A DNA stretch of 64,000 bases from Rhizophagus irregularis. Taxonomy: Eukaryota. The position numbers and the translations under genes were made by a program. Each line of letters starts with the position of its first letter. Position 1 is the first letter of the stretch. The notes under the pieces were generated by a model that was not told where the DNA came from, made no database searches, and was given only the letters and a program-made list of their open reading frames with translations. Shown piece after piece: positions 1-64,000 of the stretch. The DNA is taken from positions 3,162,001-3,226,000 of the forward strand of contig NC_089433.1 in assembly GCF_026210795.1 (NCBI RefSeq), in the 5' to 3' direction.

Positions 1-2420
1 TTTTTAACTAAGAGGATCATTTAGAGCATTTTTGATAGAGAATTTTCTAAAGATTTGTTTGGAGAGATTATTTTTGAGAATTTTTTAACTAAAGGGACCG
101 TTTGGAACATTTTTTGATAGAGAATTTTCTAAGAATTCGTTTGGGAAATGGTTTTTTGAGAATTTTTTAACTAAAAGGATCATTTAGGCATTTTTTGATT
201 GAGAATTTTCTAAGAGTTCGTTTAGGGAAATTATTTTTTGTATTTTTTAATTAAGGGAATCGCTTAGGGCATTTTTGATAGAGAATTTTCTAATGATTCG
301 TTTGGAGAGATTGTTTTTGAGAATTTTTTAACTAAAGGGAACGTTTGGAACATTTTTGATAGAGAATTTTCTAAGAATTCGTTTAGAAAATGGTTTTTCG
401 AGAATTTTTTAACTAAAAGGATTATTTAGGGCATTTTTTGATTGAGAATTTTCTAAGAGTTCATTTAGGGAAATTATTTTTTGAATTTTTTAATTAAGGA
501 GATGGTTTAGGGCATTTTTTGATTGAGAATTTTCTAAGAGTTCGTTTAGGGAAATTATTTTTTGTATTTTTTAATTAAGGGGATTGTTTAGGGCATTTTT
601 TGATAGAGAATTTTCTAAGGATTCATTTGGAGAGATTATTTTTGAGAATTTTTTAACCAAGAGATCGTTTGGAACATTTTTTGATAGAGAATTTTCTAAG
701 AGTTTGTTTGGGAAATGGTTTTTTGAGAATTTTTTAACTTAAAGGATCATTTAGAGCATTTTTGATTGAGAATTTTCTAAGAGTTCGTTTGGGGAAATTA
801 TTTTTTGTATTTTTTAATTAAGGGGATCGCTTAAGGCATTTTTGATAGAGAATTTTCTAATGATTCGTTTGGAGAGATTGTTTTTGAGAATTTTTTAACT
901 AAAGGGAACACTTGGAACATTTTTGATAGAGAATTTTCTAAGAATTTGTTTGGGAAATGGTTTTTTGAGAATTTTTTAACTAAAAGGATCATTTAGGGCA
1001 TTTTTGATAGAGAATTTTCTAAGAGTTTGTTTGGGGAAATTATTTTTTGTATTTTTTAATTAAGGGGATCACTTAGAGCATTTTTGATAGAAAATTTTCT
1101 AATGATTCGTTTGAAGAGATTGTTTTTGAGATTTTTTAACTAAAGGGAACGTTTGGAACATTTTTGATAGAGAATTTTCTAAGAGTTCGTTTGGGAAATG
1201 GTTTTTCGAGAATTTTTTAATTAAAAGAATCATTTAGGGCATTTTTTGATAGAGAATTTTCTAAGAGTGTTTAGGGAAATTATTTTTTGAATTTTTTAAT
1301 TAAGGGGATCGTTTAGGGCATTTTTTGATAGAGAATTTTCTAATGATTCGTTTGGAGATATTATTTTTGAGAATTTTTTAACCAAAGGGACTGTTGGAAC
1401 ATTTTTTGATAGAGAATTTTTTTGATAGAGAATTTTCTAAAAGTTTGTTTGGAAAAATTATTTTTTGAGAATTTTTTAACTGAAGGTATCATTTGATAGA
1501 GAAATTTCTAAGAGTTCGTTTAGGAAAATTATTTTTTGTATTTTTTAATTAAGGGAATCGCTTAGGGCATTTTTGATAGAGAATTTTCTAATGATTCGTT
1601 TGGAGAGATTGTTTTTGAGAATTTTTTAATTAAAGGGAACGTTTGGAACATTTTTGATAGAGAATTTTCTAAGAATTTGTTTGGGAAATGGTTTTTCGAG
1701 AATTTTTTAACTAAAAGGATCATTTAGGGCATTTTTTGATTGAGAATTTTCTAAGAGTTCGTTTAGGGAAATTATTTTTTGAATTTTTTAATTAAGGAGA
1801 TCGTTTAGGGCATTTGATAGAGAATTTTCTAAGGATTCGTTTGGAGAGATTATTTTTGAGAATTTTTTAACTAAAGGGAATGTTTGGAACATTTTTGATA
1901 GAGAATTTTCTAAGAGTTCGTTTGGGAAATAGTTTTTCAAGAATTTTTTAATTAAAAGGATCATTTAGGGCATTTTTTGATAGAGAATTTTCTAAGGATT
2001 CATTTGGGGAGATTATTTTGAGAATTTTTTAACCAAGGGATCATTTGAAACATTTTTGATAGAGAATTTTCTAAGAGTTCGTTTGGGGAGATTATTTTTA
2101 AGAATTTTTTAACCAAAGGGATCGTTTGGGGCATTTTTTGACAGAAAATTTCCAGGAGTTCATTTGGGGAAATTATTTTTTGGGATTTTTTAAACTAAAG
2201 GGATCATTTAGGACATTTTATTTTTAATAAAGAAATTCTAAGAATTCATTTGGAAGATTTTTTGAGATTTTTTTAATAAATCTTCTAAGGGTTCATTTGA
2301 AGAAATTTTTTAAAAAAAGTTTTTTAACTAGAGGGGTCATTTCAAATATTTTTTTGATGAGAAATTTTCTAAGGGTTCATTTGGAAAGATTTTTTTTTGA
2401 TAATTTTTTAATCGAAGGGG
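1..2420. repeat. Tandem satellite, ~81-bp monomer, with a mostly three-monomer (~240 bp) higher-order pattern; runs off the left edge
   Basis: About 30 copies of TTTTTTAA(C/T)TAA-GGGATC-TTTAGGGCATTTTTGATAGAGAATTTTCTAAG-TTCGTTTGG-GA-ATT-TTTTTGAG; diagnostic variants recur about every 240 bp; copies degenerate after ~2100. Confidence 0.95.
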
Positions 2421-3299
2421 TCATTTGGATTGAGAAATTTTTGTTTTACGACGTAATTTTACCAAATTTAATTATAAATGTATTCAGGCTATAAAATAAC
2501 ATGTGGTAAGTTACGTTACGTAATATTGTTATCATGTGATCACATGATTTAAATATTTACATTTCGCATTTTTGTTTATCTTATTAAAACCTTTTCTTCG
2601 TTCTCAATTTTTTTTTACTTAAAAACACAATTTTTTATCTATTTAATATATCCAGAAATACATATTTTTATATTTTTTTTTTATTTGTTATATCTAAAAA
2701 TGCATAAAAAGGTATATATTACTAATATTTCTTTTCTTTATTAATGTTTTTCTACCATTTTTTTTTCGTTTCTTTCTTTTCTTTTACTAATACTCCTACT
2801 AATATATTTTTTATTATTTTTTTCTACTATATTAATATTTTTACTATTTAAAATTTTCTATTAATATTATATTACTACTGATATACGTTCTCTTTCTACT
2901 AACATTTTTTATTCTACTAACTTTTTCTTTCTGCTAATGTTTCTACTAATATTTTCTATATTTATATATCTATACTAATATTTTTTAATAACATTCTCTT
3001 TTCTCTTACTAATATATTTATCATTAATGCTTCTTTTAAATAATCAAACAGGTATAAGCAAACAAGTGATTTTATTTTTATGCTACTTTTAGTAGAAGTT
3101 ATATATTATATATATTTATTCAAGTATTCAAGTATAATTAGTATAATTGTTTTTTTTTAATTAAAAAGTGTAAATAAATTTAAATTGTAATAAAGTTTTG
3201 AATTAAAATTAAAAAAATATATAAATTATTATTGCATTTTATAATTTTTTTGCCTGAATTAAATTATAATAAATTTACTAGTATTAATATGAAATCATT

Positions 3300-3596
3300 A
3301 TCCTATATCTATCCGTCTGATATCTGTATGATATCTGTATGATATCTATATGATATATATCATAATATATCGGGTACCCAATAAGTCTATGATATGTGAC
3401 CGATATTTAACTACCCGATATGTGTAAGATGTATATGTGATATGTACATGATGTGTCACCGTTTTTCTACATTTCTACTACACATATCGGGTACCTGATA
3501 TGTGTAGCATTGTTAAATATCATACACATATATCACATATATTGTACACATATCAGGTACCCGATAGGTACCCGATAGTATTAATTTTGACCAGTG
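3300..3596. mobile_element. Right end of a CACTG-terminus (CACTA/EnSpm-like) element with subterminal repeats; left end not found
   Basis: Ends in TTTTGACCAGTG (reverse complement CACTGGTCAAAA); repeated GGGTACCC and GATATGTGTA motifs are shared with the 3981-4268 MITE. Confidence 0.6.
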
Positions 3597-3980
3597 AGGG
3601 TCGCCATGGTGACAGGGTCGTCAAATACATTTTGCCTATTATTATTATTTGAAATGATTGAGTACATTATTGTTATTATATTCGATTAGCATTTTGAAAT
3701 ACTCTAGCTAGAATACTTACTAATAACAAAAAAAGGTCTAAACTAATAAATAAAAAGCAAATTATAAGAACAATTTTAAATATATAAAACCTGTAATTTT
3801 AAACATGTCTGCTTATCAAATATGTATAAATAAGAGTAAATAGTTTTTGATTTACATGTAATTTTTTGTAATTTGTTTATTAAAAATTTTTCAAGTACAA
3901 ATGAACTTTACTTTATATATTATGGTAAAAAAAAGATTCTTTTGTATTTTAATTTTCATAACTAAAGTGGGTAGTGAAAT

Positions 3981-4268
3981 CACTGGTAAAAAAATGATTT
4001 ATCCTACACATATCTTACACATATTGGGTACTTAAAATGTAGAAAATCATACACAAATAATACACATATCATACACATATCGGGTACTAATATATATATC
4101 ATACATATATCAGGTACCTGATAGGTATACTATATATATAAGCACCCAATATGTGTATGATATGTGTATTATTTGTGTATGATTTTCTACATTTTGAGTA
4201 CCCGATATATGTAAGATATGTGTAGCCAGTGTAGGATATGTGTAGGATAGACCATTTTTTTACTAGTG
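3981..4268. mobile_element. CACTA/EnSpm-type foldback MITE (288 bp)
   Basis: CACTGGTAAAAAAA...TTTTTTTACTAGTG termini, near-complete internal palindrome, 3-bp TSD AAT on both sides. Confidence 0.9.
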
Positions 4269-4479
4269 AATAGTAATAAATACTGCAAGTGTTGGTAAAA
4301 TGAGTATGAGTGTCGGTAAAATGAGTGTTGATAAAATGTATCTGTCAGTAAAATGTGTGTCGGTAATGTTAACTAGATCCCCTGCGCATGTGCGCACTCC
4401 ACGTGACTTATTAAAATTAATTAAATTCGATTGGCTATGTGTCGATTTTTTTAATTTTATTTTTTTATTTTTTTTTCTT

Positions 4480-5100
4480 TAGAAACGTTTTAACGAAATG
4501 GACGAAAGTAAGTGTTTCTTCGTTATTTTTCATTTGCTTTGTTTAAAAACATTTCTTATTAATTTTTTTTTTTGTAAAAAAACCTTTTAGAAGCGAAATA
4601 GGTGAAAGGCAACTAGGTAAGTCAATTTTTGTTTGCTTTGTTTAAGAACATTTTCTAACGTCTATTAAATTTTTTTTGTAGGAACATCTCCTGGAGGCGG
4701 AATGGACCTCTGGAAATGAAAGGTAAGGGAGGAAGTCTTTTTTTTCCTTTTTTTTGCTTGTTTTGGTTTAAGAACGTTTTTAACATTCTTTTGTTAATTT
4801 TTTTCTTAGAAAAACTCTTGAAGGTGTCCCCTGAAGGTGAAATGGATTCCTGAACATGAAAGGTAAGGGAAGAGGGTCTTGTTTTTCACTCTTTTCATTA
4901 GTTTCATTTTAGAAACGTTTTTTAACATTCTTCTAATAATTTGTTTTTGTAGGAACACTTCTGGGACTAAATAGAAGAAGGGTGAGTGCTTTTTCCGTTT
5001 TTTTCATTTTTTTTTGTTTAGAAACGTTCTTCCATTAATTTTTTTTTAGGGGTACTTCTTTGAGACGAAACAGACTCCTAGAGAAATGCAATGTAACAAA
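4480..5100 (+). ncRNA. Putative non-coding micro-exon/intron array (about 5-6 short exons)
   Basis: Repeated pyrimidine-tract TAG | 25-45 nt exon | GTAAG/GTGAG units with similar introns (AGAAACGTT...TAAC...TTCT); no long ORF seen; transcription not shown. Confidence 0.5.
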
Positions 5101-6561
5101 AAAAAGATCAAAAACTAGCTTAAAACATTCCAAGGAAAGTCATTTTCAAATTGTTAAATAAAGAAACTTAATTTTTATTTTATTATATTTTTATTTAATA
5201 TGAAATAAAGTTATACGCGTTATAAAACAAATAAATGATTGCTCTGATTAGCCAATCAAACTTTACTGAAACCCCCGATTTAGCAGCTTTAGTGCCACTT
5301 GCATGTGACTATCACATGACTCTATGGTCACATGCAAGTGGCAATTTTTTAAATAGTTTCTACCTTATTTCTTCACGTCGACTATATAGAGGCGATAAGA
5401 AGTGCAATATATTAAATTTTTTTTTAAACAAAATATTTAATTAGACTTGTTTTCAAAAATTTTGTTTAGTTTATATCTTACTACTTCACGCTAACTGTAT
5501 AGATGCGATAAAGGATCCATTTTTTAAAGTAAATTATGCATTTTTTTTCTTATTAATTAATAGATGGTGAAATTGATAATCTTGATTACCTAATACGATG
5601 TTATGATATTTGAAAATTGCTTTAAGATATTTTTTTTAAAAAAAAAAATCGGAAGAAATGACAATTATAATTAAAAAAAATGTATAAAATGTAATTTTTG
5701 AAGAATATAATATAATGTAATATTGAAAAGCTTGTAAAGAATATATAAATAATAAAATTTAAAATATTTTTTGTCTTTCTGATTTCTTCAATATTTTTCT
5801 TTATTCTAACGAAAGTCTCGAAGCAATATTTTTACCAGATCTACTTGGCACTTTGCATTCCATCGTAATCCTATCAAGATCCTTGATAGTTTTAACATCA
5901 TATTTAACATAATGTACCTTAAACGCTTCCACAACAAATAATACGAGTCGTTCCATAATACCACATTTTTTAAGTTTAGCTTTGTCAGTAGTCGCTAAAT
6001 ATCTGAATAACAACTGCTTAACAACCTCTTGAGACATAAATTCTTCAATTTCTGTAGTTGTTGGCGTGGTTCTTTGTCCTGCTCTTAGTCAGCTTTCTTT
6101 AAATTCATGGACTTTTGTATCAATTTTTTTATTTACTTTGCTACGGAAGTCCGTTAGAACGCGTTTAGAGTGGCCAATGACTTCTTCTGCATTGTTACTA
6201 TACAAGTCATAATTAAAGATATTCTTGACAAGTCTCTAAATAGCTACATCCGGTGGTGCTCTGCACCTGAGAAAAAGACACTTTATTTCTTCATGCCAAA
6301 GCCGAGCAAGCGACTTTTCATCTTCATGTACACTGTCGCGGATTTCGGCATTAGGATAGTAGACATATTTACATGAGATGAATCTAGTGATGTATTCATA
6401 GCATTGTACATCTGATTTGCTATCATTAATATATCCATCCTTTCTGTTATTAGCCATTGGCAAACTTCAAAGACACTTTTCATTCCATTTAACGCCTCAG
6501 GCTTGTCTATAGATATATGATATAGTTATTAAATAATGGTATTAGTAATAAACAACGCTTA

Positions 6562-9500
6562 GGCCGGACCAAGCCAATTATCTGTTTCTCATAACATATG
6601 TTAACCAAGAGAGGGGGGGAGGGCTAAAAAAAATTTACACTAGAGAACACATGACCATAGTATCGGCCAACATTATGATAATTTTTGCTTACACGAATGA
6701 GAAATCATTTTTTTATTAAATTGACTATTAAAGTTTTGTATTACAAACAATAAAAGAGTACAAAAAATAAAATGAAATTTTATGTTTTATGCCGTTTTGA
6801 AGCACGGCCGTTAGTTTTAATCTCTCCTTTAGTATAAAATTCTTTTTTATTTCCCTGGCACCCTTCACACAATGGATAAATTTGTTTGAAACGTTCTTTC
6901 AAAGATTGAGAAGAATCCACTAAACCTTCACTTTCTCCATAATAATAACAAATCGGATAGTTTCCTGGTTTTCGACTTGAATAATACAGTATCTCAATTG
7001 GTGAGTCACAACTGATTCGTGTACGCACAAACATTACTTCACTCAAATAATGATTATCAGGAAAATTGGTGCACCACAGGAGTATGAATATGAGTCTAAT
7101 GCTTGTTGATAATCTTCTTGTTCCTCTCGACTCATAGATCTATCACTATAAACACAGCGGCGTTTTCTACAATCCTCACAATCAATGTAACCACGGATTT
7201 TCCCTCCTATCAAAATAGACTTTGGAATAGGTTCTGCATTCGCCTGTGATTGCATATATGTTGGCCTATACTCTTCAGTAGTTTCAGTTCCATAAACGTT
7301 TTGAAAAGGCATGTAATGATCTGTATTGTCTAATGTTAAAATAAAGTGTTAAAATAAAGTTACTAAAGTTCAATTGATTTAGAATAAAAAATACAAATAG
7401 TAGATTTTAATACCTCGTGAAGGAATTGGATCTGGAAGAAAATTCAAGTTATTAAATACAGATGACGGAAGGTGAATTGGTTTACAATATGAACAGGTAA
7501 TATTGTTGCACTTTTTTATCTTTAAAATAGATTATTAATGTAAAAAAATTAATCATAATTTATTTTACATAATTTTATAAATGCTGTGATATTACCTGAA
7601 AGCTATATGCACGAGTACGGCAATGGGCATCCATAAATTTGATCAATGCAGAATGATGGCGTATTTGTGCTTGTGTAGTCTCTTTAATTGTTAAAGTCGG
7701 ATCTATATCACAAATTGACTACCCAAAATTAATTATTAGTATTAAAATCAATATAAAATAAAAAATATATATAAAATAAGTAATTACTCCAAATAATTCA
7801 GTGATAGCTTCCTCATTTGCCGAATCATTGCATTTAAATTTCTTTTCTTTTAATAAAAGCCGTTCTGTTCGATTATTTAATATATTCTGAACATTTGCTA
7901 TACTCTCTTTTAATTCAGATTCTAATTTATTGGATTCTTGAGCTTTATTTCATATATCATCTAATGTATTTGCTGTATCAAACAAAGCTTTAGATTCAGG
8001 ACTCATTTGATCACGTTTAAGTGCTACGCCTTGAAGACCTAGATTCAAAATGCTCATAATCCGTTCTGCTGGATTTGTCCAGCTATGATTAGGAGCAGTA
8101 CGAAGTGCAATAAGTATATCAAAATCTCCACAAAGAAAAAGACAGATTAATGCAATCTGTACTGATCTATAACTACATCGATGGTCTGGACCTCCATCAG
8201 TATAATGGCATAAGATTGGAGGCATCATTTGGTTTGCATATTGAATATTAAGTGCATTTAAAAACTCAGCTGAATGCCTGATGGCATTACTTGGTTCAAA
8301 GGTCGTGTCCTTGTAGGATACAAATACTTGGCCATCATAAAATGATCCAGAAATTTCACTAGAGATTGATATAAAAAATGTAACTGATGGTGTTATAGAA
8401 AGTTTTGTAAAATCGTGATCAGCTGAAGCTAAAGTGCTGTTTTGTGCAACTATGGAATGCCGATTTCGTACACCTGTAGAAACTGCAACATCTTCTCCAA
8501 TAGGCACTTTATGTTTGTCATCAGCAGAAATTAAGCAAGTCTATTGATTGTACTGGATGCAGAATTCTCTAAGGTATCGAAAAAGTGCTGCACAATAATG
8601 TGCATCATCACTACTTTTTCGAAGCAACCGCCCTTGCACCTTAAATTTAACATTGAATTGACTAGTGTGATGCATTGATCTTGTTGTAGTGGCATTTGTA
8701 GGACAAAATTGTAGTCGAATCCATTCATCTGATGGAATATAAATAGTGGAGGGAAGAGGATCATTGTAGTTAATTTTTAGTCTTCCTGTTATAATTTCAC
8801 GAAGATCACGAACAGATAATGCTAATGGCATGTATAAAATTGTTCCATGTCGTCGTTCATCTACTGCAAGTAAATTCTATTATTAAATAAATTAAATAAA
8901 TAAATAATTTAATAAATGCATTGTAATAAAAGAATGTATAATAAAATAAATATAAAAGCATTTATAATACCTGCTCATTAAAATAAGCATCCATTTCATC
9001 CCAAAATACATTAAATTTCGTTCCTTTAAATCCATTATTTGTTCGTAGATCAAATATAATGTTGGGATCTGCCAAAGATAACATCAATCGTAATCTCTTT
9101 TCTACATCATGACTGATAGCATCTGATGTCACAGCAGCATTACCAGTAAGATCAAAATGAAGCATTCGTAATACAGCTGGTGTAACTTTCCGAATATAAG
9201 AATACTAAAACAAATTATGATGAGATAATATGCAGTATCTTTAAATTAAATATATTGCATTACTAATATTAGTTTATTACCTTGTTTAACACATTCTTTC
9301 GCATTTGTCGTGTAAAATAATGAGGTAATTCTTTATTAATCCTAGCCAACATGCGTGCTTTTAAAGTTTCATTTTGTTCTTCATTTTCCAGAATTCTCCA
9401 AACATAATTAATAGTTCCTAAATAATTGCCTTGATAATATCTAAATAATAAAATTGTTTATTAATTTTTACAAACAAATTGAGATTATATCAAGCAAATA

Positions 9501-10804
9501 CCAACCTATATATACCTATTGGAAATGTGAGCTGCAATTCTTTTATAAATCGATATCGTTTCATAACATCAGTTGGAAGATATTGTTTAATATCAATATA
9601 TTCTAAAAGTGGGTTTCAAGTAAAACATTATTTAGCTGGCTGTAATTTTCATTAAGGTTTTCAACTTCGCAGGCAGAAATTCGATACATGATGCAATCAT
9701 TTTCAGGATTGCGAGCACTTTCATCACTATGATGAAGATTGGTCATATTGGTACATTTTATGGCCAGATATTCTGCATATTTTTTAAGAGTTTGGATCAA
9801 GGATAAAGTTGCGGAAATTATTTGATCCCAGATATCATTACTTGTCCATGGTTGACTGATAGATAATTCAAGAGAACTTGAAAGATAAAGTAGTTTTTGC
9901 TGTGATAATTGGACTTTTTTATGATGACTAGTATGGTAAAATTTGTTGTATGTTTCCCCATCCTGATAGGTTTTTAATTGTGTAAAAAAGACCGGCAAAC
10001 TACATGAACGTGCATGCAATGTGGAAAGATGTGGATCGATATACCAAATAGCATCTGTAATACGATTCACAAATGTTTTTCCAATTGTGTTGTGTACATC
10101 ACTTATCCAGCCTACTTTTTGATCACGAAAAAGATCAATAATTTCGTTGTAAAGTTGATTACAACGATTGTATTCAGTACATCATTGAGGAAGTAAAAGT
10201 TGACGTGAATTGTTCATTAAAATATTAAAAGCATCTGTATTTTGAATTAAAGCTGGAGTATCTGAGTTTATTTTTTCAATAATACTAAATTTGACTTGTA
10301 AAAAACTCAAAACTTCTAACATTTCTAAGTTGCCTTTTAACCCATTATCAACTTCCTTCCAATTTTCAGACTTTTCCCGTCTAATAAAAACTTTTACTTC
10401 TCTATCACCATATTCTCCTGATGTAACTGCATCAAAAAGGTTACTGAATTGATTATCTGTAGATTCTATGCTTACCACGTGTTCAGGAACTATACACTTG
10501 ATACTTTCATTAACCTGAACCAAGAGATAAAGCATATTGAGTTTAAAGAATAATCTTATCATAGAATGCTATTCAAAAGCACCCCTAAACGCGTAACGAA
10601 TGCGATTATAAATGCGAATCATTTGCCTTATTATGGATAGATTTGCGTAATTTTCGCAAGGTGTTTTAAGTTTGATTAAGGTTCAGTTCATGTGAGTAAA
10701 ATACTGCAATTTTATTGGTCATACGTAATGCATAATATCTGGGCTAATTTTCGTAAAATAGGGGGGGAGGGTTATGATAAACAGATAATTGGCTTGGTCC
10801 AGCC
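6562..10804 (-). mobile_element. Zator-superfamily DNA transposon
   Basis: ~34-bp TIRs GGC(C/T)GGACCAAGCCAATTATCTGTTT(C/A)TCATAAC, 5'-GG termini and 3-bp TTA TSD all match the Zator definition; the internal transposase is TP36/ISAzo13-like. Confidence 0.85.
6780..10562 (-). pseudogene. Multi-exon Zator DDE transposase (TP36/ISAzo13-like), inactivated
   Basis: Motifs SADDKHKVPIGE, ADHDF, YTDGGPDH, APNHSWTNPAERIMS; Cys-rich C-terminus; in-frame stops at ~10182, 9603, 8541 and 7950, plus a frameshift near 7050. Confidence 0.85.
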
Positions 10805-11823
10805 TTAATTACATTTACTTTTTTTTGCACTATGTGATGTAAAGACTTGCTCAGTTTTATCTTCATCATCGTCCTCATCTGAGCTTTTGAGATGTTCATA
10901 GCTATCATCTGTAATATATCATAAATAAGATAATAGTCAAAATTGTAAACAAAAAAAAAACAAAGGAAAAAGTCTACAATTACATTTTTCCTCTTCACTT
11001 TCTGATAGTTGAAGTAAATTAGTGATACTGTCTTGACATTTTTGATGTTTACTTTCAGGTAAATTGGTGGATATGATCCGTCTTTTATTATTTGTAACTC
11101 TATTCGACTGACTTTTAGATGCAGATTCTATTTTGTTATTTCCTCTGTGTATTTTGTTAGACTTGACAATAGTCGCACTACAATCCAATTTGAAAGGTAG
11201 GAATTGCGACCTTTCTGGGAGTACTGAAGTGTTAAAGCCATCAGGAGTATCTTCTGAAGCATTAAAGTCATCAGGAGCATCGTTATCCCTATAAAAAATA
11301 TATATACAGTTAGTATACTGTATTTTCGTATTTTGCGAACAGTATATTTATAGTATTATTACAGTATAATTACAGTATTTTCACATACTGTATATATTCG
11401 GTATTCTGCACACCGTATCATATATACGGTTTGCATACAGTATATTTTTCCAGTTTCATCCATATGTTTTATACTTGTAAACAGTAGAAAAACCGTATGT
11501 TTTATACTAATAAACAGTATATTGTTTTATATTTTATATTGCGAACAGTATACTTTTCCAGGATAAACCGTATATTTTATACTGATAAACAGTACTTTTT
11601 TCCAGTTTAAACTGCATATTTTGTACTGATAAATAGTATATATTATTCAATTAAATCGTATATTTTATATTTGCAAACAGAATTTAAAATGCATTTATAA
11701 TCAATAAAATTTTTATTAAATAATATTAAATATACAAATATTTTTTTACAGAATTTTTTACTGAAAAAAAAAACTCTTTCTGCCGATCATCCGGTCAAAA
11801 TTTTGAATAAAAAAAATTGAAAA

Positions 11824-13750
11824 ATGGGAGTGACTGTTTCAACTGAAGACGTTAGTTTATTGCAAGACTTCGGGTCTAAGTCTAAAGAGGAACAAGAAAA
11901 AGTTATAGAAAAAGCAGGTTTTGTTGTTGAAGAGACAGATAAAAGAATAGCAGAGTATATGGCACTAGCGGACTCACAAGCAGTAGTGGTACAGAGACTA
12001 TGTGAACTAGTATATAATAAAACAAAAGACAGTATGATAGAAGAAGCTCAACAACAAATGGTTCTAGCTCGACAAGAATGGGAACAACATACAGAAATTA
12101 AAGAACGAAGTATGAAGCAAGAACTACAAAAATTATTGGATGTAGTGAATAAAAAAGACTATTTAATTAGTCACGAAACTTCAGTGGTAGAGGAAATCAC
12201 ATCTACAAATGAATCAGAACGCTCAGGAGCTTCTAATGGTAACGGTCTTTTTGAAGGACAGAATTTTTATAATTCAGATTCTCAATCTTCAGGATTCAAC
12301 GAACGACTACACAAAGAGCTGAATATTGGTTCTTGTGTAATAAAGTCAGACACCAATGAAAATGAGATGAAAGGTATTAGAACTACTAAAGGAAAAAATA
12401 TGTCAATACACAGAGCGGCTGACGTGGAAAATCAGGAGCATTACCATATTGGGATAAGATCATATACTATAAGTGGTAAATTGTCGGATCAGCAGAAAAT
12501 AGATTACGTCAAGAATTTAATTCAGAAATATAATATTTCTTACCAGAGTATAGACGCACATATATTGTAGTTGCTGTTTCTAGTAATGATGAGGTAGAAA
12601 AAATTCTTGATACTTCAGGAAAGGATAGAGAGTTTCCTTACAAGTTCATACCCATTATTAGTTTAAATGCAACATTGAATGAACAAGTTATCTGGCTTAC
12701 CAAAGTAGATAAATCTTTTTCACAACAGGAAGTATGCGAGGCGGTAATTAATACATTAGGTGAAGTTCAACATATTAAAAAGATAGAGTACAGATATAAT
12801 AATTCTTTTAGAGTAACGATAAAAGTAACGTGTTCCGATGTCACTTTCAATAACACATGGTCGATTGAAATTGGCAAAGGAAGAGCTGAAGTTTGGCCGG
12901 AGAGGTTGAGTACAGAAGAAAAAAAGAAACGCAAAACTTTTAAAGCATGGATAAATAATGTAGATAAAGATACTACAGAAAGTAGTTTTACGAGACAATT
13001 ATATAATTTTAACGCAAAGAGTTGGCTTTTAGTGGATAGTGGTAATACACTAAGATTAGAAGTCACATTTGACAACAATCAAGACATGTTAAGATGTGTG
13101 AAAAAAGAATTCGTATTTGAAGGAAGAGGTTATAGATGGGAAATGGAGAACAATGACAATAAACAAATTAGGAATTTTAACAAATCGATTAAAAAAGAAA
13201 GAGAAATCATGTGTTATAATTGCGGTAGTATGGGACATATGGCCAAATTTTGTCAGAATAATAATTTTCAACAGCAAGGTTATAGAAATCAGGAAAGAGT
13301 TAAAAGTGAAGAAATAGGACTGAGATGCTACAGTTGTGGTAATGTAGGACATTTGGCGAGATTTTGTCAAAATCATCATTTTTTTTATCAAAAAGAAAAT
13401 AGAATTCAAAGAAGCAGCGGGGTCAAGGATCAGGAATAAGATGTTTTAATTGTAAAAAAATTGGACATTTAGCAAGGGATTGCAGAAACGAATACAGTAA
13501 TAGTTTCAATGGAACTGGTAAACAAGGATATAAAAATCAAGAAAAGTTTCAATCACAAAATCATCAAAGACAAGATTATAATATAGAGTATCAGAGAGGT
13601 AATAGGTTTTTTCATGCCCAAGGTAATCCACAATTACAACATCAATACAGACAACAATTTCGTGAACAAAGGTATGGAAATAGATTTAATCAACAACGAT
13701 ATGCAGGGAATGGTTCTCAGAATGGAGGTAACAACTTCAGGAAATACTGA
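11824..13750 (+). pseudogene. LINE ORF1 (gag-like) with three CCHC zinc knuckles and two frameshifts
   Basis: CYNCGSMGHMAKFC, CYSCGNVGHLARFC and, after a frameshift near 13430, CFNCKKIGHLARDC; another frameshift near 12560; Q/N/R-rich tail ending in TGA at 13750. Confidence 0.85.
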
Positions 13751-16700
13751 AGTTGCAAATAATTTTAAATCAATAAAGACAAAAGAAAGGAGCGGGAAAG
13801 GCATAGAGGAGTTGAAGGTGGAGGAAATAGACCATTATAATTCGAATAAGAGAGGAAGAGAACAAAATATAGAAATTTTAGATAATATCAATATAAGAAC
13901 AAAGAAAAACAAAAAAATAGATAAAAATAGATATAAAAATATACAAAAACAAATTAAAACAGACAAAAATATAAAAAAACTGGCAGTTTATAACGTACAA
14001 GGGTTAGGGAAAGAGGACAAATATGGTTTATTAGTGGATGCTTTAAAGGAAAACAAATGGGATATTTTGGGTTTATGTGAAACAAAGCTTAAATCAGAGG
14101 CGGCAAAATTCAGATTTATAGGTTTAGATAATTATATCAGTTACAGTGCATGTAACGAAAACTCGAGCAAAGAAGGAGTGACTTTGTTAATTAAAAAGTT
14201 GCTGGCATATCATGTAACAAATATAGAAAGAATAGAAGGAGTAGCAATTAAAGTGGATCTAGTTTTTAAAAATAAGGTTAAAAATTTTAGGTGTATTTTA
14301 ATATATAGACCGATTGAAAAATTAGAAAATGTAGTAAAAGTTCAAGAAATTCAAGATAAGTTAACAAAGTGGAATGATTGTGACTATGATAAATGGGATT
14401 TAGTAGTAATGGGAGATCTTAATGAACATTATAAGGTAGAAGAGTTCTTAGATAAGGGTCTTAATAGCGTTAAAGGAAAAAAATGCAAAATAATTAATTG
14501 GTTATTAAAAAATAATTTTATTGATTCTGAATATATCATCAATAGTTTTAATGTAGACAGTAATTTTACGTGGAAGTCAGGTAATAATTGTAGTAGAATT
14601 GATTATATTTGGATTAGAGATTCTATGGATTTTTTATTAGAAGATTTTAAGGCATTTGAATTTGAAGATTTTGTTGAGAGCGACCATAGACTAATAGAAA
14701 TAAAATTAAAGGATATTAATGAAGAAATAAAGGAGAGAGAAGAAGTTACATTAGATGTAAGTGAAGTTAGTACTATATTGGACAGAAATAAAGTACAAGA
14801 GAAATGGAAAGAATTTGCAGAAATCATAGAAAATAAGTTGAAGGTTAGTATAGCTAATGAATATGATATGGGTATTGAAGGCACGTGGAAAATGATTAAA
14901 GATTGTTTTATGGAAGGGGAAAAAATATTACCAAAAAAAGAAATTAAGAAAATGAGAGTTTCGGGAAATGATCTACTATTACGTGATAAAGAATTTAAAA
15001 AGATTTTGCAAATTTATCAACGAAGTAAAAAGATCAGGACAAGATTTAAAAAATTAAAAAAGGTTATAGCAATGCAGTTGGATGAAATATCACAAATTGA
15101 CAAAGTCTTATATGATAATAATAGAAAAATTATTAACCACAATAATTTGACGATGCAAGAGGAATACAAGTTTAATACATATAAACTGGAAGAAATTAAT
15201 CAAGAGAATTGGGAAAGTCTTAACAATAAGGTTAAGAATATTAAAAAAGATTTGGAAAATATTGGAGAAAGGATAAAACATAAACAGATTAGAGAAAAAA
15301 TTATTAAAAGACAACAATTAGCGATATCGAATCCAGGTAGTTTTATTAGGAAAATATTTGAAAACAAAAAACGACATGTTATTGATTTTTCTAGGTTGGT
15401 ATGTAAACATGAAGAGGAAATTGATATTATAGTGGATAAAGAAGAAATCAAAAATAAAGTGTATGTGCATTATAAAGAATGGACAAAAAAAAGAAGCATT
15501 GATACACAGGTCGAAGGGGCGCCATTGTCCAAAATTCAAAAAATGCAAATTCCCCATTTTCCTGGAAAATGGTGGAAAATTGTGGAAAATGCTGCATTAC
15601 GCTGAGCAATTTTTTGGAATAGCATTGTTACAACATTGTCCGATTTAGCAAATCTTATGAAATTTTGGGAAAATGCTACATTATATCTCAAATGTAACAT
15701 TTTTGTAACATTTCGTAACATTGTTATAACATTGTCATTAAAATCAAATTTTGCTTTTTTTTTGTTAAATGTTCCAATTTTCTTGCAAATGGTGCATTTT
15801 TATGAAAATTTCACATTTTACCTCAAATGTAATAACATTTAATAAAATTGTTATAACATTGTCAATTAAAATCAAATTTTGCTTTTTTTTTGTCAAATGT
15901 TCCAATTTTCTTGCAAATGGTGCATTTTTATGAAAATGCCACATTTTATCTTCAATGTGATATCATTGTAACAACATTTCATAAAATTGTTATAACATTG
16001 TCAATTAAATTCAAATTTTGTCAAATATTCTGATTTTCTTGCAAATGGTGTATTTTTTTATGAAAATTCTATATTTTCTGTCAAATGTTGCATATTTTCA
16101 GCAAATTTTACGTTTTTTTGGTCAAAATGTTTCATTTTCGTCAGAATGTTAAGATTTTACATTTTTTTTTGAAAATGCTCAGTAATATAGCATTACACTG
16201 GAAAATGTAGCATTTCACCAAATTACACTAAAAAGCATCACAATTATCTCATTTTTTGGAAAATTCCACATTACATTAAATTATACTAAAAAATGTAGCA
16301 CTATACTAGATTATGCGGCATTGCACTAAAAAATACCACAATTACACTAGACAATGTAGCATTACACTAAAAAGTACCACAATTATCATATTTTTTAGAA
16401 AATTTCGTGTTATGCTGGAAAATGTAACATTATGCTAGAAAATTCAGAATTGCACTAAAAAATACCACAATTGCACTAGACAATGTAGCATTACACTAAA
16501 AAGTACCACAATTATCATTTTTTTTTAAAAAAATTTCGCGTTATACTGGAAAATGTAACATTATGCTAGAAAATGCGGAATTGCACTAAAAAACGCGGAA
16601 TTGCACTAAAAAACACAAAAAAAAATACTACAATTACATTGGATAACATAGCATTACACTTAATTACATTAAAATTGATGATAATTTTTATTTATTTAAT

Positions 16701-17008
16701 TACGTACATTATTAAATTTATAATATTTATATTTTAAACGCATTATTTAACATTAAACACATTGTTAATATAACACGATGTGTTGTGATGTAATTTAATA
16801 CTAAACCTTACTACTGAAGACTCCCTCTTTTTGTCACTATAAACAGGCGGAGGGAGCAGCAATGGCTCTCCCCCTATAGGTACTTTATGACCTCTACCTG
16901 TTTACAGAGGAGGGGCTTTTCGTAAAGTATTAGTTAATAGATATATATATATGTATATATAAGCATATATATACATCTATTTAAAATTATTAAAATAAAA
17001 AAAAAAAT

Positions 17009-17155
17009 TCCGGGGCGGGGGGAAAGCCCCTATTTATATAAAATTATATATCACGTGCGTCACGTGATATTACTTAATAATTACCGCAGCTTCAGCTGCG
17101 GTATAACGAAAAAAAAAATTAAGCTTTTTTTAGCAAAAGCTTAATTTTTTTTTCT
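17009..17155. promoter_or_regulatory. Cluster of palindromes and GC/TATA-like motifs just upstream of the micro-exon array
   Basis: GGGGCGGGGGG, TATATAAAA, ATATCACGTG-CGT-CACGTGATAT, TACCGCAGC-TTCA-GCTGCGGTA, AAAAAAATTAAGCTTTT..AAAAGCTTAATTTTTTT; promoter role is inferred. Confidence 0.4.
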
Positions 17156-17299
17156 CACGTCCTCTTTCTTTCTTCCCTTTCCCCTTTCCCTTTCGTTCCC
17201 TTTCCCTTTCCCTTTCGTTCTCTTCCTCCCTTTTCGTTTTATTTCCCTTCCCTTCGCCCTTTTCCCCTCTCTTTCTCTCCCCTTCCCCTTTCCCTTCCC

Positions 17300-18471
17300 G
17301 GAAAATTCCAACGAAATGGTAAGTTTCGAAGCGTTCGCTTCGAAACTTTTAATATATTTTTTTAATTTCTTTTAGAAAATGTTTCTAACGCTTCCTATAC
17401 TCTCTTTTTTTTTAGATCTCGATATTCGATTTCAGAAATTTAGGAAATTAAGGGTAAGTTTCGAAGCGAGTTCGCTTCGAAACAGTGTTTTTTTTTAATT
17501 TCTTTAGGAAACGTATCTAACATTTCTTATTTTTTTTTTTTGTGTAGGTCTTTCGGCATGCTTCTTTGGGATTTGAAATGGTAAGTTTCGAAGCATATGC
17601 TTCGAAACTTTTTGAAAATTTTTAATTTCTTTAGGAAACTTTTCTAACGTTTCCTTTCTTTCTTTTTTTATGTAGGTCTTTCGGTATTCGACTTCGGGAA
17701 GCAAGGAACCGAAAGGGTAAGTTTCAAGCGTTTCGCTTCAAAACTTTTTTAAAAAAAATTATTTTTTTTTAATTTTTTGTAAGGAAACGTTTCTAACGTT
17801 TCCTATTTTTTTTTTTGTAGAGATTTTTCGATATTCGACTTTGGAAGGCGAATCGGTAAGTTTCGAAGCGTGTTGTTGTACGCTTCAAAACTTTTAAGAA
17901 AAAAATTTTTTTCTTTTTTTTGTAAGGAAACGTTTCTAAGTTTCCTTTTTCTTTTTGTAGGAACGCCGGACGTTTGGATGATGAGTTCGAAATGAACCGG
18001 TGAGTTTCGCAACATTGTGTTGCGAAACTTTATTTTTATTTATTTCTTTTTAAGAAACGTTAACTAACGTTTCTTTATTTTACTTTTTGTAGGTTCCGGA
18101 CATTAGGATGATGGTAAAGTTTCGCAATGTTACATTGCGAAACTTAATTTTTATTTTTTTTATTATAAGAAACGTTTATATTAACGTTTCTTTTTTACTT
18201 TTTGTAGGTTCTGGATGTTAGAATGATGGAAACGAACCGGTAAGTTTCGCAATGTTACATTGCGATACTTAATTTTTTATTTTTTTTTTATTAAAAGAAA
18301 CGTTAACTAACGTTTCTTTCCTTCTTTTTGTAGATTCTGGACGTTTGGATGAAACGACCCGGTGAGTTTCGCAACGAATCGTTGCGAAACTTAATTTATT
18401 GTTTTTTTTTAAAGAAACGATATTAAACGTTTCTTTCCTTTACTTTTTGTAGGACAAAGGAAACTCTGGGC
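17300..18471 (+). ncRNA. Array of 9 double-hairpin introns separating 21-41 nt micro-exons
   Basis: Introns at 17319-17415, 17454-17547, 17581-17675, 17717-17820, 17856-17960, 18000-18092, 18114-18207, 18240-18333 and 18362-18452, each with GT(A/G)A, a TAAC-type branch motif, a pyrimidine tract and TAG. Confidence 0.7.
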
Positions 18472-18736
18472 CAGGGACGATGATTTTTTGTGATCACAGA
18501 ATTTCACAGAAAATCACAAAATTTGGTTATAAAAATGTTGATAATTTTCAAGTTTTTGGCCTGATTTAGGATTTGAAATCATTATAATTCTGGCAGACAC
18601 TAAATTTGACCAGAATTTACGAATAGTAATGTTGGCCAACCTTGCATAATTCTGGCCAAATCACAAAATTTCACAAAATTTATTTTTATCACACACAAAA
18701 TTTACTTTATACCGCCGCAAAAAATCATCGTCCCTG
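18472..18736. mobile_element. hAT-type MITE (265 bp)
   Basis: TIR CAGGGACGATGATTTTTT...AAAAAATCATCGTCCCTG; 8-bp TSD CTCTGGGC/CTCCGGGC (1 mismatch). Confidence 0.9.
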
Positions 18737-19009
18737 CTCCGGGCATTTGGTGGGGTGTTCTTTTATTATATAACGAAACATTATTTAAGTTTCGTTTATT
18801 TTTTGTTTTTTTATAGGTTAAAGGAATGAAAGGGAAAGGTGAGAACGAAAGAAAAGAGAAAGATGAGAACGAAAGGGAAAGGTGAAAAATGAAAGGGGAA
18901 TGTGAAAAATGAAAGGGGAAGGTGAAAAATGTAAAGGAAAAGAGAAAACGAAAGAGAAGACGAAAGGGAAGGGTGAGAACGAAAGGGAAAGGGAAAATGA
19001 AAGGGAATA

Positions 19010-19600
19010 TTTCGAAGGTATACTTCGAAATATTTTTTATTTTTATTTTTTTCAACGAAACGGTTATTAATGTTTCGTTTTTTTTTCTTTTTTAGGTTCA
19101 GCAGCTCATTGGACATATGGAATTCAACATTTCGAAGGTATGTAACTTCGAAATGTTTCTTTAATTTAATTTTTTCACGAAACATAAATTAATGTTTCGT
19201 TTTTTTTTCTTTTTAGGTTCAGCGGCTTATTGGACGTATGGAATTCAACATTTCGAAGGTATATAACTTCGAAATGTTTCTTTAATTTAATTTTTTTCAT
19301 GAAACATAAATTAATGTTTCGTTTTTTTTCTTTTTTAGGTTCAGCGGCTTATTGGACGTATGGAATTCAACATTTCGAAGGTATATAACTTCGAAATGTT
19401 TCTTTAATTTAATTTTTTCATGAAACATAAATTAATGTTTCGTTTTTTTTCTTTTTTAGGTTCAGCGGCTTATTGGACGTATGGAATTCAACATTTCGAA
19501 GGTATATAACTTCGAAATGTTTCTTTAATTTATTTTTTTTTACGAAACGTATATTAATGTTTCGTTTTTTTTCTTTTTTAGGTTTTCTATTTTGGCACTG
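19010..19600 (+). repeat. ~121-bp tandem exon-intron unit (42-nt exon plus ~79-nt double-hairpin intron), 4-5 copies
   Basis: TAG|GTTCAGCGGCTTATTGGACGTATGGAATTCAACATTTCGAAG|GTATATAACTTCGAAATG...GAAACATAAATTAATGTTTCG repeated almost identically. Confidence 0.85.
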
Positions 19601-22600
19601 GTGCGGATTATCCATAGATTATCGGATATCTGATAAATATAGATTATCGTTAAATAATAATAATTGTGCATTTATTAATAAATAAAATTATAATAGATTA
19701 TAAATCAGTGTTTTAAATTGTCATGGCGTTTACACTAAATTGTTTAAAATTATTACTAAATTTCGCTCAATTGTCTGAAAATTTCACTCAATTATCTGAA
19801 ATTATTGCAAAATTTCACTAAATTATCTTCGAAAATGTTGCATTTATATCGTTTACACTCAATTGTCCAAAATCGGTAAGACATTTTCACTCAATTGTCC
19901 GAAATTATCCTAAATTTCACTAAATTATTCAAAAATCTAGCTAACATTTACCAAAAAAATGCAAAATTCACCACAATTTTCCACAATTTGTATTACGTTT
20001 GCACAACATTGCTGAAAAATTCACCTAAATTTTCAACAATTTACATAATATTACTAAAAATACACTACAATTTACCATTATTTGCATTACGTTTGCATAA
20101 CATTACTAAAAATTTAACTAAATTTACCACAATTTGCACTTCGTTTGCATAGCATTACTAAAAATTTAACTAAATTCACCACAATTTACATTACGTTTAC
20201 ATATAATTACTAAAAATTTAACTAAATTCACCACAATTTGCACTTCGTTTGCATAAAATTACTAAAAATTTGCCTAAAATTCACCACAATTTACATTACG
20301 TTTGCATAAAATTACTAAAAATTTAACTAAATTCACCACAATTTACACTTCGTTTGCATAACATTACTAAAAATTTGCCTAAAATTTCCCACAATTTAAT
20401 GATAATTTACTGAAAAATTTCTCAACATTTGAATTAGGAATTCTGTAGGAATTCCGCCATTTTGACAAAATTTGCCAAATTGTAAGTCCTCCATTATCCC
20501 AAAATTGTAACACAATTTACCTCAATTTACCGGGATAATTCTCAATTTGCCAGAAAAATTCCAGGCAAATTTTGCGATAATGACATCTGTTCGACCTGTG
20601 ATATGAACGAATGGGATTATTGGAAACATGAATATGAACCAAGGACAGATATAGATGAATGTATTTATGAGTCGTTAATGGAACAAATCGAATTAAGTGA
20701 ATTCGAAGAAATATTAGCATCAACTAACAATTGGAGGGCACCAGGAATTTCAGGAATCACATACGATTTCATGAAGCATAACAGGAATGTAATGAAAGGA
20801 AAACTAGTTGATCTAATGAATTCATGTTTAAAGACAAGGAAATTTCCTAAAGATTGGTTGAAAGGCCAAATTTTTCCGATTCCAAAAAAAGAAGATTGGG
20901 GAGGTGATATTTCGATCACACGTCCAATTACGTTATTAGAGTGTGTAAGAAAATGTATGTTAAAAATTTTAACAAAACGATTGACAAAAATTCTGAAAGA
21001 ATACAAAGTTTTGAAGGGTTATAATTTTGCGGCATTAGAGGGAGAGAGTTGTTTTGAACCGATAAAAATTTTACAATCAATTATAGAAGACGCTAGACTT
21101 CGTAAGAAAGAATGCTGGGTATTAATGATGGACATCTCCAAAGCCTATGATTCAGTTTTAGGCTTTTTGTTAATAAAGGCTTTGGAAAGATTAAAGATTC
21201 CAGAAGGATTTGTTGATATTGTGGAAGAAATTTTTTATAATAGAGAGAATAGAGTGATGGTACAGAATGATTATACAAATTTTTATGAGGTTGAGGACGG
21301 CATAGACCAGGGTGAAGTATGGTCCCCGATCCTGTGGAGGATTTTTTTTGAGCCATTACTAGATCGTTTAAAAAAAGAAGACAGTTGGGGTTATGAAATA
21401 AAAGCACAAGAAATTATTAATATTAATACAGGATGGACGAATATTATTAATGAGAAAATTAATCATTTAGCCTTCATGGATAACGCTAATCTAATTAGTA
21501 GTAGTAAAGAGAATCTAGTAAAACTATACAATATTTGTAATAGCTTCTTTAGATTAAGTGATATCAAAGCAAACCCAAAAAAATATGAACTGTTAGTAAT
21601 AGGAAACAAGATTGAGGATAAGGAAGAAGAGAATCAAGTTTTATTAGATGGATGTAGTGTTAAAATAAATAACTCAGAAGAAGGTGCTCGGTTTTTAGGT
21701 GTTTGGTTTAGTGCTCAAGCAAATTTTAAATCGCATAACAGGATAATTGAAGATTGTGTGAAAAGATTAACGAATGTGATGCGTTGGAAAAAATTAACTG
21801 CAAAAGAATGTATTTATTTATGGAACACTGTGATAATTCCTGTAGTAGAATATCAATTGCAATGTACAGTGTTAAATAAAGTACTTATAGAGAAATTGGA
21901 TAGTAAGATCCGAAGTGTAATTAAACAAAAATGTGGTTTAGCAGCTCATACAAGTAATAGTGTAATTCATGATAAAGATTTTTTGGGTTGTAAGAGCGTT
22001 GAAGCACTACAAAAAGAATCGTTAGTTAAAAGTATTTTATATTGTATAAATCATGAAGGATTACTAGGAAAGATTATGAAAATTAAAATAGCGTCTATTA
22101 AAGAGATTATTTGGTTTAATGGATGCATTTTTAACGATATAAAACATATTTTTAATAATAGAAAGCAAATTTGGTTGTTAGAAAGGTTAAAGGTTTTGGC
22201 AGAAGATAATTTCAAGTTGTGCAATCATAATAGATTGCATGGACATGTAGTTAGTGGTGGACATATGTCAATTGATGAGATGATTGACAAAAATATTTTG
22301 AGTTGTAGTGTTAAAAGTTTGAGTTTGGTCAATATAATGTATATTACGCAATTGATTGATGAAAATAACAGATTAAAAACATGGAGACAAGTAACAGCAG
22401 AAGCAGGACGAAGTAGTAAAGGCAAAATACCAAATTGGTTCAAAGAATTAGAAAATAAACTAATGAAAAATGATCAAAGAGAAGTTTTTGCGTGTTATGA
22501 GTTAATTAGTGAAGTTTATGATTTGTATAATAATAATGTGATATTAAGGGACTCTTGGGAAAAATTTAATGAAATTTATATTGGTAGAGAGTATGATGAT

Positions 22601-24989
22601 TTAATTGAGTTTGATAATAGATTTAAGCTTATAGAAAAGTGTTTTGTTGGAGGACAAGGTTTTAGGTTATTAGAAAAGGAATATTTAGATTTAGTTGACG
22701 TAAATCAAAGTGATTTAAAAATTTATACTGATGGTAGTAAAAAAGAGTATGTTAATGGTATAGGTTGGGTGATTTTTAATGGGGATAAGATTTTAAGTAA
22801 AGGTCGTTTAAAAATAAAAGGAAATTATGAGGTTTGGGAATTAGAATTGGTTGCAATAGTAGCAGCGTTAATGATTGTAAATAAGGGTAATAGTGTTAAA
22901 ATTATTACAGATAGTAAAATAGTAAAAGATTTATGGGATAAGCTAGTGGAGGTTAAAAATGGTATATGGTCAACGAGAAGAATTTGGAATGTTAAATTTA
23001 GTGGTATTTGGAAGTGGGTAAGATATATGGTTAAATATCTAGATTTAAATATAAGTGTATATAAGATTAAAGGACATTCTGGTGATTTAGGCAATGAAAT
23101 GGCTGATAGTTTGAGTAAATTAGCATTAAGAGAGACGGAGGGTAGTTTAATAACATATTTGAATATTCCAGAAGACATGTCATAGGAATATAATTTATAT
23201 TGGAAAAGAGAGTTAATCAAAGAAGCACCAAGAGATTTTATGAAAGAATTTAATCAAAGATATTATAAAGCGGCTTGGCTGTCATTAGATATTAGTAGGA
23301 CTTTAAGAGTTAATATTTTGGATGCGCAGATTGATTGGAAAAATTCTTATATGATAATAATGGAAGAATATAAAGGTGACATCACGGATTCTAATAACAA
23401 GACGGTGGTATACAAATTAAAAAATTTTCTTGAAATTTTACCTACAATGACTCTGTTAAATAAAAGAAATCTTGAAGTTTACAGAAGTGGCAAATGTGTA
23501 AGATGTCAATTCATGATGGAGTCATGGACGCATTTATGGATTTGTAAAGAAAATGAAACATCGATTATACAAATTATTAATCAAGCTTTTGAAATTCTTA
23601 AAGAAAATTGGATAATCAGAATTTTAGATTGGATTTCAATTATTATGCAAGACTTTTACAAATTTTAAATGATCGGTCATATTCAATATTTAATGGTAGA
23701 ATTTTTCATGAAGCAATTAAAGGTATGATTAATTCACGTCTATATTTAAATATTAGTGATCCAATTTTTACAACAGCAATTAAAGGGTTTGTTCGAGACA
23801 TACATATATTAGCGAGAGATGTTATTTGGGTAGAAAGGTGTAAGGAGGTTAATAAATGGGAACGAAGTGTCGGTATCTCTAGGATAGTGAAAAAGAATTG
23901 TAAATTAGAGACATCTTCTTTACCATCTATAGGGTCAAATAGTAAACATAGAAATCAATTTATATATGATGTGTCACAAAGATGGCTGGGTAGTTACCTG
24001 GCAAATATGGAGCATAGGAAAAATTTATGGTTTAGTTTAGATATTTCTGATTTATGGTCGTATCATAATTTAGTTAAATTTAGAAGTTCTAAGTATGCAT
24101 TAAATTATAGTATTTTAGACTAGTTTGTAGATAGATACTTTATTATGAGATATATTATGTCTAAATTATAACAAATTGTGTTTCAATAATTGTTATAATA
24201 TTAATAAAGTTTGGTTAAAAAATAAAAAAAAAAAAAATATTTTTTATAAATAATATAAATAAAAAACTAGTATAAAATAATATACTATTTGTAAAAAAAA
24301 TAATATTAGCAAAATATAAACAAAAAAAAAGAAATTTAATTAGTAATATTATCATTATTTTAAATATAAAAAAGAAATAATAAAAAGTTAGTAATATTAT
24401 TAATATATTAGTTAGATATAAAAAAGTAATAAAACGATAGTAGTAATAATGTTAGTAATATATTAAAAAAATTAAATAAAATACATAAAAGTAAAAAAAA
24501 ATATAATTAATATATGTTAACATATAATATTAATATAAAAATAAAAACATAAAACGGTGTACATATAGTTGTTTAATTAATATTGTTAAAATTCACCATT
24601 ACAATTCCTGAGAGATATTAGTGAAAGTAATTGTTAATTGATATACGTGCATATCACTTTTTGTATAATTAGTAGTTTGGTACAAATATATATTATATAT
24701 TATCAAAATAAGTTTTTTATTTAATTTTTATTATTATATGTTAAAATAATTTTGGTATTCATTTTTATTGTTTTTTTTTTCTAAAAAAAAAGAAAAGAAA
24801 AGAATATTTTTGAAAAAATAAACAAAAAATAAACAATAACGTGTTATTAATGCATGTGATCAGTGATCAGCTGAATTTTAATTGGTTAAATATAGAAATG
24901 CGAAAATTAAAAAGCAGAAGTATTTTTTTTAAAATTTAAATCATACAGATTGTTTTTAAAGTTTAATTAGTAATTTAAAAGTTCTTTTT

Positions 24990-26780
24990 TTTAATAAGAA
25001 AATTTGTAAAAATTTTTCTTAATACTGCTTAATTTTTAAATTAAAGCCTTAATACTAAATTAGCTAAATTAGAATTAAGAAAAATTTGTGAGAATTTTCT
25101 TTGATACTGCTTAATTTTTAAATTAAAGCCTTAATATTAAATTAGTTAAATTAGAATTAAGCAGTATTAAGAAAAATTCGCAAGAATTTTCCTTGATACT
25201 GCTTAATTTTTAAATTAAAGTCTTAATACTACTAAATTAGTTAAATTAGAATTAACATATGGGCTGATTTATGGAATTAAGTTTTCATATTCAAAAAACT
25301 AACTTTATTAAGAAAATGCAAATACAAGTTACATGAAAATGATAGATTCACACAACTGATATAAATAAAATTGATTTGATTATATTATTTTTTGATTTTT
25401 TTTAATAATATCATTAAAATTAAAAAATTTAAATATAATTGTCATGACAAAATATTGAATAACTTAACGTGTATGTGTGCTAGACGAATGAATTTATATT
25501 CATTAGAAAGAAGTAATCAAGAGCTATATTGGATCACAAGTTGCCGAATAATTACGTTCAATATATTTATTTTAACCTTTGACTTTGATCGTTAATATCT
25601 TCACATCTAGTAATTCAATTTGAATAATCTTTTTTCGTTCAGGTAGAGTAGATTCTGGGCTTTCATATGAATATAAATATATGTGTTTAGCATACATGTA
25701 CGCCGAGATATTAACGATTTTGTTAATTGAATAAAACTCTGACACAAAAATTTTTAAAATTATAATTCTTACCAAAAGATGATCTTTACAGGTATTATTG
25801 GGCTCTTTTTACTTTACTTAACAAGTTTTTATTTGCCATTTCTGTTTTAAATTGAATAAATTAATAAAATCAATTTTAAAAAGTAAATAACAAGTAGAAT
25901 AAAATTAGTATAGTAAAAAACAAAAAAAACATCTCAAAAACTCTAAATCATAACTCACATTTTTATTTTGTATATATTTTTACTAAAAAAAAGAAGGAAC
26001 TAAGGTTAAAAATAAATGAAAAAAGATTTTTCTTATTAATAAAAATTATTAATATTTGTTTTCTTACTTACTGATTAAAAAAAACCTGCTATATATGCCT
26101 ATAAACTTTTCTAAGTCACCTAACAAAAATCTGATTGAAAAGTGATTGAAAAGTGATTGAAAAAGAAAGTAGTTGCCATTGTTATTTTTGAATAAACGTT
26201 AAAAATTTTTTTTTATTTTTTGATAGATTTAGATCATCTGATTATGTAACACATACAATTTAAGCTTGTGAAACATAATTCTTGTTAAAATGTGCAAATC
26301 TTTATGTTTGGCTAATTTCACGAATTGGAAGATATAAGCAGTATTAAGAAAAATTCGCAAGAATTTTCCTTGATACTGCTTAATTTTTAAATTAAAGCCT
26401 TAATACTACTAAATTAGTTAAATTAGAATTAAGCAGTATTAAGAAAAATTCTCAAGAATTTTTCTTGATAATACTTAATTTTTAAATTAAAGCCTTAATA
26501 CTAAATTAGTTAAATTAGAATTAAGCAGTATTAAGAAAAATTCGCAAGAATTTTCCTTGATACTGCTTAATTTTTAAATTAATAAAACCTTAATACTAAA
26601 TTAGTTAAATTAGAATTAAGTAGTATTAAGAAAAATTCATGAGAATTTTCCTTGATATTGCTTAATTTTTAAATTATAATTTATAAAAATGATTTATAAT
26701 TGAGTTTTTGAATTTAGTATTATCAATCGGACTTTGAACTTAAAAATTAAACAGTATTAACAAAAATTCTTGCGAATTTT
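24990..26780. repeat. ~90-bp palindromic tandem repeat in two blocks (24990-25255 and 26335-26780) separated by ~1.1 kb of other DNA
   Basis: The unit contains the hairpin AAGCAGTATTAAGAAAAATT-CGCAAG-AATTTTCCTTGATACTGCTT. Confidence 0.85.
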
Positions 26781-29384
26781 TAAATAAGTGATTTTACATC
26801 AGTGAGTTTTTGAGTAGTACATATTAGCGGATACTAGTATTGTTTGATGATTTAAAGTGTAGAAAAACTTACCCTATCACACATCAAATAAATAAAAATT
26901 GGCAAAAAAATCAGATAGCCAATTTTTGGCTATATTTGTCTGATTTGTAGCATTTTGTAGCCGATTTTTTAGCATGAATTGACAAAAATTGGATATGCCA
27001 ATTTTTAAATTGCATATTCAAATCAGACTGCTGATTTTAGCTATATTTGTCCGATTTGTGACTTTTTACAGCTGTATTACTAATTCTTAACCACATTTTT
27101 CAGTTTTTTCACTATACAAAAAAATTGTATATACATTATGAAATATATATTTTTATAAAAAATTATATTGTAATATTGAATTAAATTTTAAAAAATATTT
27201 TATTAAGCAATATTAAATAAAAAACTAATCTTAAATAATTAAATTTTAAACAAAATACATTAAGAATATAAATTTACTTCATCAGGAAATTATATAGTGC
27301 GAAAAGTTGCGCAAGTTTACACATCATAATATTTCGTAAGCTTCCAGACCCGCCGCAAGTTTGCGTAAGCGTAATATTTTGTAACTTTTTAAAATATTTC
27401 GAAATATTACGATATGCAAAGCTTCGTAATTTTACGATTTGTAATATTCCGTAATTTTGCGGTTCGCAATATTTCGTAATTTTACATAATATTTCGTAAG
27501 TTTTCAGACCCGCCGCAAGTTTGCGTAAGCGTAATATTTTGTAACTTTTTAAAATATTTTGAAATATTACTGTATGCAAGGCTTCGTAATTTTACGATTC
27601 GTAATATTCCGTAATTTTACTGCGTAATACTTCGCAACTTTTTAAAATATTTCGAAATTCTATGATGCGTAATGTTCCATAATTTGACGATTCGTAATAT
27701 TCTGTGATTTTACACAACTTAATATTTCGTAATATTTCAAAATATTTCGATAAATAATACTTCATTTTCTGTACTATAAGTTTATATAATGTATGTTTTA
27801 TTAGATATAATCATAAAAAATTACAAGTATTTATTAATATATACAGAATACATAAAAGTAAAAAAGAAAGAGTAGAGTAACAATATTATTAGACGTAAAA
27901 AGAAGAGAAACAGCTATAGTAACGTTAGTATTAGATATAAAGATAAAAGAAATATTGTTATTATTGTTAGTATTAAGGTAAAAAGAGTTAAAGAAACAGT
28001 AAAAGGAGTAAAAGAAACATGGATATTATCGTTAGTATTAAAGTACAAGTAAAAAGAAATAAAGGAAACGTAGATAGTATTGTTAGTATTACGACATAAA
28101 GTAACAAAGAGGTAAAAAAAACGCGTTAATATTAAAATAATTAGTATTAATAAATAAATATTTCTATACCTGCAAAGTAATTGAACAAAAGAATAAAGAA
28201 ATAAAGAGAAAGGAAAAAATAAACATGTTGTTAGTATTGTTAGTATCGTTAGTATTAAAGTACAAGTAAAAAGGAATAAAGGAAACATGGATATTATTGT
28301 TAGTATTACGATACAAAATAACAAAGAGGTAAAAAAAAATGAAAATAATTAGTATTAATAAACAAATATTTCTATACCTGCAAAGCAATAAATTATGAAA
28401 TATATGTAAATATATTGTATATAATTAAAGAAATATAAATAGAAAGAAGAGACAAAAAAATTAAAAATATTGAACAAAAGAATAAAGAAATAAGAAACAA
28501 AAATAAATAAGACAAAAACGCGTGCGTGATTAAATGATTAAATGATTAAATCGCATGCAAGGATCAGCCTAATTTTGATTGGCCAGAAAATACGATATCG
28601 TAAAATTACGGAAATCCGCATTTTAAAAAATCACAGAAATTGTATATGCACAATTACTAAATATTATCCCCTCGTGATAAATTAAAAATTATCAACACAA
28701 ATTCAACACAAATTTAACAAATTTAACGAAATTTGGCCAAAATTAACAAATTTTTACCAGAATTATCAACACAAATTGAACACAAATTGAACACAAATTT
28801 CAGCCACGATTTATTTATGTCACACCCGTGTTGTTAAGAATTAATAACCATTTTATTTATTAAAACTATATTAATTATGGTAAAAAAAATGCTATTACGT
28901 GTGATATATATAAAAAATAATATTTATTTTTTATCACACATAATTCTCTAATAAACTATTTACATACCGACCTTCCTCCTAGTGTTATAAGAGTCAGTAT
29001 AAAGTATATCATCGTATCTATGCCATCATTGGCCGCACCATCGTTCGTTAGCACCTGTCGTTGGCCGCAATCGTTGGCCGCATCATCGTTGCCGCCATCG
29101 TTCATTGAGGCTACCGTCGTTAGTCGCGCCATTATCGGCCGCACCTGCTTCATCGTCAGGCTCTTTCCCCTATCACCACCATCGTCTACATCATTACCAT
29201 CATGAGAATCATCGTCCAAATGTGTAAATTTATCCCTATTTTCCAACTTTTGCTAAAAATCAATAAATAAATAAATAAACTGTAATTCAAATAATTCACA
29301 TTTTGCAAATTGTAAATTAAAAACTTATTAAGTTGTTGATTATCTTCGACTTCATTATACTTTCGCTCATTTGAATGTTTTGAT

Positions 29385-31857
29385 TAGAGATGTGCCATGC
29401 GCATTATGTGTTGCTATTATGCATTGCGCATAATGCGCATTATGCGCATGATAAATTTTGTAATAAATTATAAGTTGTAATTCTGGTAAACTTTACACCC
29501 TAACTCCGGCCAAAATTATAAATTAACAAAAATGGAATTTATAATAAATTTGTATTACATTAGATCTTTCACAAAAAAAAAATTTTTTTCTTCGTTCAAT
29601 CAGTTCAAAAATGCCTCCAACTAGCCCTATTTGGGCTCACTTTAATAAACTTGGACATGTGGCTGGTTTTCGGCAAGCCCGTGCACAATGCAAATACTGT
29701 AATCATGAACTAAATGCTGCTGCTAACAAATGTATTGCACATTTAAAAACCTGTTCAAGTGCAAGTATAACAGTTCTCCAAGGATTTTTTGGGCCAGATT
29801 TTAAACTTAGTGCAAAACAACGTATTAATTCCCATTTACCAACAGAGCAAAATAATATTGTTACTATTAAGAAACAACCGCAAAAATCAATAAATAATTT
29901 TGTTGACAAAATAACTTCAGCAGAACAAAATGAAGCTGAACTATTATTTGCACAAGCAGTTTACCGATGTGGATTATTCTTATCATTATCTGAACTAGAA
30001 CCAATTAAAATTCTTTTTCAAAAACTTCGTCCTTGTTTTAAATTGCCCTCACGAAAAGCTTTATCACCAACATTACTTGACACGGTATATGAGGATACAA
30101 AAGATGAAATAAATAATTTGATTAAATCAACTGATTATATTTGTTTGATTTCTGATGGATGGTAGGTGATATATTTTTTTTAACTATTATTTATATATTC
30201 ATTATAAATATCTTGTATAAATATTTTTAGGTCAAATATGTTGCAAGAACATTGGACAAATTATTTAATTACCACGCCAAGACCAGTATTTTTCTCTGCT
30301 CATCAAACTGGTGAAATCAAACAAACAGGAGAAAATATTGCAGCCGACATTGATAAAGTTATATCACAGATTGATCATTCCAAACTTTCAGCAATTATTA
30401 CTGATAACGCATCTTCAATGAAGAAAGCATGGAAACTTTTGGCTATTAAATATCCAAACATAGTTTTCCTTGGCTGTGTAGCTCATTCCTTAAATCTTCT
30501 AATTGGTGATATTATGAAACTCCCTTGGGCGGATAGTACTATAAAAAATGGAAAGAAAATCGTTAAATATTTCAAATCACATCAAATTCCAGCTGCAGTT
30601 CTGAAACGATATCAAAGATCCAGTTATGATAAGCAAATTTCACTTAAATTACCTGTAAAAACACGTTGGGGATCATCAGCTATTTGCCTTAATTCACTTC
30701 AAGTAAATCAGCTTGCTATTGAATTAACGGTAACAGAATTATCACGTAATCAAACTGTTAGAATTGATGATGATATGAGAAGTATTGTATTAAATGATGG
30801 GTTTTGGAAAGATGTTGATAATTTACTCAAAGTTCTCAACGAACTTGTTATTGGAATTTCTATGTTTGAATCGGATACACCTTTTTTATCTAAAGTATTA
30901 GATTGGTATTACAATCAATTAGAATCATCAGGTAAAATATCATTTTTTTCTTTGGTAAATATAATCTAAATTATTACTAATCAAATTTAATTTCTCAAGT
31001 TTATGTTTTTGATATAAACGGAAATAATACGAGTATTAAAAATATTATCAAAAAAAGGTGGGAAAGTATTTACCACCCTGTTATGGAAGTTGCGCATCTG
31101 CTTGATCCATCATTCCATGGTTGCCATCTTACTTCTAATTCAATGGATAGAATTTCGCAGTTTATCCAAAAATATTATTCGGATAATGCAGTAATTATTT
31201 GGACACAAATCTTGAATTATAGGAGAAAAACTGGAGTTTTTGCGAATAAACTTGCTTGGGAAACTTCTGATAATGTTGATCCTATAACTTGGTGGAGTGG
31301 AAATTTTAGTGATTCTGCACCTGAAGCTTACTCAAGTAGCAAAAAAGGTTTTATCTATTCCAACATCATCTGCTGCGTCTGAAAGAAATTGGTCAGCATT
31401 TGCATACATTCATGATAAAAAACGAAACCGGTTGAGAGCTGATCGTGTCTTTAAATTAGTGTATATTTATAGCAATTATAGATTACAAATGCCACGAGAA
31501 ACGCCAGAATGGAAAGGGTTTACAAACGGGTTTGATAAAAATACTTCGTTAGACGGGGGAGTTGTAGATGACGAAATTCAAAGTTCAGGCGAAAATGAAG
31601 AAAGTGATTATGATGATGTAAATAGTAGTAGTGAAAACGAAGAGAGTTTTAATGATAATGAAGCTGATGACTCTGATGTATCTTGTTAATAATTCAGTAA
31701 AATAAATAATAAAAAATTTTATTTTTTTGTAAAGAAATCGTATTTTTTTTTTTTCTGTATAACAGTACTATGTGTATCATGTGCATGATGCGCATGATGC
31801 GCATTATGCGCATCATGCGCGTGATAAAATGAAATTTCCGCATTTTGCCCATCCCTA
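29385..31857 (+). mobile_element. hAT (Ac-like) transposon
   Basis: TIR TAGAGATGTGC/GCCCATCCCTA (Ac-like TAGGGATG), perfect 8-bp TSD GTTTTGAT, ATGCGCAT subterminal repeats. Confidence 0.95.
29611..31689 (+). pseudogene. hAT transposase (BED finger, DDE core, dimerisation domain), 3 exons, one +1 frameshift near 31327
   Basis: IWAHF..CKYC..HLKTC, SDGWS, TDNAS, CVAHSLNL, TRWGS, SAASERNWS; introns ~30162-30230 and ~30932-30999. Confidence 0.92.
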
Positions 31858-33483
31858 GTTTTGATTATTAGGATTTAAGTACGTTTCACATATGCTAATC
31901 GCATACGCTATTTGTGTTTTTGAGGGATTTTTATTTTCTTTTCGCAACTTATCAATTATCAGCGACATATATGTCGTAGGTTGCCCATCTTTAACCTTTT
32001 TAAATAGGTTGTTGTAACATCTTTTCACCTCCGCCTTACTCTTCCATTCCTGAATCTTTGACGGACTAGCCTGAGTGTTAATAGACGGTAATTTATGCCC
32101 AGTCGCTTCGAAAACAGAATACATAACGTCTTTAACTCTAGACGTGAACGTCCCTCGTATGCTTCTATGTTGTTGTACTAACTATTAAAAAAAAATGTTA
32201 GTATGAAATTTAATAAAATTCATAATTGCTTTAACTTACAGTCGGGGCAATTTTTTTTTCGAAAAAAATAATCCATTGATTTTTTTTGAACTGGCGCATA
32301 AATTCCGGATTTTCGTCTTTTAAATATTTTTCGGTAGCGAGTTTGTACTCGTCTTGCGAAGGATAAACAAAATTTTCAAATAAAATTTTCGACACCTTCT
32401 TAACGAGCTCCTAATCAAACGAGGTTAGCATTTCAGGTTTACATTAAATAATATTCATCTTTATTACCTTTACATACTCCGGATCTATTGTATTATTATT
32501 ATTTTTGTTATTATCGTTGAGCTTTTTTTCTATGCTCGAGAGACGGGTTTTGAGAATTTTTTTGTCCGGTGATAAGAACTTCAAGCTTAGAAATTATCTG
32601 CGAATTGGTTCTTAATAGTTTTTCTATTGTTTTTTTATTAACTTTAACAATAAAATATAATTTAACTATATATTATATAATTTCTTTTATAAAGAATATG
32701 ATACATATTATGTCGTATATACCATCAACACTATCATCGGATATTCTCACTCGCTTCTCGGCTTCCGCTACACCCTCAGTACTACGTTTTGAAAATCTTT
32801 CATTATCGTCAATTCTTCGTTTCTTTCGCCACGCTTTGTAGCCATTATGATAATAAATTTGAAACGAAAATATGAGAAAAAAGGAGGAAATATATGAGAA
32901 AAAAGAGGAAATATATGAGAAAAAAGAGGAAATATATGAGAAAAAGGTGAACTAGAAAATTCGAAAAGGATGAGGAAAAAGGGGGAAATACATGAATCAG
33001 AAATTCAGAAAAAGGAGGCAAGCTGTCATAAGGTAATTTCCGCCATTCTATACTTAAAAAAGAAAAAAAACTTGCGAAATATTGCGAAAAATGGATGAAC
33101 TAATGCGAAATATTACGAAAAATGAATGTACTAATGCAAAAATTTTGCATCGTGATATTACGAAAAAATATTGTAACACTTTTATAAGAGAACTTTAAAA
33201 AAAAACTCTCGTAAAAGCACATACATAGTACAATCGAAATATTAATCAAATCCAATTTATAAAAAAATAACATGTTACACATGTTGGGGCTTTTATGCAT
33301 GGAAAAAAAAGTTGCAGCCAGTGAACTCATTTGGCTGATCAGATTGATAGCGCTTATAACCTGATTATCGCATAAATTTGTGGCTGATCATCCGTCCATT
33401 ATTGTAAAAGTGATTTGCCGTGTTAAGCCAATAAATTTGCGGCTGATTATCAGATGATTAGCCGGCCATCCGAATTCTTACAG

Positions 33484-33712
33484 CCCGTTACAGCAAATTC
33501 AAAATATGCGAAACACTCAGCACTTTTGCTGTCAGATTCACTTGGCAGGTTGCCGGCAAATTGAAATAGTAAATAAAATAATAAACAATATTTATATGGT
33601 ACATCATAGACTTGTTACATTTATTTTTAGATTTGCCAACCCACGAACTCGGCAAGTTCCCGACAGCAAAATTGCTGAGTGTTTCGCATATTTTAAATTT
33701 TGCTATAATGCG
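33484..33712. mobile_element. Small foldback MITE-like element
   Basis: ~50-bp inverted arms AGCAAA-T-AAAATATGCGAAACACTCAGCA-TTTTGCTGTC; TSD not resolved. Confidence 0.7.
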
Positions 33713-33953
33713 TAAAATTGCGAATGATTCCGCGATATTAGCCACCAGATTCTTACAGCCAGTTCCATTCATTAATGCGTAAATTTGCGTAGTCGTGTCT
33801 ATTCAAATAACTCAATCAATTGTAATCCATTCAATTAATTCATTAAATTTTTACAATGAATTTGCAATATAATTTTATTAGCACACATAATCTCATATAA
33901 ATTAAATAGTGAATTGATACTTTTCATCAAATTTGACGCGTTAATTTAGTAAC

Positions 33954-36934
33954 ATGAGTTTCAAATGCCCCCTTTGTATGCGAATATTCAGTCAACGCTT
34001 TGCATATACTCAACACGCCCAAAAATGCTTAAAAAATGTAGAAGTAGAAGTAGAAGATGATGATGATAATAATGATAGTGAAAAATATAGCAGTGAAATG
34101 GATACAAGAAGTAATCTAAGTAGTGAATATGAAAATGATAAAGTTGAGGTAATTATGTTATTCCAGATTATTCTTTTTAAAGAAAAAGCTCAAATTATAC
34201 TAACTCATTTTGGTTTATAATTTTAGGTGGATGATGATAATAATGTACAAAATATGTCATTTGACAGTATTGGAAGTGCAATATCAGAGATGAGCCTTGA
34301 AGATAGTAACTTTGAAAATATATTAGATTCATCTGAAGAGCCTGAAATTTTTGAAGAACCCAAAAATCTCAATACCAAAACTTGCACAGAATTTCCTAAT
34401 GATGCTTATAAAGATCTAATGTTATTAGTAACAAAATATAAAATAAACAATAAAGGTGGTAATGAAATAATACGTTTTTTTAATAAACATTCAAATCTTA
34501 CAGAATCACCATTACCAAAAAATATTGAACAGGGACGAGCATTTATGAATAATATGAAGTTTTCTAATTTAGAATTTAGTAAAGTTCTTATAACAAAACA
34601 TAAGGATAAAGATTATTTTCTTTATTATCAAAACTTAATACAGTGCATCAAAAATATCTTAACTGTTCCTGACATAACACAAAATTTTGCGCTATCTTAC
34701 GAAAACTATGAGGTAAATAGTAAATATTAGTTAATTCAATAATTTAAATAATATTTATTTTAATTTATTTATATTATTTTATAGTATAATAGAGAAAGTA
34801 TTTACAGTGAACAAAACACTGGAAAATGGTGGAAAACTACGCAAGAATCCTTACCTACTGGTTCCAAATTATTATCAATTATTTTATATTCAGATGCAAC
34901 AACTACAGATACATTAGGAAAAAGTCAATTGCATCCAATATATATTTCATTAGGCAATATTCCAATATGGCGTCGTAATAAACAGGATGCAAAGCAACTT
35001 TTGGGATATTTACCAATTTTAGAAGCTGCAAATAAAGATCTGGTTCGTGATACCTTTCATAAATCTTTACGTCATTTACTAGAACCAATTATTTTATTAA
35101 AAGATGGTATAGACCTTTTTATAAATAATGAAAATACCTGGTTTTATCCTAGAGTTTCAACTATTATTGCAGATTGGCCAGAAGCCGCAAGTTTTTGTTT
35201 AGTTTATAAATCCTCCAATTCAAGCCTTCCATGTCACTCCTGTTTAATTAAAAGGGACAATCTTGCAAATATAAACTTATCGGTTAACGATGTAATACTA
35301 AGAACTCATGATGAAATGCGTAAATATTTTGAAAATGATACACAAAAATCTGTTTGCATAGAATCTGTACCTAATTTTTTTTGGGATTTGCCGTAAGTAT
35401 GCAAAAGTAGAAATAATTATAATAACATATATATATATTAATTATAAATATTTATATTATCAAGGAATATAAATATCTACTTGGCTACTGTTCCTGACAG
35501 AATGCATCATTTAGATTTGGGTTTATTTCGTTATCAAATTATCTTCACGTGCGATATCTTAAAATTGCAACATGTTAATGGTAATAAATTAGTTGAAGAA
35601 GTAGATCGCCGTCTAGCAGCAATTCCACGTTTTCCCGCCATTAAAATTTTTTCCAATGGACTGCAGTCAATTGCAAGATTAACTGCTAATGAATATCGAA
35701 GTTTGATGAAAGTCATGATATTTGTTATTGATAATTTATATGATGAAAATAATAACGAAGTAGATAATTTTGTAAATAATGATGATCTTGTGAAATTGTA
35801 CGAATATTGGAATGAAATGTATATTTTAAGTAGATATGAAGAATTTAGTGAAAGTGACTTGGAGAAATTTAATGTATGTATTAAAATTTTAGTAAAATCG
35901 AAAATTTAAATTAAATAAATTAAATTAACATTTAAATTTTAGGATGCAATACATAGATGGGCGCGGATGTTTGTCAAGGCTTTTAAATTTGTTTCTCCTT
36001 CCAATTTGAAGTTGCCTAAATTGCATTCATGGGTTTATCACATTATTGACTCAATACGATCTTATGGCGCAATAAATGGCTATACCACAGAAACTTACGA
36101 AAGTCTCCACAAATATTTCGTTAAAATACCCTACCGAATTAGCAATAAAAAAGATGTCGAACCTCAGCTTTTACGAACTGTAAGTATTTGGAAATTTATT
36201 TATTGTATATATTTATTATATAACTTAAGATGGAAATTAAATTAATAGATAAAACGTCAAGCAATATCTATTAGAATGTCTCAACATTCAGTGAATCCGG
36301 CAAAAACACCTCGCACTTGTAAATTTTCTGCAAGACTCTTTGATTTCTCTTTACAAGATGCAAATACATTTTTTAATGAAAAAAAAGATTCCGTAGACAA
36401 TAAAATGCAGACCGGTTTTGCTAGATTTATAAGTTGTACGGATTCATATCTAGATTTACTTGATGGGTTCGCAATTATTGGTGAAACCCGAATAAACATA
36501 TACGGATCGGTAACACTGGAAAATGGTGCCATAATGCGTGCCACAAACAGGTATCATAATAAAGTATGGTTTAGCGACATAGCTATTTCAATGGATTCTG
36601 AAGAATCAAATGATTATATATCAGACAAAGGACTTTGTTATGGACAGGTATTTTTCCAATTTATGTAATAATTTATTATAAAGTATTAATAAATATTTAT
36701 TATTTATAGGCCTTATTGTTAGCAGAAGTATTAACAGACCCACCGCTAAATCTCGCATTAATTCAATGGTACGATTTTAAATCTAAAAGGAACCCATATT
36801 TATATGGATGTCCTCACTTAAAATTGATAGAATTATATAACTTTGTAGCTATAGAGTCTATACATGGTGTCGTTCACATAGTACCCCGATTTGATAAACA
36901 AAATGAATATTTCGTAAATAAATATATTTTTTAG
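33954..36934 (+). CDS. Plavaka transposase, 7 exons, apparently intact (852 aa)
   Basis: Exons 33954-34148, 34227-34712, 34785-35392, 35465-35873, 35943-36179, 36249-36647 and 36710-36934 join in frame (2559 nt). N-terminal zinc finger; motifs LYSDAT, HPIYISLGNIP, IADWPEA, PDRMHHLDLG, PKLHSW, TETYESLHK. Confidence 0.9.
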
Positions 36935-37808
36935 TCACTTGATATAGGAGTTTTGATTTTATTTTAATAAAATTATATCCTTAAAGAATTTATGGTCACG
37001 TTTCCCATATCATAAATAAAATGCAGATTTATTTATTTAATTATTAACAATACGGGTGTGACATAAATAAATCGTGACTGAAATTTGTGTTCAATTTGTG
37101 TTCAATTTGTGTTGATAATTCTGGTAAAAAATTATTAATTTTGGCCAAATTTCGTTAAATTTGTTAAATTTGTGTTGAGTTTGTGTTGAATTTGTGTTGC
37201 GTAATTTTTTATTTATCACGAGGGGATGATATTTAGTAATTGCATGTACGACGTACAAGATTTTTTTTATGATTTTTTTAAGAAATGTACGCAAAATATT
37301 TAATCAGAATATAATTGTTTTATTTTTAAATATGATATATTGATGATTTTTTTTAAAAAAAAAATTGATTTTTTTAAAATTCAATAGAATGTGCTAATAA
37401 TAAATTGGTTTATTTTTAAATATAATATATTGATATTTATATTTAAATAACCAAAACATGTACATGATTTTTAATTATTTTTAATTGAAATCATGTACAT
37501 GATTTTTAATTATTTTTAATTGAAATCAAACTAAGATTTTTTTTTAAAAAAAAATTAAAATAAATTAAGTGATTTATATTTATATTTAGAATCATGATAT
37601 TTATATTTAGATAATCCATATCCGCATGAGATTTAATTAATATGTTTAATGATGAAAAGTCTAATAAATTAAATTTTAATTGAAACGAGAAATAAAATCA
37701 AACCAAAGAGGTATTGTTCAAATTTTATTTAAAGTGACATTTTACGACTTTCTTTCAAATTTTTACTCATCCCAAAATCAAATTATAAAAATCAAATCAA
37801 ATCTAATA

Positions 37809-38430
37809 ATGCCTCGCCAAACACGTCGTCGTTCCTATAACGTCCATTGGAACTGGGCTATGATGGACGAACTTGTCGACATACGCCGCGACAGAAACCG
37901 TGCCTACCATAATATTAATGGTAGAAGCCGCCAAGATTTTTGGGACTCTGTTGCCAATAGGTTCATATGACTAATATCTATAATTTCTTTAAGAAAGAAT
38001 TTAAATTCAAATTAACCAATCCATTTAATTGAATCAGAATAAATAGAATATTTCGAACGAGGGTTTCCGGGCAACAGTGCAGCCAAAAGTGGAGGAACCT
38101 CGTCAGGGATTACCATGTAAGTAAATAAATAACATTACATTCATATAAATTAAATGTATTTACCGAATATTCAAACTGATTTTGATATTTAGAACTATGT
38201 CCTTTATCGTAATGGTAACCCTGGGCGGCGGCTGTGGACGCGTACCGGCGCAAGATATTATCGCGAATTTAGAACGAGATTTTGGGAGAGGCTGGGTAAT
38301 TATACTATAATAAAATTTATAATTAATATTTACGTTCATGTTTTAAATTTGATAAATTTGATCAATTTTAGTTACGCGTGACGATCGTAGGGCAAGGAGA
38401 AACTTACCTACGTATCGTAGAAGAAGATAA
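37809..38430 (+). CDS. Small Arg-rich Myb/SANT-like (trihelix-type) DNA-binding protein, 4 exons, 130 aa, intact
   Basis: Exons 37809-37960, 38038-38116, 38193-38295 and 38372-38430 join in frame; W..MDELVDIR..FWDSVANRIN..QCSQKWRNLVRDY pattern. Confidence 0.85.
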
Positions 38431-38814
38431 TTATTTTTATTTTTTTATTATTTATTAAGTGAGTAGCTAGGCCCAGTCCGTACCAAATATCGGCTGGAGA
38501 CTCACGTTTTTTTTGGGCTGTGACTGATACTGACGTCCATGCCGTACAGCCTGGGTACTATTTTATAAAATAGTAGCGAACAAGTATCAAATGTGTATTT
38601 TTTTTATTAAGTTATAATAAAAATTAGAATTTACTTTAATTTTTAACATAAAAATTGTAAATAATAAAAAATTCGTAAATAAAAATAAATTTGCTTTCCC
38701 AAACTTAAAAAAAAAAGGTGTTTATATAAAAGAAAAGGTGTTTATATTATTTTTGATTATTCAATAGTATCACATGCCCCTTGTATACGTTCTACTGCAT
38801 ATGCAGTTTACAAT

Positions 38815-39300
38815 CTCGTAAATTTTCGAAATATTTCAACCGTAATATTACGCAGGTTTACGGTTTCGTAAATTTTCGAAATATTTCAACCGTAATATTA
38901 CGCAGGTTTACAGTTTCGTAAATTTGCAGAATATTTTGACCGTAATATTACGCAGGTTTACAGTTTCGTAAATTTTCGAAATATTTTAACCGTAATATTA
39001 CGCAGGTTTACAGTTTCGTAAATTTTCGAAATATTTCAACCGTAATATTACGCAGGTTTACAGTTTCGTAAATTTTCGAAATATTTTAACCGTAATATTA
39101 CGCAGGTTTACAGTTTCGTAAATTTTCGAAATATTTCAACCGTAATATTACGCAGGTTTACAGTTTCGTAAATTTTCGAAATATTTCAACCGTAATATTA
39201 CGCAGGTTTACAGTTTCGTAAATTTGCAGAATATTTTGACCGTAATATTGCGTAAATCTTACGATATTGAAAACTTACGTAATATTTTAACCGTAATATC
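38815..39300. repeat. 50-bp tandem repeat (~9 copies), subterminal to the CATCAGG element
   Basis: CGTAATATTACGCAGGTTTACAGTTTCGTAAATTTTCGAAATATTTCAAC at 38841, 38891, ... 39191. Confidence 0.95.
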
Positions 39301-39469
39301 ACATAAATCTTACGAAATTGTAAACTTACGTAATATTTTGAAATTTTTCGAAATATTATGCCATAAACTTTCGTAAACTTACAAAATCGTAAACTTACGC
39401 AATTTTTCGCACTATAAAATTTCCTGATGTTGTAATTCAATGTAATACGCACAATTATAAAAAATTAAT

Positions 39470-40690
39470 AACTCCACAAATATTAACTGTGTCTTCATTA
39501 AAATAAATATTCAAGTAGATTCTAAGCTGCTGAACAATTTTTAATTAATAAAAGAAGTCAATTTACTTTGGCTAAAGTGCTCAAAATACGCTCTGAAGTA
39601 ACAAAATAGAAAAAATAAAATTCGTAAATGAGTACCATTGTGAAAATCGTGAATAACTCATCAAGTAATAACTGTACCTTCATAAAAATTAATATCCAAG
39701 TAGATTGCGACCTGCTGAACAACTTTCAATTAATAAAAGAAGTCGATTTAATTTGACTAAAGTGCTCAAAATACGCTCTGATGTGACAAAACGAAAAAAA
39801 TAAAATTCGTAAATGAGTACCATTGTGAAAATCGTGAATAACTCATCAAGTATTAACTGTACCTTCGTGAAAATTAATATCCAAGTAGATTGTGACCTGC
39901 TGAACAACTTTCAATTAATAAAAGAAGTCGATTTGCTTTGACTAAAGTGCTCAAAATACGCTCTGATGTGACAAAACGGAAAAAAATAAAATTCGTAAAT
40001 AAGTACCATTGTGAAAATTGTGAATAATTCATTAAGTATTAACTGTACCATCGTGAAAATTAATATTCAAGTAGATTTTGACATGCTAAACAACTTTCAA
40101 TTAATAAAAGAAGTCGATTTACTTTGATTAAAGTGCTCAAAATACACTCTGAAGTGACAAAACGGGAAAAAATAAAATTCGTAAATGAGTACTATTGTGA
40201 AAATCGTAAGTAACTCATCAAGTATTAACTGTACCTTTGTGAAAATTAATATTCAAGTAGATTTTGACATGCTAAACAACTTTCAATTAATATAAGAAGT
40301 TGGTTTACTTTGGATAAAGTGCTCATAATACGCTCTGAAGTGACAAAATGAAAAAAATAAAATTCGTGAATGAGTACTGTTGTGAAAATTGTGAATAACT
40401 CATCAAGTATTAACTGTACCTTCGTGAAAATTAATATCCAAGTAGATTTTAACTTGCCGAACAACTTACAATTAATATAAGAAGTTGATTTACTTTGGCT
40501 AAAGATCTCAAAATACGCTCTGAAGGTAAAAAAATTTGTAACTTAATACTACTGTATTATATAAAAAATGTAAATAATTCCAAAAATATTAACTATACTT
40601 TTATGTTCTTAACAGTTTTAAACTTACTAAACTACTTTTAATTAAAAGAATAAGATTTACTTCAGCCAAAATGCTCAAACCATACTTTGA
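39470..40690. repeat. ~185-bp tandem repeat (~6.5 copies)
   Basis: ATTAACTGTACCTTCGTGAAAATTAATATCCAAGTAGATT... recurs at ~39482, 39667, 39852, 40038, 40223, 40409 and 40588. Confidence 0.92.
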
Positions 40691-42829
40691 AATATATGTA
40701 AAAAAAATATAATATTTTGTTTATATTTTAAATTATGAATTACTTAATTTAAATGTATTTATATTTAAGAAAAAAAATATTTTAATTCTATTTTATAAAG
40801 TATTTAAAAAGTATTTTAGTAAAGTTTTTGAGGCAAAAAAATAATTATAACTGAAATAAAAAAAAAAATCTAAGTTAATAAATAAATATTAAACCATAAT
40901 ACATAATCACATGTTATATATTAAAATCAGAAATTTTATATTAAAATCGAAAAATCCTATTACAAATAACAAAAATCGGCAATTTCATGTTAAAAATCAG
41001 AAATATTATATTAAAATTAGAAATATTTATTAAAATTGGAAATATTATATTAAAATTGCCAAAAAATCAGACAGCCATATTAAAAAGGGCAAAAATCTGA
41101 TTTTTATTTATTTGACCTGTGTATATCTGTAGAAAATACGTTATAAACGTATGAATTTTAATATACTGTAGAATAATACATATACCGTATCCTTTATTTA
41201 CAATATTTTTGTGAACCGTATACAAAATACTGATATACAGTAGAAATGATATATGTTATAGACGTATGAATTTAATATAACCGTATCACACAGTATGTTT
41301 ACCATATACTTTATTGTATTTTTTACTAAACACATTTTGCGAACAGTATACATTATACTGATATGCCGTATGTAAAAATGCGAACTGTATCAAAAATACG
41401 TATATACAGTATAAAAACCGTATACATATTTTTTATAGGGCATGTATTGTTGTTACTTCATCGTCAAGAATAGTAATGACATTAGGAGTTGATTCAAAAG
41501 ATTTTGTTTCGGTATAATCAGCTTCAACTTCATCTTCTTGACTCGGAGTGCATGTTTCAATTGGCTCCTTTTCCTTACCCTGACCACGGTCGTCTAGTTA
41601 TTAAAATAAATCATAGTACAAAGGAAAATTAGGAAAATATAATGAATTTTAAAAACCAGTAATTAATAAAAATATTTAAAATTATACCTGTTTTAGCTTT
41701 TTTCTTTTTGATAGTATTTACAGAAGGTTTGACTGAGCCAACTGGCTGATTCGTTCTACCACGACCATGACCACGATCACGACCACGGCTATTACCACGA
41801 CCTCGCCTACCACTATTTTTTTCACGATCTTACAATTAAAATAAAAAAATTAAAAAGTAAATAAAAATTTTGCGACAACATTGTAATTGTATATTAAAAA
41901 AAAATAAAATTTGCATTAATATTGCAATTTTATATAAAATAATTACTTGCGGTTTCTGTTATTTCATTTGATGCTGTAACTTTTCGCACTTTTTGTACTC
42001 TTGTCATTATAAATAACTATTACTGTAGACACGAAATTTGAAATAAATTATTTTTTGTTACTAATTTTATTATTGTGTATGGTAGGTATGGTAGGTAAGA
42101 AACAAAGTTTATCGTTATATAAGGGAAAGTTTAAAAGACTATTTAATATTTATTTAAGCTTAATATAAGAAAAGTCTATATCTATTTAGGAAATAATTTA
42201 AACTTTAAACTATATGTCAATAAATAAGCTTCTATATATATTTCAATAAATAAACTTTATACATCAATGTCGATAAATAAAATTTTATATTGAAAATAAA
42301 AATAAATTTTATGTTAAAAATAAAAATATTGTCTAAGAAAAAGAGTTTTTTACAATTTTTATTTTTGAATTTTTTTTTTTGAATTTTTCACTAGTAATAA
42401 CAATATCAACTCATTGATTAAAAAGCCTTCGCCCTTAAGCAATTATTCATACTGTTGTCCTTAAACAATTGTAATAATCATACTATTTCATTGTTTCACT
42501 GATTGATTAAATAACGCCTTCGCCCTTAAACTACTGTTTCACTGATAACGCCTTAATTATAATAAGTCCTTCTCTTACTGTAATACTGATTTAAAACAAA
42601 GTCTTGCTCCTATTGTAACACTGATTAAAATAAATCCTTTGTTCTTACATTCCTACCTTAACACTGATCGATTAAAAATAAAACCTTCGTCCTTACACAA
42701 TTTTGAATTTAAAATATCATCAAAAATAACAGAAGTTTTTTTACAACATATATATTATAAAAATAGTTTAAAACTATAAAGTTGTATATACTAGTGAAAC
42801 TTTATAAAATAAACTTTGTAAACTTGAAA

Positions 42830-45025
42830 ATGCGAAAAAGCCGTCTTTCGTTAACTAGACCATTCTCTTTGCGAGAAGGTACAAAATTTTCTGGACGTAA
42901 TATTCTTCCAAGGCATAAGAAGTTAAGTTCGTGTAAGTAAAAATAAATTGGTATAAAAATAGACTTGAGCAACTATTATGTCTAAATTATATGTTTCCAA
43001 GTCCATCCGGATTTTTTATTATTCTTTAAAGTCAATATTCAAACAATATATATTAAAATTAAATGATTTTTTAACTGTTTAAAACTTTTGGTAGTACTTA
43101 CTAGTGTAGATAATAATGAAGGTAATGAAATGGAATTACAAGATGAAATGAACGATAACGTCGATAATAGTGAAGAAAATGAAGAAAATGTCAATAACTA
43201 CGATGAAGAAACTGATTATAACTCTCACGACGGAAATGAAGAAGAAAATAACTATGAAGAAGAAACTGATTATAACCATCATGACGGAAATAAAGAAGAA
43301 AATGATGATAACTACAGAGAAGAAACTGATTATAACTACCATGAAGAAAGTAACTACAGTGAAGAAAATGTTTATTATGATGATAGTAGCAATGTAGAAG
43401 ACAAGGACGAACTGGAAGATGATTATAATATGGAAGAGGATAATGTTATTGATGAAAGTGATAATGTAACTTTTAATTTATTTGTTTACTCCAAAATAAA
43501 CTAGATTTAAAGTTGCAGTCACGATCAGACTAGTTCTTACGATCTGAATCAGAATTGATCAATGAACCCATCCCTAATGCCGATGGCATATTTTTTTAAT
43601 GACAATTTTTCCATTTTAAAAGCATGAAGACACTATAGTTGATTCGTCAATAGGTTGTAACCATATGTTGAATATAGATGGAAGATTTGCACCTTACTTT
43701 GAAAATTCGACCTTTGCATTATTATTTTGTTGGATACAGAAACACAACATATGTAAGTCTAATTTTGCTATAATGAACCTATTTGACAATTTATTTAAAA
43801 GATTTACACTGATATATAGCAACGCATGCATATAACGACTTGGTAGAAGTACTACACCATCAAAATTTTAAAGTTAAAGATGTTGTAAAGAATATACGAA
43901 GGCTCCGACAATGGAGAGATCAGTTACCATTGATGCCAATACGGACGCACCCTGTTAGAATAAATCCAAAAAAGACGCCATCTACGTCTAAAGGAACAAA
44001 GTCTTGTTATTATTTGTCAATTTGTGATATTATTCAGAATATATTAAATAATCCGTCACTCTACAATACATTATACTTCGGACCGGGAATAAAATCTGAA
44101 GAAAAAAAGGAATATTAGCATGGGGATCTTTGGGCTGAATCACCATTGTTTGGCCAAGAAAAAATAGCCATCAATAGAGGTACTTTCGATTTATTATTAT
44201 TGTAAATGTATGTAACTTATCTTATACTTTTTTGGTATTTAGAAATTTATCGACCAAGTGAATTTGTTTTATATATAAAAAATGGTAATCGAAGATTTGG
44301 ATGAATACAATCAATAATATTGGTCAATGATGAACTTCAGGTAAAAATACAACGTATTTATACTTATAACGAATTACAAAATAATTTTCACTCTAATTCT
44401 CGATCAATTACGAAGGAATCGCAATTGTGGATGGTAGATCAATATTTAAAAGAAGGTAGTATTATTGCAAATACTTATGAGATCATTAGAAAAGTTAATA
44501 TTATGATTATTCGTGAAACAAATACTACTGACGGAATTTTTATTAAAGAAATTTTATACAAAAGTAATGGTTATTGGAAAATGCGAAATGTGACGCTAGA
44601 TTACAAGCATCCAGGCGAATATTTTATTCTAAGTTTACCACCACTACAATATAGGAATCTACGAGTTTTGAAGATATTTATTGATATTTACTATGATGAC
44701 TTCAGTACCTATCGAAATGTTTACCATTCCTTAGGCGGAGTTTATGTTCAATTGGGAAATATGCCATTCGATATAAGAAAACTTGTTCGCAACCATTTTG
44801 TCTTAGGTTTTATTCCCTTCGGTGGTTGTTTTGAGGATTTCATTCGTCCTTTCATTAAAGATATGAAGAGGTTGGAAAAAGGAACATTGATGAACATCTA
44901 AGGAATAGATTGCTGGATCATAGCTAGCCTTGGATGCGTTATTGCAGACCTATCCCAAGGAAACGATTTAGCAGGTGTAAAACGCCATGGTGCGATAAGA
45001 GGGTGTAGAACATGTCTGGTTACTA
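42830..45025 (+). pseudogene. CMC/Plavaka-like transposase (YYDDF family), 3'-truncated, with stops
   Basis: Acidic N-terminus, WAESPLFG, FIDIYYDDFSTYRNVYHSLGGVYVQLGNMPF, ADLSQGNDLAG, GCRTC; homologous to 55388-59021; stops at 44116, ~44302 and 44899. Confidence 0.85.
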
Positions 45026-45288
45026 ACTTTGCTGAAACTCCTAATTTTAAAAAATATTTTTACGATACAGTTATGTAATAGTATGATATAATAATAATAA
45101 ATAAACTATAAAAATATGATAATTTAAAAAATACTATTTAAATAAAATAAAAAGATGATAGGAAAACAATATAATAACCATAATATGAAAAATAAGAGAA
45201 ATAATTTTTTTTATTATACTCAAATTACGATATTAATACAATATTTTTATAATATTTTAATATAATAACATCGCAGAAATATTATTAA

Positions 45289-45662
45289 GGGTAGAGTGTA
45301 TCACGTGATACTTCATATAGATCGACTTGTCAAATTCCTTATTACATAGTAGCACTATTTTCTGTACAATATAAACTTTTGTAATACTTAACATAAATGG
45401 ATAAAATTTATATCGTTAGAAAGCCACAATTTTGAACTTTTATTTTTTTAATTAAAAAAACTTCTTTTATAAAAAAAATCTTTAAAAAACACCTAATGAA
45501 GTTGCGACTAGGCATATATGTTTTTGCGACTAGGCAATCTTGAATTTTATTGGTTGTTAATATCAGTTGTATATTTAAAATGTAAACAAATGATCAGCAA
45601 ATCTATAGTAAAATAATTTGCCACCCGCTACATATAAAAAATGATCGATATATACTCTACCC
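45289..45662. mobile_element. TTAA-targeting MITE with GGG termini (Kolobok-like)
   Basis: GGGTAGAGT(G/A)TAT...ATATACTCTACCC flanked by TTAA on both sides; purine termini fit Kolobok rather than piggyBac. Confidence 0.8.
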
Positions 45663-45764
45663 TTAAAATATCACTATTTTTTAATTTTGGCCAATCATTA
45701 CCAAAAAAAAATTGGCAAAAACATTTATAAGCAATTTAAGAAAAATACTTTCAAACTGCTGTAC

Positions 45765-46750
45765 TAATCATGGGTTTGTTTCAGTTTTTCAGAGTTGAAG
45801 CCAGATTTCCTGTAAATTAAAAAAAAAGTTAAATCATTTTTAATATAAAAAAGTTTACAATAATTTTTGAAATTCACTAAGGACCTCGATATCGAAGCTG
45901 GAACTAGGAGTACCAAATTTTTTTTAAAAGGGTTGAAAATTTTTTTGAACTTGCCTAGGATTCTAGTAATTCCAAGTCGGAGTTAGTTTTTGCAAAAAAA
46001 AAAATAAAAAAGAAATTTCATACTTTATTCGTAGTAAACCCAATAGAAAAGAAAAATCCCAAAGAGCCGCCAAATCTAAAATGTACCAAAAACCAAGAGA
46101 AAGAAGACGATGATTAGTAATGAAATCAAAAAGGAAAACAAAAACTACCCTTGTTCTGAAAGGTAGAAAAGAAAAAAAAATAAGAATGAACCTAATCTTA
46201 ATTTCCAGGAAAAACCGTCAAAATCTGAAAGAAGAGTCATTGAGACCTAAAAAAAGACGATGAATTCAGTAAGAAACTGAATAAAACCAACCTAAGATTA
46301 AAAGAAAAAATTGCCATAAATAAACCAACTGTCACTCCGAAAGTATACTCACAAAGCCCTAAAGAAAAGAAAACCGATATTAGTCAACTAATCAGAAAGA
46401 ACCAAAGATGAAAATTAGATTATAAAATGGATGAAAAAAAATTACCTTTACCTTTCAATAGCACACTCGACAACTAACACCTAAAGAAACAAAAAATCAG
46501 TTAGTACGAACAAAGACAAGAAATGATCAGAGGCGAAAAAAGCTCACCTTTACCTTTCTGGAAGAATCAAAGGAACAATAAACAAAAAAAGGGTAGTATG
46601 AAATAGAGACTAGAAACTAAAAGACGAAAAATAGCTTAGTACTCTTTCTCTTTCCAAAAGAGCCACCAGACAAAGACATACGAAATAGCACTAAACAAAA
46701 ATGGAATGCAATAATGTAATAAGGTAAAAAAATGAAACTTATTAACCTTA
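45765..46750 (-). ncRNA. Putative multi-intron non-coding transcript (irregular micro-exon array)
   Basis: On the minus strand, successive CTAA(C/T)-pyrimidine-TAG/CAG acceptors and GT donors around very short exons; GAAAGGTAAAG resembles GAAAGGTAAGG of the 4480-5100 array. Confidence 0.4.
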
Positions 46751-48293
46751 CGAAAAAGTAAGAATTCGATTAAATTATCGACTTGTAAAGTTAAGCTTTA
46801 ATAAAAAAGCTTAATTAAATTGAAAATCAAGTATCAATATTTTATTTTTATTTAATTTCCATGTGAACAAAGGGACAAACTATTCGTAAGCCTAAAGTAA
46901 TTCTAAACTACCAAACCGCCAAATTTGACAGCGCCACCTTGGTGTCAAAAAACAAACCTGTGGAAGGACGCATCTGAACACGTCCCGCCCACTACGCATG
47001 AGAGTAAAAGGCTAAGGAAAGAAAAAACCAAAGAAAGAAGAGCGAACAGAAGCATTAAAAAAAAGGAAGTTCAAACATATTCCATCTCTCGTATTATTCT
47101 TTCGTCTATTGACGCCACACGTAAATACTGTCAGGTGTGGAATGATGCATTATGTATCAGTCCGATATTGTTTCTGTCTTAATGTTAATCATGGGCTGGA
47201 GTGGGTACAGTATCTACCGATTCCGTATGAACGATCACTGATGGTGGTGTTGGATTCATAGTCTGGTGATAGTGTACGTCGTAAGAAGACGGACGGGTTG
47301 TTGATGATGTTCCGATCTTTGTCTGAAATGACGAAAGTAATGCCACTGCTTAAAAATCAAGTATCAATTTTAGTAAATAAACTGACCAAATAAGTATTTA
47401 ACGAAACACGTAACTGCCGAAAGAGTGCATGATCTCTAACAATAACTGATGGAGAAGATATAATAGCTGTGTACTCATCTTTCAGGTTTCACTTCATATG
47501 ATTGTCTTATTTTCCATAATTGTATGTTGCAACCTTACTTTCCCTTAACCAATTTTAATCTCAAATGACAGTATCATTTTGATCTTGATCAAAGGATTTG
47601 ATTATTGCATAATTATTCTTGTTTGTAGTTGGCTTCTTTACTAACAAAAGAACAAGACGAAAAAAAGTGGTGATATGTGTATATGCTTGTGTATAATGAA
47701 TTAAATAAATAAGAATAGAAACCATTGCACTACTTATGAATCCACCTTAGAAAAGGGCGAACCCTAAACTTCAGCTTCAACAACTAACTTAGATGCTATT
47801 AGTACTCAAGCATGGCAACCGGTTTATAGGTAAACTGTGGCAATAAACCCAAACACTACAAAATCAAAGGTTAGTAGAAAAGGGTTAGGGAAAATAATAT
47901 ACATGAGCACTGGTCGCATTTCAGTGTAGTTTTGACTACAAACTTCCGTAGCTCGTCATAGCTCGTCGTAGCTTATCGTAGTTTGTAAAAATGATAAGAT
48001 CAATTTTTATTTTAATCTCAGTTTATATAAACTGATTATCAATTGGCGTAATTGTATGGTATGTATACTAAATTTGTCTACAGTACACGTATACAATGTC
48101 TGATTTCGCTTTGGCTTGCCATATCTCATAGATGATAGATCTATATTTTAGATCTTAATCCAAATACCTAAAAATGCGAACAAAAAATAAAATTCCGCGC
48201 AGCAGATCTAGTGCAGGACGATGATTTATGGCATTTCACATAATATCATACAAGTCACAAAATTTTTTGATAAACTATATCGCTACATATTTT

Positions 48294-49963
48294 TGTTGTA
48301 CCTCAGATCGATTCTCAGATTGAAATCGTCATGTGAAGTGTGTGATGTGGATCATTGATAATCTGAGGTACTCAGTTTTTTAATCTAAGGCAAATAAATT
48401 TTTTTAAAAAAAAATATCTACTATTTTATTAATCTGAAAATAGTGTTATGTAACTACATAAAAATTATTTTGATTATTATGCTTTAATAGGAATGGTTCT
48501 TCACGCTAATTAGCTTCTTTGAGGTAAGTTTCAGAAGCTTTTATTTTTATTTTTATTTTTTTCTTTTTTGGAACGGTACTAACCATTTTTTTTTCTTTTT
48601 TTTTTAGCATTTCGGCCTGGACTCTCTCCCGGTAAATAGGTGTGCTATGATGTCTATTATGGTGTTAGTTTCTTTCTCTTAGAACGATACTAACTGTTCT
48701 TTTGTCTTTTTTTTAGCATTTTGGCCGGGACTCTCTCCTGGTAAATAGGTGGTGCTATGGTATCTATAGTATTAGTTTTTTCTTCTAGATACTAACCATT
48801 CCCTTTTCTTTTTTTAATAGGAATAGATTAATGGTTTTTAGAATAGGTAAATATTTAAGTAAGAAAACATAGGAATATTAGAAAAATGAAAATTCATAAT
48901 AAGAGGAACGAAAAGTTTAATGTAAAATCTGATATTAAATAATATAAAAATTATGTATAATCCATTAACAAATAAAATCAATGAATTAAGCATATATGAA
49001 ATTACTTTAAATTCAATTTCTTAATTATTTTTTTCATATAATACATCAGTAATAATGCATTTCTTGACTAATTTATTTTACATATAAGTATCATTTATTT
49101 TTGCCACGAACGTCCACTATAACATCTACTGCTACAGTCTCCACCCGCCTTCTTACAGCGACATTTATTACTATTGCATTCACCTTTACAATTACATATA
49201 CCCCCTGATACTAAACCAGCATTCTGAAGGCATGCAGCTTCTCTAATTGATATTTTGTTAGAGGGAATGACTTCTAATTCAGGAAAAGTTTCTGCTAAAA
49301 AAAAAAGACAAAAGAACAGTCAGTACTGTTCTAGGAGAAAGAAACCAACACCATAGACACCACCTATTACCGAGAGAGAGTCCAGGCCGAAATGCTAAAA
49401 AAAAAAGGCAAAAGAACAGTCAGTACCGTTCTAGGAGAAAGAAACTAACACCATAGTAGACATCATAGCACACTTATTTACCGGGAGAGAATCCAGGCCG
49501 AAATGCTAAAAAAAAAGAAAAAAAAACGGTTAGTACCGTTTCGAAAAGAAAAAAATAAAAATAATAATAAAAGCTTCCAAAACTTATCTCAAAGAAGCTA
49601 ATTAGCCGTGAAGAACTGTTCCTATTTAAAGCATAATAATTAAAATAATTTTTAGTGTAGTTACTAATGGGTTAAACTAGCACTATTTTTTCAGATTAAG
49701 ATATTTTTTTTTTTTAAGAAAAAAAGCGAAGCACAAGATTTTGAGAATTAAGAAAAGTTCGAACGAACTTTTCTTTCTTATCCTTGAAGATCTTTAATCA
49801 CAAGACTTTGAGAATTAAGAAAAGTTCGAATGAACTTTTCTTCCTTATTCTTGAAAATCTTTAATCACAAGATTTTGAGAATTAAGAAAAGTTCGAATGA
49901 ACTTTTCTTTTCGTATATCACATTGTTTCACCTAGTTGCGATCTGACGATCTGAGGCACAACA
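48294..49963. mobile_element. Internally deleted Ginger-like foldback element with ~500-bp inverted arms
   Basis: TGTTGTACCTCAGATCG...CGATCTGAGGCACAACA (TGT..ACA termini); 48430-48780 mirrors 49295-49700; central integrase C-terminal relic; TSD not resolved. Confidence 0.75.
49091..49294 (-). pseudogene. Cys-rich C-terminal fragment of a Ginger/KRBA2-like integrase
   Basis: ETFPELEVIPSNKISIREAA..CNCKGECNSNKCRCKKAGGDCSSRCYSGRSWQNK*. Confidence 0.7.
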
Positions 49964-50029
49964 TATATATGACATATTCGCAAAATTTTCTGCAGTATAA
50001 ATTTTAAGGGGGGCAAGTCATTATCCTAT

Positions 50030-50375
50030 ATCGAAAAATCAGTGCAATAAAAGTTCATACACGAGTTAAAGATTATGTATTTCGTGCTGATAATGGATTA
50101 CTTTTCTGTATGTGATCTCAATAGAATGGAAACATAAATTAACAAAAAGCATGCTTCCCAAAAAATTATTTTTGAAACAAAGGAAAAAGCCAAAAGTCAG
50201 CAAATAATACAAACTACTTGCTATAGCATCAAAAAAAGAAGTGATAAAGGATTCGATAGAAGCATTTTCTAATGCAGATATTCCTTTACGAAAGTTAATA
50301 GTTTACTTCTGTTTTTTTTAAAAACACCTCAAAGAAGGAGGCGCAATTCCTCAAGCAACAACTTTACGTCAGAAT
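50030..50375 (+). pseudogene. Degraded CGGBP1-like/hAT transposase fragment
   Basis: Frameshifted remnants FRADNGLLFC, AFSNADIPL, GGAIPQATTLRQ. Confidence 0.5.
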
Positions 50376-50623
50376 TTTCCCAAATTTTCACATTAAAAAC
50401 TTTTTTGGCTAAAGTAAAGATTCTTTAATCAAGTCTCTTAAGTCTCTTGCTTGAAAATCTCGATACATAACTCTTTATATATGAACGGCATTAGATCACT
50501 GTGTAAAATTCTGTTACCGAATAAAACTTGATGGAACATTACTTATAGCACAAAAACACCAAATTTAATATTTGGAAATATTTTTATTTTTAACAATTAC
50601 ATCTATTTTGTTGTGAAAAAAAA

Positions 50624-52235
50624 TTACCTAAGCAATTTTTTGAGATCTAAAGTGTTTACAATATCATGCTTTTATACAGAATGAACTTTAATTCCTAAGG
50701 TAATATGATCTAAAGTTTTTTTGATTTTATCCCCAGGAAGATCAACGTCTGCGCCATCTTTATCTAGTAGTTCATAATCAAGAACGATTTTAAATGATTC
50801 TATTACAAATTTTTTAAGTTGTTCTTGATCATCTTTTGACGATTCAAATTCATCTTTTTGAATAGCACGAAGATGCATAGATAAAATGTTTCTCCACGAA
50901 TCGCCAATGTATTCTTCAACCGTAACCTTTCTATAAATTTGGTTAATATTTTTATTTAATAATAATACAATAATCAATAGTAATTTATTTTGATTCTTAC
51001 TCTTCATCTTTTATATAAGTATTCACCATTTCTGATATTTTTTTCACATATTTGTGCCTATAGTCTGCCATTTTTAATACGCATTCGTGATGAATATTCT
51101 TTGCTGTCTCCTGATGAAGTTTATCCCTCAAATCTGGATAAATTGCACAAATAATCGCATTAAAAACATGCGAATTCGGTTTTCGACACTTTAGAAATAG
51201 GAGCTTGAGTTCTTCGATCAAAAGTTTATTATTTATACCCTTTTCTTTCTAAATAATGATAGACTTTTAATTCAAAATAAATTTACATTAAAATGAATTA
51301 TAAATATTTACTATACCTGAAGAGAAAGAGCTGGCAATTTACAATTTCTAGAATTTCCAGCCGTTACGCTTTTAGATTCCTTAAGAACACTAGCCAGCTT
51401 CAATATTGGTGGATGATCCGCAACAAAATCGGCAATTTCAAATTCTGTGTATGATTCTAAATTGTTTCTCCTTTAAAAAAACAAGAGGTATATTCTAATT
51501 AGTAAGGGCATTAAAGGTATAAGTGTAACGTAAGATGTGATAAATGTGTCCCAAACAGTAGTTTACTTACATGTTTGGACGATCTGGAATTAATATAGGA
51601 ATATCATTCGTTATTTTATCGAAATCGAATAAACTTAAATTTTCTTTTCATTTGAAAACACGTTAGTTTTTCATTCTAAATATTCATAGCAAATAGTTTT
51701 GTTCTTTTGACAAACCTTGCCCTTGTTGTTCAGGTCCTTCGACTGTCTCTAAATCTATTATGTCAGGTGGAATCTCTTGTATAGATTTTTTTTTCTTAAA
51801 TCTTGATTCAACGGTATTAGGTAGACTTCTTTTTTTCGGAGCATTCTTTTCTTGTTGAGATTCTTCTATAACAGCAGTTTTTATTTCTGGAGGAATTACC
51901 ATGACGAATATGTCTTTTTTAGATCTTGCTTCAGGTAAACTTCTGTTTGTTATAGCTAATGCTTGTTCATTTTCTTCTGCGACAGTTTCTAAGTCTGAGG
52001 ATATTTCCTCTATAGATTTATTTTTCTTAGTTCTTGCTTCATTTGTATTAAATGAACTTCTATTTTTTGTTATAGGTTGTTTTGATCCTTCTGCAACTGT
52101 ACCACCTAATCCTATAATAAAAGAAAAGAATATTAAGTTATAGTTTATAATTTATTTGAGATATTATTTATTAAGAAATTTATTTAGCTACATACTTTTT
52201 GATGTAGCATTTTTAGATTTTTTTTTGGGGGCCAT
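50624..52235 (-). pseudogene. Accessory gene of a CMC/Plavaka-like element (multi-exon)
   Basis: MAPKKK start; EELKLLFLKCRKP..ADYRHK homologous to the 5801-6500 segment; an internal stop at 50672. Confidence 0.65.
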
Positions 52236-53789
52236 TTTTATTTAGAATATTTAGAAAGAGTGTGGAAATCAGCTTACATTTATATTAATGCAGTAACCGC
52301 GTTAACTACGTGAAGAATCTTCTGATCACAAATGAATCAGAATAAAGTACACGCTTGAAATACGAAAAAAAGTTCAAATTCTTTGTCAAAAACTATTTTA
52401 TGAGGCAATTTTCATCAAATAAAGCAGTGTTCGATCTGACATAATAAATCACACGAGTTTATATTTGTCATTACGAAACAAACTTTACCCCTGACATTTT
52501 CAGCGATTGTTATTTATCTAGCTTTTTTTGTTCATGGTAAAGGTCTTGTGGATTGTTAAAAAATTTATTAAGTACGTCACATCTCCACATTTTAACGAAT
52601 TATTGAATTATTATTATTACTACTATTTTATAATTTACATTTTTATCATTTATATGATTTAGCGAAAAAAAATTAAATTGAACCTGGCAGTAAATTTAAT
52701 TTCTTACAAATGTAGAGATTGTTAAGTATTTGTTTACGAACTTAACAATTTATTTTAATTTGTCAGTGATCTTATGTTGCTATTTTGTAAATCACATTTA
52801 AATTGGAATAAAGAAATGAGCAAAAGTTTGTAACCGGTAACTTACATAATGGTAATGTATTGCAATGACAACCAATCTTTAGTATTCTGAGACAATATTC
52901 TGGTCAATCATGAACGCGGATCTGTCAGTGAGATATCTCAATTATACTAAAATTTATTGTGTGTGAAAGTTTTTCTCTCCCTTTACTGATTTCATCATAA
53001 CACTAAATTGAATGTAGCTTCGATAAAAGTCATGGAGAATTTAAATTCAACACAATGCCTTCATCGGATTGAATATTATGGTAATAGCCCGATGAAAACA
53101 TTTTTTTGCCATGACATAATGTATTTTCTTATATGAAAATTTAGCCAATAAAAACCATCTCCTCTCATCAATTTTGATAAAAAAAATTATTTTATAGCGA
53201 AAAAAAATCTTTCAAAATACTTTAAAAATTTTTTTTTTTAAAAAAAAGGAGCTAATAATATTACATATTACACAAGAAAACTTAATTCTTTTAGAAATGA
53301 TAACCCAAACAAAAAAATATTTTTTTTGTCGTATTACAAACAAAAAATGATACACAAAATAGAAAAATGTATAAGACATGCGTTCCTATCCAATAAAAAT
53401 GGAATGGGAATCCTAATCTATATCTGCCAGTTGGGAAATCCAGATCTTCAACATGTAAAATAAGGAGCAATCAGAAATTTACTTATTGTTGCCAAACCGA
53501 CAATTATGCCAATTAGACTTTATTTGTTAATGTGATATATTAAAATGGTATATAGAAAATTCACTGGTTGAGATTAGGGGTACAGACTTTTTCTTTTTTT
53601 AGCAGTGACGTTACGGCAGTTACGTCGGTAAAGTTTGTTGACAATTTTTGCATGTGAATTGTCAAAGCAAAATAAATCAATCGGTAGATCAGACTAGCCA
53701 ATTATGGTTTGTGCCGAAAGATAATCTTTTTAGCGTTAATAAACTTAAAAAAAAATTTTTCCTTTAAAAAAATTACTCTTATGGCTTCA

Positions 53790-54660
53790 TTTTTTAGGTA
53801 TGTATCAGCTTAGATTTTTGCGCTTTGGATCGGTAAGTTAGCTTCGAAACTTAACTTTTTTAGTAAATTTTTCTTTTGAAAAAACTTTTTAATTTTTATT
53901 CATAGATATCGGTTTCAAGGGGGGGAAGTATTTTTAAAAAAATCGTTTTAAACTTTCATTTCCTTTTTTAGATACCGGCTTATTTGGATCAGATCTTGGA
54001 TTTAGTAAGTTTCGGTTCAGAACTTACAATTTTATTTTAATTTTTTCTTTTTTTTAAATTCCTCTTTTTTTTGTAGGTATCGGTTTCTTCAGCTTTGGGG
54101 TATGGCAAGTTTTGATTTGATACTTCGAAACTTACATATTTTCTTTAATTTTTTATTAGTTTTTCACCTTTCTTTTTTTCTGTAGGTACTGGATCTTTTG
54201 GCATTGGACTTCAGACGTTGACTTCTTGGACTTCTTTGGTTGGATTTCTCAACATTGAACAGCACTTGGACTTTTTTTTCTGTAGGTCAGCGTCTTGGAG
54301 TATTTTCTCTTGGAACGATAAGTATCTTTGGTGGGTATGGTGATGTTAGCATTATTAAATTATACCAACGCCATTTTTCTTATCTAAAAATTTTTTTATT
54401 ATAGGACCTTCAGAACCAAAGGAACCCCCTGAGAGGTAATTATTAAAAGTAGGAGGGGAGTTTTTTTAAATTGAGAACGCTAGTAAGCTTTATTAACGTT
54501 TCACTTTCTTTTTTTTATTGTAGGGCCTACCAGGTACTTTGAAACTAATAAAACGGCCCATAGAAAAGAAGGGGAGATGTTTTAAATTGGAAATATTAGT
54601 AAATAATACTAATGTATTCTTTTCTTTTGTATGTTTTGGCAGGTTCATTGGATAGATAGT
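53790..54660 (+). ncRNA. Putative micro-exon/intron array with hairpins over the donors
   Basis: GTAAGTTAGCTTCGAAACTTAAC and GTAAGTTTCGGTTCAGAACTTAC donors, TGTAG acceptors, ~20-35 nt exons; followed by a TTTGACCTGTG right TIR ending at 55025. Confidence 0.55.
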
Positions 54661-55387
54661 ATATGTAGGATTTATCAAATTAGCTTATTGATAGATTGTA
54701 TTTTAAATTATTGTATTAGAATAATAATAAATATAATATTTGCAATCAATTCAAATCAGCACATTTCTATTAAACAATTAATTACAATCGAAAGATTCTA
54801 TTAGCAATCAGAAGATACTGGTTATATTTAATTTGACAAATTAAATAGTGGTCAAATTAAATAGTGCCAGGTGTGATTTATTTTTATTATGTAATATTAT
54901 AATTGGCACATCCGGTTATATTCTGATTTGCACCATTAATTGACCGCCTAACCGGCATCTGATCACCAAATAAGGATGACTATTGGCATCCAATTGGATG
55001 CCGATTTGTCAGCATTTGACCTGTGTATATATTTTGATAATCTTAATTCGAAAATTTAGTAAGCATTTCCTTTCTTCAAAATAAATACTAGCAAGATGTT
55101 GAAACCTAAAATTAAAATAAAAAACATATTTATATGATAAATTTTGAAGTTAAATACCTTGAAATGCTGCAATCCACATCAGCCAAGATGATATCTACAA
55201 AAAAAGGTTTGAATTTCGTTACTTAAAAGAAAAAAAATGTGTTGATCTGCTAAAATTGAGAATATTCAATAAAATTTGAATTTTGTAAGTTTAGGAAAAT
55301 TATTTTAAATATTGAAATAATAATTAAAAATATTTAATTTTACTACTTAATATTAATAATTTATAGAAATTAACTCTGAACTTTATT

Positions 55388-58300
55388 TTATATTGCATTA
55401 TAAAAAAATTCATTTAGTAAGTAAGGTTGTGATAGATTATGATTTCTTACTGAACAGTCATTAACACATTGATGAACAAAATGGACTTTAGGTATAGAAG
55501 TTACAAAAGAAATAGGAAAAACATTGTGCCATTTTTTCCTTTCTGTACATATTTTGTATTTTTGACACATCATTAGAGAATCAATACCATTTCTTCCTTC
55601 AATTTTTTCAAACCATTTTAAAAAATAAAAAGGGTATGTTTTAGCATTATTATAAGTATGTAAAAAAATGGCTTGTACTATTGCATATGAATTCCCTTCT
55701 AATTTCTCTTCAAGTTCTACTACATTTCCAACACTTATTCGTATTATTGATGATTCACCATCTTGGTTTAATACCTTATATGAAATATAATTAAAATAAA
55801 TAATTTTGGTATTATGAAGATATTCTGTAAAGTTAAAGTATTCTTTATAAGCTGTTTTAAGACCATAGTAAATATCACCATTAATTGATATATTTGTTTC
55901 AAAATTATTTTGCAAAATCTTATATTGTTTCCATTTAGCTTGTAGCTGAATTTCATAAATAGAATTATCTGGGGATTCAACTGCTTCATTAATTGCTATA
56001 TAATAAAATTTTTTAATAAGTGAAAATTAAAATTAAAATCAGTTAAATAAATTAATAATAAAACATACCTATTTTTTCAGTATTAGAAATAGTTGCTGAT
56101 GTAGCAAACCAAGAAGAAAGCAATAATCTAAAAATATTGTCTTGAAAATAACCATTTCCCAAAAAATTATTATAATGAGAATCCAAAGTACTATCTATGA
56201 TATTACGTAATACCTGTAAAGTATTATATCTTTTTATTAGATCCTTTTCTATCATTTTTCCATTTGTATGTGAAACAGTATTTTTAAATATTTTATGAAC
56301 CATTTCTTTAACTCCAATAGCACTATTTACTAATGTAGCAAATGTTTTAGCATGATGTTGTAAATGACCATTAATATGTAAATTAGGAAGATTAGTAAAA
56401 TCTTGAGGAAAAATCTATAAAATTAATAAAATAATACTCTAATTAATATTATATAATAATTAATAATATTATTTAATTTTAATTAATACCTTTGTAAGTA
56501 AAATTGCTTCTTGGTTTAATAAATCATTCAAAATTTTATATGATTCATTATTAAAAAATAAACTAAAATAAAGTTTAGCACATTTTGCTACTACTACCCA
56601 ACATTGAATTAATTTATCTATAATTCTATTTGTATTAACAGATAGATTTTCTTGTAATTCAATAAGTGAATTGTTTTTTAAATGTTTAATTTGTAAATAT
56701 TGTCAAAGAATATGTGGTAAAACCATAGCTAAATGCAATCTATCTGACATCATAAAACTTTGTCTATGTGTAATTGGATTTGGTAATTTATGCCATTGTA
56801 TAGGCATTTCAAATAACTTCCAATTTTTAATAAATTCATTATTTCCATTTGAATTAAACATATTAAATGTACAATCCATTAATTTTAATATTTTACCAGC
56901 AATAGCGTGATAGATATCTTGGGGTGATTGAAGAAGTCGATCACGTATTAAATTATCTAATATTGGTTTCTGATTTCTTAACCCAAATTTTGAACATAAA
57001 TTCCTTTGAATTGTTAATGAATCTGAATTTAATATAAGGTCAAATTCATCATCCATTAAATGATGATATCGCAATTCTTTAGATATATCATCAAAAGATT
57101 TTAAAGAATTATGATTTTCAATTTTACAAGAATGACAGCCTCTTTTAGCATTATGTCTCATAACTCCTACTAAATCATTTCCCTGTAGAAGGTCTGCAGT
57201 AACAATACCAAGACCTGCTATTACCAATATATTTTTACCTTGAATATTAAAAACTTTTCCTTTTTCTAATTCTTTTAATTCTTGTAAAAATGGACTAATA
57301 AATTCTTTAAAGTTTCCACCAAAAGGAACAAATCCTATAATAAAATGATTTTTTAAAAGTTTTCTCATTGAAAATGGCATATTGCCAATTTGTATGTAAA
57401 TACCACCTAATGAATGATATATATTTCGAAAAGTGCCAAAATCATCATAATAAAGATCTATAAATATTTTCCACATTGGTAAATTATGTGGATTTTGAGG
57501 AAAAGGACAATATTCTGATGGATAATAAAAGTATATTATATCTTCCTACAGTGCATACCCATTTGTTTTGATAGTGTAATATTCGATGGATGTCTAAATC
57601 TATAACATATATTTCTGATTTTCCATTTGTTTTGATAATTATATAAAATTTCAGCAACAATATATGTATAATAATTAGGCTCTTCTTGATCTTGTAACCA
57701 TACTGATGTTTTACCAACTATAACTTCAGGTTCAACTATTATAGGTTTATCTTCTAATAACCATCTTTTATTACTACTATTAGAATAACGATCAGCTGTT
57801 TGATATTGAGCTGGAAGTTCATCAAAAGTTAAAAATCTCTGCAATTTTAACTTTAATCTACTGTTATGTAGAATTATAGACGTTATTCTTATACAATTTA
57901 ATTGATTTGATGCCATAATATGAACAAAGTCTCCTGTAAAATATTCAACTAAATAAACAAATAATAATATATTTTAGTTAAATAATATTAATATAATTTA
58001 TAATTAATGAATACCAAATATTTAAAAAAATACCTGAATTTATCGTAATATTATGTTCACCAAATAATGGAGATTGCTGCCATAGTTCACCATGCCAAAA
58101 TTCACTTTTATTCTCTACTTCAATTCCTGGACCATTATACATTTTAGAAATTAAAAGTGGGTTAGATAAAGTTTTTTTTATGATATCAAATAATGATATT
58201 GCATATGCCTCTCTAAAAGGCTGAGAAGTAGATTGTGTTTTCATGTTAGATATGGGTATAGTGTATTTCTTGACTGTTAACAATGGTAATCTAGCTCGAC

Positions 58301-59021
58301 TATTTTTTTAAAGTATCTAATATTCGTAGGAACTTCTTTGACATCAAAATTTGGGTGGTTTAAAATTTTAACCAAGTCTTCATACGCATTTGTTGCTAAC
58401 AATAAAACGTTTTAAAATATTAAATAATATCTTAGACAAAATATTAATTTATTAATTAATTTTACTTACTTATCATATGTTTAGTAATCCAAGCAAATAT
58501 TGAGGCAGAAGTACTTAATGAAAAATAAGGTCCAAATTCACCATCAAAAGGAGAATTTGGTAATGTATTATTTTCAAGTATATTTTCAGAACCTTCAAAA
58601 TTTTTGTGTTCAACTTCATTATCACTAACAACATCATTATTTTCATCATCACTATCAACATAATCATTTTCATCATCACTTTCGTCATCATCACTTTCGA
58701 TATAATTATTTTCATCATCACTATCATCACTTTCATTGTCGCTATCAACATAATTATTTTCATCATCACTATCAACATAATTATTTTCGTTCTCACTATC
58801 AACATAATCAGTTTCATTATATTCAGTGTAATGTTCAAATCCACTCTCATTTGCATCGTCATTATTATCTGAACATTTAAAGAAAGTTATTTTTAATTCA
58901 AGATATAATATTTTAAATTATTTAAATTCGTTACCTTTTAATTCAGTAGCTACATCATTAATTGTATTGTCTATATTAGTTACATTATTACGAACTTGTT
59001 CTTTTCGTTGTCGTAAATTTA
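55388..59021 (-). pseudogene. CMC/Plavaka-like transposase (YYDDF family), full length, multi-exon, with frameshifts and stops
   Basis: Acidic N-terminal repeats, FWHGELWQQSPLFG, FIDLYYDDFGTFRNIYHSLGGIYIQIGNMPF, TADLLQGND, GCHSC, QDIYHAIAG, PNLH..EMVHKIFK, C-terminal VHFVHQC. Confidence 0.85.
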
Positions 59022-59258
59022 AGCTTCTATTCTTGCTTTTACTGCTTCTTCTTAAAGGCATACTAAATTTAAAAATAAAGGTAATTTTTTTTTATCAATT
59101 TAAAAATAAAAGTAAAATTTTTTTTTATCGTAAAAAAAAAGATCGATAAAAGCCATTGATTGGCCAGCAAAAATATCGATCTCACTCATGAAGACGATCT
59201 TTTATATTTCTGTATTTATGACATACGCAAAAAAATCACGAAAGTTTTTAACCACTAT

Positions 59259-60021
59259 CCCTTAAATGGTTTTGCCGGCAAATTTGCCTGCAATTTTTCA
59301 AAATAAATTTATATCCAAATATAAAGTTTGTCAATATGATTTGGATTATCCTATAATTCCGCAGCTATATCTACATTTTTAGCATCAATTGTATGGTTTT
59401 GATATGTGGTTAATGACTGCTAATCACCGAAATTAGTCACAAATCAACCTCAAAAAAATAACATCGGAATTTTTATATAATAAATTAATTTTCTTTACCA
59501 TAATATTCTGCTTCATTACAAAGCATTTTAATGTATTTTTTTATTTTTATTATGAAACTTCACACTCTAATGAACAAAATAGAGATGATAAAATTTAACT
59601 TTATGCATTTTTTACAAGTTCACAAAAATAATTCTTTTTTTAGGGTTCTATGTAAAGTCAAAATGCCACTTCTAAACATTAAAAATCATCATAACAAAAG
59701 TTGTTCATCATAGAAATTTCTACATATTCAATTAAGCTTTAATATAGCTGCAATCAAATCCCAATGAGATCGTCAAAGTTAAATGCAAAATTTTTCGAAA
59801 TTTTTTGTCATTTAAAAAATATAACTTTTGACCAATGGTCAATCTTCAATCTTATAATATGTAATTAATAAATAATGATTATTGTCACATAAATTATGAT
59901 TTAAGCTCTTTGCGAAAAAAAATTTTATTAGAATAACTTCATTTTTCATAAAATTAGATGAGAACTGAATTTTCGGTAAAATTGCAGGCAAATTTGCCTG
60001 CAATGTTTTACCGTTTAAGGG
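59259..60021. mobile_element. CCC-terminus MITE (763 bp) in the transposase-TERT spacer
   Basis: TIR CCCTTAAA(T/C)GGT..GGCAAATTTGCCTGCAATTTT; 2-bp TSD AT. Confidence 0.88.
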
Positions 60022-60037
60022 ATAATAAAATATTCTA

Positions 60038-63000
60038 ATGAATAATACAATTGCTAACGCTACACTAAAGACTAATTATTCAAATCTTACACTTTTGTAT
60101 GATTTACTTCAATCATCTGCTCATGATATTGATTTAATTAAAAAAGACGATGAAGAGGAGTATAAGCACCTTCTCCGAACGACTATTGTAAGCTCTAATA
60201 CCTGTAAAGACTTCTCACTGATTACAAAGGAAAAGCAAGAGATTGTGGGAAATATACGAAAAGAACAAATAGGTTTAGATACGGTGAGAATTTATATTGA
60301 TTTATTTCTTTGAGTGAACGTTTACTAATGAACGATATTAATTTGTAAACAATAGATATGTCCATTCATTTTTTAGTAAATAGACATGAACCAATAATCA
60401 ACATAGGCAGATTTGGGTTTACTAAGTCTAATAAATCTATAATTGAAAATCCGAAAGGATATCGAATCTGTGCATTAAATACTACAACTGATTTGATGAA
60501 GAAATCATACGCTTGGTTGAAACTTTATACGAGGTTGGCTTTTGCAAAATTTATATTTAATTAATGTATAAAAAGCATAACTAATTATTATTTTTCAAAA
60601 TAAATAGAATCGGTCAAGAAGCCCTGTGTTTTTTGTTGACAAACTATTCTATTTTTCTTGAGCTCAAAAATGGATGCTATATACAAATTATGGGTCCATC
60701 CATCAGTAGAAAATGTCCCATTGAAGATTTGAATAAATCTTTCAAAGCCGCTATCTTAAATGATCGTAAAATTATAAAAGTATCCAACACGAATTCCATA
60801 TCGAACTTGTTCTTTTCTCGTTCAATTATGTTTTTTAGGCCCTAATATATAATAAAAATGGTGAATTGTGGCACGGGCTGCCAAAAAATCGTAAGTACCA
60901 AAAAAATTCTTACTGTTTTTTTTGTAATAACTAATAAATAAATAATGATTTCATTAGATATCCTTAATGTTGTTAAGTTTTCATATCATAACGTTAATAT
61001 GTCGAATACCGTGATAAGTTATATATTTCCGAAACAATTCAACTTGAAAAACGTATTTACCTGTAGAGAAGTTTCTCATGCATTATATTATACTTATATG
61101 GATAGGAGAAAGGAAATAGATGTAAGTATATATATTTATTAGAATACTTATTAATTGGGTATTATTGTAAAATGATCAATCTATAGCTTATTTTAAAAAA
61201 TAGAATTTACATTGTAAAATTCCGGATTATTTAAAACATCTACTTCCGTATATTGATCACATAATTAAACGTCATAATATATGCCAGTATAGACATTTGC
61301 TTAATACTTACTGCCCGATCCAGGTAATTTTTTTGTGTTTATTTTAATCAAATATTGAATTATTATTTTTTCTTATAATCTGTATTAAATATAAAGGAAA
61401 CAAGTTTAGTTGAGTGCAATACCTATCAGGTAATATTTTAAATATTTTAAAATTATCTTAAATTATTATTAATTTCTAAAAAAAAAATTACTTAATAATT
61501 TAAACAGGTTAAGAAGTTTGTTGTCGGAGTTTTAGATTTTATATTTCCACCCGAATTTTTTGGTGACAAAAATAACAAAACAGTTATTTATAATATGATA
61601 AGTGTTTTTATTGAAAAACGTCACTCTGAAGTAGTATCTTTACATGAAGTCGTGCAAAATTTTAAGGTTATTGTTTAATTTTATTCTATGTATTAAAATG
61701 GTATTTGATTTATTAACGAAATATATATATTTCTAATATTTAGATTAAAAAATGCCAATGGCTTAAAGGCAATAATAATTTGGAAATATTGAAATGTACT
61801 GAAATGTTGTACGAATTAATTTGGTGGATTTTTGAATGTTTAGTAATTCCACTTCTCAAAGTAAATAGATATTTTAAATGATTTTATTTTTTATTTTATT
61901 TATAGTCATTAACAATTTCTATATTAATATTTATAGCTGAATTTTTATATAACAAATCATGCTAAACAAGGAAATAGGTTATCCTATTATCGAAGAGAGA
62001 TTTGGTTTAAAATGGTTGAACAAAATCTTAAATCCCTAACGAGTTCTGTATATGAAAAAATACCGTCAAAGAATGAAGAAACAATTTTCAAAAACAGGAA
62101 ACTGGGTTACTCCGAATTAAAATTCCTCCCTAAAGATAACAAAGGAAATCTGAGACCTATTGTTAACATGAAACGCCCGATGCGTACTTCCAATAATATA
62201 AAGTGACCAAAATCAATCAATTTCATATTAAATACGACGTTTCAGATCCTTAAATACGAAAAAGTAAGTTTATTAAATAATTTGAATTGAATGTTATTGT
62301 AAATATTTAAATATTAATTATTCTTTTTTTTTTATTTGGTAGGAAAAAAATCCTTCATTACTAACTGGGTCTATATTCAATTATAACGAAGTTCATGCTT
62401 GTTTAAAAGAATATAAAAAACACTTATCTAATGATGATAATCCACGACTTTATTTTGCTAAAGTTGATATTAAATGTTGTTTCGAAACAATTGATCAAAA
62501 TATTCTTATGGAAATAATCGAAAAAGAAGTTCTTACTGAAGTTTGTACAATAATAATTTCTTGTTTGCATAATATAATATCTTTTTTTAATTTACTAATG
62601 ATGATTTTTTTAGTACCAATACTCAGTGAATAAATTTGAAGCTATTTATCTAAAAGGTGGAACTATTTATAGAAAACGTGATAACTTTGTTCATGATTCA
62701 AGTAAAAGTTTTTCAACACATTATTTATTGTACTTTAATTTAATTATTTTATTTTTTAAATTTATTTTGTTTTTATCATATATATATATTTAGGTGAATT
62801 TTTATCTTTTCCGAAATACAGCGCCAAATTAACTCAAAATTATAAAAATGCAATTCTTATTGATAATGTGTATGAATCTTATATGGAAGTAGAGGATGTT
62901 CTTGAATTGTTGAAAGAACATATTCAACAAAATATTATAAAGGTAATAAATACAAGTGAATATTATTTAAATGATTTATTTAATTATTTTAACTGATTAA

Positions 63001-64000
63001 ATTTATTAATATAGGTTAATGAAGAATATTATAAACAAAAAGTCAGCATTCCACAAGGATTGGTACTATCATCCTTATTATGTAGTATATATTATGGAGT
63101 TATGGAGCGAGAAGAATTTAAATATATCATTAATGACACGAATGGGGTAAGTATTTTTAAATATTATACTTCAATGTACTTACTGATATATTTAATATTT
63201 AATTAATATTATAATATTATTTAAATATTATTAGTTACTATTGCATTTCCTTGATGATTTTTTGTATATAAGTACAAACAAAAATAATGTTATAAAATTT
63301 ATCACAACAATGCACCAAGATGATTTAAAGTATAAAATCGTTGTAAATGATAAAAAAAGTATGGTAAACTTTGATTTAACTGTTAATAATAATAAAATAA
63401 ATAAAGTTGATGGTTATGGTACGTATTTGCTATTTTATTTTATTTTATTGATTATTTGTTTTATTAATTGTATTGTAAAATATTAACTGAATTTTAATAA
63501 GAGTTCCTGTGGTGTGGAATATTAATTGATACTCGTAATTTGGATGTCAAAGTGGATTATTCAAGATACAGCGATTTATCCCGTTAGTATTCTATAATTA
63601 ATTCAAAAACTATTTATTAATTTACTTATTATTATTTATATTAAATTAGATATTGCTAACATTTTAACTATAAAATCGATAAAGACCCCTGGTACATGTT
63701 TAAAGAAAAAAATGATTGAGTAAGCACTATGATTAATATTATGCAAATTATTAATTTTGAATTAATATAAATAATTATTTATTCAGAATTTTGTTAGCAA
63801 AAAGCCATAAAATTTTTTATGATACTTCGCTAAATACAAGAGAAACTACCCTATTAAATATATACCAAAATTTTTTAATGGCTGGAATGAAATTCCACCA
63901 CTGTATAAAAGGAATGCCTAGACAAAAATCCCAAAGAAATAAAGATTTCGAATTTGGTAAATTTTGATTAAATTTTAATAAATTTAATTATTATTTTTTA
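60038..64000 (+). pseudogene. TERT: Telomerase reverse transcriptase (TERT/Est2) homologue, at least 17 exons, disabled; continues past the window end
   Basis: TEN/GQ (WLKLYTRIG..LLTNYSIF..NGCYIQIMG), YIFPKQF, CP (LLNTYCP), QFP, T (FYITN..YYRREIW), motifs 1/2 (LKFLPK, LRPIVN), A (KVDIKCCFETI), B' (SIPQGLVLSSLLC), C (FLDDFL), E (WCG) and CTE; frameshift near 60844; in-frame TGA at 62204. Confidence 0.93.

Follow-up and report, generated by a model that had tools for sequence, protein, structure and literature searches.

Tandem short-exon and intron arrays, likely non-coding, in transposon-rich DNA of Rhizophagus irregularis

Closely spaced introns separated by very short exons recur at several places in a 64,000-nt stretch of the Rhizophagus irregularis genome (GCF_026210795.1 NC_089433.1:3162001-3226000; hereafter the window), raising the question of what these arrays are, whether they share an origin and what repeated splicing might do for the mobile DNA around them. 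A sequence-only reading of the window had proposed six separate arrays (A1 to A6) within several apparently unrelated DNA transposons, and had seen in them a lineage-wide, convergent module of intron-dense non-coding RNA, possibly anti-silencing or self-regulatory. The window is 28% GC and consists nearly throughout of nested mobile DNA (Table 1); the named proteins nearest to two of its segments are from R. irregularis (92-96% identity). The ISAzo13-related DDE element is presumably Zator-like. Positions 1-2430 are taken up by about 28 copies of an 81-bp satellite that is organised in higher-order repeats and shows a strong GC skew, and telomerase reverse transcriptase exons (60029-63486, +) immediately flank the transposon cluster at the right end. 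Two related multi-exon genes (43067-44900, +, and 55388-58917, -), both opening with an acidic low-complexity region and without a Pfam match, are probably a transposase family.

Table 1 Arrays and mobile elements in the window, numbered from its first nucleotide
Feature	Position	Strand	Description
CACTA-type MITE	3981-4268		Adjoins A1 as a separate element
A1	4482-5100	+	Introns about 4508-4590, 4617-4681, 4723-4809, 4863-4952, 4982-5049
ISAzo13-related DDE transposon	6560-10805	-	TIRs of about 30 nt; several stops within the coding region
LINE	11821-24200	+	Zinc-knuckle ORF1, endonuclease, reverse transcriptase, RNase H; interrupted by CACAG element
CACAG-type element, host of A2	15505-20600		CACAGGTCG...CGACCTGTG; non-autonomous; ATA on both flanks; long subterminal repeats; sits in the LINE
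A2, first part	17319-18452	+	Nine double-hairpin introns of 91-105 nt; exons 21-41 nt
MITE, presumed hAT-type	18472-18736		19-nt TIRs; 8-nt flanks with one mismatch; within an A2 exon
A2, second part	18750-19581	+	One intron; a purine-rich exon of 201 nt; five further introns, their exons 42 nt long
Plavaka element	28666-37227		Long subterminal inverted repeats; hAT nested at about 29400-31850
TGTA...TACA stretch	45760-47941		No TIRs; flanks AACTGC / AACTTC; ends picked by eye
A3	45765-46751	-	Degenerate short-intron run; strict parser gives one run of 2 only
A4, left arm	48451-48846	+	Begins TGTAACTACA; introns 48524-48607, 48632-48716, 48741-48820; 24-nt exons
rve integrase C-terminal remnant	49095-49295	-	KRAB-A-domain-protein-2-like; immediately follows the final A5 acceptor
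A5, right arm	49295-49665	-	Three introns; first donor reads AT
A6	53798-54740	+	About seven introns of mixed types, including 54105-54185 (GC..AG in the window) and 54331-54404 (GT..AG)
Probable right end of CACAG-type element carrying A6	54900-55025		TTTGACCTGTG

Units of donor, branch site, T-tract and YAG were found in all six stretches, on the strands that had been proposed. Strict parsing of the whole window yielded eight runs of at least two units and four of at least three, every one within the six stretches, while across 40 dinucleotide shuffles (500-nt blocks) runs of at least two units averaged 1.0 (maximum 4) and none of at least three arose. Counted by eye, A1 holds five introns, A2 holds 15, A4 and A5 hold three each and A6 about seven. 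The unit is a tandem repeat of about 120 nt, composed of a 20-45-nt exon and a GT-AG intron, frequently with a palindrome spanning the donor and another spanning the branch site; exon size is narrow (median 35 nt) although units are only about 65-75% alike. Their introns have the features of U2-type introns, namely a GT or GC donor, a branch motif, a pyrimidine tract and a YAG acceptor. We are confident that the arrays are tandem runs of such a short-exon and intron unit, carried in DNA transposons. Beside ordinary arrays, acceptor-plus-exon units also stand in long tandem runs that have no donors (window 54186-54330; metagenome loci L023, at 1-1600, L014, L015 and L045); these are possibly alternative-acceptor banks or deletion products.

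CACTA/CMC transposons, Plavaka among them, have 3-bp target-site duplications (TSDs) and subterminal repeats. The A2 host, about 5.1 kb long, resembles them in its CAC- TIRs, matching 3-nt flanks and long subterminal repeats, but its cargo is an intron array, with no transposase and no gene. The Plavaka gene at 33945-36900 belongs to a different element. The MITE lying within an A2 exon is one that we take, from its TIR and TSD type, to be hAT-like. A pyrimidine-rich A2 leader (17150-17318) is complementary to the purine-rich exon at 18817-19017 (about 72% over 107-136 nt; -146.5 kcal/mol against -118 +/- 6.5 in 100 shuffles), which could allow the RNA to fold back on itself after splicing. 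A6 is probably carried by a CACAG-type element ending at 55025, of which the left end was not found; termini of the CAC- kind described for CACTA/CMC elements in the available text of PMC11075540 mark the A2 host and probably that of A6.

A4 and A5 proved to be copies of one another in inverted orientation (86% identity across 376 nt) that point toward each other and, since an integrase remnant lies between them, represent the arms of one Ginger-like deletion derivative; the six stretches therefore amount to five independent loci. The remnant is 92% identical to R. irregularis proteins carrying rve, in which H2C2 falls below the Pfam cut-off, and is a Gypsy-like integrase, as in Ginger elements. 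TGTAA starts the left arm, from which the right arm deviates in its final base; another candidate pair of ends lies at 48294 / 49963, and at neither candidate boundary was there a clean 4-bp TSD. With Ginger2/TDD elements (PMC2836005, in the text available) this host shares a candidate TGTNR start, long inverted arms and, through its homologues, an H2C2 and rve integrase. Ginger2 arms are reported there as 50-180 nt with introns lying in the transposase gene, whereas the arms here measure about 370 nt or more and themselves hold the non-coding intron arrays.

Carriage in several unrelated DNA transposons, as first proposed, thus held for A2 (CACAG-ended) and A4/A5 (Ginger-like) and is probable for A6. 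A1, with internal exons of 26-53 nt, lies outside the neighbouring CACTA-type MITE, and for A3 a TG..CA element is only suggested. The 2.2-kb TGTA..TACA stretch is a possible solo LTR hosting A3; if it is one, spliceable introns would lie inside a retroelement end.

The unit is clearest in the A2-type intron, in which one palindrome pairs donor positions +3 to +9, a second encloses the branch and the 3' tail is free (fold z -3.9 to -7.7 for the nine double-hairpin introns); two local hairpins with a free tail, not one end-to-end hairpin, rule out mirtrons. CpG observed/expected is 2.0-2.4 in A2-type introns and 0.7-0.8 for A1, A3, A4 and A6. In 60 hairpin cores the donor G is present 46 times and the donor T 45 times, whereas the mirror position has them 9 and 13 times, and CTAA appears in branch loops on the sense strand in 39/62 and inverted in 1/62. 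Among 76 branch hairpins, and with these signals not serving as search anchors, the first AG falls 8-35 nt beyond the hairpin in 74, in TAG context in 71, and a donor follows within 70 nt in 65. Because the first AG had that spacing in 53/76 on the mirror strand, its position alone is weaker evidence than the TAG context and following donor.

Several positions of the hairpin stems covary more than they do in shuffled sequences (standard pairs 52/74, shuffled maximum 41, and 25/31, maximum 20, the sequences being related). No excess of G-U over A-C was seen in the stems (13 v 11 and 16 v 17; 22 v 19 in the summed second test), so they may be DNA palindromes instead of selected RNA structure; to judge from stem sequences, either RNA structure or palindrome maintenance may account for them. 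The lack of G-U bias is consistent with near-neutral expansion, whereby a leader or terminal-repeat intron was duplicated in tandem together with its flanking exon, intron number grew without function, palindromes arose from DNA-level hairpin correction, and copies persisted because splicing removes them from RNA. Such a history would also suit the 121-nt tandem copies in the second part of A2, recent at 93% matches, the many further palindromes and tandem repeats in the non-coding transposon DNA of the window, the decayed arrays and dead first donor of A5, and the orientation of the Ginger-like array, which points into the integrase reading direction. It sits poorly with splice signals, branch polarity and narrow exon size having been kept among diverged units, also in the gene-less A2 element, and we regard it as possible but tentative.

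Raw RNA reads from runs bearing the same species label were aligned to window positions 45000-62500, covering A3 to A6, from three RNA-type runs (one of which may be DNA by its record) and a contig run. The first A6 intron in Table 1 was bridged by 5, 8 and 27 joint reads in the three runs and the second by 8, 3 and 29, with 0 for either in the contig run; as the reads were 90-99% or more alike to the window, they probably come from related copies. For A3 to A5 there were no joints among those listed (ten further joints are not shown, and 24-nt exons are hard to align); reads span the A4/A5 intron positions, which indicates unspliced RNA or DNA. Most depth outside A6 came from reads that fit only in part or had loose ends in A/T runs (about 85% continue into unlike sequence) and is therefore not taken as expression. 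The array introns are likely to be spliced throughout, the joints observed being for two A6 introns in related copies.

We considered whether the exons belong to micro-exon genes whose small proteins are varied through exon shuffling. Very short exons are numerous in Schistosoma micro-exon genes. The arrays differ from these in lacking frame symmetry: exon lengths are flat modulo 3 (22/28/22; p 0.61) and so ignore frame, which makes the exons likely non-coding, as had been proposed for these intron-dense arrays, at least one family of which is spliced. Only half of 24 similar exon pairs were of equal length, and 11 of the 12 unequal pairs were frame-shifting. Two public R. irregularis gene models ('hypothetical protein', 88 and 125 aa) do annotate A6, but they use the same exons and junctions in different reading frames, and a 10-nt gap falls within an A6 exon in 8/16, 7/15 and 45/45 reads. 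Reconstructed spliced A2 has an ATG frame of 126 aa and spliced A6 one of 94 aa, lengths reached in either case by only 2/500 base shuffles, the A2 frame running through four recent copies of the 42-nt exon, which is the youngest in A2. TGA is under-used in exons (25 v 47), overall stop-codon depletion being mostly TA avoidance, and GT and AG are avoided there (observed/expected 0.49 and 0.63). Exon lengths that are neither multiples of three nor frame-keeping led us to reject the micro-exon reading, and protein genes of this kind are very improbable here. Non-coding transcripts with very short exons are also found in snoRNA host genes; the arrays depart from these in that 0 Rfam matches reached the gathering score in five sources (the window and four metagenome loci), a search that covers described families.

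A pattern derived from A2 retrieved 47 stretches in 44 metagenome loci. Forty-five loci, 28 AT-rich and 17 others, were examined with a profile from nine A2 introns; L030 and L042, judged to be chance matches, had been taken out of the AT-rich set manually, and 16 representatives of the 28 were used for statistics. In keeping with the proposal that the arrays extend past this genome, at least two units of the same kind were present in 27 of the 28 AT-rich soil-metagenome loci, with profile matches in 0 of the 17 others; the AT-rich loci form 15 clusters at 90% identity, and because they come from a search with the A2-derived pattern and are mutually related, these counts are not independent. 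Scans of viral contigs returned 1 and 25 loci with 0 array-profile matches, and a prokaryotic genome scan returned 0 loci. Two of the metagenome loci end in CAC[A/T]GGTC-type termini against 0.6 expected, a weak signal. L034 contains, at 711-2189 (-) and 3250-8900, a TET/JBP dioxygenase gene downstream of two long arrays; the gene belongs to a Glomeromycota family, as its named relatives show. The CCGCAGC palindrome found ahead of A2 in the window occurs in this locus too, with a small run of introns on the opposite strand upstream of it. TET/JBP genes carried by fungal DNA transposons are described in PMC12730594, the available text of which does not mention Rhizophagus.

The A2 profile HMM had no match to A1 or to A3 to A6, and the links between arrays rest on pairwise comparison and the branch-hairpin motif. 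Aligned with the metagenome unit pool and scored relative to shuffles, z was 7-20 for 5/6 units of A2, 4.5-15.8 for 5/7 of A6, and 4.9 and 9.0 for the first A4/A5 intron, whereas 18 control coding introns, some with approximate coordinates, reached at most 2.0. A looser branch-hairpin motif gave nine window matches, all in A1, A2, A4 and A5. Those in A1 lie at 4772 and 4912, and with unit alignments of z at most 2.3 A1 is probably a distant member of the same family by its sequence; A3 is the weakest array (z at most 1.7) and looks unrelated to the rest. Several intron types are mixed within single metagenome loci. Related units in A2, A4/A5, A6 and probably A1 point mostly to one exchanged module, not to the convergence that had been suggested. 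An independent origin for each array would suit A3, without similarity to the pool, and the weak resemblance of A1, but not arrays that match a shared pool far above controls or types intermixed at one locus, and we think it improbable. On sequence comparison the arrays are best described as a single module, shared and shuffled, that occurs in two or more transposon types of no mutual relationship, with A3 as a seemingly independent array beside it.

Introners, as described in the available text of PMC9860276 and PMC12130899, are likewise families of sequence-similar spliceosomal introns tied to DNA transposons. The arrays differ in being head-to-tail repeats that include exons, with internal inverted repeats, and in not being seen singly in genes; their hairpins are internal, not terminal (TIRs and TSDs typify only some introner families), and six arbuscular mycorrhizal fungal rows in the part of the PMC9860276 supplement consulted have an introner score of 0. 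We rejected the introner reading, given tandem units in nearly all AT-rich loci, exons that are related too, and no single dispersal at unrelated sites. Spliced non-coding RNA from fungal transposons is also known from Blumeria hordei, where lncRNAs are proposed regulators (PMC10648671); according to the text available, those average 2.3 exons and <1.9% have >5, whereas an array here has up to 15 introns and, unlike them, is built of a repeated, shared hairpin unit of about 120 nt. The literature searched, which mostly excluded subscription journals, holds no description of such arrays: the main texts of two R. irregularis transposon papers (PMC8647823, PMC11075540) contain neither 'intron' nor 'splic', and the available parts of PMC10234402, PMC11952901, PMC9757828, PMC12130899 and PMC13465315 do not describe them. 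They are apparently an undescribed but real variant of transposon-borne spliced non-coding RNA.

How might such a module work and spread? A Pol II transcript, driven by a promoter near the element end, would yield a leader or antisense RNA in the Ginger-like element and a stand-alone RNA in A2; no common promoter word was found apart from scattered CACGTG and CCAAT sites. The exon-intron unit would multiply by tandem duplication and the module would pass between element families. As the exons encode nothing conserved and splice signals are retained even where the element has no gene, selection most likely acts on splicing itself. Introns serve as marks of self in mammals and worms. By analogy, repeated splicing would let an element pass for one of the host's genes, which would aid its resistance to RNA silencing; introns hinder nuclear RNAi in Caenorhabditis elegans (PMC5554785, in the text available). 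This host mimicry is, in our analysis, the most likely role, if a tentative one, and neutral leader expansion and siRNA self-restraint follow it closely. Against it, the hairpins would mask donor and branch, and slow splicing with siRNA production, which are linked in Cryptococcus (PMC6232588, in the text available), fits at least as well.

The arrays might instead restrain their own elements, with donor and branch hairpins slowing splicing and stalled spliceosomes or complementary RNAs feeding a small-RNA pathway that limits the element or its family. Stems that pair across donor positions +3 to +9 and surround the branch, and that show compensatory changes, speak for this, as do the facing arms A4 and A5 and the A2 leader that pairs with a later exon; the available text of PMC8647823 places 41% of R. 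irregularis small-RNA loci in unannotated DNA. Donors near consensus (GTAAGT in 69/137 parsed introns) and the splicing of an intron that bears a donor hairpin argue the other way, and self-restraint seems unlikely. Likely non-coding spliced arrays that mimic host genes against silencing remain, as a whole, our best explanation, held with about as much doubt as confidence. The more specific idea of a portable splicing-decoy cassette in Glomeromycotan DNA transposons, an amplifiable non-coding array of micro-exons and hairpin introns swapped between unrelated superfamilies, loading spliceosomes onto element transcripts, mimicking host genes, escaping RNAi and methylation and sometimes lying beside an element-borne TET/JBP gene, would go further and is rather doubtful.

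Unclassified repeat makes up about a quarter of the R. irregularis genome (PMC8647823, in the text available), and the arrays constitute a definable class that could fall within this unclassified or unannotated fraction. They demonstrably give rise to 'hypothetical protein' models, which bears on counts of orphan genes, and if the decoy-cassette idea is true they may explain a share of the annotated 'orphan genes' in these fungi. With element copies that have arrays and copies that lack them, a standing question would become testable in one genome, namely whether introns protect mobile DNA from silencing or give it away.

What the first reader, a model, noticed from the sequence alone, without database searches (positions are those of the whole stretch)
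17300..18471. Nine tandem introns, each with two covarying hairpins over the 5' splice site and branch point, between non-coding micro-exons
Seen: each 91-105 nt intron opens with GT(A/G)A(A)GTTTC-x-x'-GAAAC. The inner stem changes but stays paired: AAGCG/CGCTT, AAGCAT/ATGCTT, CAACA/TGTTG, CAATGT/ACATTG, CAACGA/TCGTTG. A second stem, (G)AAACGTT..AACGTTTC, overlaps the CTAAC branch motif. Exons are 38, 33, 41, 35, 39, 21, 32 and 28 nt, of mixed phase and variable sequence. Inference: compensatory changes mean structure is being maintained, either as RNA stems or as DNA palindromes. This is the main cargo of a non-coding transposon. It could be an intron-RNA or small-RNA source, a spliceosome-stalling or recruiting device, or a way to make a TE transcript look like a host gene.
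Basis: partly seen in the sequence, partly recalled or inferred. Interest (0 to 1): 0.88.

Follow-up and report, generated by a model that had tools for sequence, protein, structure and literature searches.

The report
Transposon-borne arrays of self-masking introns
In the mycorrhizal fungus Rhizophagus irregularis, a transposon with no gene of its own carries tandem copies of tiny exons and introns whose intact splice signals are predicted to fold away into hairpins, a design that recurs in other soil-fungal DNA and likely helps the element stay transcribed and escape silencing, although splicing itself is untested.

Summary
Nine GT–AG units (91–105 nt) and the eight listed micro-exons lie at 17319–18452. 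They sit inside a 5.1-kb non-autonomous EnSpm/CACTA-type transposon (15505–20600, ATA target duplication) that splits a LINE in Rhizophagus irregularis. Exons and introns duplicated together.

The design is widespread: 32 of 35 metagenome loci found with one intron pattern carry such arrays (19 clusters, at most about 75% identical to this copy). Three more micro-exon arrays lie in this window.

Anchoring only on the symmetric second hairpin, 102 of 104 units have an AG 10–35 nt downstream, and the branch motif is strand-biased 67 to 3. Selection for splice signals is therefore likely. Spliced arrays are no more open-framed than shuffles (9 of 17 against 10.2 expected), so they are likely non-coding.

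Only the inner part of hairpin 1 covaries; hairpin 2 is fixed in sequence. G·U pairs are not favoured, so a DNA-level origin of the palindromes remains open.

No RNA reads could be examined. Best reading: a spliced non-coding cargo that keeps the transposon active. I found no description of it in print.

The parts
15502..15504 (.). Left target-site duplication ATA
   Evidence: R. irregularis LINE proteins P0025, P0026 and P0042 read through the empty site uninterrupted.
15505..20600 (.). Non-autonomous EnSpm/CACTA-type DNA transposon, 5096 bp, inserted in LINE ORF2
   Evidence: 11-bp terminal inverted repeat CACAGGTCGAA at both ends. It separates the endonuclease part (left) from RT/RNase H (right). 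No real ORF inside.
15669..16614 (.). Left subterminal tandem repeats
   Evidence: periods 128-129, 41, 20; partly inverted against the right arm.
17035..17153 (+). Putative Pol II promoter: TATA-like 17035, twin CACGTG palindrome 17048-17070, CCGC..GCGG palindrome 17082-17103, A/T palindrome 17110-17153
   Evidence: The same modules in the same order precede the array in relative L035. Promoter function is inferred.
17156..17318 (+). CT-rich leader or first exon; loosely complementary to the GA-rich exon 18817-19017
   Evidence: local score 77 against shuffled mean 43, maximum 63 of 200.
17319..18452 (+). Array 1: nine double-hairpin introns and eight micro-exons (the finding)
18453..18753 (+). 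Exon after intron 9, interrupted by a MITE
18472..18736 (.). hAT-type MITE with 8-bp target duplication (one mismatch)
   Evidence: Terminal repeats; duplication. The hAT label from an 8-bp duplication is recalled, and consistent with PMC12730594 passages.
18754..18816 (+). Intron 10 (weak donor, 63 nt)
   Evidence: boundary inferred.
18817..19017 (+). GA-rich exon (201 nt)
19018..19581 (+). Array 2: five introns with four 42-nt exons; hairpin 1 is built from the exon end and intron start, leaving the donor in the loop
   Evidence: period 121, 93% matches; donor +1 to +5 unpaired.
19582..19690 (+). Putative last exon with AATAAA at 19677
   Evidence: 3' end inferred.
19748..20561 (.). Right subterminal tandem repeats
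   Evidence: periods 21, 52, 104-105.
20601..20603 (.). Right target-site duplication ATA

Best explanation
The nine units are tandemly duplicated exon-intron modules with canonical U2 splice signals, carried as cargo by a non-autonomous EnSpm/CACTA-type transposon of Rhizophagus irregularis; they likely form a spliced, non-coding Pol II transcript whose predicted hairpins cover donor positions +3 to +10 and the branch adenosine, and whose likely role is to keep the element transcribed and unmethylated like a host gene so that it stays mobile. Shown: anatomy, insertion, co-duplication of exons with introns, family-wide retention of GT, branch motif and AG, absence of coding signal, covariation of inner hairpin 1. 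Inferred: transcription from the CACGTG/CT-rich promoter and real splicing (about 0.85). Predicted: hairpins form on the nascent RNA and slow U1 and U2 binding, so that splicing factors dwell on the element (about 0.55). Least certain: that the benefit is escape from methylation or RNAi.
For: (1) Splice signals outlast exon sequence. With the symmetric hairpin 2 as the only anchor, the first AG lies 10-35 nt downstream in 102 of 104 distinct units, it is YAG in 100, and CTAA(C/T) is on the T-rich strand in 67 against 3. In a looser set, AG is in place in 156 of 160 and GT precedes the RAGTTT anchor in 98 of 109, while exon positions -3 to -10 never exceed 50% for any base. GT is the rarest dinucleotide inside exons (observed/expected 0.34). 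(2) Non-coding: 9 of 17 non-redundant arrays have an open frame against 10.2 expected; exon lengths modulo 3 are 26/16/20; this copy has 4, 4 and 3 stops. (3) Co-duplication: neighbouring exons are alike (z at least 4 in 5 of 7 pairs) and introns fall into blocks 1-5 and 6-9. (4) Recurrent cargo: 32 of 35 loci, 19 clusters at 90% identity; the same class of terminal repeat lies beside arrays in L001/L010, L005/L006/L013, L007 and at window 55025. (5) Masking is specific: median pairing probability of +3..+8 is 0.95 in 86 array introns against 0.44 in 32 other intron-like stretches of the window. (6) CpG is retained: observed/expected 2.4 and 2.7 in the two arrays against 0.7-0.8 in the flanking LINE and a hAT; higher than flanks in 24 of 27 loci; 1.28 in exons. 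(7) Evolutionary logic (inference): cargo kept across many non-autonomous copies most simply benefits copying of the element. Introns are needed for expression in Cryptococcus (PMC5851062, passages).
Against: No RNA, lariat, small-RNA or methylation data were examined. No intron-less junction was found among 92 tested. The one relative found by the antisense-frame search was unspliced. No G-U preference in either stem, and antisense strands fold as well as sense. Two other arrays in this window show no CpG excess (0.74 and 0.80), and the mask was drawn around CpG-containing motifs, so that test is partly circular. Masked splice sites should stall spliceosomes, which in Cryptococcus triggers RNAi rather than avoiding it. 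Units share ancestry, so counts are not independent. Each locus was fetched by a pattern containing one GTAAG donor. The 32 control introns are uncurated calls.
Confidence: 0.4

Rival explanations
1. The introns are real, but the palindromes are DNA features: copied and perfected by template switching and tandem duplication, and/or kept as sequence motifs (GAAAC/GTTTC with a CpG) for a DNA-binding protein such as an element-encoded anti-silencing factor. RNA folding would be incidental.
For: No G-U excess (hairpin 2: 28 against 55; hairpin 1: 18 against 13). Hairpin 2 and outer hairpin 1 are fixed in sequence rather than covarying. The core motif occurs 29 times per kb in array 1 against about 1 elsewhere. 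Perfect palindromes also lie in the upstream promoter region and are kept in L035. Template switching creates and maintains stems (PMC8794818, abstract) and such mutations need high transcription in yeast (PMC3820800, abstract).
Against: The stems sit on the donor and the branch site and nowhere else in the unit (hairpin 1 3' arm found in 82 of 92 introns). Arm spacing varies widely, unlike a fixed dimer site. In array 2 the stem is rebuilt so that the donor lies in the loop.
Confidence: 0.25
2. The arrays are RNAi triggers: strong but masked splice sites stall spliceosomes, and the CT-rich and GA-rich exons or inverted array pairs give double-stranded RNA, so the transcript feeds small-RNA production (host defence, or self-limitation of the element).
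For: Donor and branch site are predicted paired while the pyrimidine tract and AG stay free. Branch-point sequestration inhibits splicing (PMC2275289, abstract). Stalled spliceosomes feed RNAi in Cryptococcus. AM fungi have expanded Argonaute and RdRP families, and 41% of small-RNA loci are unannotated (PMC8647823, passages). Inverted array pairs occur at window 48.5-49.6 kb and in L030.
Against: A self-silencing cargo is hard to keep across many transposon lineages. CpG retention suggests low methylation. The stems (12-16 bp) are short for Dicer (recalled).
Confidence: 0.2
3. The introns are the product or the mobile unit: stable intron RNAs, or introner-like elements that multiply by themselves.
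For: Many similar, structured introns; fungal introner-like elements also show stable folds and compensatory changes (PMC3609843, passages).
Against: All 32 loci hold two or more units in arrays, and none was a lone intron in a coding gene. Exons duplicated with the introns. No Rfam family at its gathering score. No C or D box; ACA in the last 45 nt of only 1 of 9 introns.
Confidence: 0.08
4. It is an orphan micro-exon protein gene carried by the transposon.
For: 13 public gene models from several R. irregularis assemblies join these exons into 114-243 aa frames. Array 2 exons are all 42 nt.
Against: No excess of open frames family-wide. Duplicated exons mostly differ by non-multiples of three. 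Four of the 13 models end in a shifted frame and two read through half an intron. No Pfam match above cut-off for the two models scanned.
Confidence: 0.07

Closest known systems
Non-autonomous EnSpm/CACTA (CMC) DNA transposons; fungal EnSpm with CAC..GTG ends and 3-bp duplication (PMC12730594, passages)
   Same: CAC..GTG termini, 3-bp target duplication, subterminal repeats, no transposase. CMC elements expanded recently in R. irregularis (PMC8647823, passages).
   Different: The interior is a 15-intron non-coding unit built from duplicated modules; none of the passages read describes such cargo.
Introner-like elements of ascomycetes (PMC3609843, passages) and Introners (PMC9860276, passages)
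   Same: Multi-copy, sequence-similar spliceosomal introns with stable folds and compensatory changes.
   Different: Here they are short (70-133 nt), tandem, duplicated together with exons, and in non-coding cargo rather than in unrelated genes. The Introner pipeline filters out similarity that extends beyond the intron, so it would discard these.
Same-gene intron duplication through exonic repeats (Cryptococcus example in PMC3609843)
   Same: Introns multiplied by tandem duplication of exon plus intron.
   Different: That case is a single gene; this recurs in 19 diverged clusters, has no coding constraint and keeps paired masks on both signals.
Stalled-spliceosome RNAi (SCANR) of Cryptococcus (review PMC5851062, passages)
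   Same: Transposon transcripts with introns predicted to splice poorly.
   Different: There the signals are suboptimal (recalled); here they are consensus and masked by structure. The link to RNAi is untested.
Transposon anti-silencing through motif arrays: VANC/VANDAL in Arabidopsis, TnpA/Spm in maize (recalled, no call)
   Same: Non-coding tandem repeats with a dense short motif inside a DNA transposon, linked to low methylation.
   Different: Those repeats carry no splice signals; no binding protein was identified here.
Non-coding snoRNA host genes and mirtrons (recalled)
   Same: Non-coding exons, with conserved information in the introns.
   Different: No snoRNA boxes or pockets and no Rfam match; the stems are short and do not span the intron.

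Membership tests
EnSpm/CACTA non-autonomous element | Terminal inverted repeats starting CAC | tested here: met
   CACAGGTCGAA at 15505 and 20600.
EnSpm/CACTA non-autonomous element | 3-bp target-site duplication with an empty site elsewhere | tested here: met
   ATA on both sides; uninterrupted LINE proteins P0025, P0026, P0042.
EnSpm/CACTA non-autonomous element | Autonomous partner with the same ends and an EnSpm transposase | tested here: inconclusive
   The same end occurs at 41121 and 55025, but no matching left end or linked transposase was established. No whole genome was held.
U2 spliceosomal introns | GT donor, branch motif, pyrimidine tract and YAG in order and conserved | tested here: met
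U2 spliceosomal introns | Removal from RNA (junction or lariat reads) | not testable with these tools
   No reads were available. Public gene models join the same boundaries but are predictions. 0 of 92 intron-less junctions in DNA.
Introner / introner-like element | Near-identical introns inserted at unrelated positions of unrelated genes | tested here: not met
   All 32 loci are arrays; neighbouring exons are homologous. The sample is limited to pattern hits.
Introner / introner-like element | Stable predicted structure with compensatory changes | tested here: met
   z -3.7 to -7.9; inner hairpin 1 covaries.
Non-coding snoRNA host gene | C/D or H/ACA boxes in the introns | tested here: not met
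   No C or D box in 9 of 9; ACA in 1 of 9; no Rfam family at gathering score.
Mirtron | One hairpin pairing the intron's two ends, long enough for Dicer | tested here: not met
   Two local stems of about 12-16 and 7-11 bp; the 3' end is unpaired.
Micro-exon protein gene (schistosome MEG type, recalled) | Symmetric exons keeping one open frame | tested here: not met
   26 of 62 exons are multiples of three; 9 of 17 arrays open against 10.2 expected. Array 2 alone has 42-nt exons.
Conserved RNA structure under selection | Covariation across the whole stem, with G-U tolerance on the transcribed strand | tested here: inconclusive
   Inner hairpin 1 yes; hairpin 2 nearly invariant; no G-U preference.
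SCANR-type RNAi substrate | Spliceosome stalling and small-RNA production | not testable with these tools
   Needs small-RNA and spliceosome-profiling data.

The most novel reading that the evidence does not exclude
AM-fungal DNA transposons have evolved a dedicated splicing device: arrays of consensus introns that hide their own donor and branch site in hairpins, used not to make a protein or an RNA product but to hold spliceosomes on the element and so set its chromatin or RNAi fate. This would be a new class of transposon cargo and, at four micro-exon arrays in one 64-kb window, possibly a major unannotated part of these genomes.
Probability: 0.35. Interest if true: 0.9.

Novelty: new variant of a known kind. 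Interest (0 to 1): 0.72.

Why it matters
It would give a natural, multi-copy test of an open question: whether splicing marks a transcript as self or as a target for silencing. The system offers dozens of natural variants in stem length, and two opposite designs in one element (donor in the stem in array 1, donor in the loop in array 2). It also bears on AM-fungal genome annotation. At least 13 'hypothetical protein' models come from this one family, so some orphan genes and part of the 24% of the genome in unclassified repeats (PMC8647823, passages) may be such arrays. Finally, it is a clean case for asking whether compensatory changes reflect RNA selection or template-switch mutation.

Tried and rejected
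No whole genome was held, so copy number in R. irregularis is unknown. RNA reads could not be examined, so splicing and expression stay open.

Rfam at E up to 1 gave 12 weak matches, all far below gathering scores.

CRISPR-like repeat-spacer reading (GTTTC...GAAAC ends, 21-41 nt 'spacers'): rejected, because the exons are homologous to one another.

U1-mimic idea (3' arm ending ACTTAC): present in only 8 of 82 introns, so not general.

Intron loss through cDNA: 0 of 92 junctions. A search for spliced antisense products among 1.84 billion representatives gave 3 hits, one an unspliced relative and two unrelated repeat proteins.

An apparent excess of open frames (19 of 28 against 13.7) vanished after removing redundant loci and using dinucleotide shuffles. 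AG depletion in exons (0.61) is no stronger than CA or CC, so only GT depletion is used as evidence.

The strict hairpin-1 caller dropped 48 of 92 introns; a looser one found the 3' arm in 82 of 92. The alignment for pair counts used the 9 window introns plus 23 of 30 listed long-hairpin introns, which favours pairing.

Earlier scan notes: nothing by sequence, by place, or by AM-fungal words.

Literature searches found no description. Supplementary repeat libraries of PMC8647823 and PMC11952901 were not read and may hold the element as an unnamed consensus.

Full report
Observation. Each intron has GT(A/G)AG, a U-rich linker, a branch-like motif 24-30 nt from the end where one was called, a pyrimidine tract and TAG. 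Each folds far better than its shuffles (z -3.7 to -7.9). Hairpin 1 pairs donor positions +3 to +10 and beyond; hairpin 2 usually pairs the AAC of the branch motif. Decay is visible: hairpin 1 is broken in intron 4, hairpin 2 is weak in introns 1 and 2, and CTAAC is exact in 6 of 9.

Setting. The reverse transcriptase to the right matches a named Rhizophagus irregularis protein at 100%. The array lies in a 5096-bp element, 15505-20600, with 11-bp terminal repeats CACAGGTCGAA and an ATA duplication. It splits a LINE ORF2 between its endonuclease and RT domains, and three R. irregularis proteins read through the empty site. CAC..GTG ends with a 3-bp duplication fit fungal EnSpm (PMC12730594, passages). 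Inside, in order, are subterminal repeats, a TATA-like box, a twin CACGTG palindrome, two more palindromes, a CT-rich leader, array 1, an exon broken by a MITE with an 8-bp duplication, a GA-rich exon loosely complementary to the leader, a second array of five introns, and a last exon with AATAAA. In array 2 the stem is formed with the exon end and leaves the donor in the loop. Relative L035 has the same promoter modules in the same order. This anatomy is that of a Pol II unit; transcription is inferred.

Distribution. One intron pattern found 35 metagenome loci (36 rows, one listed twice). A covariance model gave two or more hits in 32 of them and none in L009, L015, L031 or the single prokaryote hit L036; viral contigs gave none. 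The 32 loci form 19 clusters at 90% identity, and the closest are about 75% identical to this element. One neighbour gene, a Tet/JBP dioxygenase, has only AM-fungal relatives among its taxonomically named hits, 57% at best, so at least that locus is likely from another AM fungus; the others were not placed. Long loci hold twenty or more units. The same class of terminal repeat lies beside arrays in three locus groups and at window 55025. Three more micro-exon arrays lie in this window, at 4.4-5.1, 48.5-49.6 and 53.8-54.7 kb; they are more degenerate and were not hit by the model.

Are they introns? Anchoring only on the strand-symmetric hairpin 2 and orienting by T-richness, 102 of 104 distinct units have their first AG 10-35 nt downstream, 100 as YAG, and CTAA(C/T) falls on that strand in 67 against 3. 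In a looser set of 160 units, 156 have the AG, and GT precedes the RAGTTT anchor in 98 of the 109 that have it, while exon positions -3 to -10 vary freely. GT is the rarest dinucleotide in exons (0.34). A symmetric DNA repeat would not give this asymmetry, so selection on splice signals is likely. Caveats: shared ancestry, and one donor per locus was built into the search. Thirteen public gene models join family copies at these boundaries, but they are predictions. No intron-less copy was found (0 of 92), and no reads were examined.

Coding? This copy has 4, 4 and 3 stops in the three frames. Among 17 non-redundant arrays, 9 have an open frame against 10.2 expected, and exon lengths are spread over all phases. 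The annotated frames come from near-identical copies; four of 13 end out of frame and two run through half an intron. I read them as by-products. Neighbouring exons are homologous and the introns fall into two blocks, so the array grew by tandem duplication of exon plus intron, not by intron insertion.

Are the hairpins selected as RNA? Inner hairpin 1 changes in blocks and stays paired: 97 of 112 positions in 37 distinct variants, against a permutation mean of 61 and maximum of 76. On 32 aligned introns there are 43 two-sided cells, reached by 0 of 500 shuffles. Other intron-like stretches of the window lack the masks. But outer hairpin 1 and hairpin 2 are fixed in sequence, G-U is not preferred over A-C (28 to 55 and 18 to 13), and perfect palindromes also lie upstream of the leader. 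Template switching can create and repair stems in one step (PMC8794818, abstract), and in yeast such mutations were seen only under high transcription (PMC3820800, abstract). Structure is therefore maintained, but whether by RNA-level selection, by a sequence-specific protein or by mutation is unresolved.

Mechanism. Consensus splice signals kept under their own masks, in cargo that encodes nothing, recur in many element lineages. The simplest benefit is to the element. I favour a unit that keeps the transposon transcribed and spliced like a host gene, and so unmethylated and available to transposase, with hairpins slowing U1 and U2 binding so that the machinery dwells (0.4). CpG retention fits (2.4-2.7 against 0.7-0.8; 24 of 27 loci), but two other arrays in the window lack it and the test is partly circular. 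Rivals: DNA-level palindromes or motifs (0.25); an RNAi trigger by stalling, as in Cryptococcus (0.2; PMC5851062, passages; branch-point masking inhibits splicing, PMC2275289, abstract); intron RNA or introner (0.08); orphan protein (0.07).

Comparison and novelty. The carrier is an ordinary non-autonomous EnSpm-type element. The introns resemble introner-like elements in being structured and multi-copy (PMC3609843, passages) but fail the defining test of dispersal into unrelated genes; they also fail snoRNA-host, mirtron and micro-exon-gene tests. Six searches aimed at AM fungi and passages of PMC10234402, PMC11952901, PMC8647823, PMC13465315 and PMC9860276 show no description; their supplements were not read. 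VANC, TnpA, mirtron and schistosome micro-exon comparisons are recalled. I rate it a new variant of a known kind, with a 0.35 chance that it is a new class of functional cargo. Interest 0.72.

Noticed in passing
window 4400-5050 (+): Another micro-exon array behind a CACGTG motif: five donors, with a degenerate second hairpin only.
   Followed up: partly
window 48500-48850 (+) and 49290-49600 (-): An inverted pair of micro-exon arrays, near-identical copies facing each other, which could give double-stranded RNA.
   Followed up: partly
window 53790-54650 (+), end at 55015-55025: A further micro-exon array, with some donor-covering hairpins, ending near the same terminal repeat as the focal element; its left end was not found.
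   Followed up: partly
window 41111-41121: An element end nearly identical to the ends beside arrays in L005, L006 and L013, downstream of a Plavaka transposase gene (34227-36900) and of 50-bp and 185-bp tandem repeats; no link was shown.
   Followed up: partly
L025:711-2189 (-): A 493-aa Tet/JBP dioxygenase frame lies just downstream of two long arrays; it belongs to a large AM-fungal family (82 hits). PMC12730594 has no mention of Rhizophagus or Glomer- taxa. One case only.
   Followed up: partly
L006 (-) 720-1440; L013, L014, L033: Upstream of the double-hairpin introns run many short repeats that carry only a 3' splice site (pyrimidine tract plus TAG) and no donor (L013, L014 and L033 inferred from their antisense frames).
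   Followed up: no
window 18472-18736: hAT-type MITE in a micro-exon, with an 8-bp duplication differing at one CpG position.
   Followed up: yes
P0044 and P0048: Two gene models listed on contigs of the same length differ by exactly one 14-residue repeat (one 42-nt exon): either exon skipping or neighbouring copies.
   Followed up: no
window 11821-24100: LINE with a zinc-knuckle ORF1 and an endonuclease-RT-RNase H ORF2, polymorphic for the insertion among R. irregularis sequences.
   Followed up: yes
window 35448-35906: A below-cut-off Pfam hit (18.5 against 25 bits) to a neurotoxin receptor-binding domain on an asparagine-rich transposase exon; likely compositional.
   Followed up: no
window 1-2280: An 81-bp satellite of about 28 copies.
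   Followed up: no

Follow-up and report, generated by a model that had tools for sequence, protein, structure and literature searches.

Telomerase reverse transcriptase (TERT) is the standard case of a reverse transcriptase that has become an immobile, single-copy host gene. A stretch of 64,000 nucleotides from the fungus Rhizophagus irregularis (contig NC_089433.1, positions 3,162,001 to 3,226,000), here called the window, contains a TERT gene placed head-to-head with the gene of a DNA transposase. This raises the question of whether the TERT is the telomerase of the host, lying next to a transposon, or the cargo of that transposon.

The two facing genes

The TERT gene (60038..64000, plus strand) is a pseudogene of an element-type TERT subfamily, called A, and is recognized by its exon model, Pfam matches and a matching named record. 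A preliminary description of the locus had placed its start at the ATG at 60038, with which the exon model and Pfam agree. Seventeen exons (60038-63956) hold about 900 codons within the window. The gene continues past 64000, and the remainder, about 85 further C-terminal residues, was taken from record P0002.

The protein consists of a TEN domain, a short linker, the TRBD, a reverse transcriptase (RT) domain with its catalytic aspartates, and the start of the C-terminal extension. The Pfam families TEN_TERT, Telomerase_RBD and RVT_1 match both the window exons and record P0011 (OCT59_025232 / UZO04868.1), which has private residues in common with the window copy. In order, the domains are PF11474, PF12009 and PF00078 on P0011, and PF21399 on P0006, the last also precomputed for P0002. 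The aspartates of motifs A and C lie in KVDIK and FLDDF and align with those of host TERTs. The T, CP and QFP-type RNA-binding motifs are present as well. Record P0195 was considered as a third TERT type (64%) and rejected, being the window haplotype with skipped exons. For a telomerase RNA, no Rfam match was found in 44000-64000. In one sequencing run, tentatively taken as RNA, contigs span introns.

The opposing gene (55388..59061, minus strand) is a pseudogene of a DDE transposase of the CMCT clade (Plavaka-like, YYDDF type), identified by matching records (OCT59_025230/1, GBC11775.2), motifs and a profile match. It consists of an acidic N-terminus, a BAH-like domain, a first D (YYDDF), a second D (ADLPQG), C(2)C, H(3)H and an E (KEMVH). 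The preliminary description was right about a minus-strand transposase facing the TERT, and the gene ends at 55388. The start codon that it gave, at 59021, reads TAA, and the ATG is at 59061.

Both genes had been described as decayed, and frameshifts, stops and a bad acceptor are indeed seen. In the TERT, the acceptor of intron 1 is AA, one base is lost near 60839, and a TGA lies at 62204-62206. In the transposase there are a frameshift near 58305, a 68-nt insertion near 57516-57584 and a stop at 56703-56705, and the ADLPQG motif, elsewhere invariant, carries a P>L change.

In an alignment of 61 transposase relatives, D436/D437 and D520 are present in all 61, C539 in 59 and C542 in 56. Among gap-free rows, E791 occurs in 22 of 22, H767 in 28 of 38 and H771 in 26 of 33. 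D436/D437, D520 and E791 are the putative catalytic residues. The CMCT clade is defined, in the accessible part of PMC12730594, by a DDE triad together with C(2)C and H(3-4)H motifs; these fall after the second D and before the E, in the definition and here alike.

Plavaka transposons (PF18759) are prevalent in R. irregularis according to the accessible part of PMC11075540, whose main text has no occurrence of “telomer”, “cargo” or “captured”. In a profile comparison, the window transposase resembles the true Plavaka of the window (E 1.7e-6) in the region of the second D and C(2)C. Unlike Plavaka, however, it has no PF18759 match, either in its exons or in the 13 transposase records scanned, which include the window's own; the family matches 3 of the 61 relatives weakly, with a best E of 1.2e-5. 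Judged by sequence, the transposase is a YYDDF lineage distinct from Plavaka in the strict sense. The predicted fold of a B-type relative, from a model with a pLDDT of only 54, matches BAH domains and weakly RAG1/Transib (Foldseek against RAG1: E 1.4e-3 over about 450 columns). Comparisons of this model by VIA with BbRAGL (Z 7.6, rmsd 8.1, 373 aligned) and HzTransib (Z 7.2, rmsd 7.3, 244 aligned) are within the chance range. The transposase profile gave no match among PDB sequences.

The spacer between the start codons (59062..60037) is a candidate bidirectional promoter. The genes diverge as first described, across 976 nt rather than 1016 bp, and across 209 nt rather than about 250 bp when a miniature element (MITE) is subtracted. 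The MITE (59258..60022, 765 nt), already reported as a later insertion, has terminal inverted repeats and a TA duplication on its two sides, and ends 15 nt upstream of the TERT ATG. In three of four runs, contig depth summed over the MITE exceeds that of its flanks several-fold, contig depth being different from copy number. No element terminus, which would have counted against a joint element, was seen by eye in the 209-nt spacer. Two further TERT copies, GET59305.1 and CAB4475098.1, have part of the spacer in common with the window, because 59188-59211 encodes MKTIFYIS, their predicted first exon.

Relationship to the host telomerase

The host TERT of R. irregularis is a separate gene, intact and full length, that encodes 1321 aa (OCT59_030134 = GBC53177.1). 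The element TERTs, of subfamilies A and B, resemble it and its Glomeraceae orthologues in their four domains (TEN, TRBD, RT motifs and C-terminal extension), in their catalytic motifs and in the intron positions tested, where 8 of 8 acceptor sites coincide with those of a host-type TERT locus. They differ in being only 57-60% identical to the host protein, in being multi-copy and beside a transposase, and in having a short linker. About 310 aa between TEN and TRBD are missing, and the distance from TEN to the next conserved block is 35-36 aa, compared with 277-382 aa in host TERTs. The lost region includes short segments conserved between the host TERTs of Rhizophagus and Funneliformis, which could be regulatory. 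In Funneliformis, the host-type TERT adjoins phosphoglycerate kinase.

Subfamilies A and B are sisters, 75-81% identical, and form a clade with a support of 1.0 (FastTree) or 100 (IQ-TREE). Trees in which this clade joins only the host gene of R. irregularis are rejected (IQ-TREE, AU p 0.0003); placements of the capture relative to the Funneliformis split give AU p 0.58 versus 0.46. The element-type family is found in R. irregularis and R. diaphanus. A single-copy TERT had been named beforehand as evidence against the cargo reading, and a separate multi-copy clade as evidence for it. The latter was found, distinct from the host gene. With its several copies, separate clade and 36-aa linker, and with the host gene elsewhere, the window TERT is not the host TERT.

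The dN/dS comparison proposed earlier likewise favors the cargo reading. Omega between A and B is 0.17 over 556 codons, and omega = 1 is rejected (GY94, 2dL 115). Substitutions at 0-fold degenerate sites occur at about 0.3 times the rate of 4-fold sites. The introns, which are 87% A+T, diverge by 0.138, no more than 1.5 times the nonsynonymous value. The TERT was under purifying selection between A and B. No A or B gene model was seen full length and intact.

Linkage at other loci and a precedent

The favored reading is that the pair represents a defunct copy from a DNA transposon family of low copy number with telomerase as its working cargo, with a probability of roughly 70%. No element ends, target-site duplication or empty site were found, so that a TERT-bearing transposon is likely rather than proven.

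Three subfamily-A TERT loci occur in one assembly, on scaffolds of 3.46, 4.50 and 5.83 Mb. Linkage at other loci was read from public accession numbering, not from DNA. By this measure, a matching transposase lies within one to five gene records of the TERT at at least 5 of 13 long-contig loci. The adjacent records are OCT59_025230/1 and 025232; OCT59_018480 and 018478/9 (GBC42270 and GBC42268/9 in a second assembly); PKC00024 and PKC00025; CAB4465045 and CAB4465040; and, for the B type, CAB4413180/1 and CAB4413178. In OCT59_018478-80, the TERT piece on the transposase side is the N-terminal one. The B pairing is known solely from a B-TERT beside a B-transposase on one contig. Like the TERTs, the transposases of the two subfamilies are sister groups (0.94), with 82-86% identity. 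The idea had been expected to fail if no other TERT copy was linked to a transposase; instead, the same transposase adjoins copies in two diverged subfamilies.

The linked loci are partly non-independent, since CAB4465040 looks like an allele of the window locus, and PKC00025 could be an allele of one of the other loci listed. At the other 8 of the 13 loci, no adjoining transposase record is among the matches listed; two of these eight share part of the spacer. Metagenome contigs contain 80 TERT loci, none with a match to the seven transposase queries. The only close relatives among them are L075, which is host-type, and L021, a B-type locus of 2.9 kb that begins within the TERT. Scans of viral contigs gave no copy of the TERT or the transposase, and prokaryote genomes likewise yielded none.

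No inverted-repeat partners above chance were found between 49961-55387 and 59062-64000; the right end would lie beyond 64000. Several features left of the transposase were considered. Gene X (50675..52237, minus strand), an accessory ORF whose exons were read from the sequence, is possibly a third gene of the element; it has no Pfam match and is 50-65% identical to an ORF fused before a sister-family transposase in PKC71028.1 and PKY29942.1. A chain of tiny exon-like pieces (53750..54660, plus strand), also read from the sequence, has strong splice signals, no long ORF and no Rfam match. It was rejected as subterminal repeats for its resemblance to splice-signal chains, as were repeats at 49729-49910, which sit within another element. 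A rise in contig depth near 55.3 kb was not used as a boundary because divergent transposase copies align there. One CACTG near 50498 is a candidate element end only; CMCT-clade elements are expected to end in CA..TG with a target-site duplication of 2-5 nt, and strict Plavaka elements in TGT..ACA or CATCA..TGATG.

Two other Plavaka-like genes with divergent partners had been reported in the window. The genes are present, at about 33945-36900 (Pfam Plavaka, E 1e-24) and, truncated, at about 43067-45030; left of each lie divergent minus-strand reading frames, candidate partners of these genes.

A precedent for functional cargo can be found in the TET/JBP genes of CMCT-clade fungal transposons (Plavaka, EnSpm, ESTA), described in PMC12730594, the accessible part of which has no occurrence of Rhizophagus. 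As in those elements, a whole host-derived enzyme gene, with the frame kept, adjoins the gene of a fungal DDE transposase that has the C(2)C and H(3-4)H motifs. Unlike them, the cargo here is a telomerase reverse transcriptase, in Glomeromycota. The TET/JBP elements also have mapped ends and target-site duplications, neither of which was found for the TERT pair.

Proposed function and rival explanations

Mobile elements linked to telomeres include ciliate telomere-bearing elements, Penelope/Athena, Drosophila HeT-A/TART and herpesvirus-borne telomerase RNA. Like these, the pair would be mobile DNA using telomere-making chemistry or sequence. None of them is known to encode a true TERT with TEN and TRBD inside a cut-and-paste DNA transposon. 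No report of a multi-copy or transposon-borne TERT was found in the literature searched, which covers subscription journals thinly. Here a true TERT appears to have re-entered a mobile element and been maintained in it by selection.

In the proposed course of events, the TERT was captured as genomic DNA before the split of R. irregularis and R. clarus. It would then have lost most of its linker and been copied along with the transposase. The 209-nt spacer would drive expression of both genes; the tight head-to-head layout suggests co-expression. The cargo TERT, using the host telomerase RNA, would extend with TTAGGG repeats the DNA ends that its own transposase makes. Such repeats could cap the excised linear element or heal the donor break, aiding survival of the element, or of the carrying nucleus, through transposition. 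For instance, an excised element might be capped as a linear mini-chromosome, persist and move among the nuclei of the shared cytoplasm.

Telomere addition at transposition ends is favored as the mechanism only tentatively. The full picture, in which a cut-and-paste transposon family of arbuscular mycorrhizal fungi carries its own streamlined telomerase and places telomeres on transposase-made ends, is likewise speculative. The return of a TERT to mobile DNA, if confirmed, would tie the breaks made by a transposase to the formation of new telomeres in a way that can be tested, offer a cause of changes at chromosome ends and in the karyotype of a much-studied plant symbiont, and make a natural minimal-linker fungal telomerase available beside its host counterpart.

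Alternatively, the TERT may be real cargo that was selected for the host nucleus, as an extra, less regulated telomerase working on ordinary chromosome ends, or for a non-telomeric activity. This possibility has the cargo claim in common with the favored reading; it concerns the mechanism, and as a mechanism it is conceivable but doubtful. Purifying selection shows only that the protein mattered, and loss of the possibly regulatory linker segments would suit a less regulated enzyme. Telomere addition at an internal break also severs the distal chromosome arm, a cost to any healing of the donor site. Yet the host TERT is intact and full length, whereas all cargo copies seen are broken, which fits a gene serving the element rather than the host; the suggested co-expression with the transposase points the same way.

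It is unlikely that the gene is an old host TERT paralogue beside a transposase, spread by segmental duplication or a larger mobile block and not by this transposase. Such a history would be consistent with the unmapped ends and target-site duplication, with the small number of loci, several of them apparently common to strains, and with other runs' contigs, which differ from 44-62 kb by about 1% and show no sharp boundary among the matches listed. It does not readily account for a pairing kept in two subfamilies while both genes diverged by 15-25%. Moreover, among the matches listed, all long-contig A-type transposase records with a traceable neighbor adjoin a TERT, and the surroundings of the pair are dense transposon relics in which no host gene was recognized.

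The idea that a piece of a host gene was captured passively and serves no function, in the manner of Pack-type elements, is largely refuted and very improbable. The window copy does decay neutrally, since 14 of its 15 private amino-acid differences fit C>T or G>A (with partner codons deduced from proteins). However, the whole gene is present with all its domains, the omega between A and B is low, and the catalytic motifs and intron positions were kept over a divergence of about 40% from the host.

A host TERT with a chance transposon insertion alongside, or an assembly artefact, might be suspected in such transposon-dense surroundings but is refuted: the host TERT is another gene, contigs of run X1 are identical to the window, without a differing letter, over most of 44-62 kb, and the pair recurs in several assemblies. 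Several R. irregularis records annotated as telomerase are element copies and not the host gene.

A telomerase gene and a transposase placed head-to-head

The TERT gene begins at 60038 on the plus strand and runs off the window end past 64000. It shows 17 visible exons, separated by GT-AG introns of 65-92 nt, and these exons match the Pfam families TEN_TERT, Telomerase_RBD and RVT_1. Head-to-head with it, on the minus strand, a transposase gene extends from an ATG at 59061 to a stop at 55388. The preliminary description had placed this ATG at 59021, which reads TAA. It had also given a start-codon gap of 1016 bp, of which about 250 lay outside a MITE. The gap is in fact 976 nt, and 209 nt remain; the reading of the MITE as a later insertion holds (765 nt, with a TA duplication).

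Both genes are decayed, as claimed. In TERT, the first acceptor is lost, one base is gone near 60839, and a TGA stands at 62204-62206. Compared with other copies it has 15 amino-acid differences of its own, and 14 of these are compatible with C>T or G>A changes, counted with inferred partner codons. These private residues recur in record OCT59_025232, and the window transposase corresponds to records OCT59_025230/1. Over an exon of 89 residues, identity to Rhizophagus irregularis proteins is 98-100%. In the transposase, the reading frame is shifted and interrupted by a stop, an invariant motif reads L in place of P, and 68 extra nt stand at 57516-57584. Because contigs of 4/4 runs skip these 68 nt and GBC11775.2, a record of the same haplotype, lacks them, they may either belong to this assembly alone or have been inserted very recently.

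The transposase has the D, D, E positions and the C(2)C and H(3)H residues by which the CMCT clade of DDE transposons is defined in the available part of PMC12730594. The window's true Plavaka (34785-35393) matches the transposase profile at E 1.7e-6, and a later segment reaches only E 0.04; neither the exons nor the records of the window transposase match Pfam Plavaka. The transposase is therefore Plavaka-like rather than an established Plavaka. A low-confidence model of a B-type relative (pLDDT 54) matches BAH domains well and RAG1/Transib weakly. Among close relatives, subfamily A members are 94-98% identical to one another, B is 82-86% identical to A, and two more subfamilies reach 70-74%. 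The A and B subfamilies form sister groups (support 0.94).

Two other transposase genes in the window have a divergent minus-strand reading frame on their left. These are the true Plavaka gene at 33945-36900 (Pfam E 1e-24) and a truncated second YYDDF-type transposase at 43067-45030, about 40-49% identical to the family.

A TERT clade apart from the host gene

The window TERT is distinct from the host TERT. A TRBD-RT query found the latter as a separate R. irregularis gene of 1320-1321 aa (OCT59_030134 = GBC53177.1); R. clarus, Funneliformis, Diversispora and others have orthologues of it. In Funneliformis, phosphoglycerate kinase records are numbered beside TERT. This agrees with the host-type metagenome locus L075, where TERT is followed on the same strand, at about 2950-3163, by what we take to be the start of phosphoglycerate kinase.

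The window copy belongs to subfamily A, which is 75-81% identical to subfamily B; both are 57-60% identical to Rhizophagus host TERTs. A separate clade had been proposed as a check, and trees recover A+B with full support, apart from host TERTs. The clade is sister either to Rhizophagus + Funneliformis (AU p 0.58) or to Rhizophagus (AU p 0.46), and the test rejects its recent descent from the R. irregularis gene (AU p 0.0003). From TEN to the next conserved block there are 35-36 residues in A/B, compared with 277-382 in host TERTs. Despite this short linker, all domains and catalytic aspartates are retained. Since acceptor positions agree with L075 at 8 of 8 tested, element-type TERT, judged by its splice sites, arose from genomic DNA and not from spliced RNA.

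Single-copy TERT had been named as an argument against a mobile gene; this TERT is multi-copy. Within one assembly (prefix OCT59), A-type genes lie on scaffolds of 3.46, 4.50 and 5.83 Mb, and among records of strain DAOM 181602=197198 two contigs bear A-type TERT and a third bears B-type. These copies are not alleles, because the accessible text of PMC10234402 describes the strain as homokaryotic and its assembly as haploid, with telomeres of TTAGGG. Where A-type copies overlap at length, they are about 96-99% identical. R. diaphanus also holds a B-type fragment. No full-length intact gene model occurs among the A/B records seen. Two A-type loci, CAB4475098 and CAB4475361/3, share one 3.7-Mb contig and likely have OCT59 counterparts on different scaffolds, reflecting rearrangement between copies or misassembly.

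Linkage and selection

Linkage was assessed by comparing accession numbers at 13 TERT loci on contigs of at least 17 kb, a locus with both GBC and OCT59 records being counted once. The count left out six A/B records whose contigs (0.7-32 kb) are short or unpaired, record P0195 (the window's haplotype with skipped exons) and unnamed fragments. At 5 of the 13, an A or B transposase lies within 1-5 accession numbers on a contig of equal size. These are the window (OCT59_025230/1 with 025232), OCT59_018478-80, PKC00024/5, CAB4465040/45 and the B-type CAB4413178 with CAB4413180/1. By accession number, TERT thus lies close to a transposase elsewhere, as proposed, and in both subfamilies, though some of these loci depend on one another: CAB4465040 clusters with the window, and the B pair is one contig. 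Outside the window, gene orientation is deduced solely from how N- and C-terminal pieces are ordered. Two more loci, GET59305.1 (the OCT59_009111/2 locus) and CAB4475098.1, start with MKTIFYIS. In the window this peptide is encoded at 59188-59211, at a distance of 127 nt from the ATG of the transposase. Six of the 13 have no partner among the matches listed, which are blind to short fragments. With tens of thousands of genes, such adjacency would hardly ever arise by chance.

A comparison of the window TERT with L021, a B-type metagenome locus, gives dN 0.097, dS 0.49 and a ratio of 0.20 (556 codons, NG86; bootstrap 0.15-0.27). The dN/dS check called for earlier thus points to constraint: with transition bias allowed, GY94 yields omega 0.17, and omega 1 is rejected (2dL 115). 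Between A and B, the rate of change at 0-fold sites is about 0.3 of that at 4-fold sites, for transitions and transversions alike. The A+T-rich introns count against selection, with differences at as few as 13.8% of their sites. Purifying selection would most simply have acted after the joining, as A and B each adjoin their own transposase subfamily.

Probable cargo, element limits and neighbouring relics

From the established structure, clade, linkage and selection, a mechanism can be proposed. TERT would have been captured into a CMCT element, and the short spacer would drive joint transcription with the transposase. The enzyme would use the host telomerase RNA, because RNA-binding motifs are kept and Rfam finds no telomerase RNA gene in the part searched, 44000-64000. 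It would then add telomeres to ends that its transposase makes. This favoured purpose has a probability of roughly 0.3. It is about equally possible that the carrier nucleus benefits from more telomerase in general, or that the protein has a role away from telomeres. Segmental duplication of an old host pair is rather improbable.

Functional cargo is reported in fungal CMCT elements, namely TET/JBP (PMC12730594, in the part available); here the cargo would be TERT. Plavaka is common in R. irregularis according to portions of PMC11075540 that do not mention telomerase. TERT has 0 occurrences in the accessible main text of PMC10234402, the available sections of PMC9498494 hold nothing on transposon-borne or multi-copy TERT, and the literature searched contains no report of either in these fungi.

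Between 49961-55387 and 59062-64000 the window holds no inverted-repeat partner above chance, and the metagenome contigs, viral contigs and prokaryote genomes scanned hold no flanked copy of the pair. Gene X, an accessory ORF at 52237-50675 on the minus strand, is 50-65% identical to an ORF preceding a sister-family transposase and suggests that the element extends leftwards as far as about 50.6 kb. Its order differs from the sister-family arrangement, and it may belong to another relic. A distant relative (25%) lies at 5795-6304 near a different transposase-like region; such ORFs may be common accessory genes.

At 50020-50400 lies a decayed fragment that looks like a hAT/CGGBP1-like transposase, with no Pfam match. 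The CACTG right after it, near 50498, is no more than a candidate for the left end of the TERT element. A non-autonomous element at 48295-49962 has 16-nt inverted ends (15/16 match). Inside it, a large foldback spans about 48450-49664, and palindromic repeats of 67 nt stand in tandem at 49729-49910. The 10-mer AGGGTTAGGG at 47881-47890 resembles a telomere template, probably by chance, and has no Rfam match. A LINE-like element at 11821-24123 (zinc knuckles, endonuclease, RT, RNase H) is split by a repeat block at about 15600-20500. At 17300-19600 and 53750-54660, tiny exon-like pieces form chains in which strong splice signals recur and a long ORF is lacking; these may represent spliced non-coding transcripts from mobile elements.
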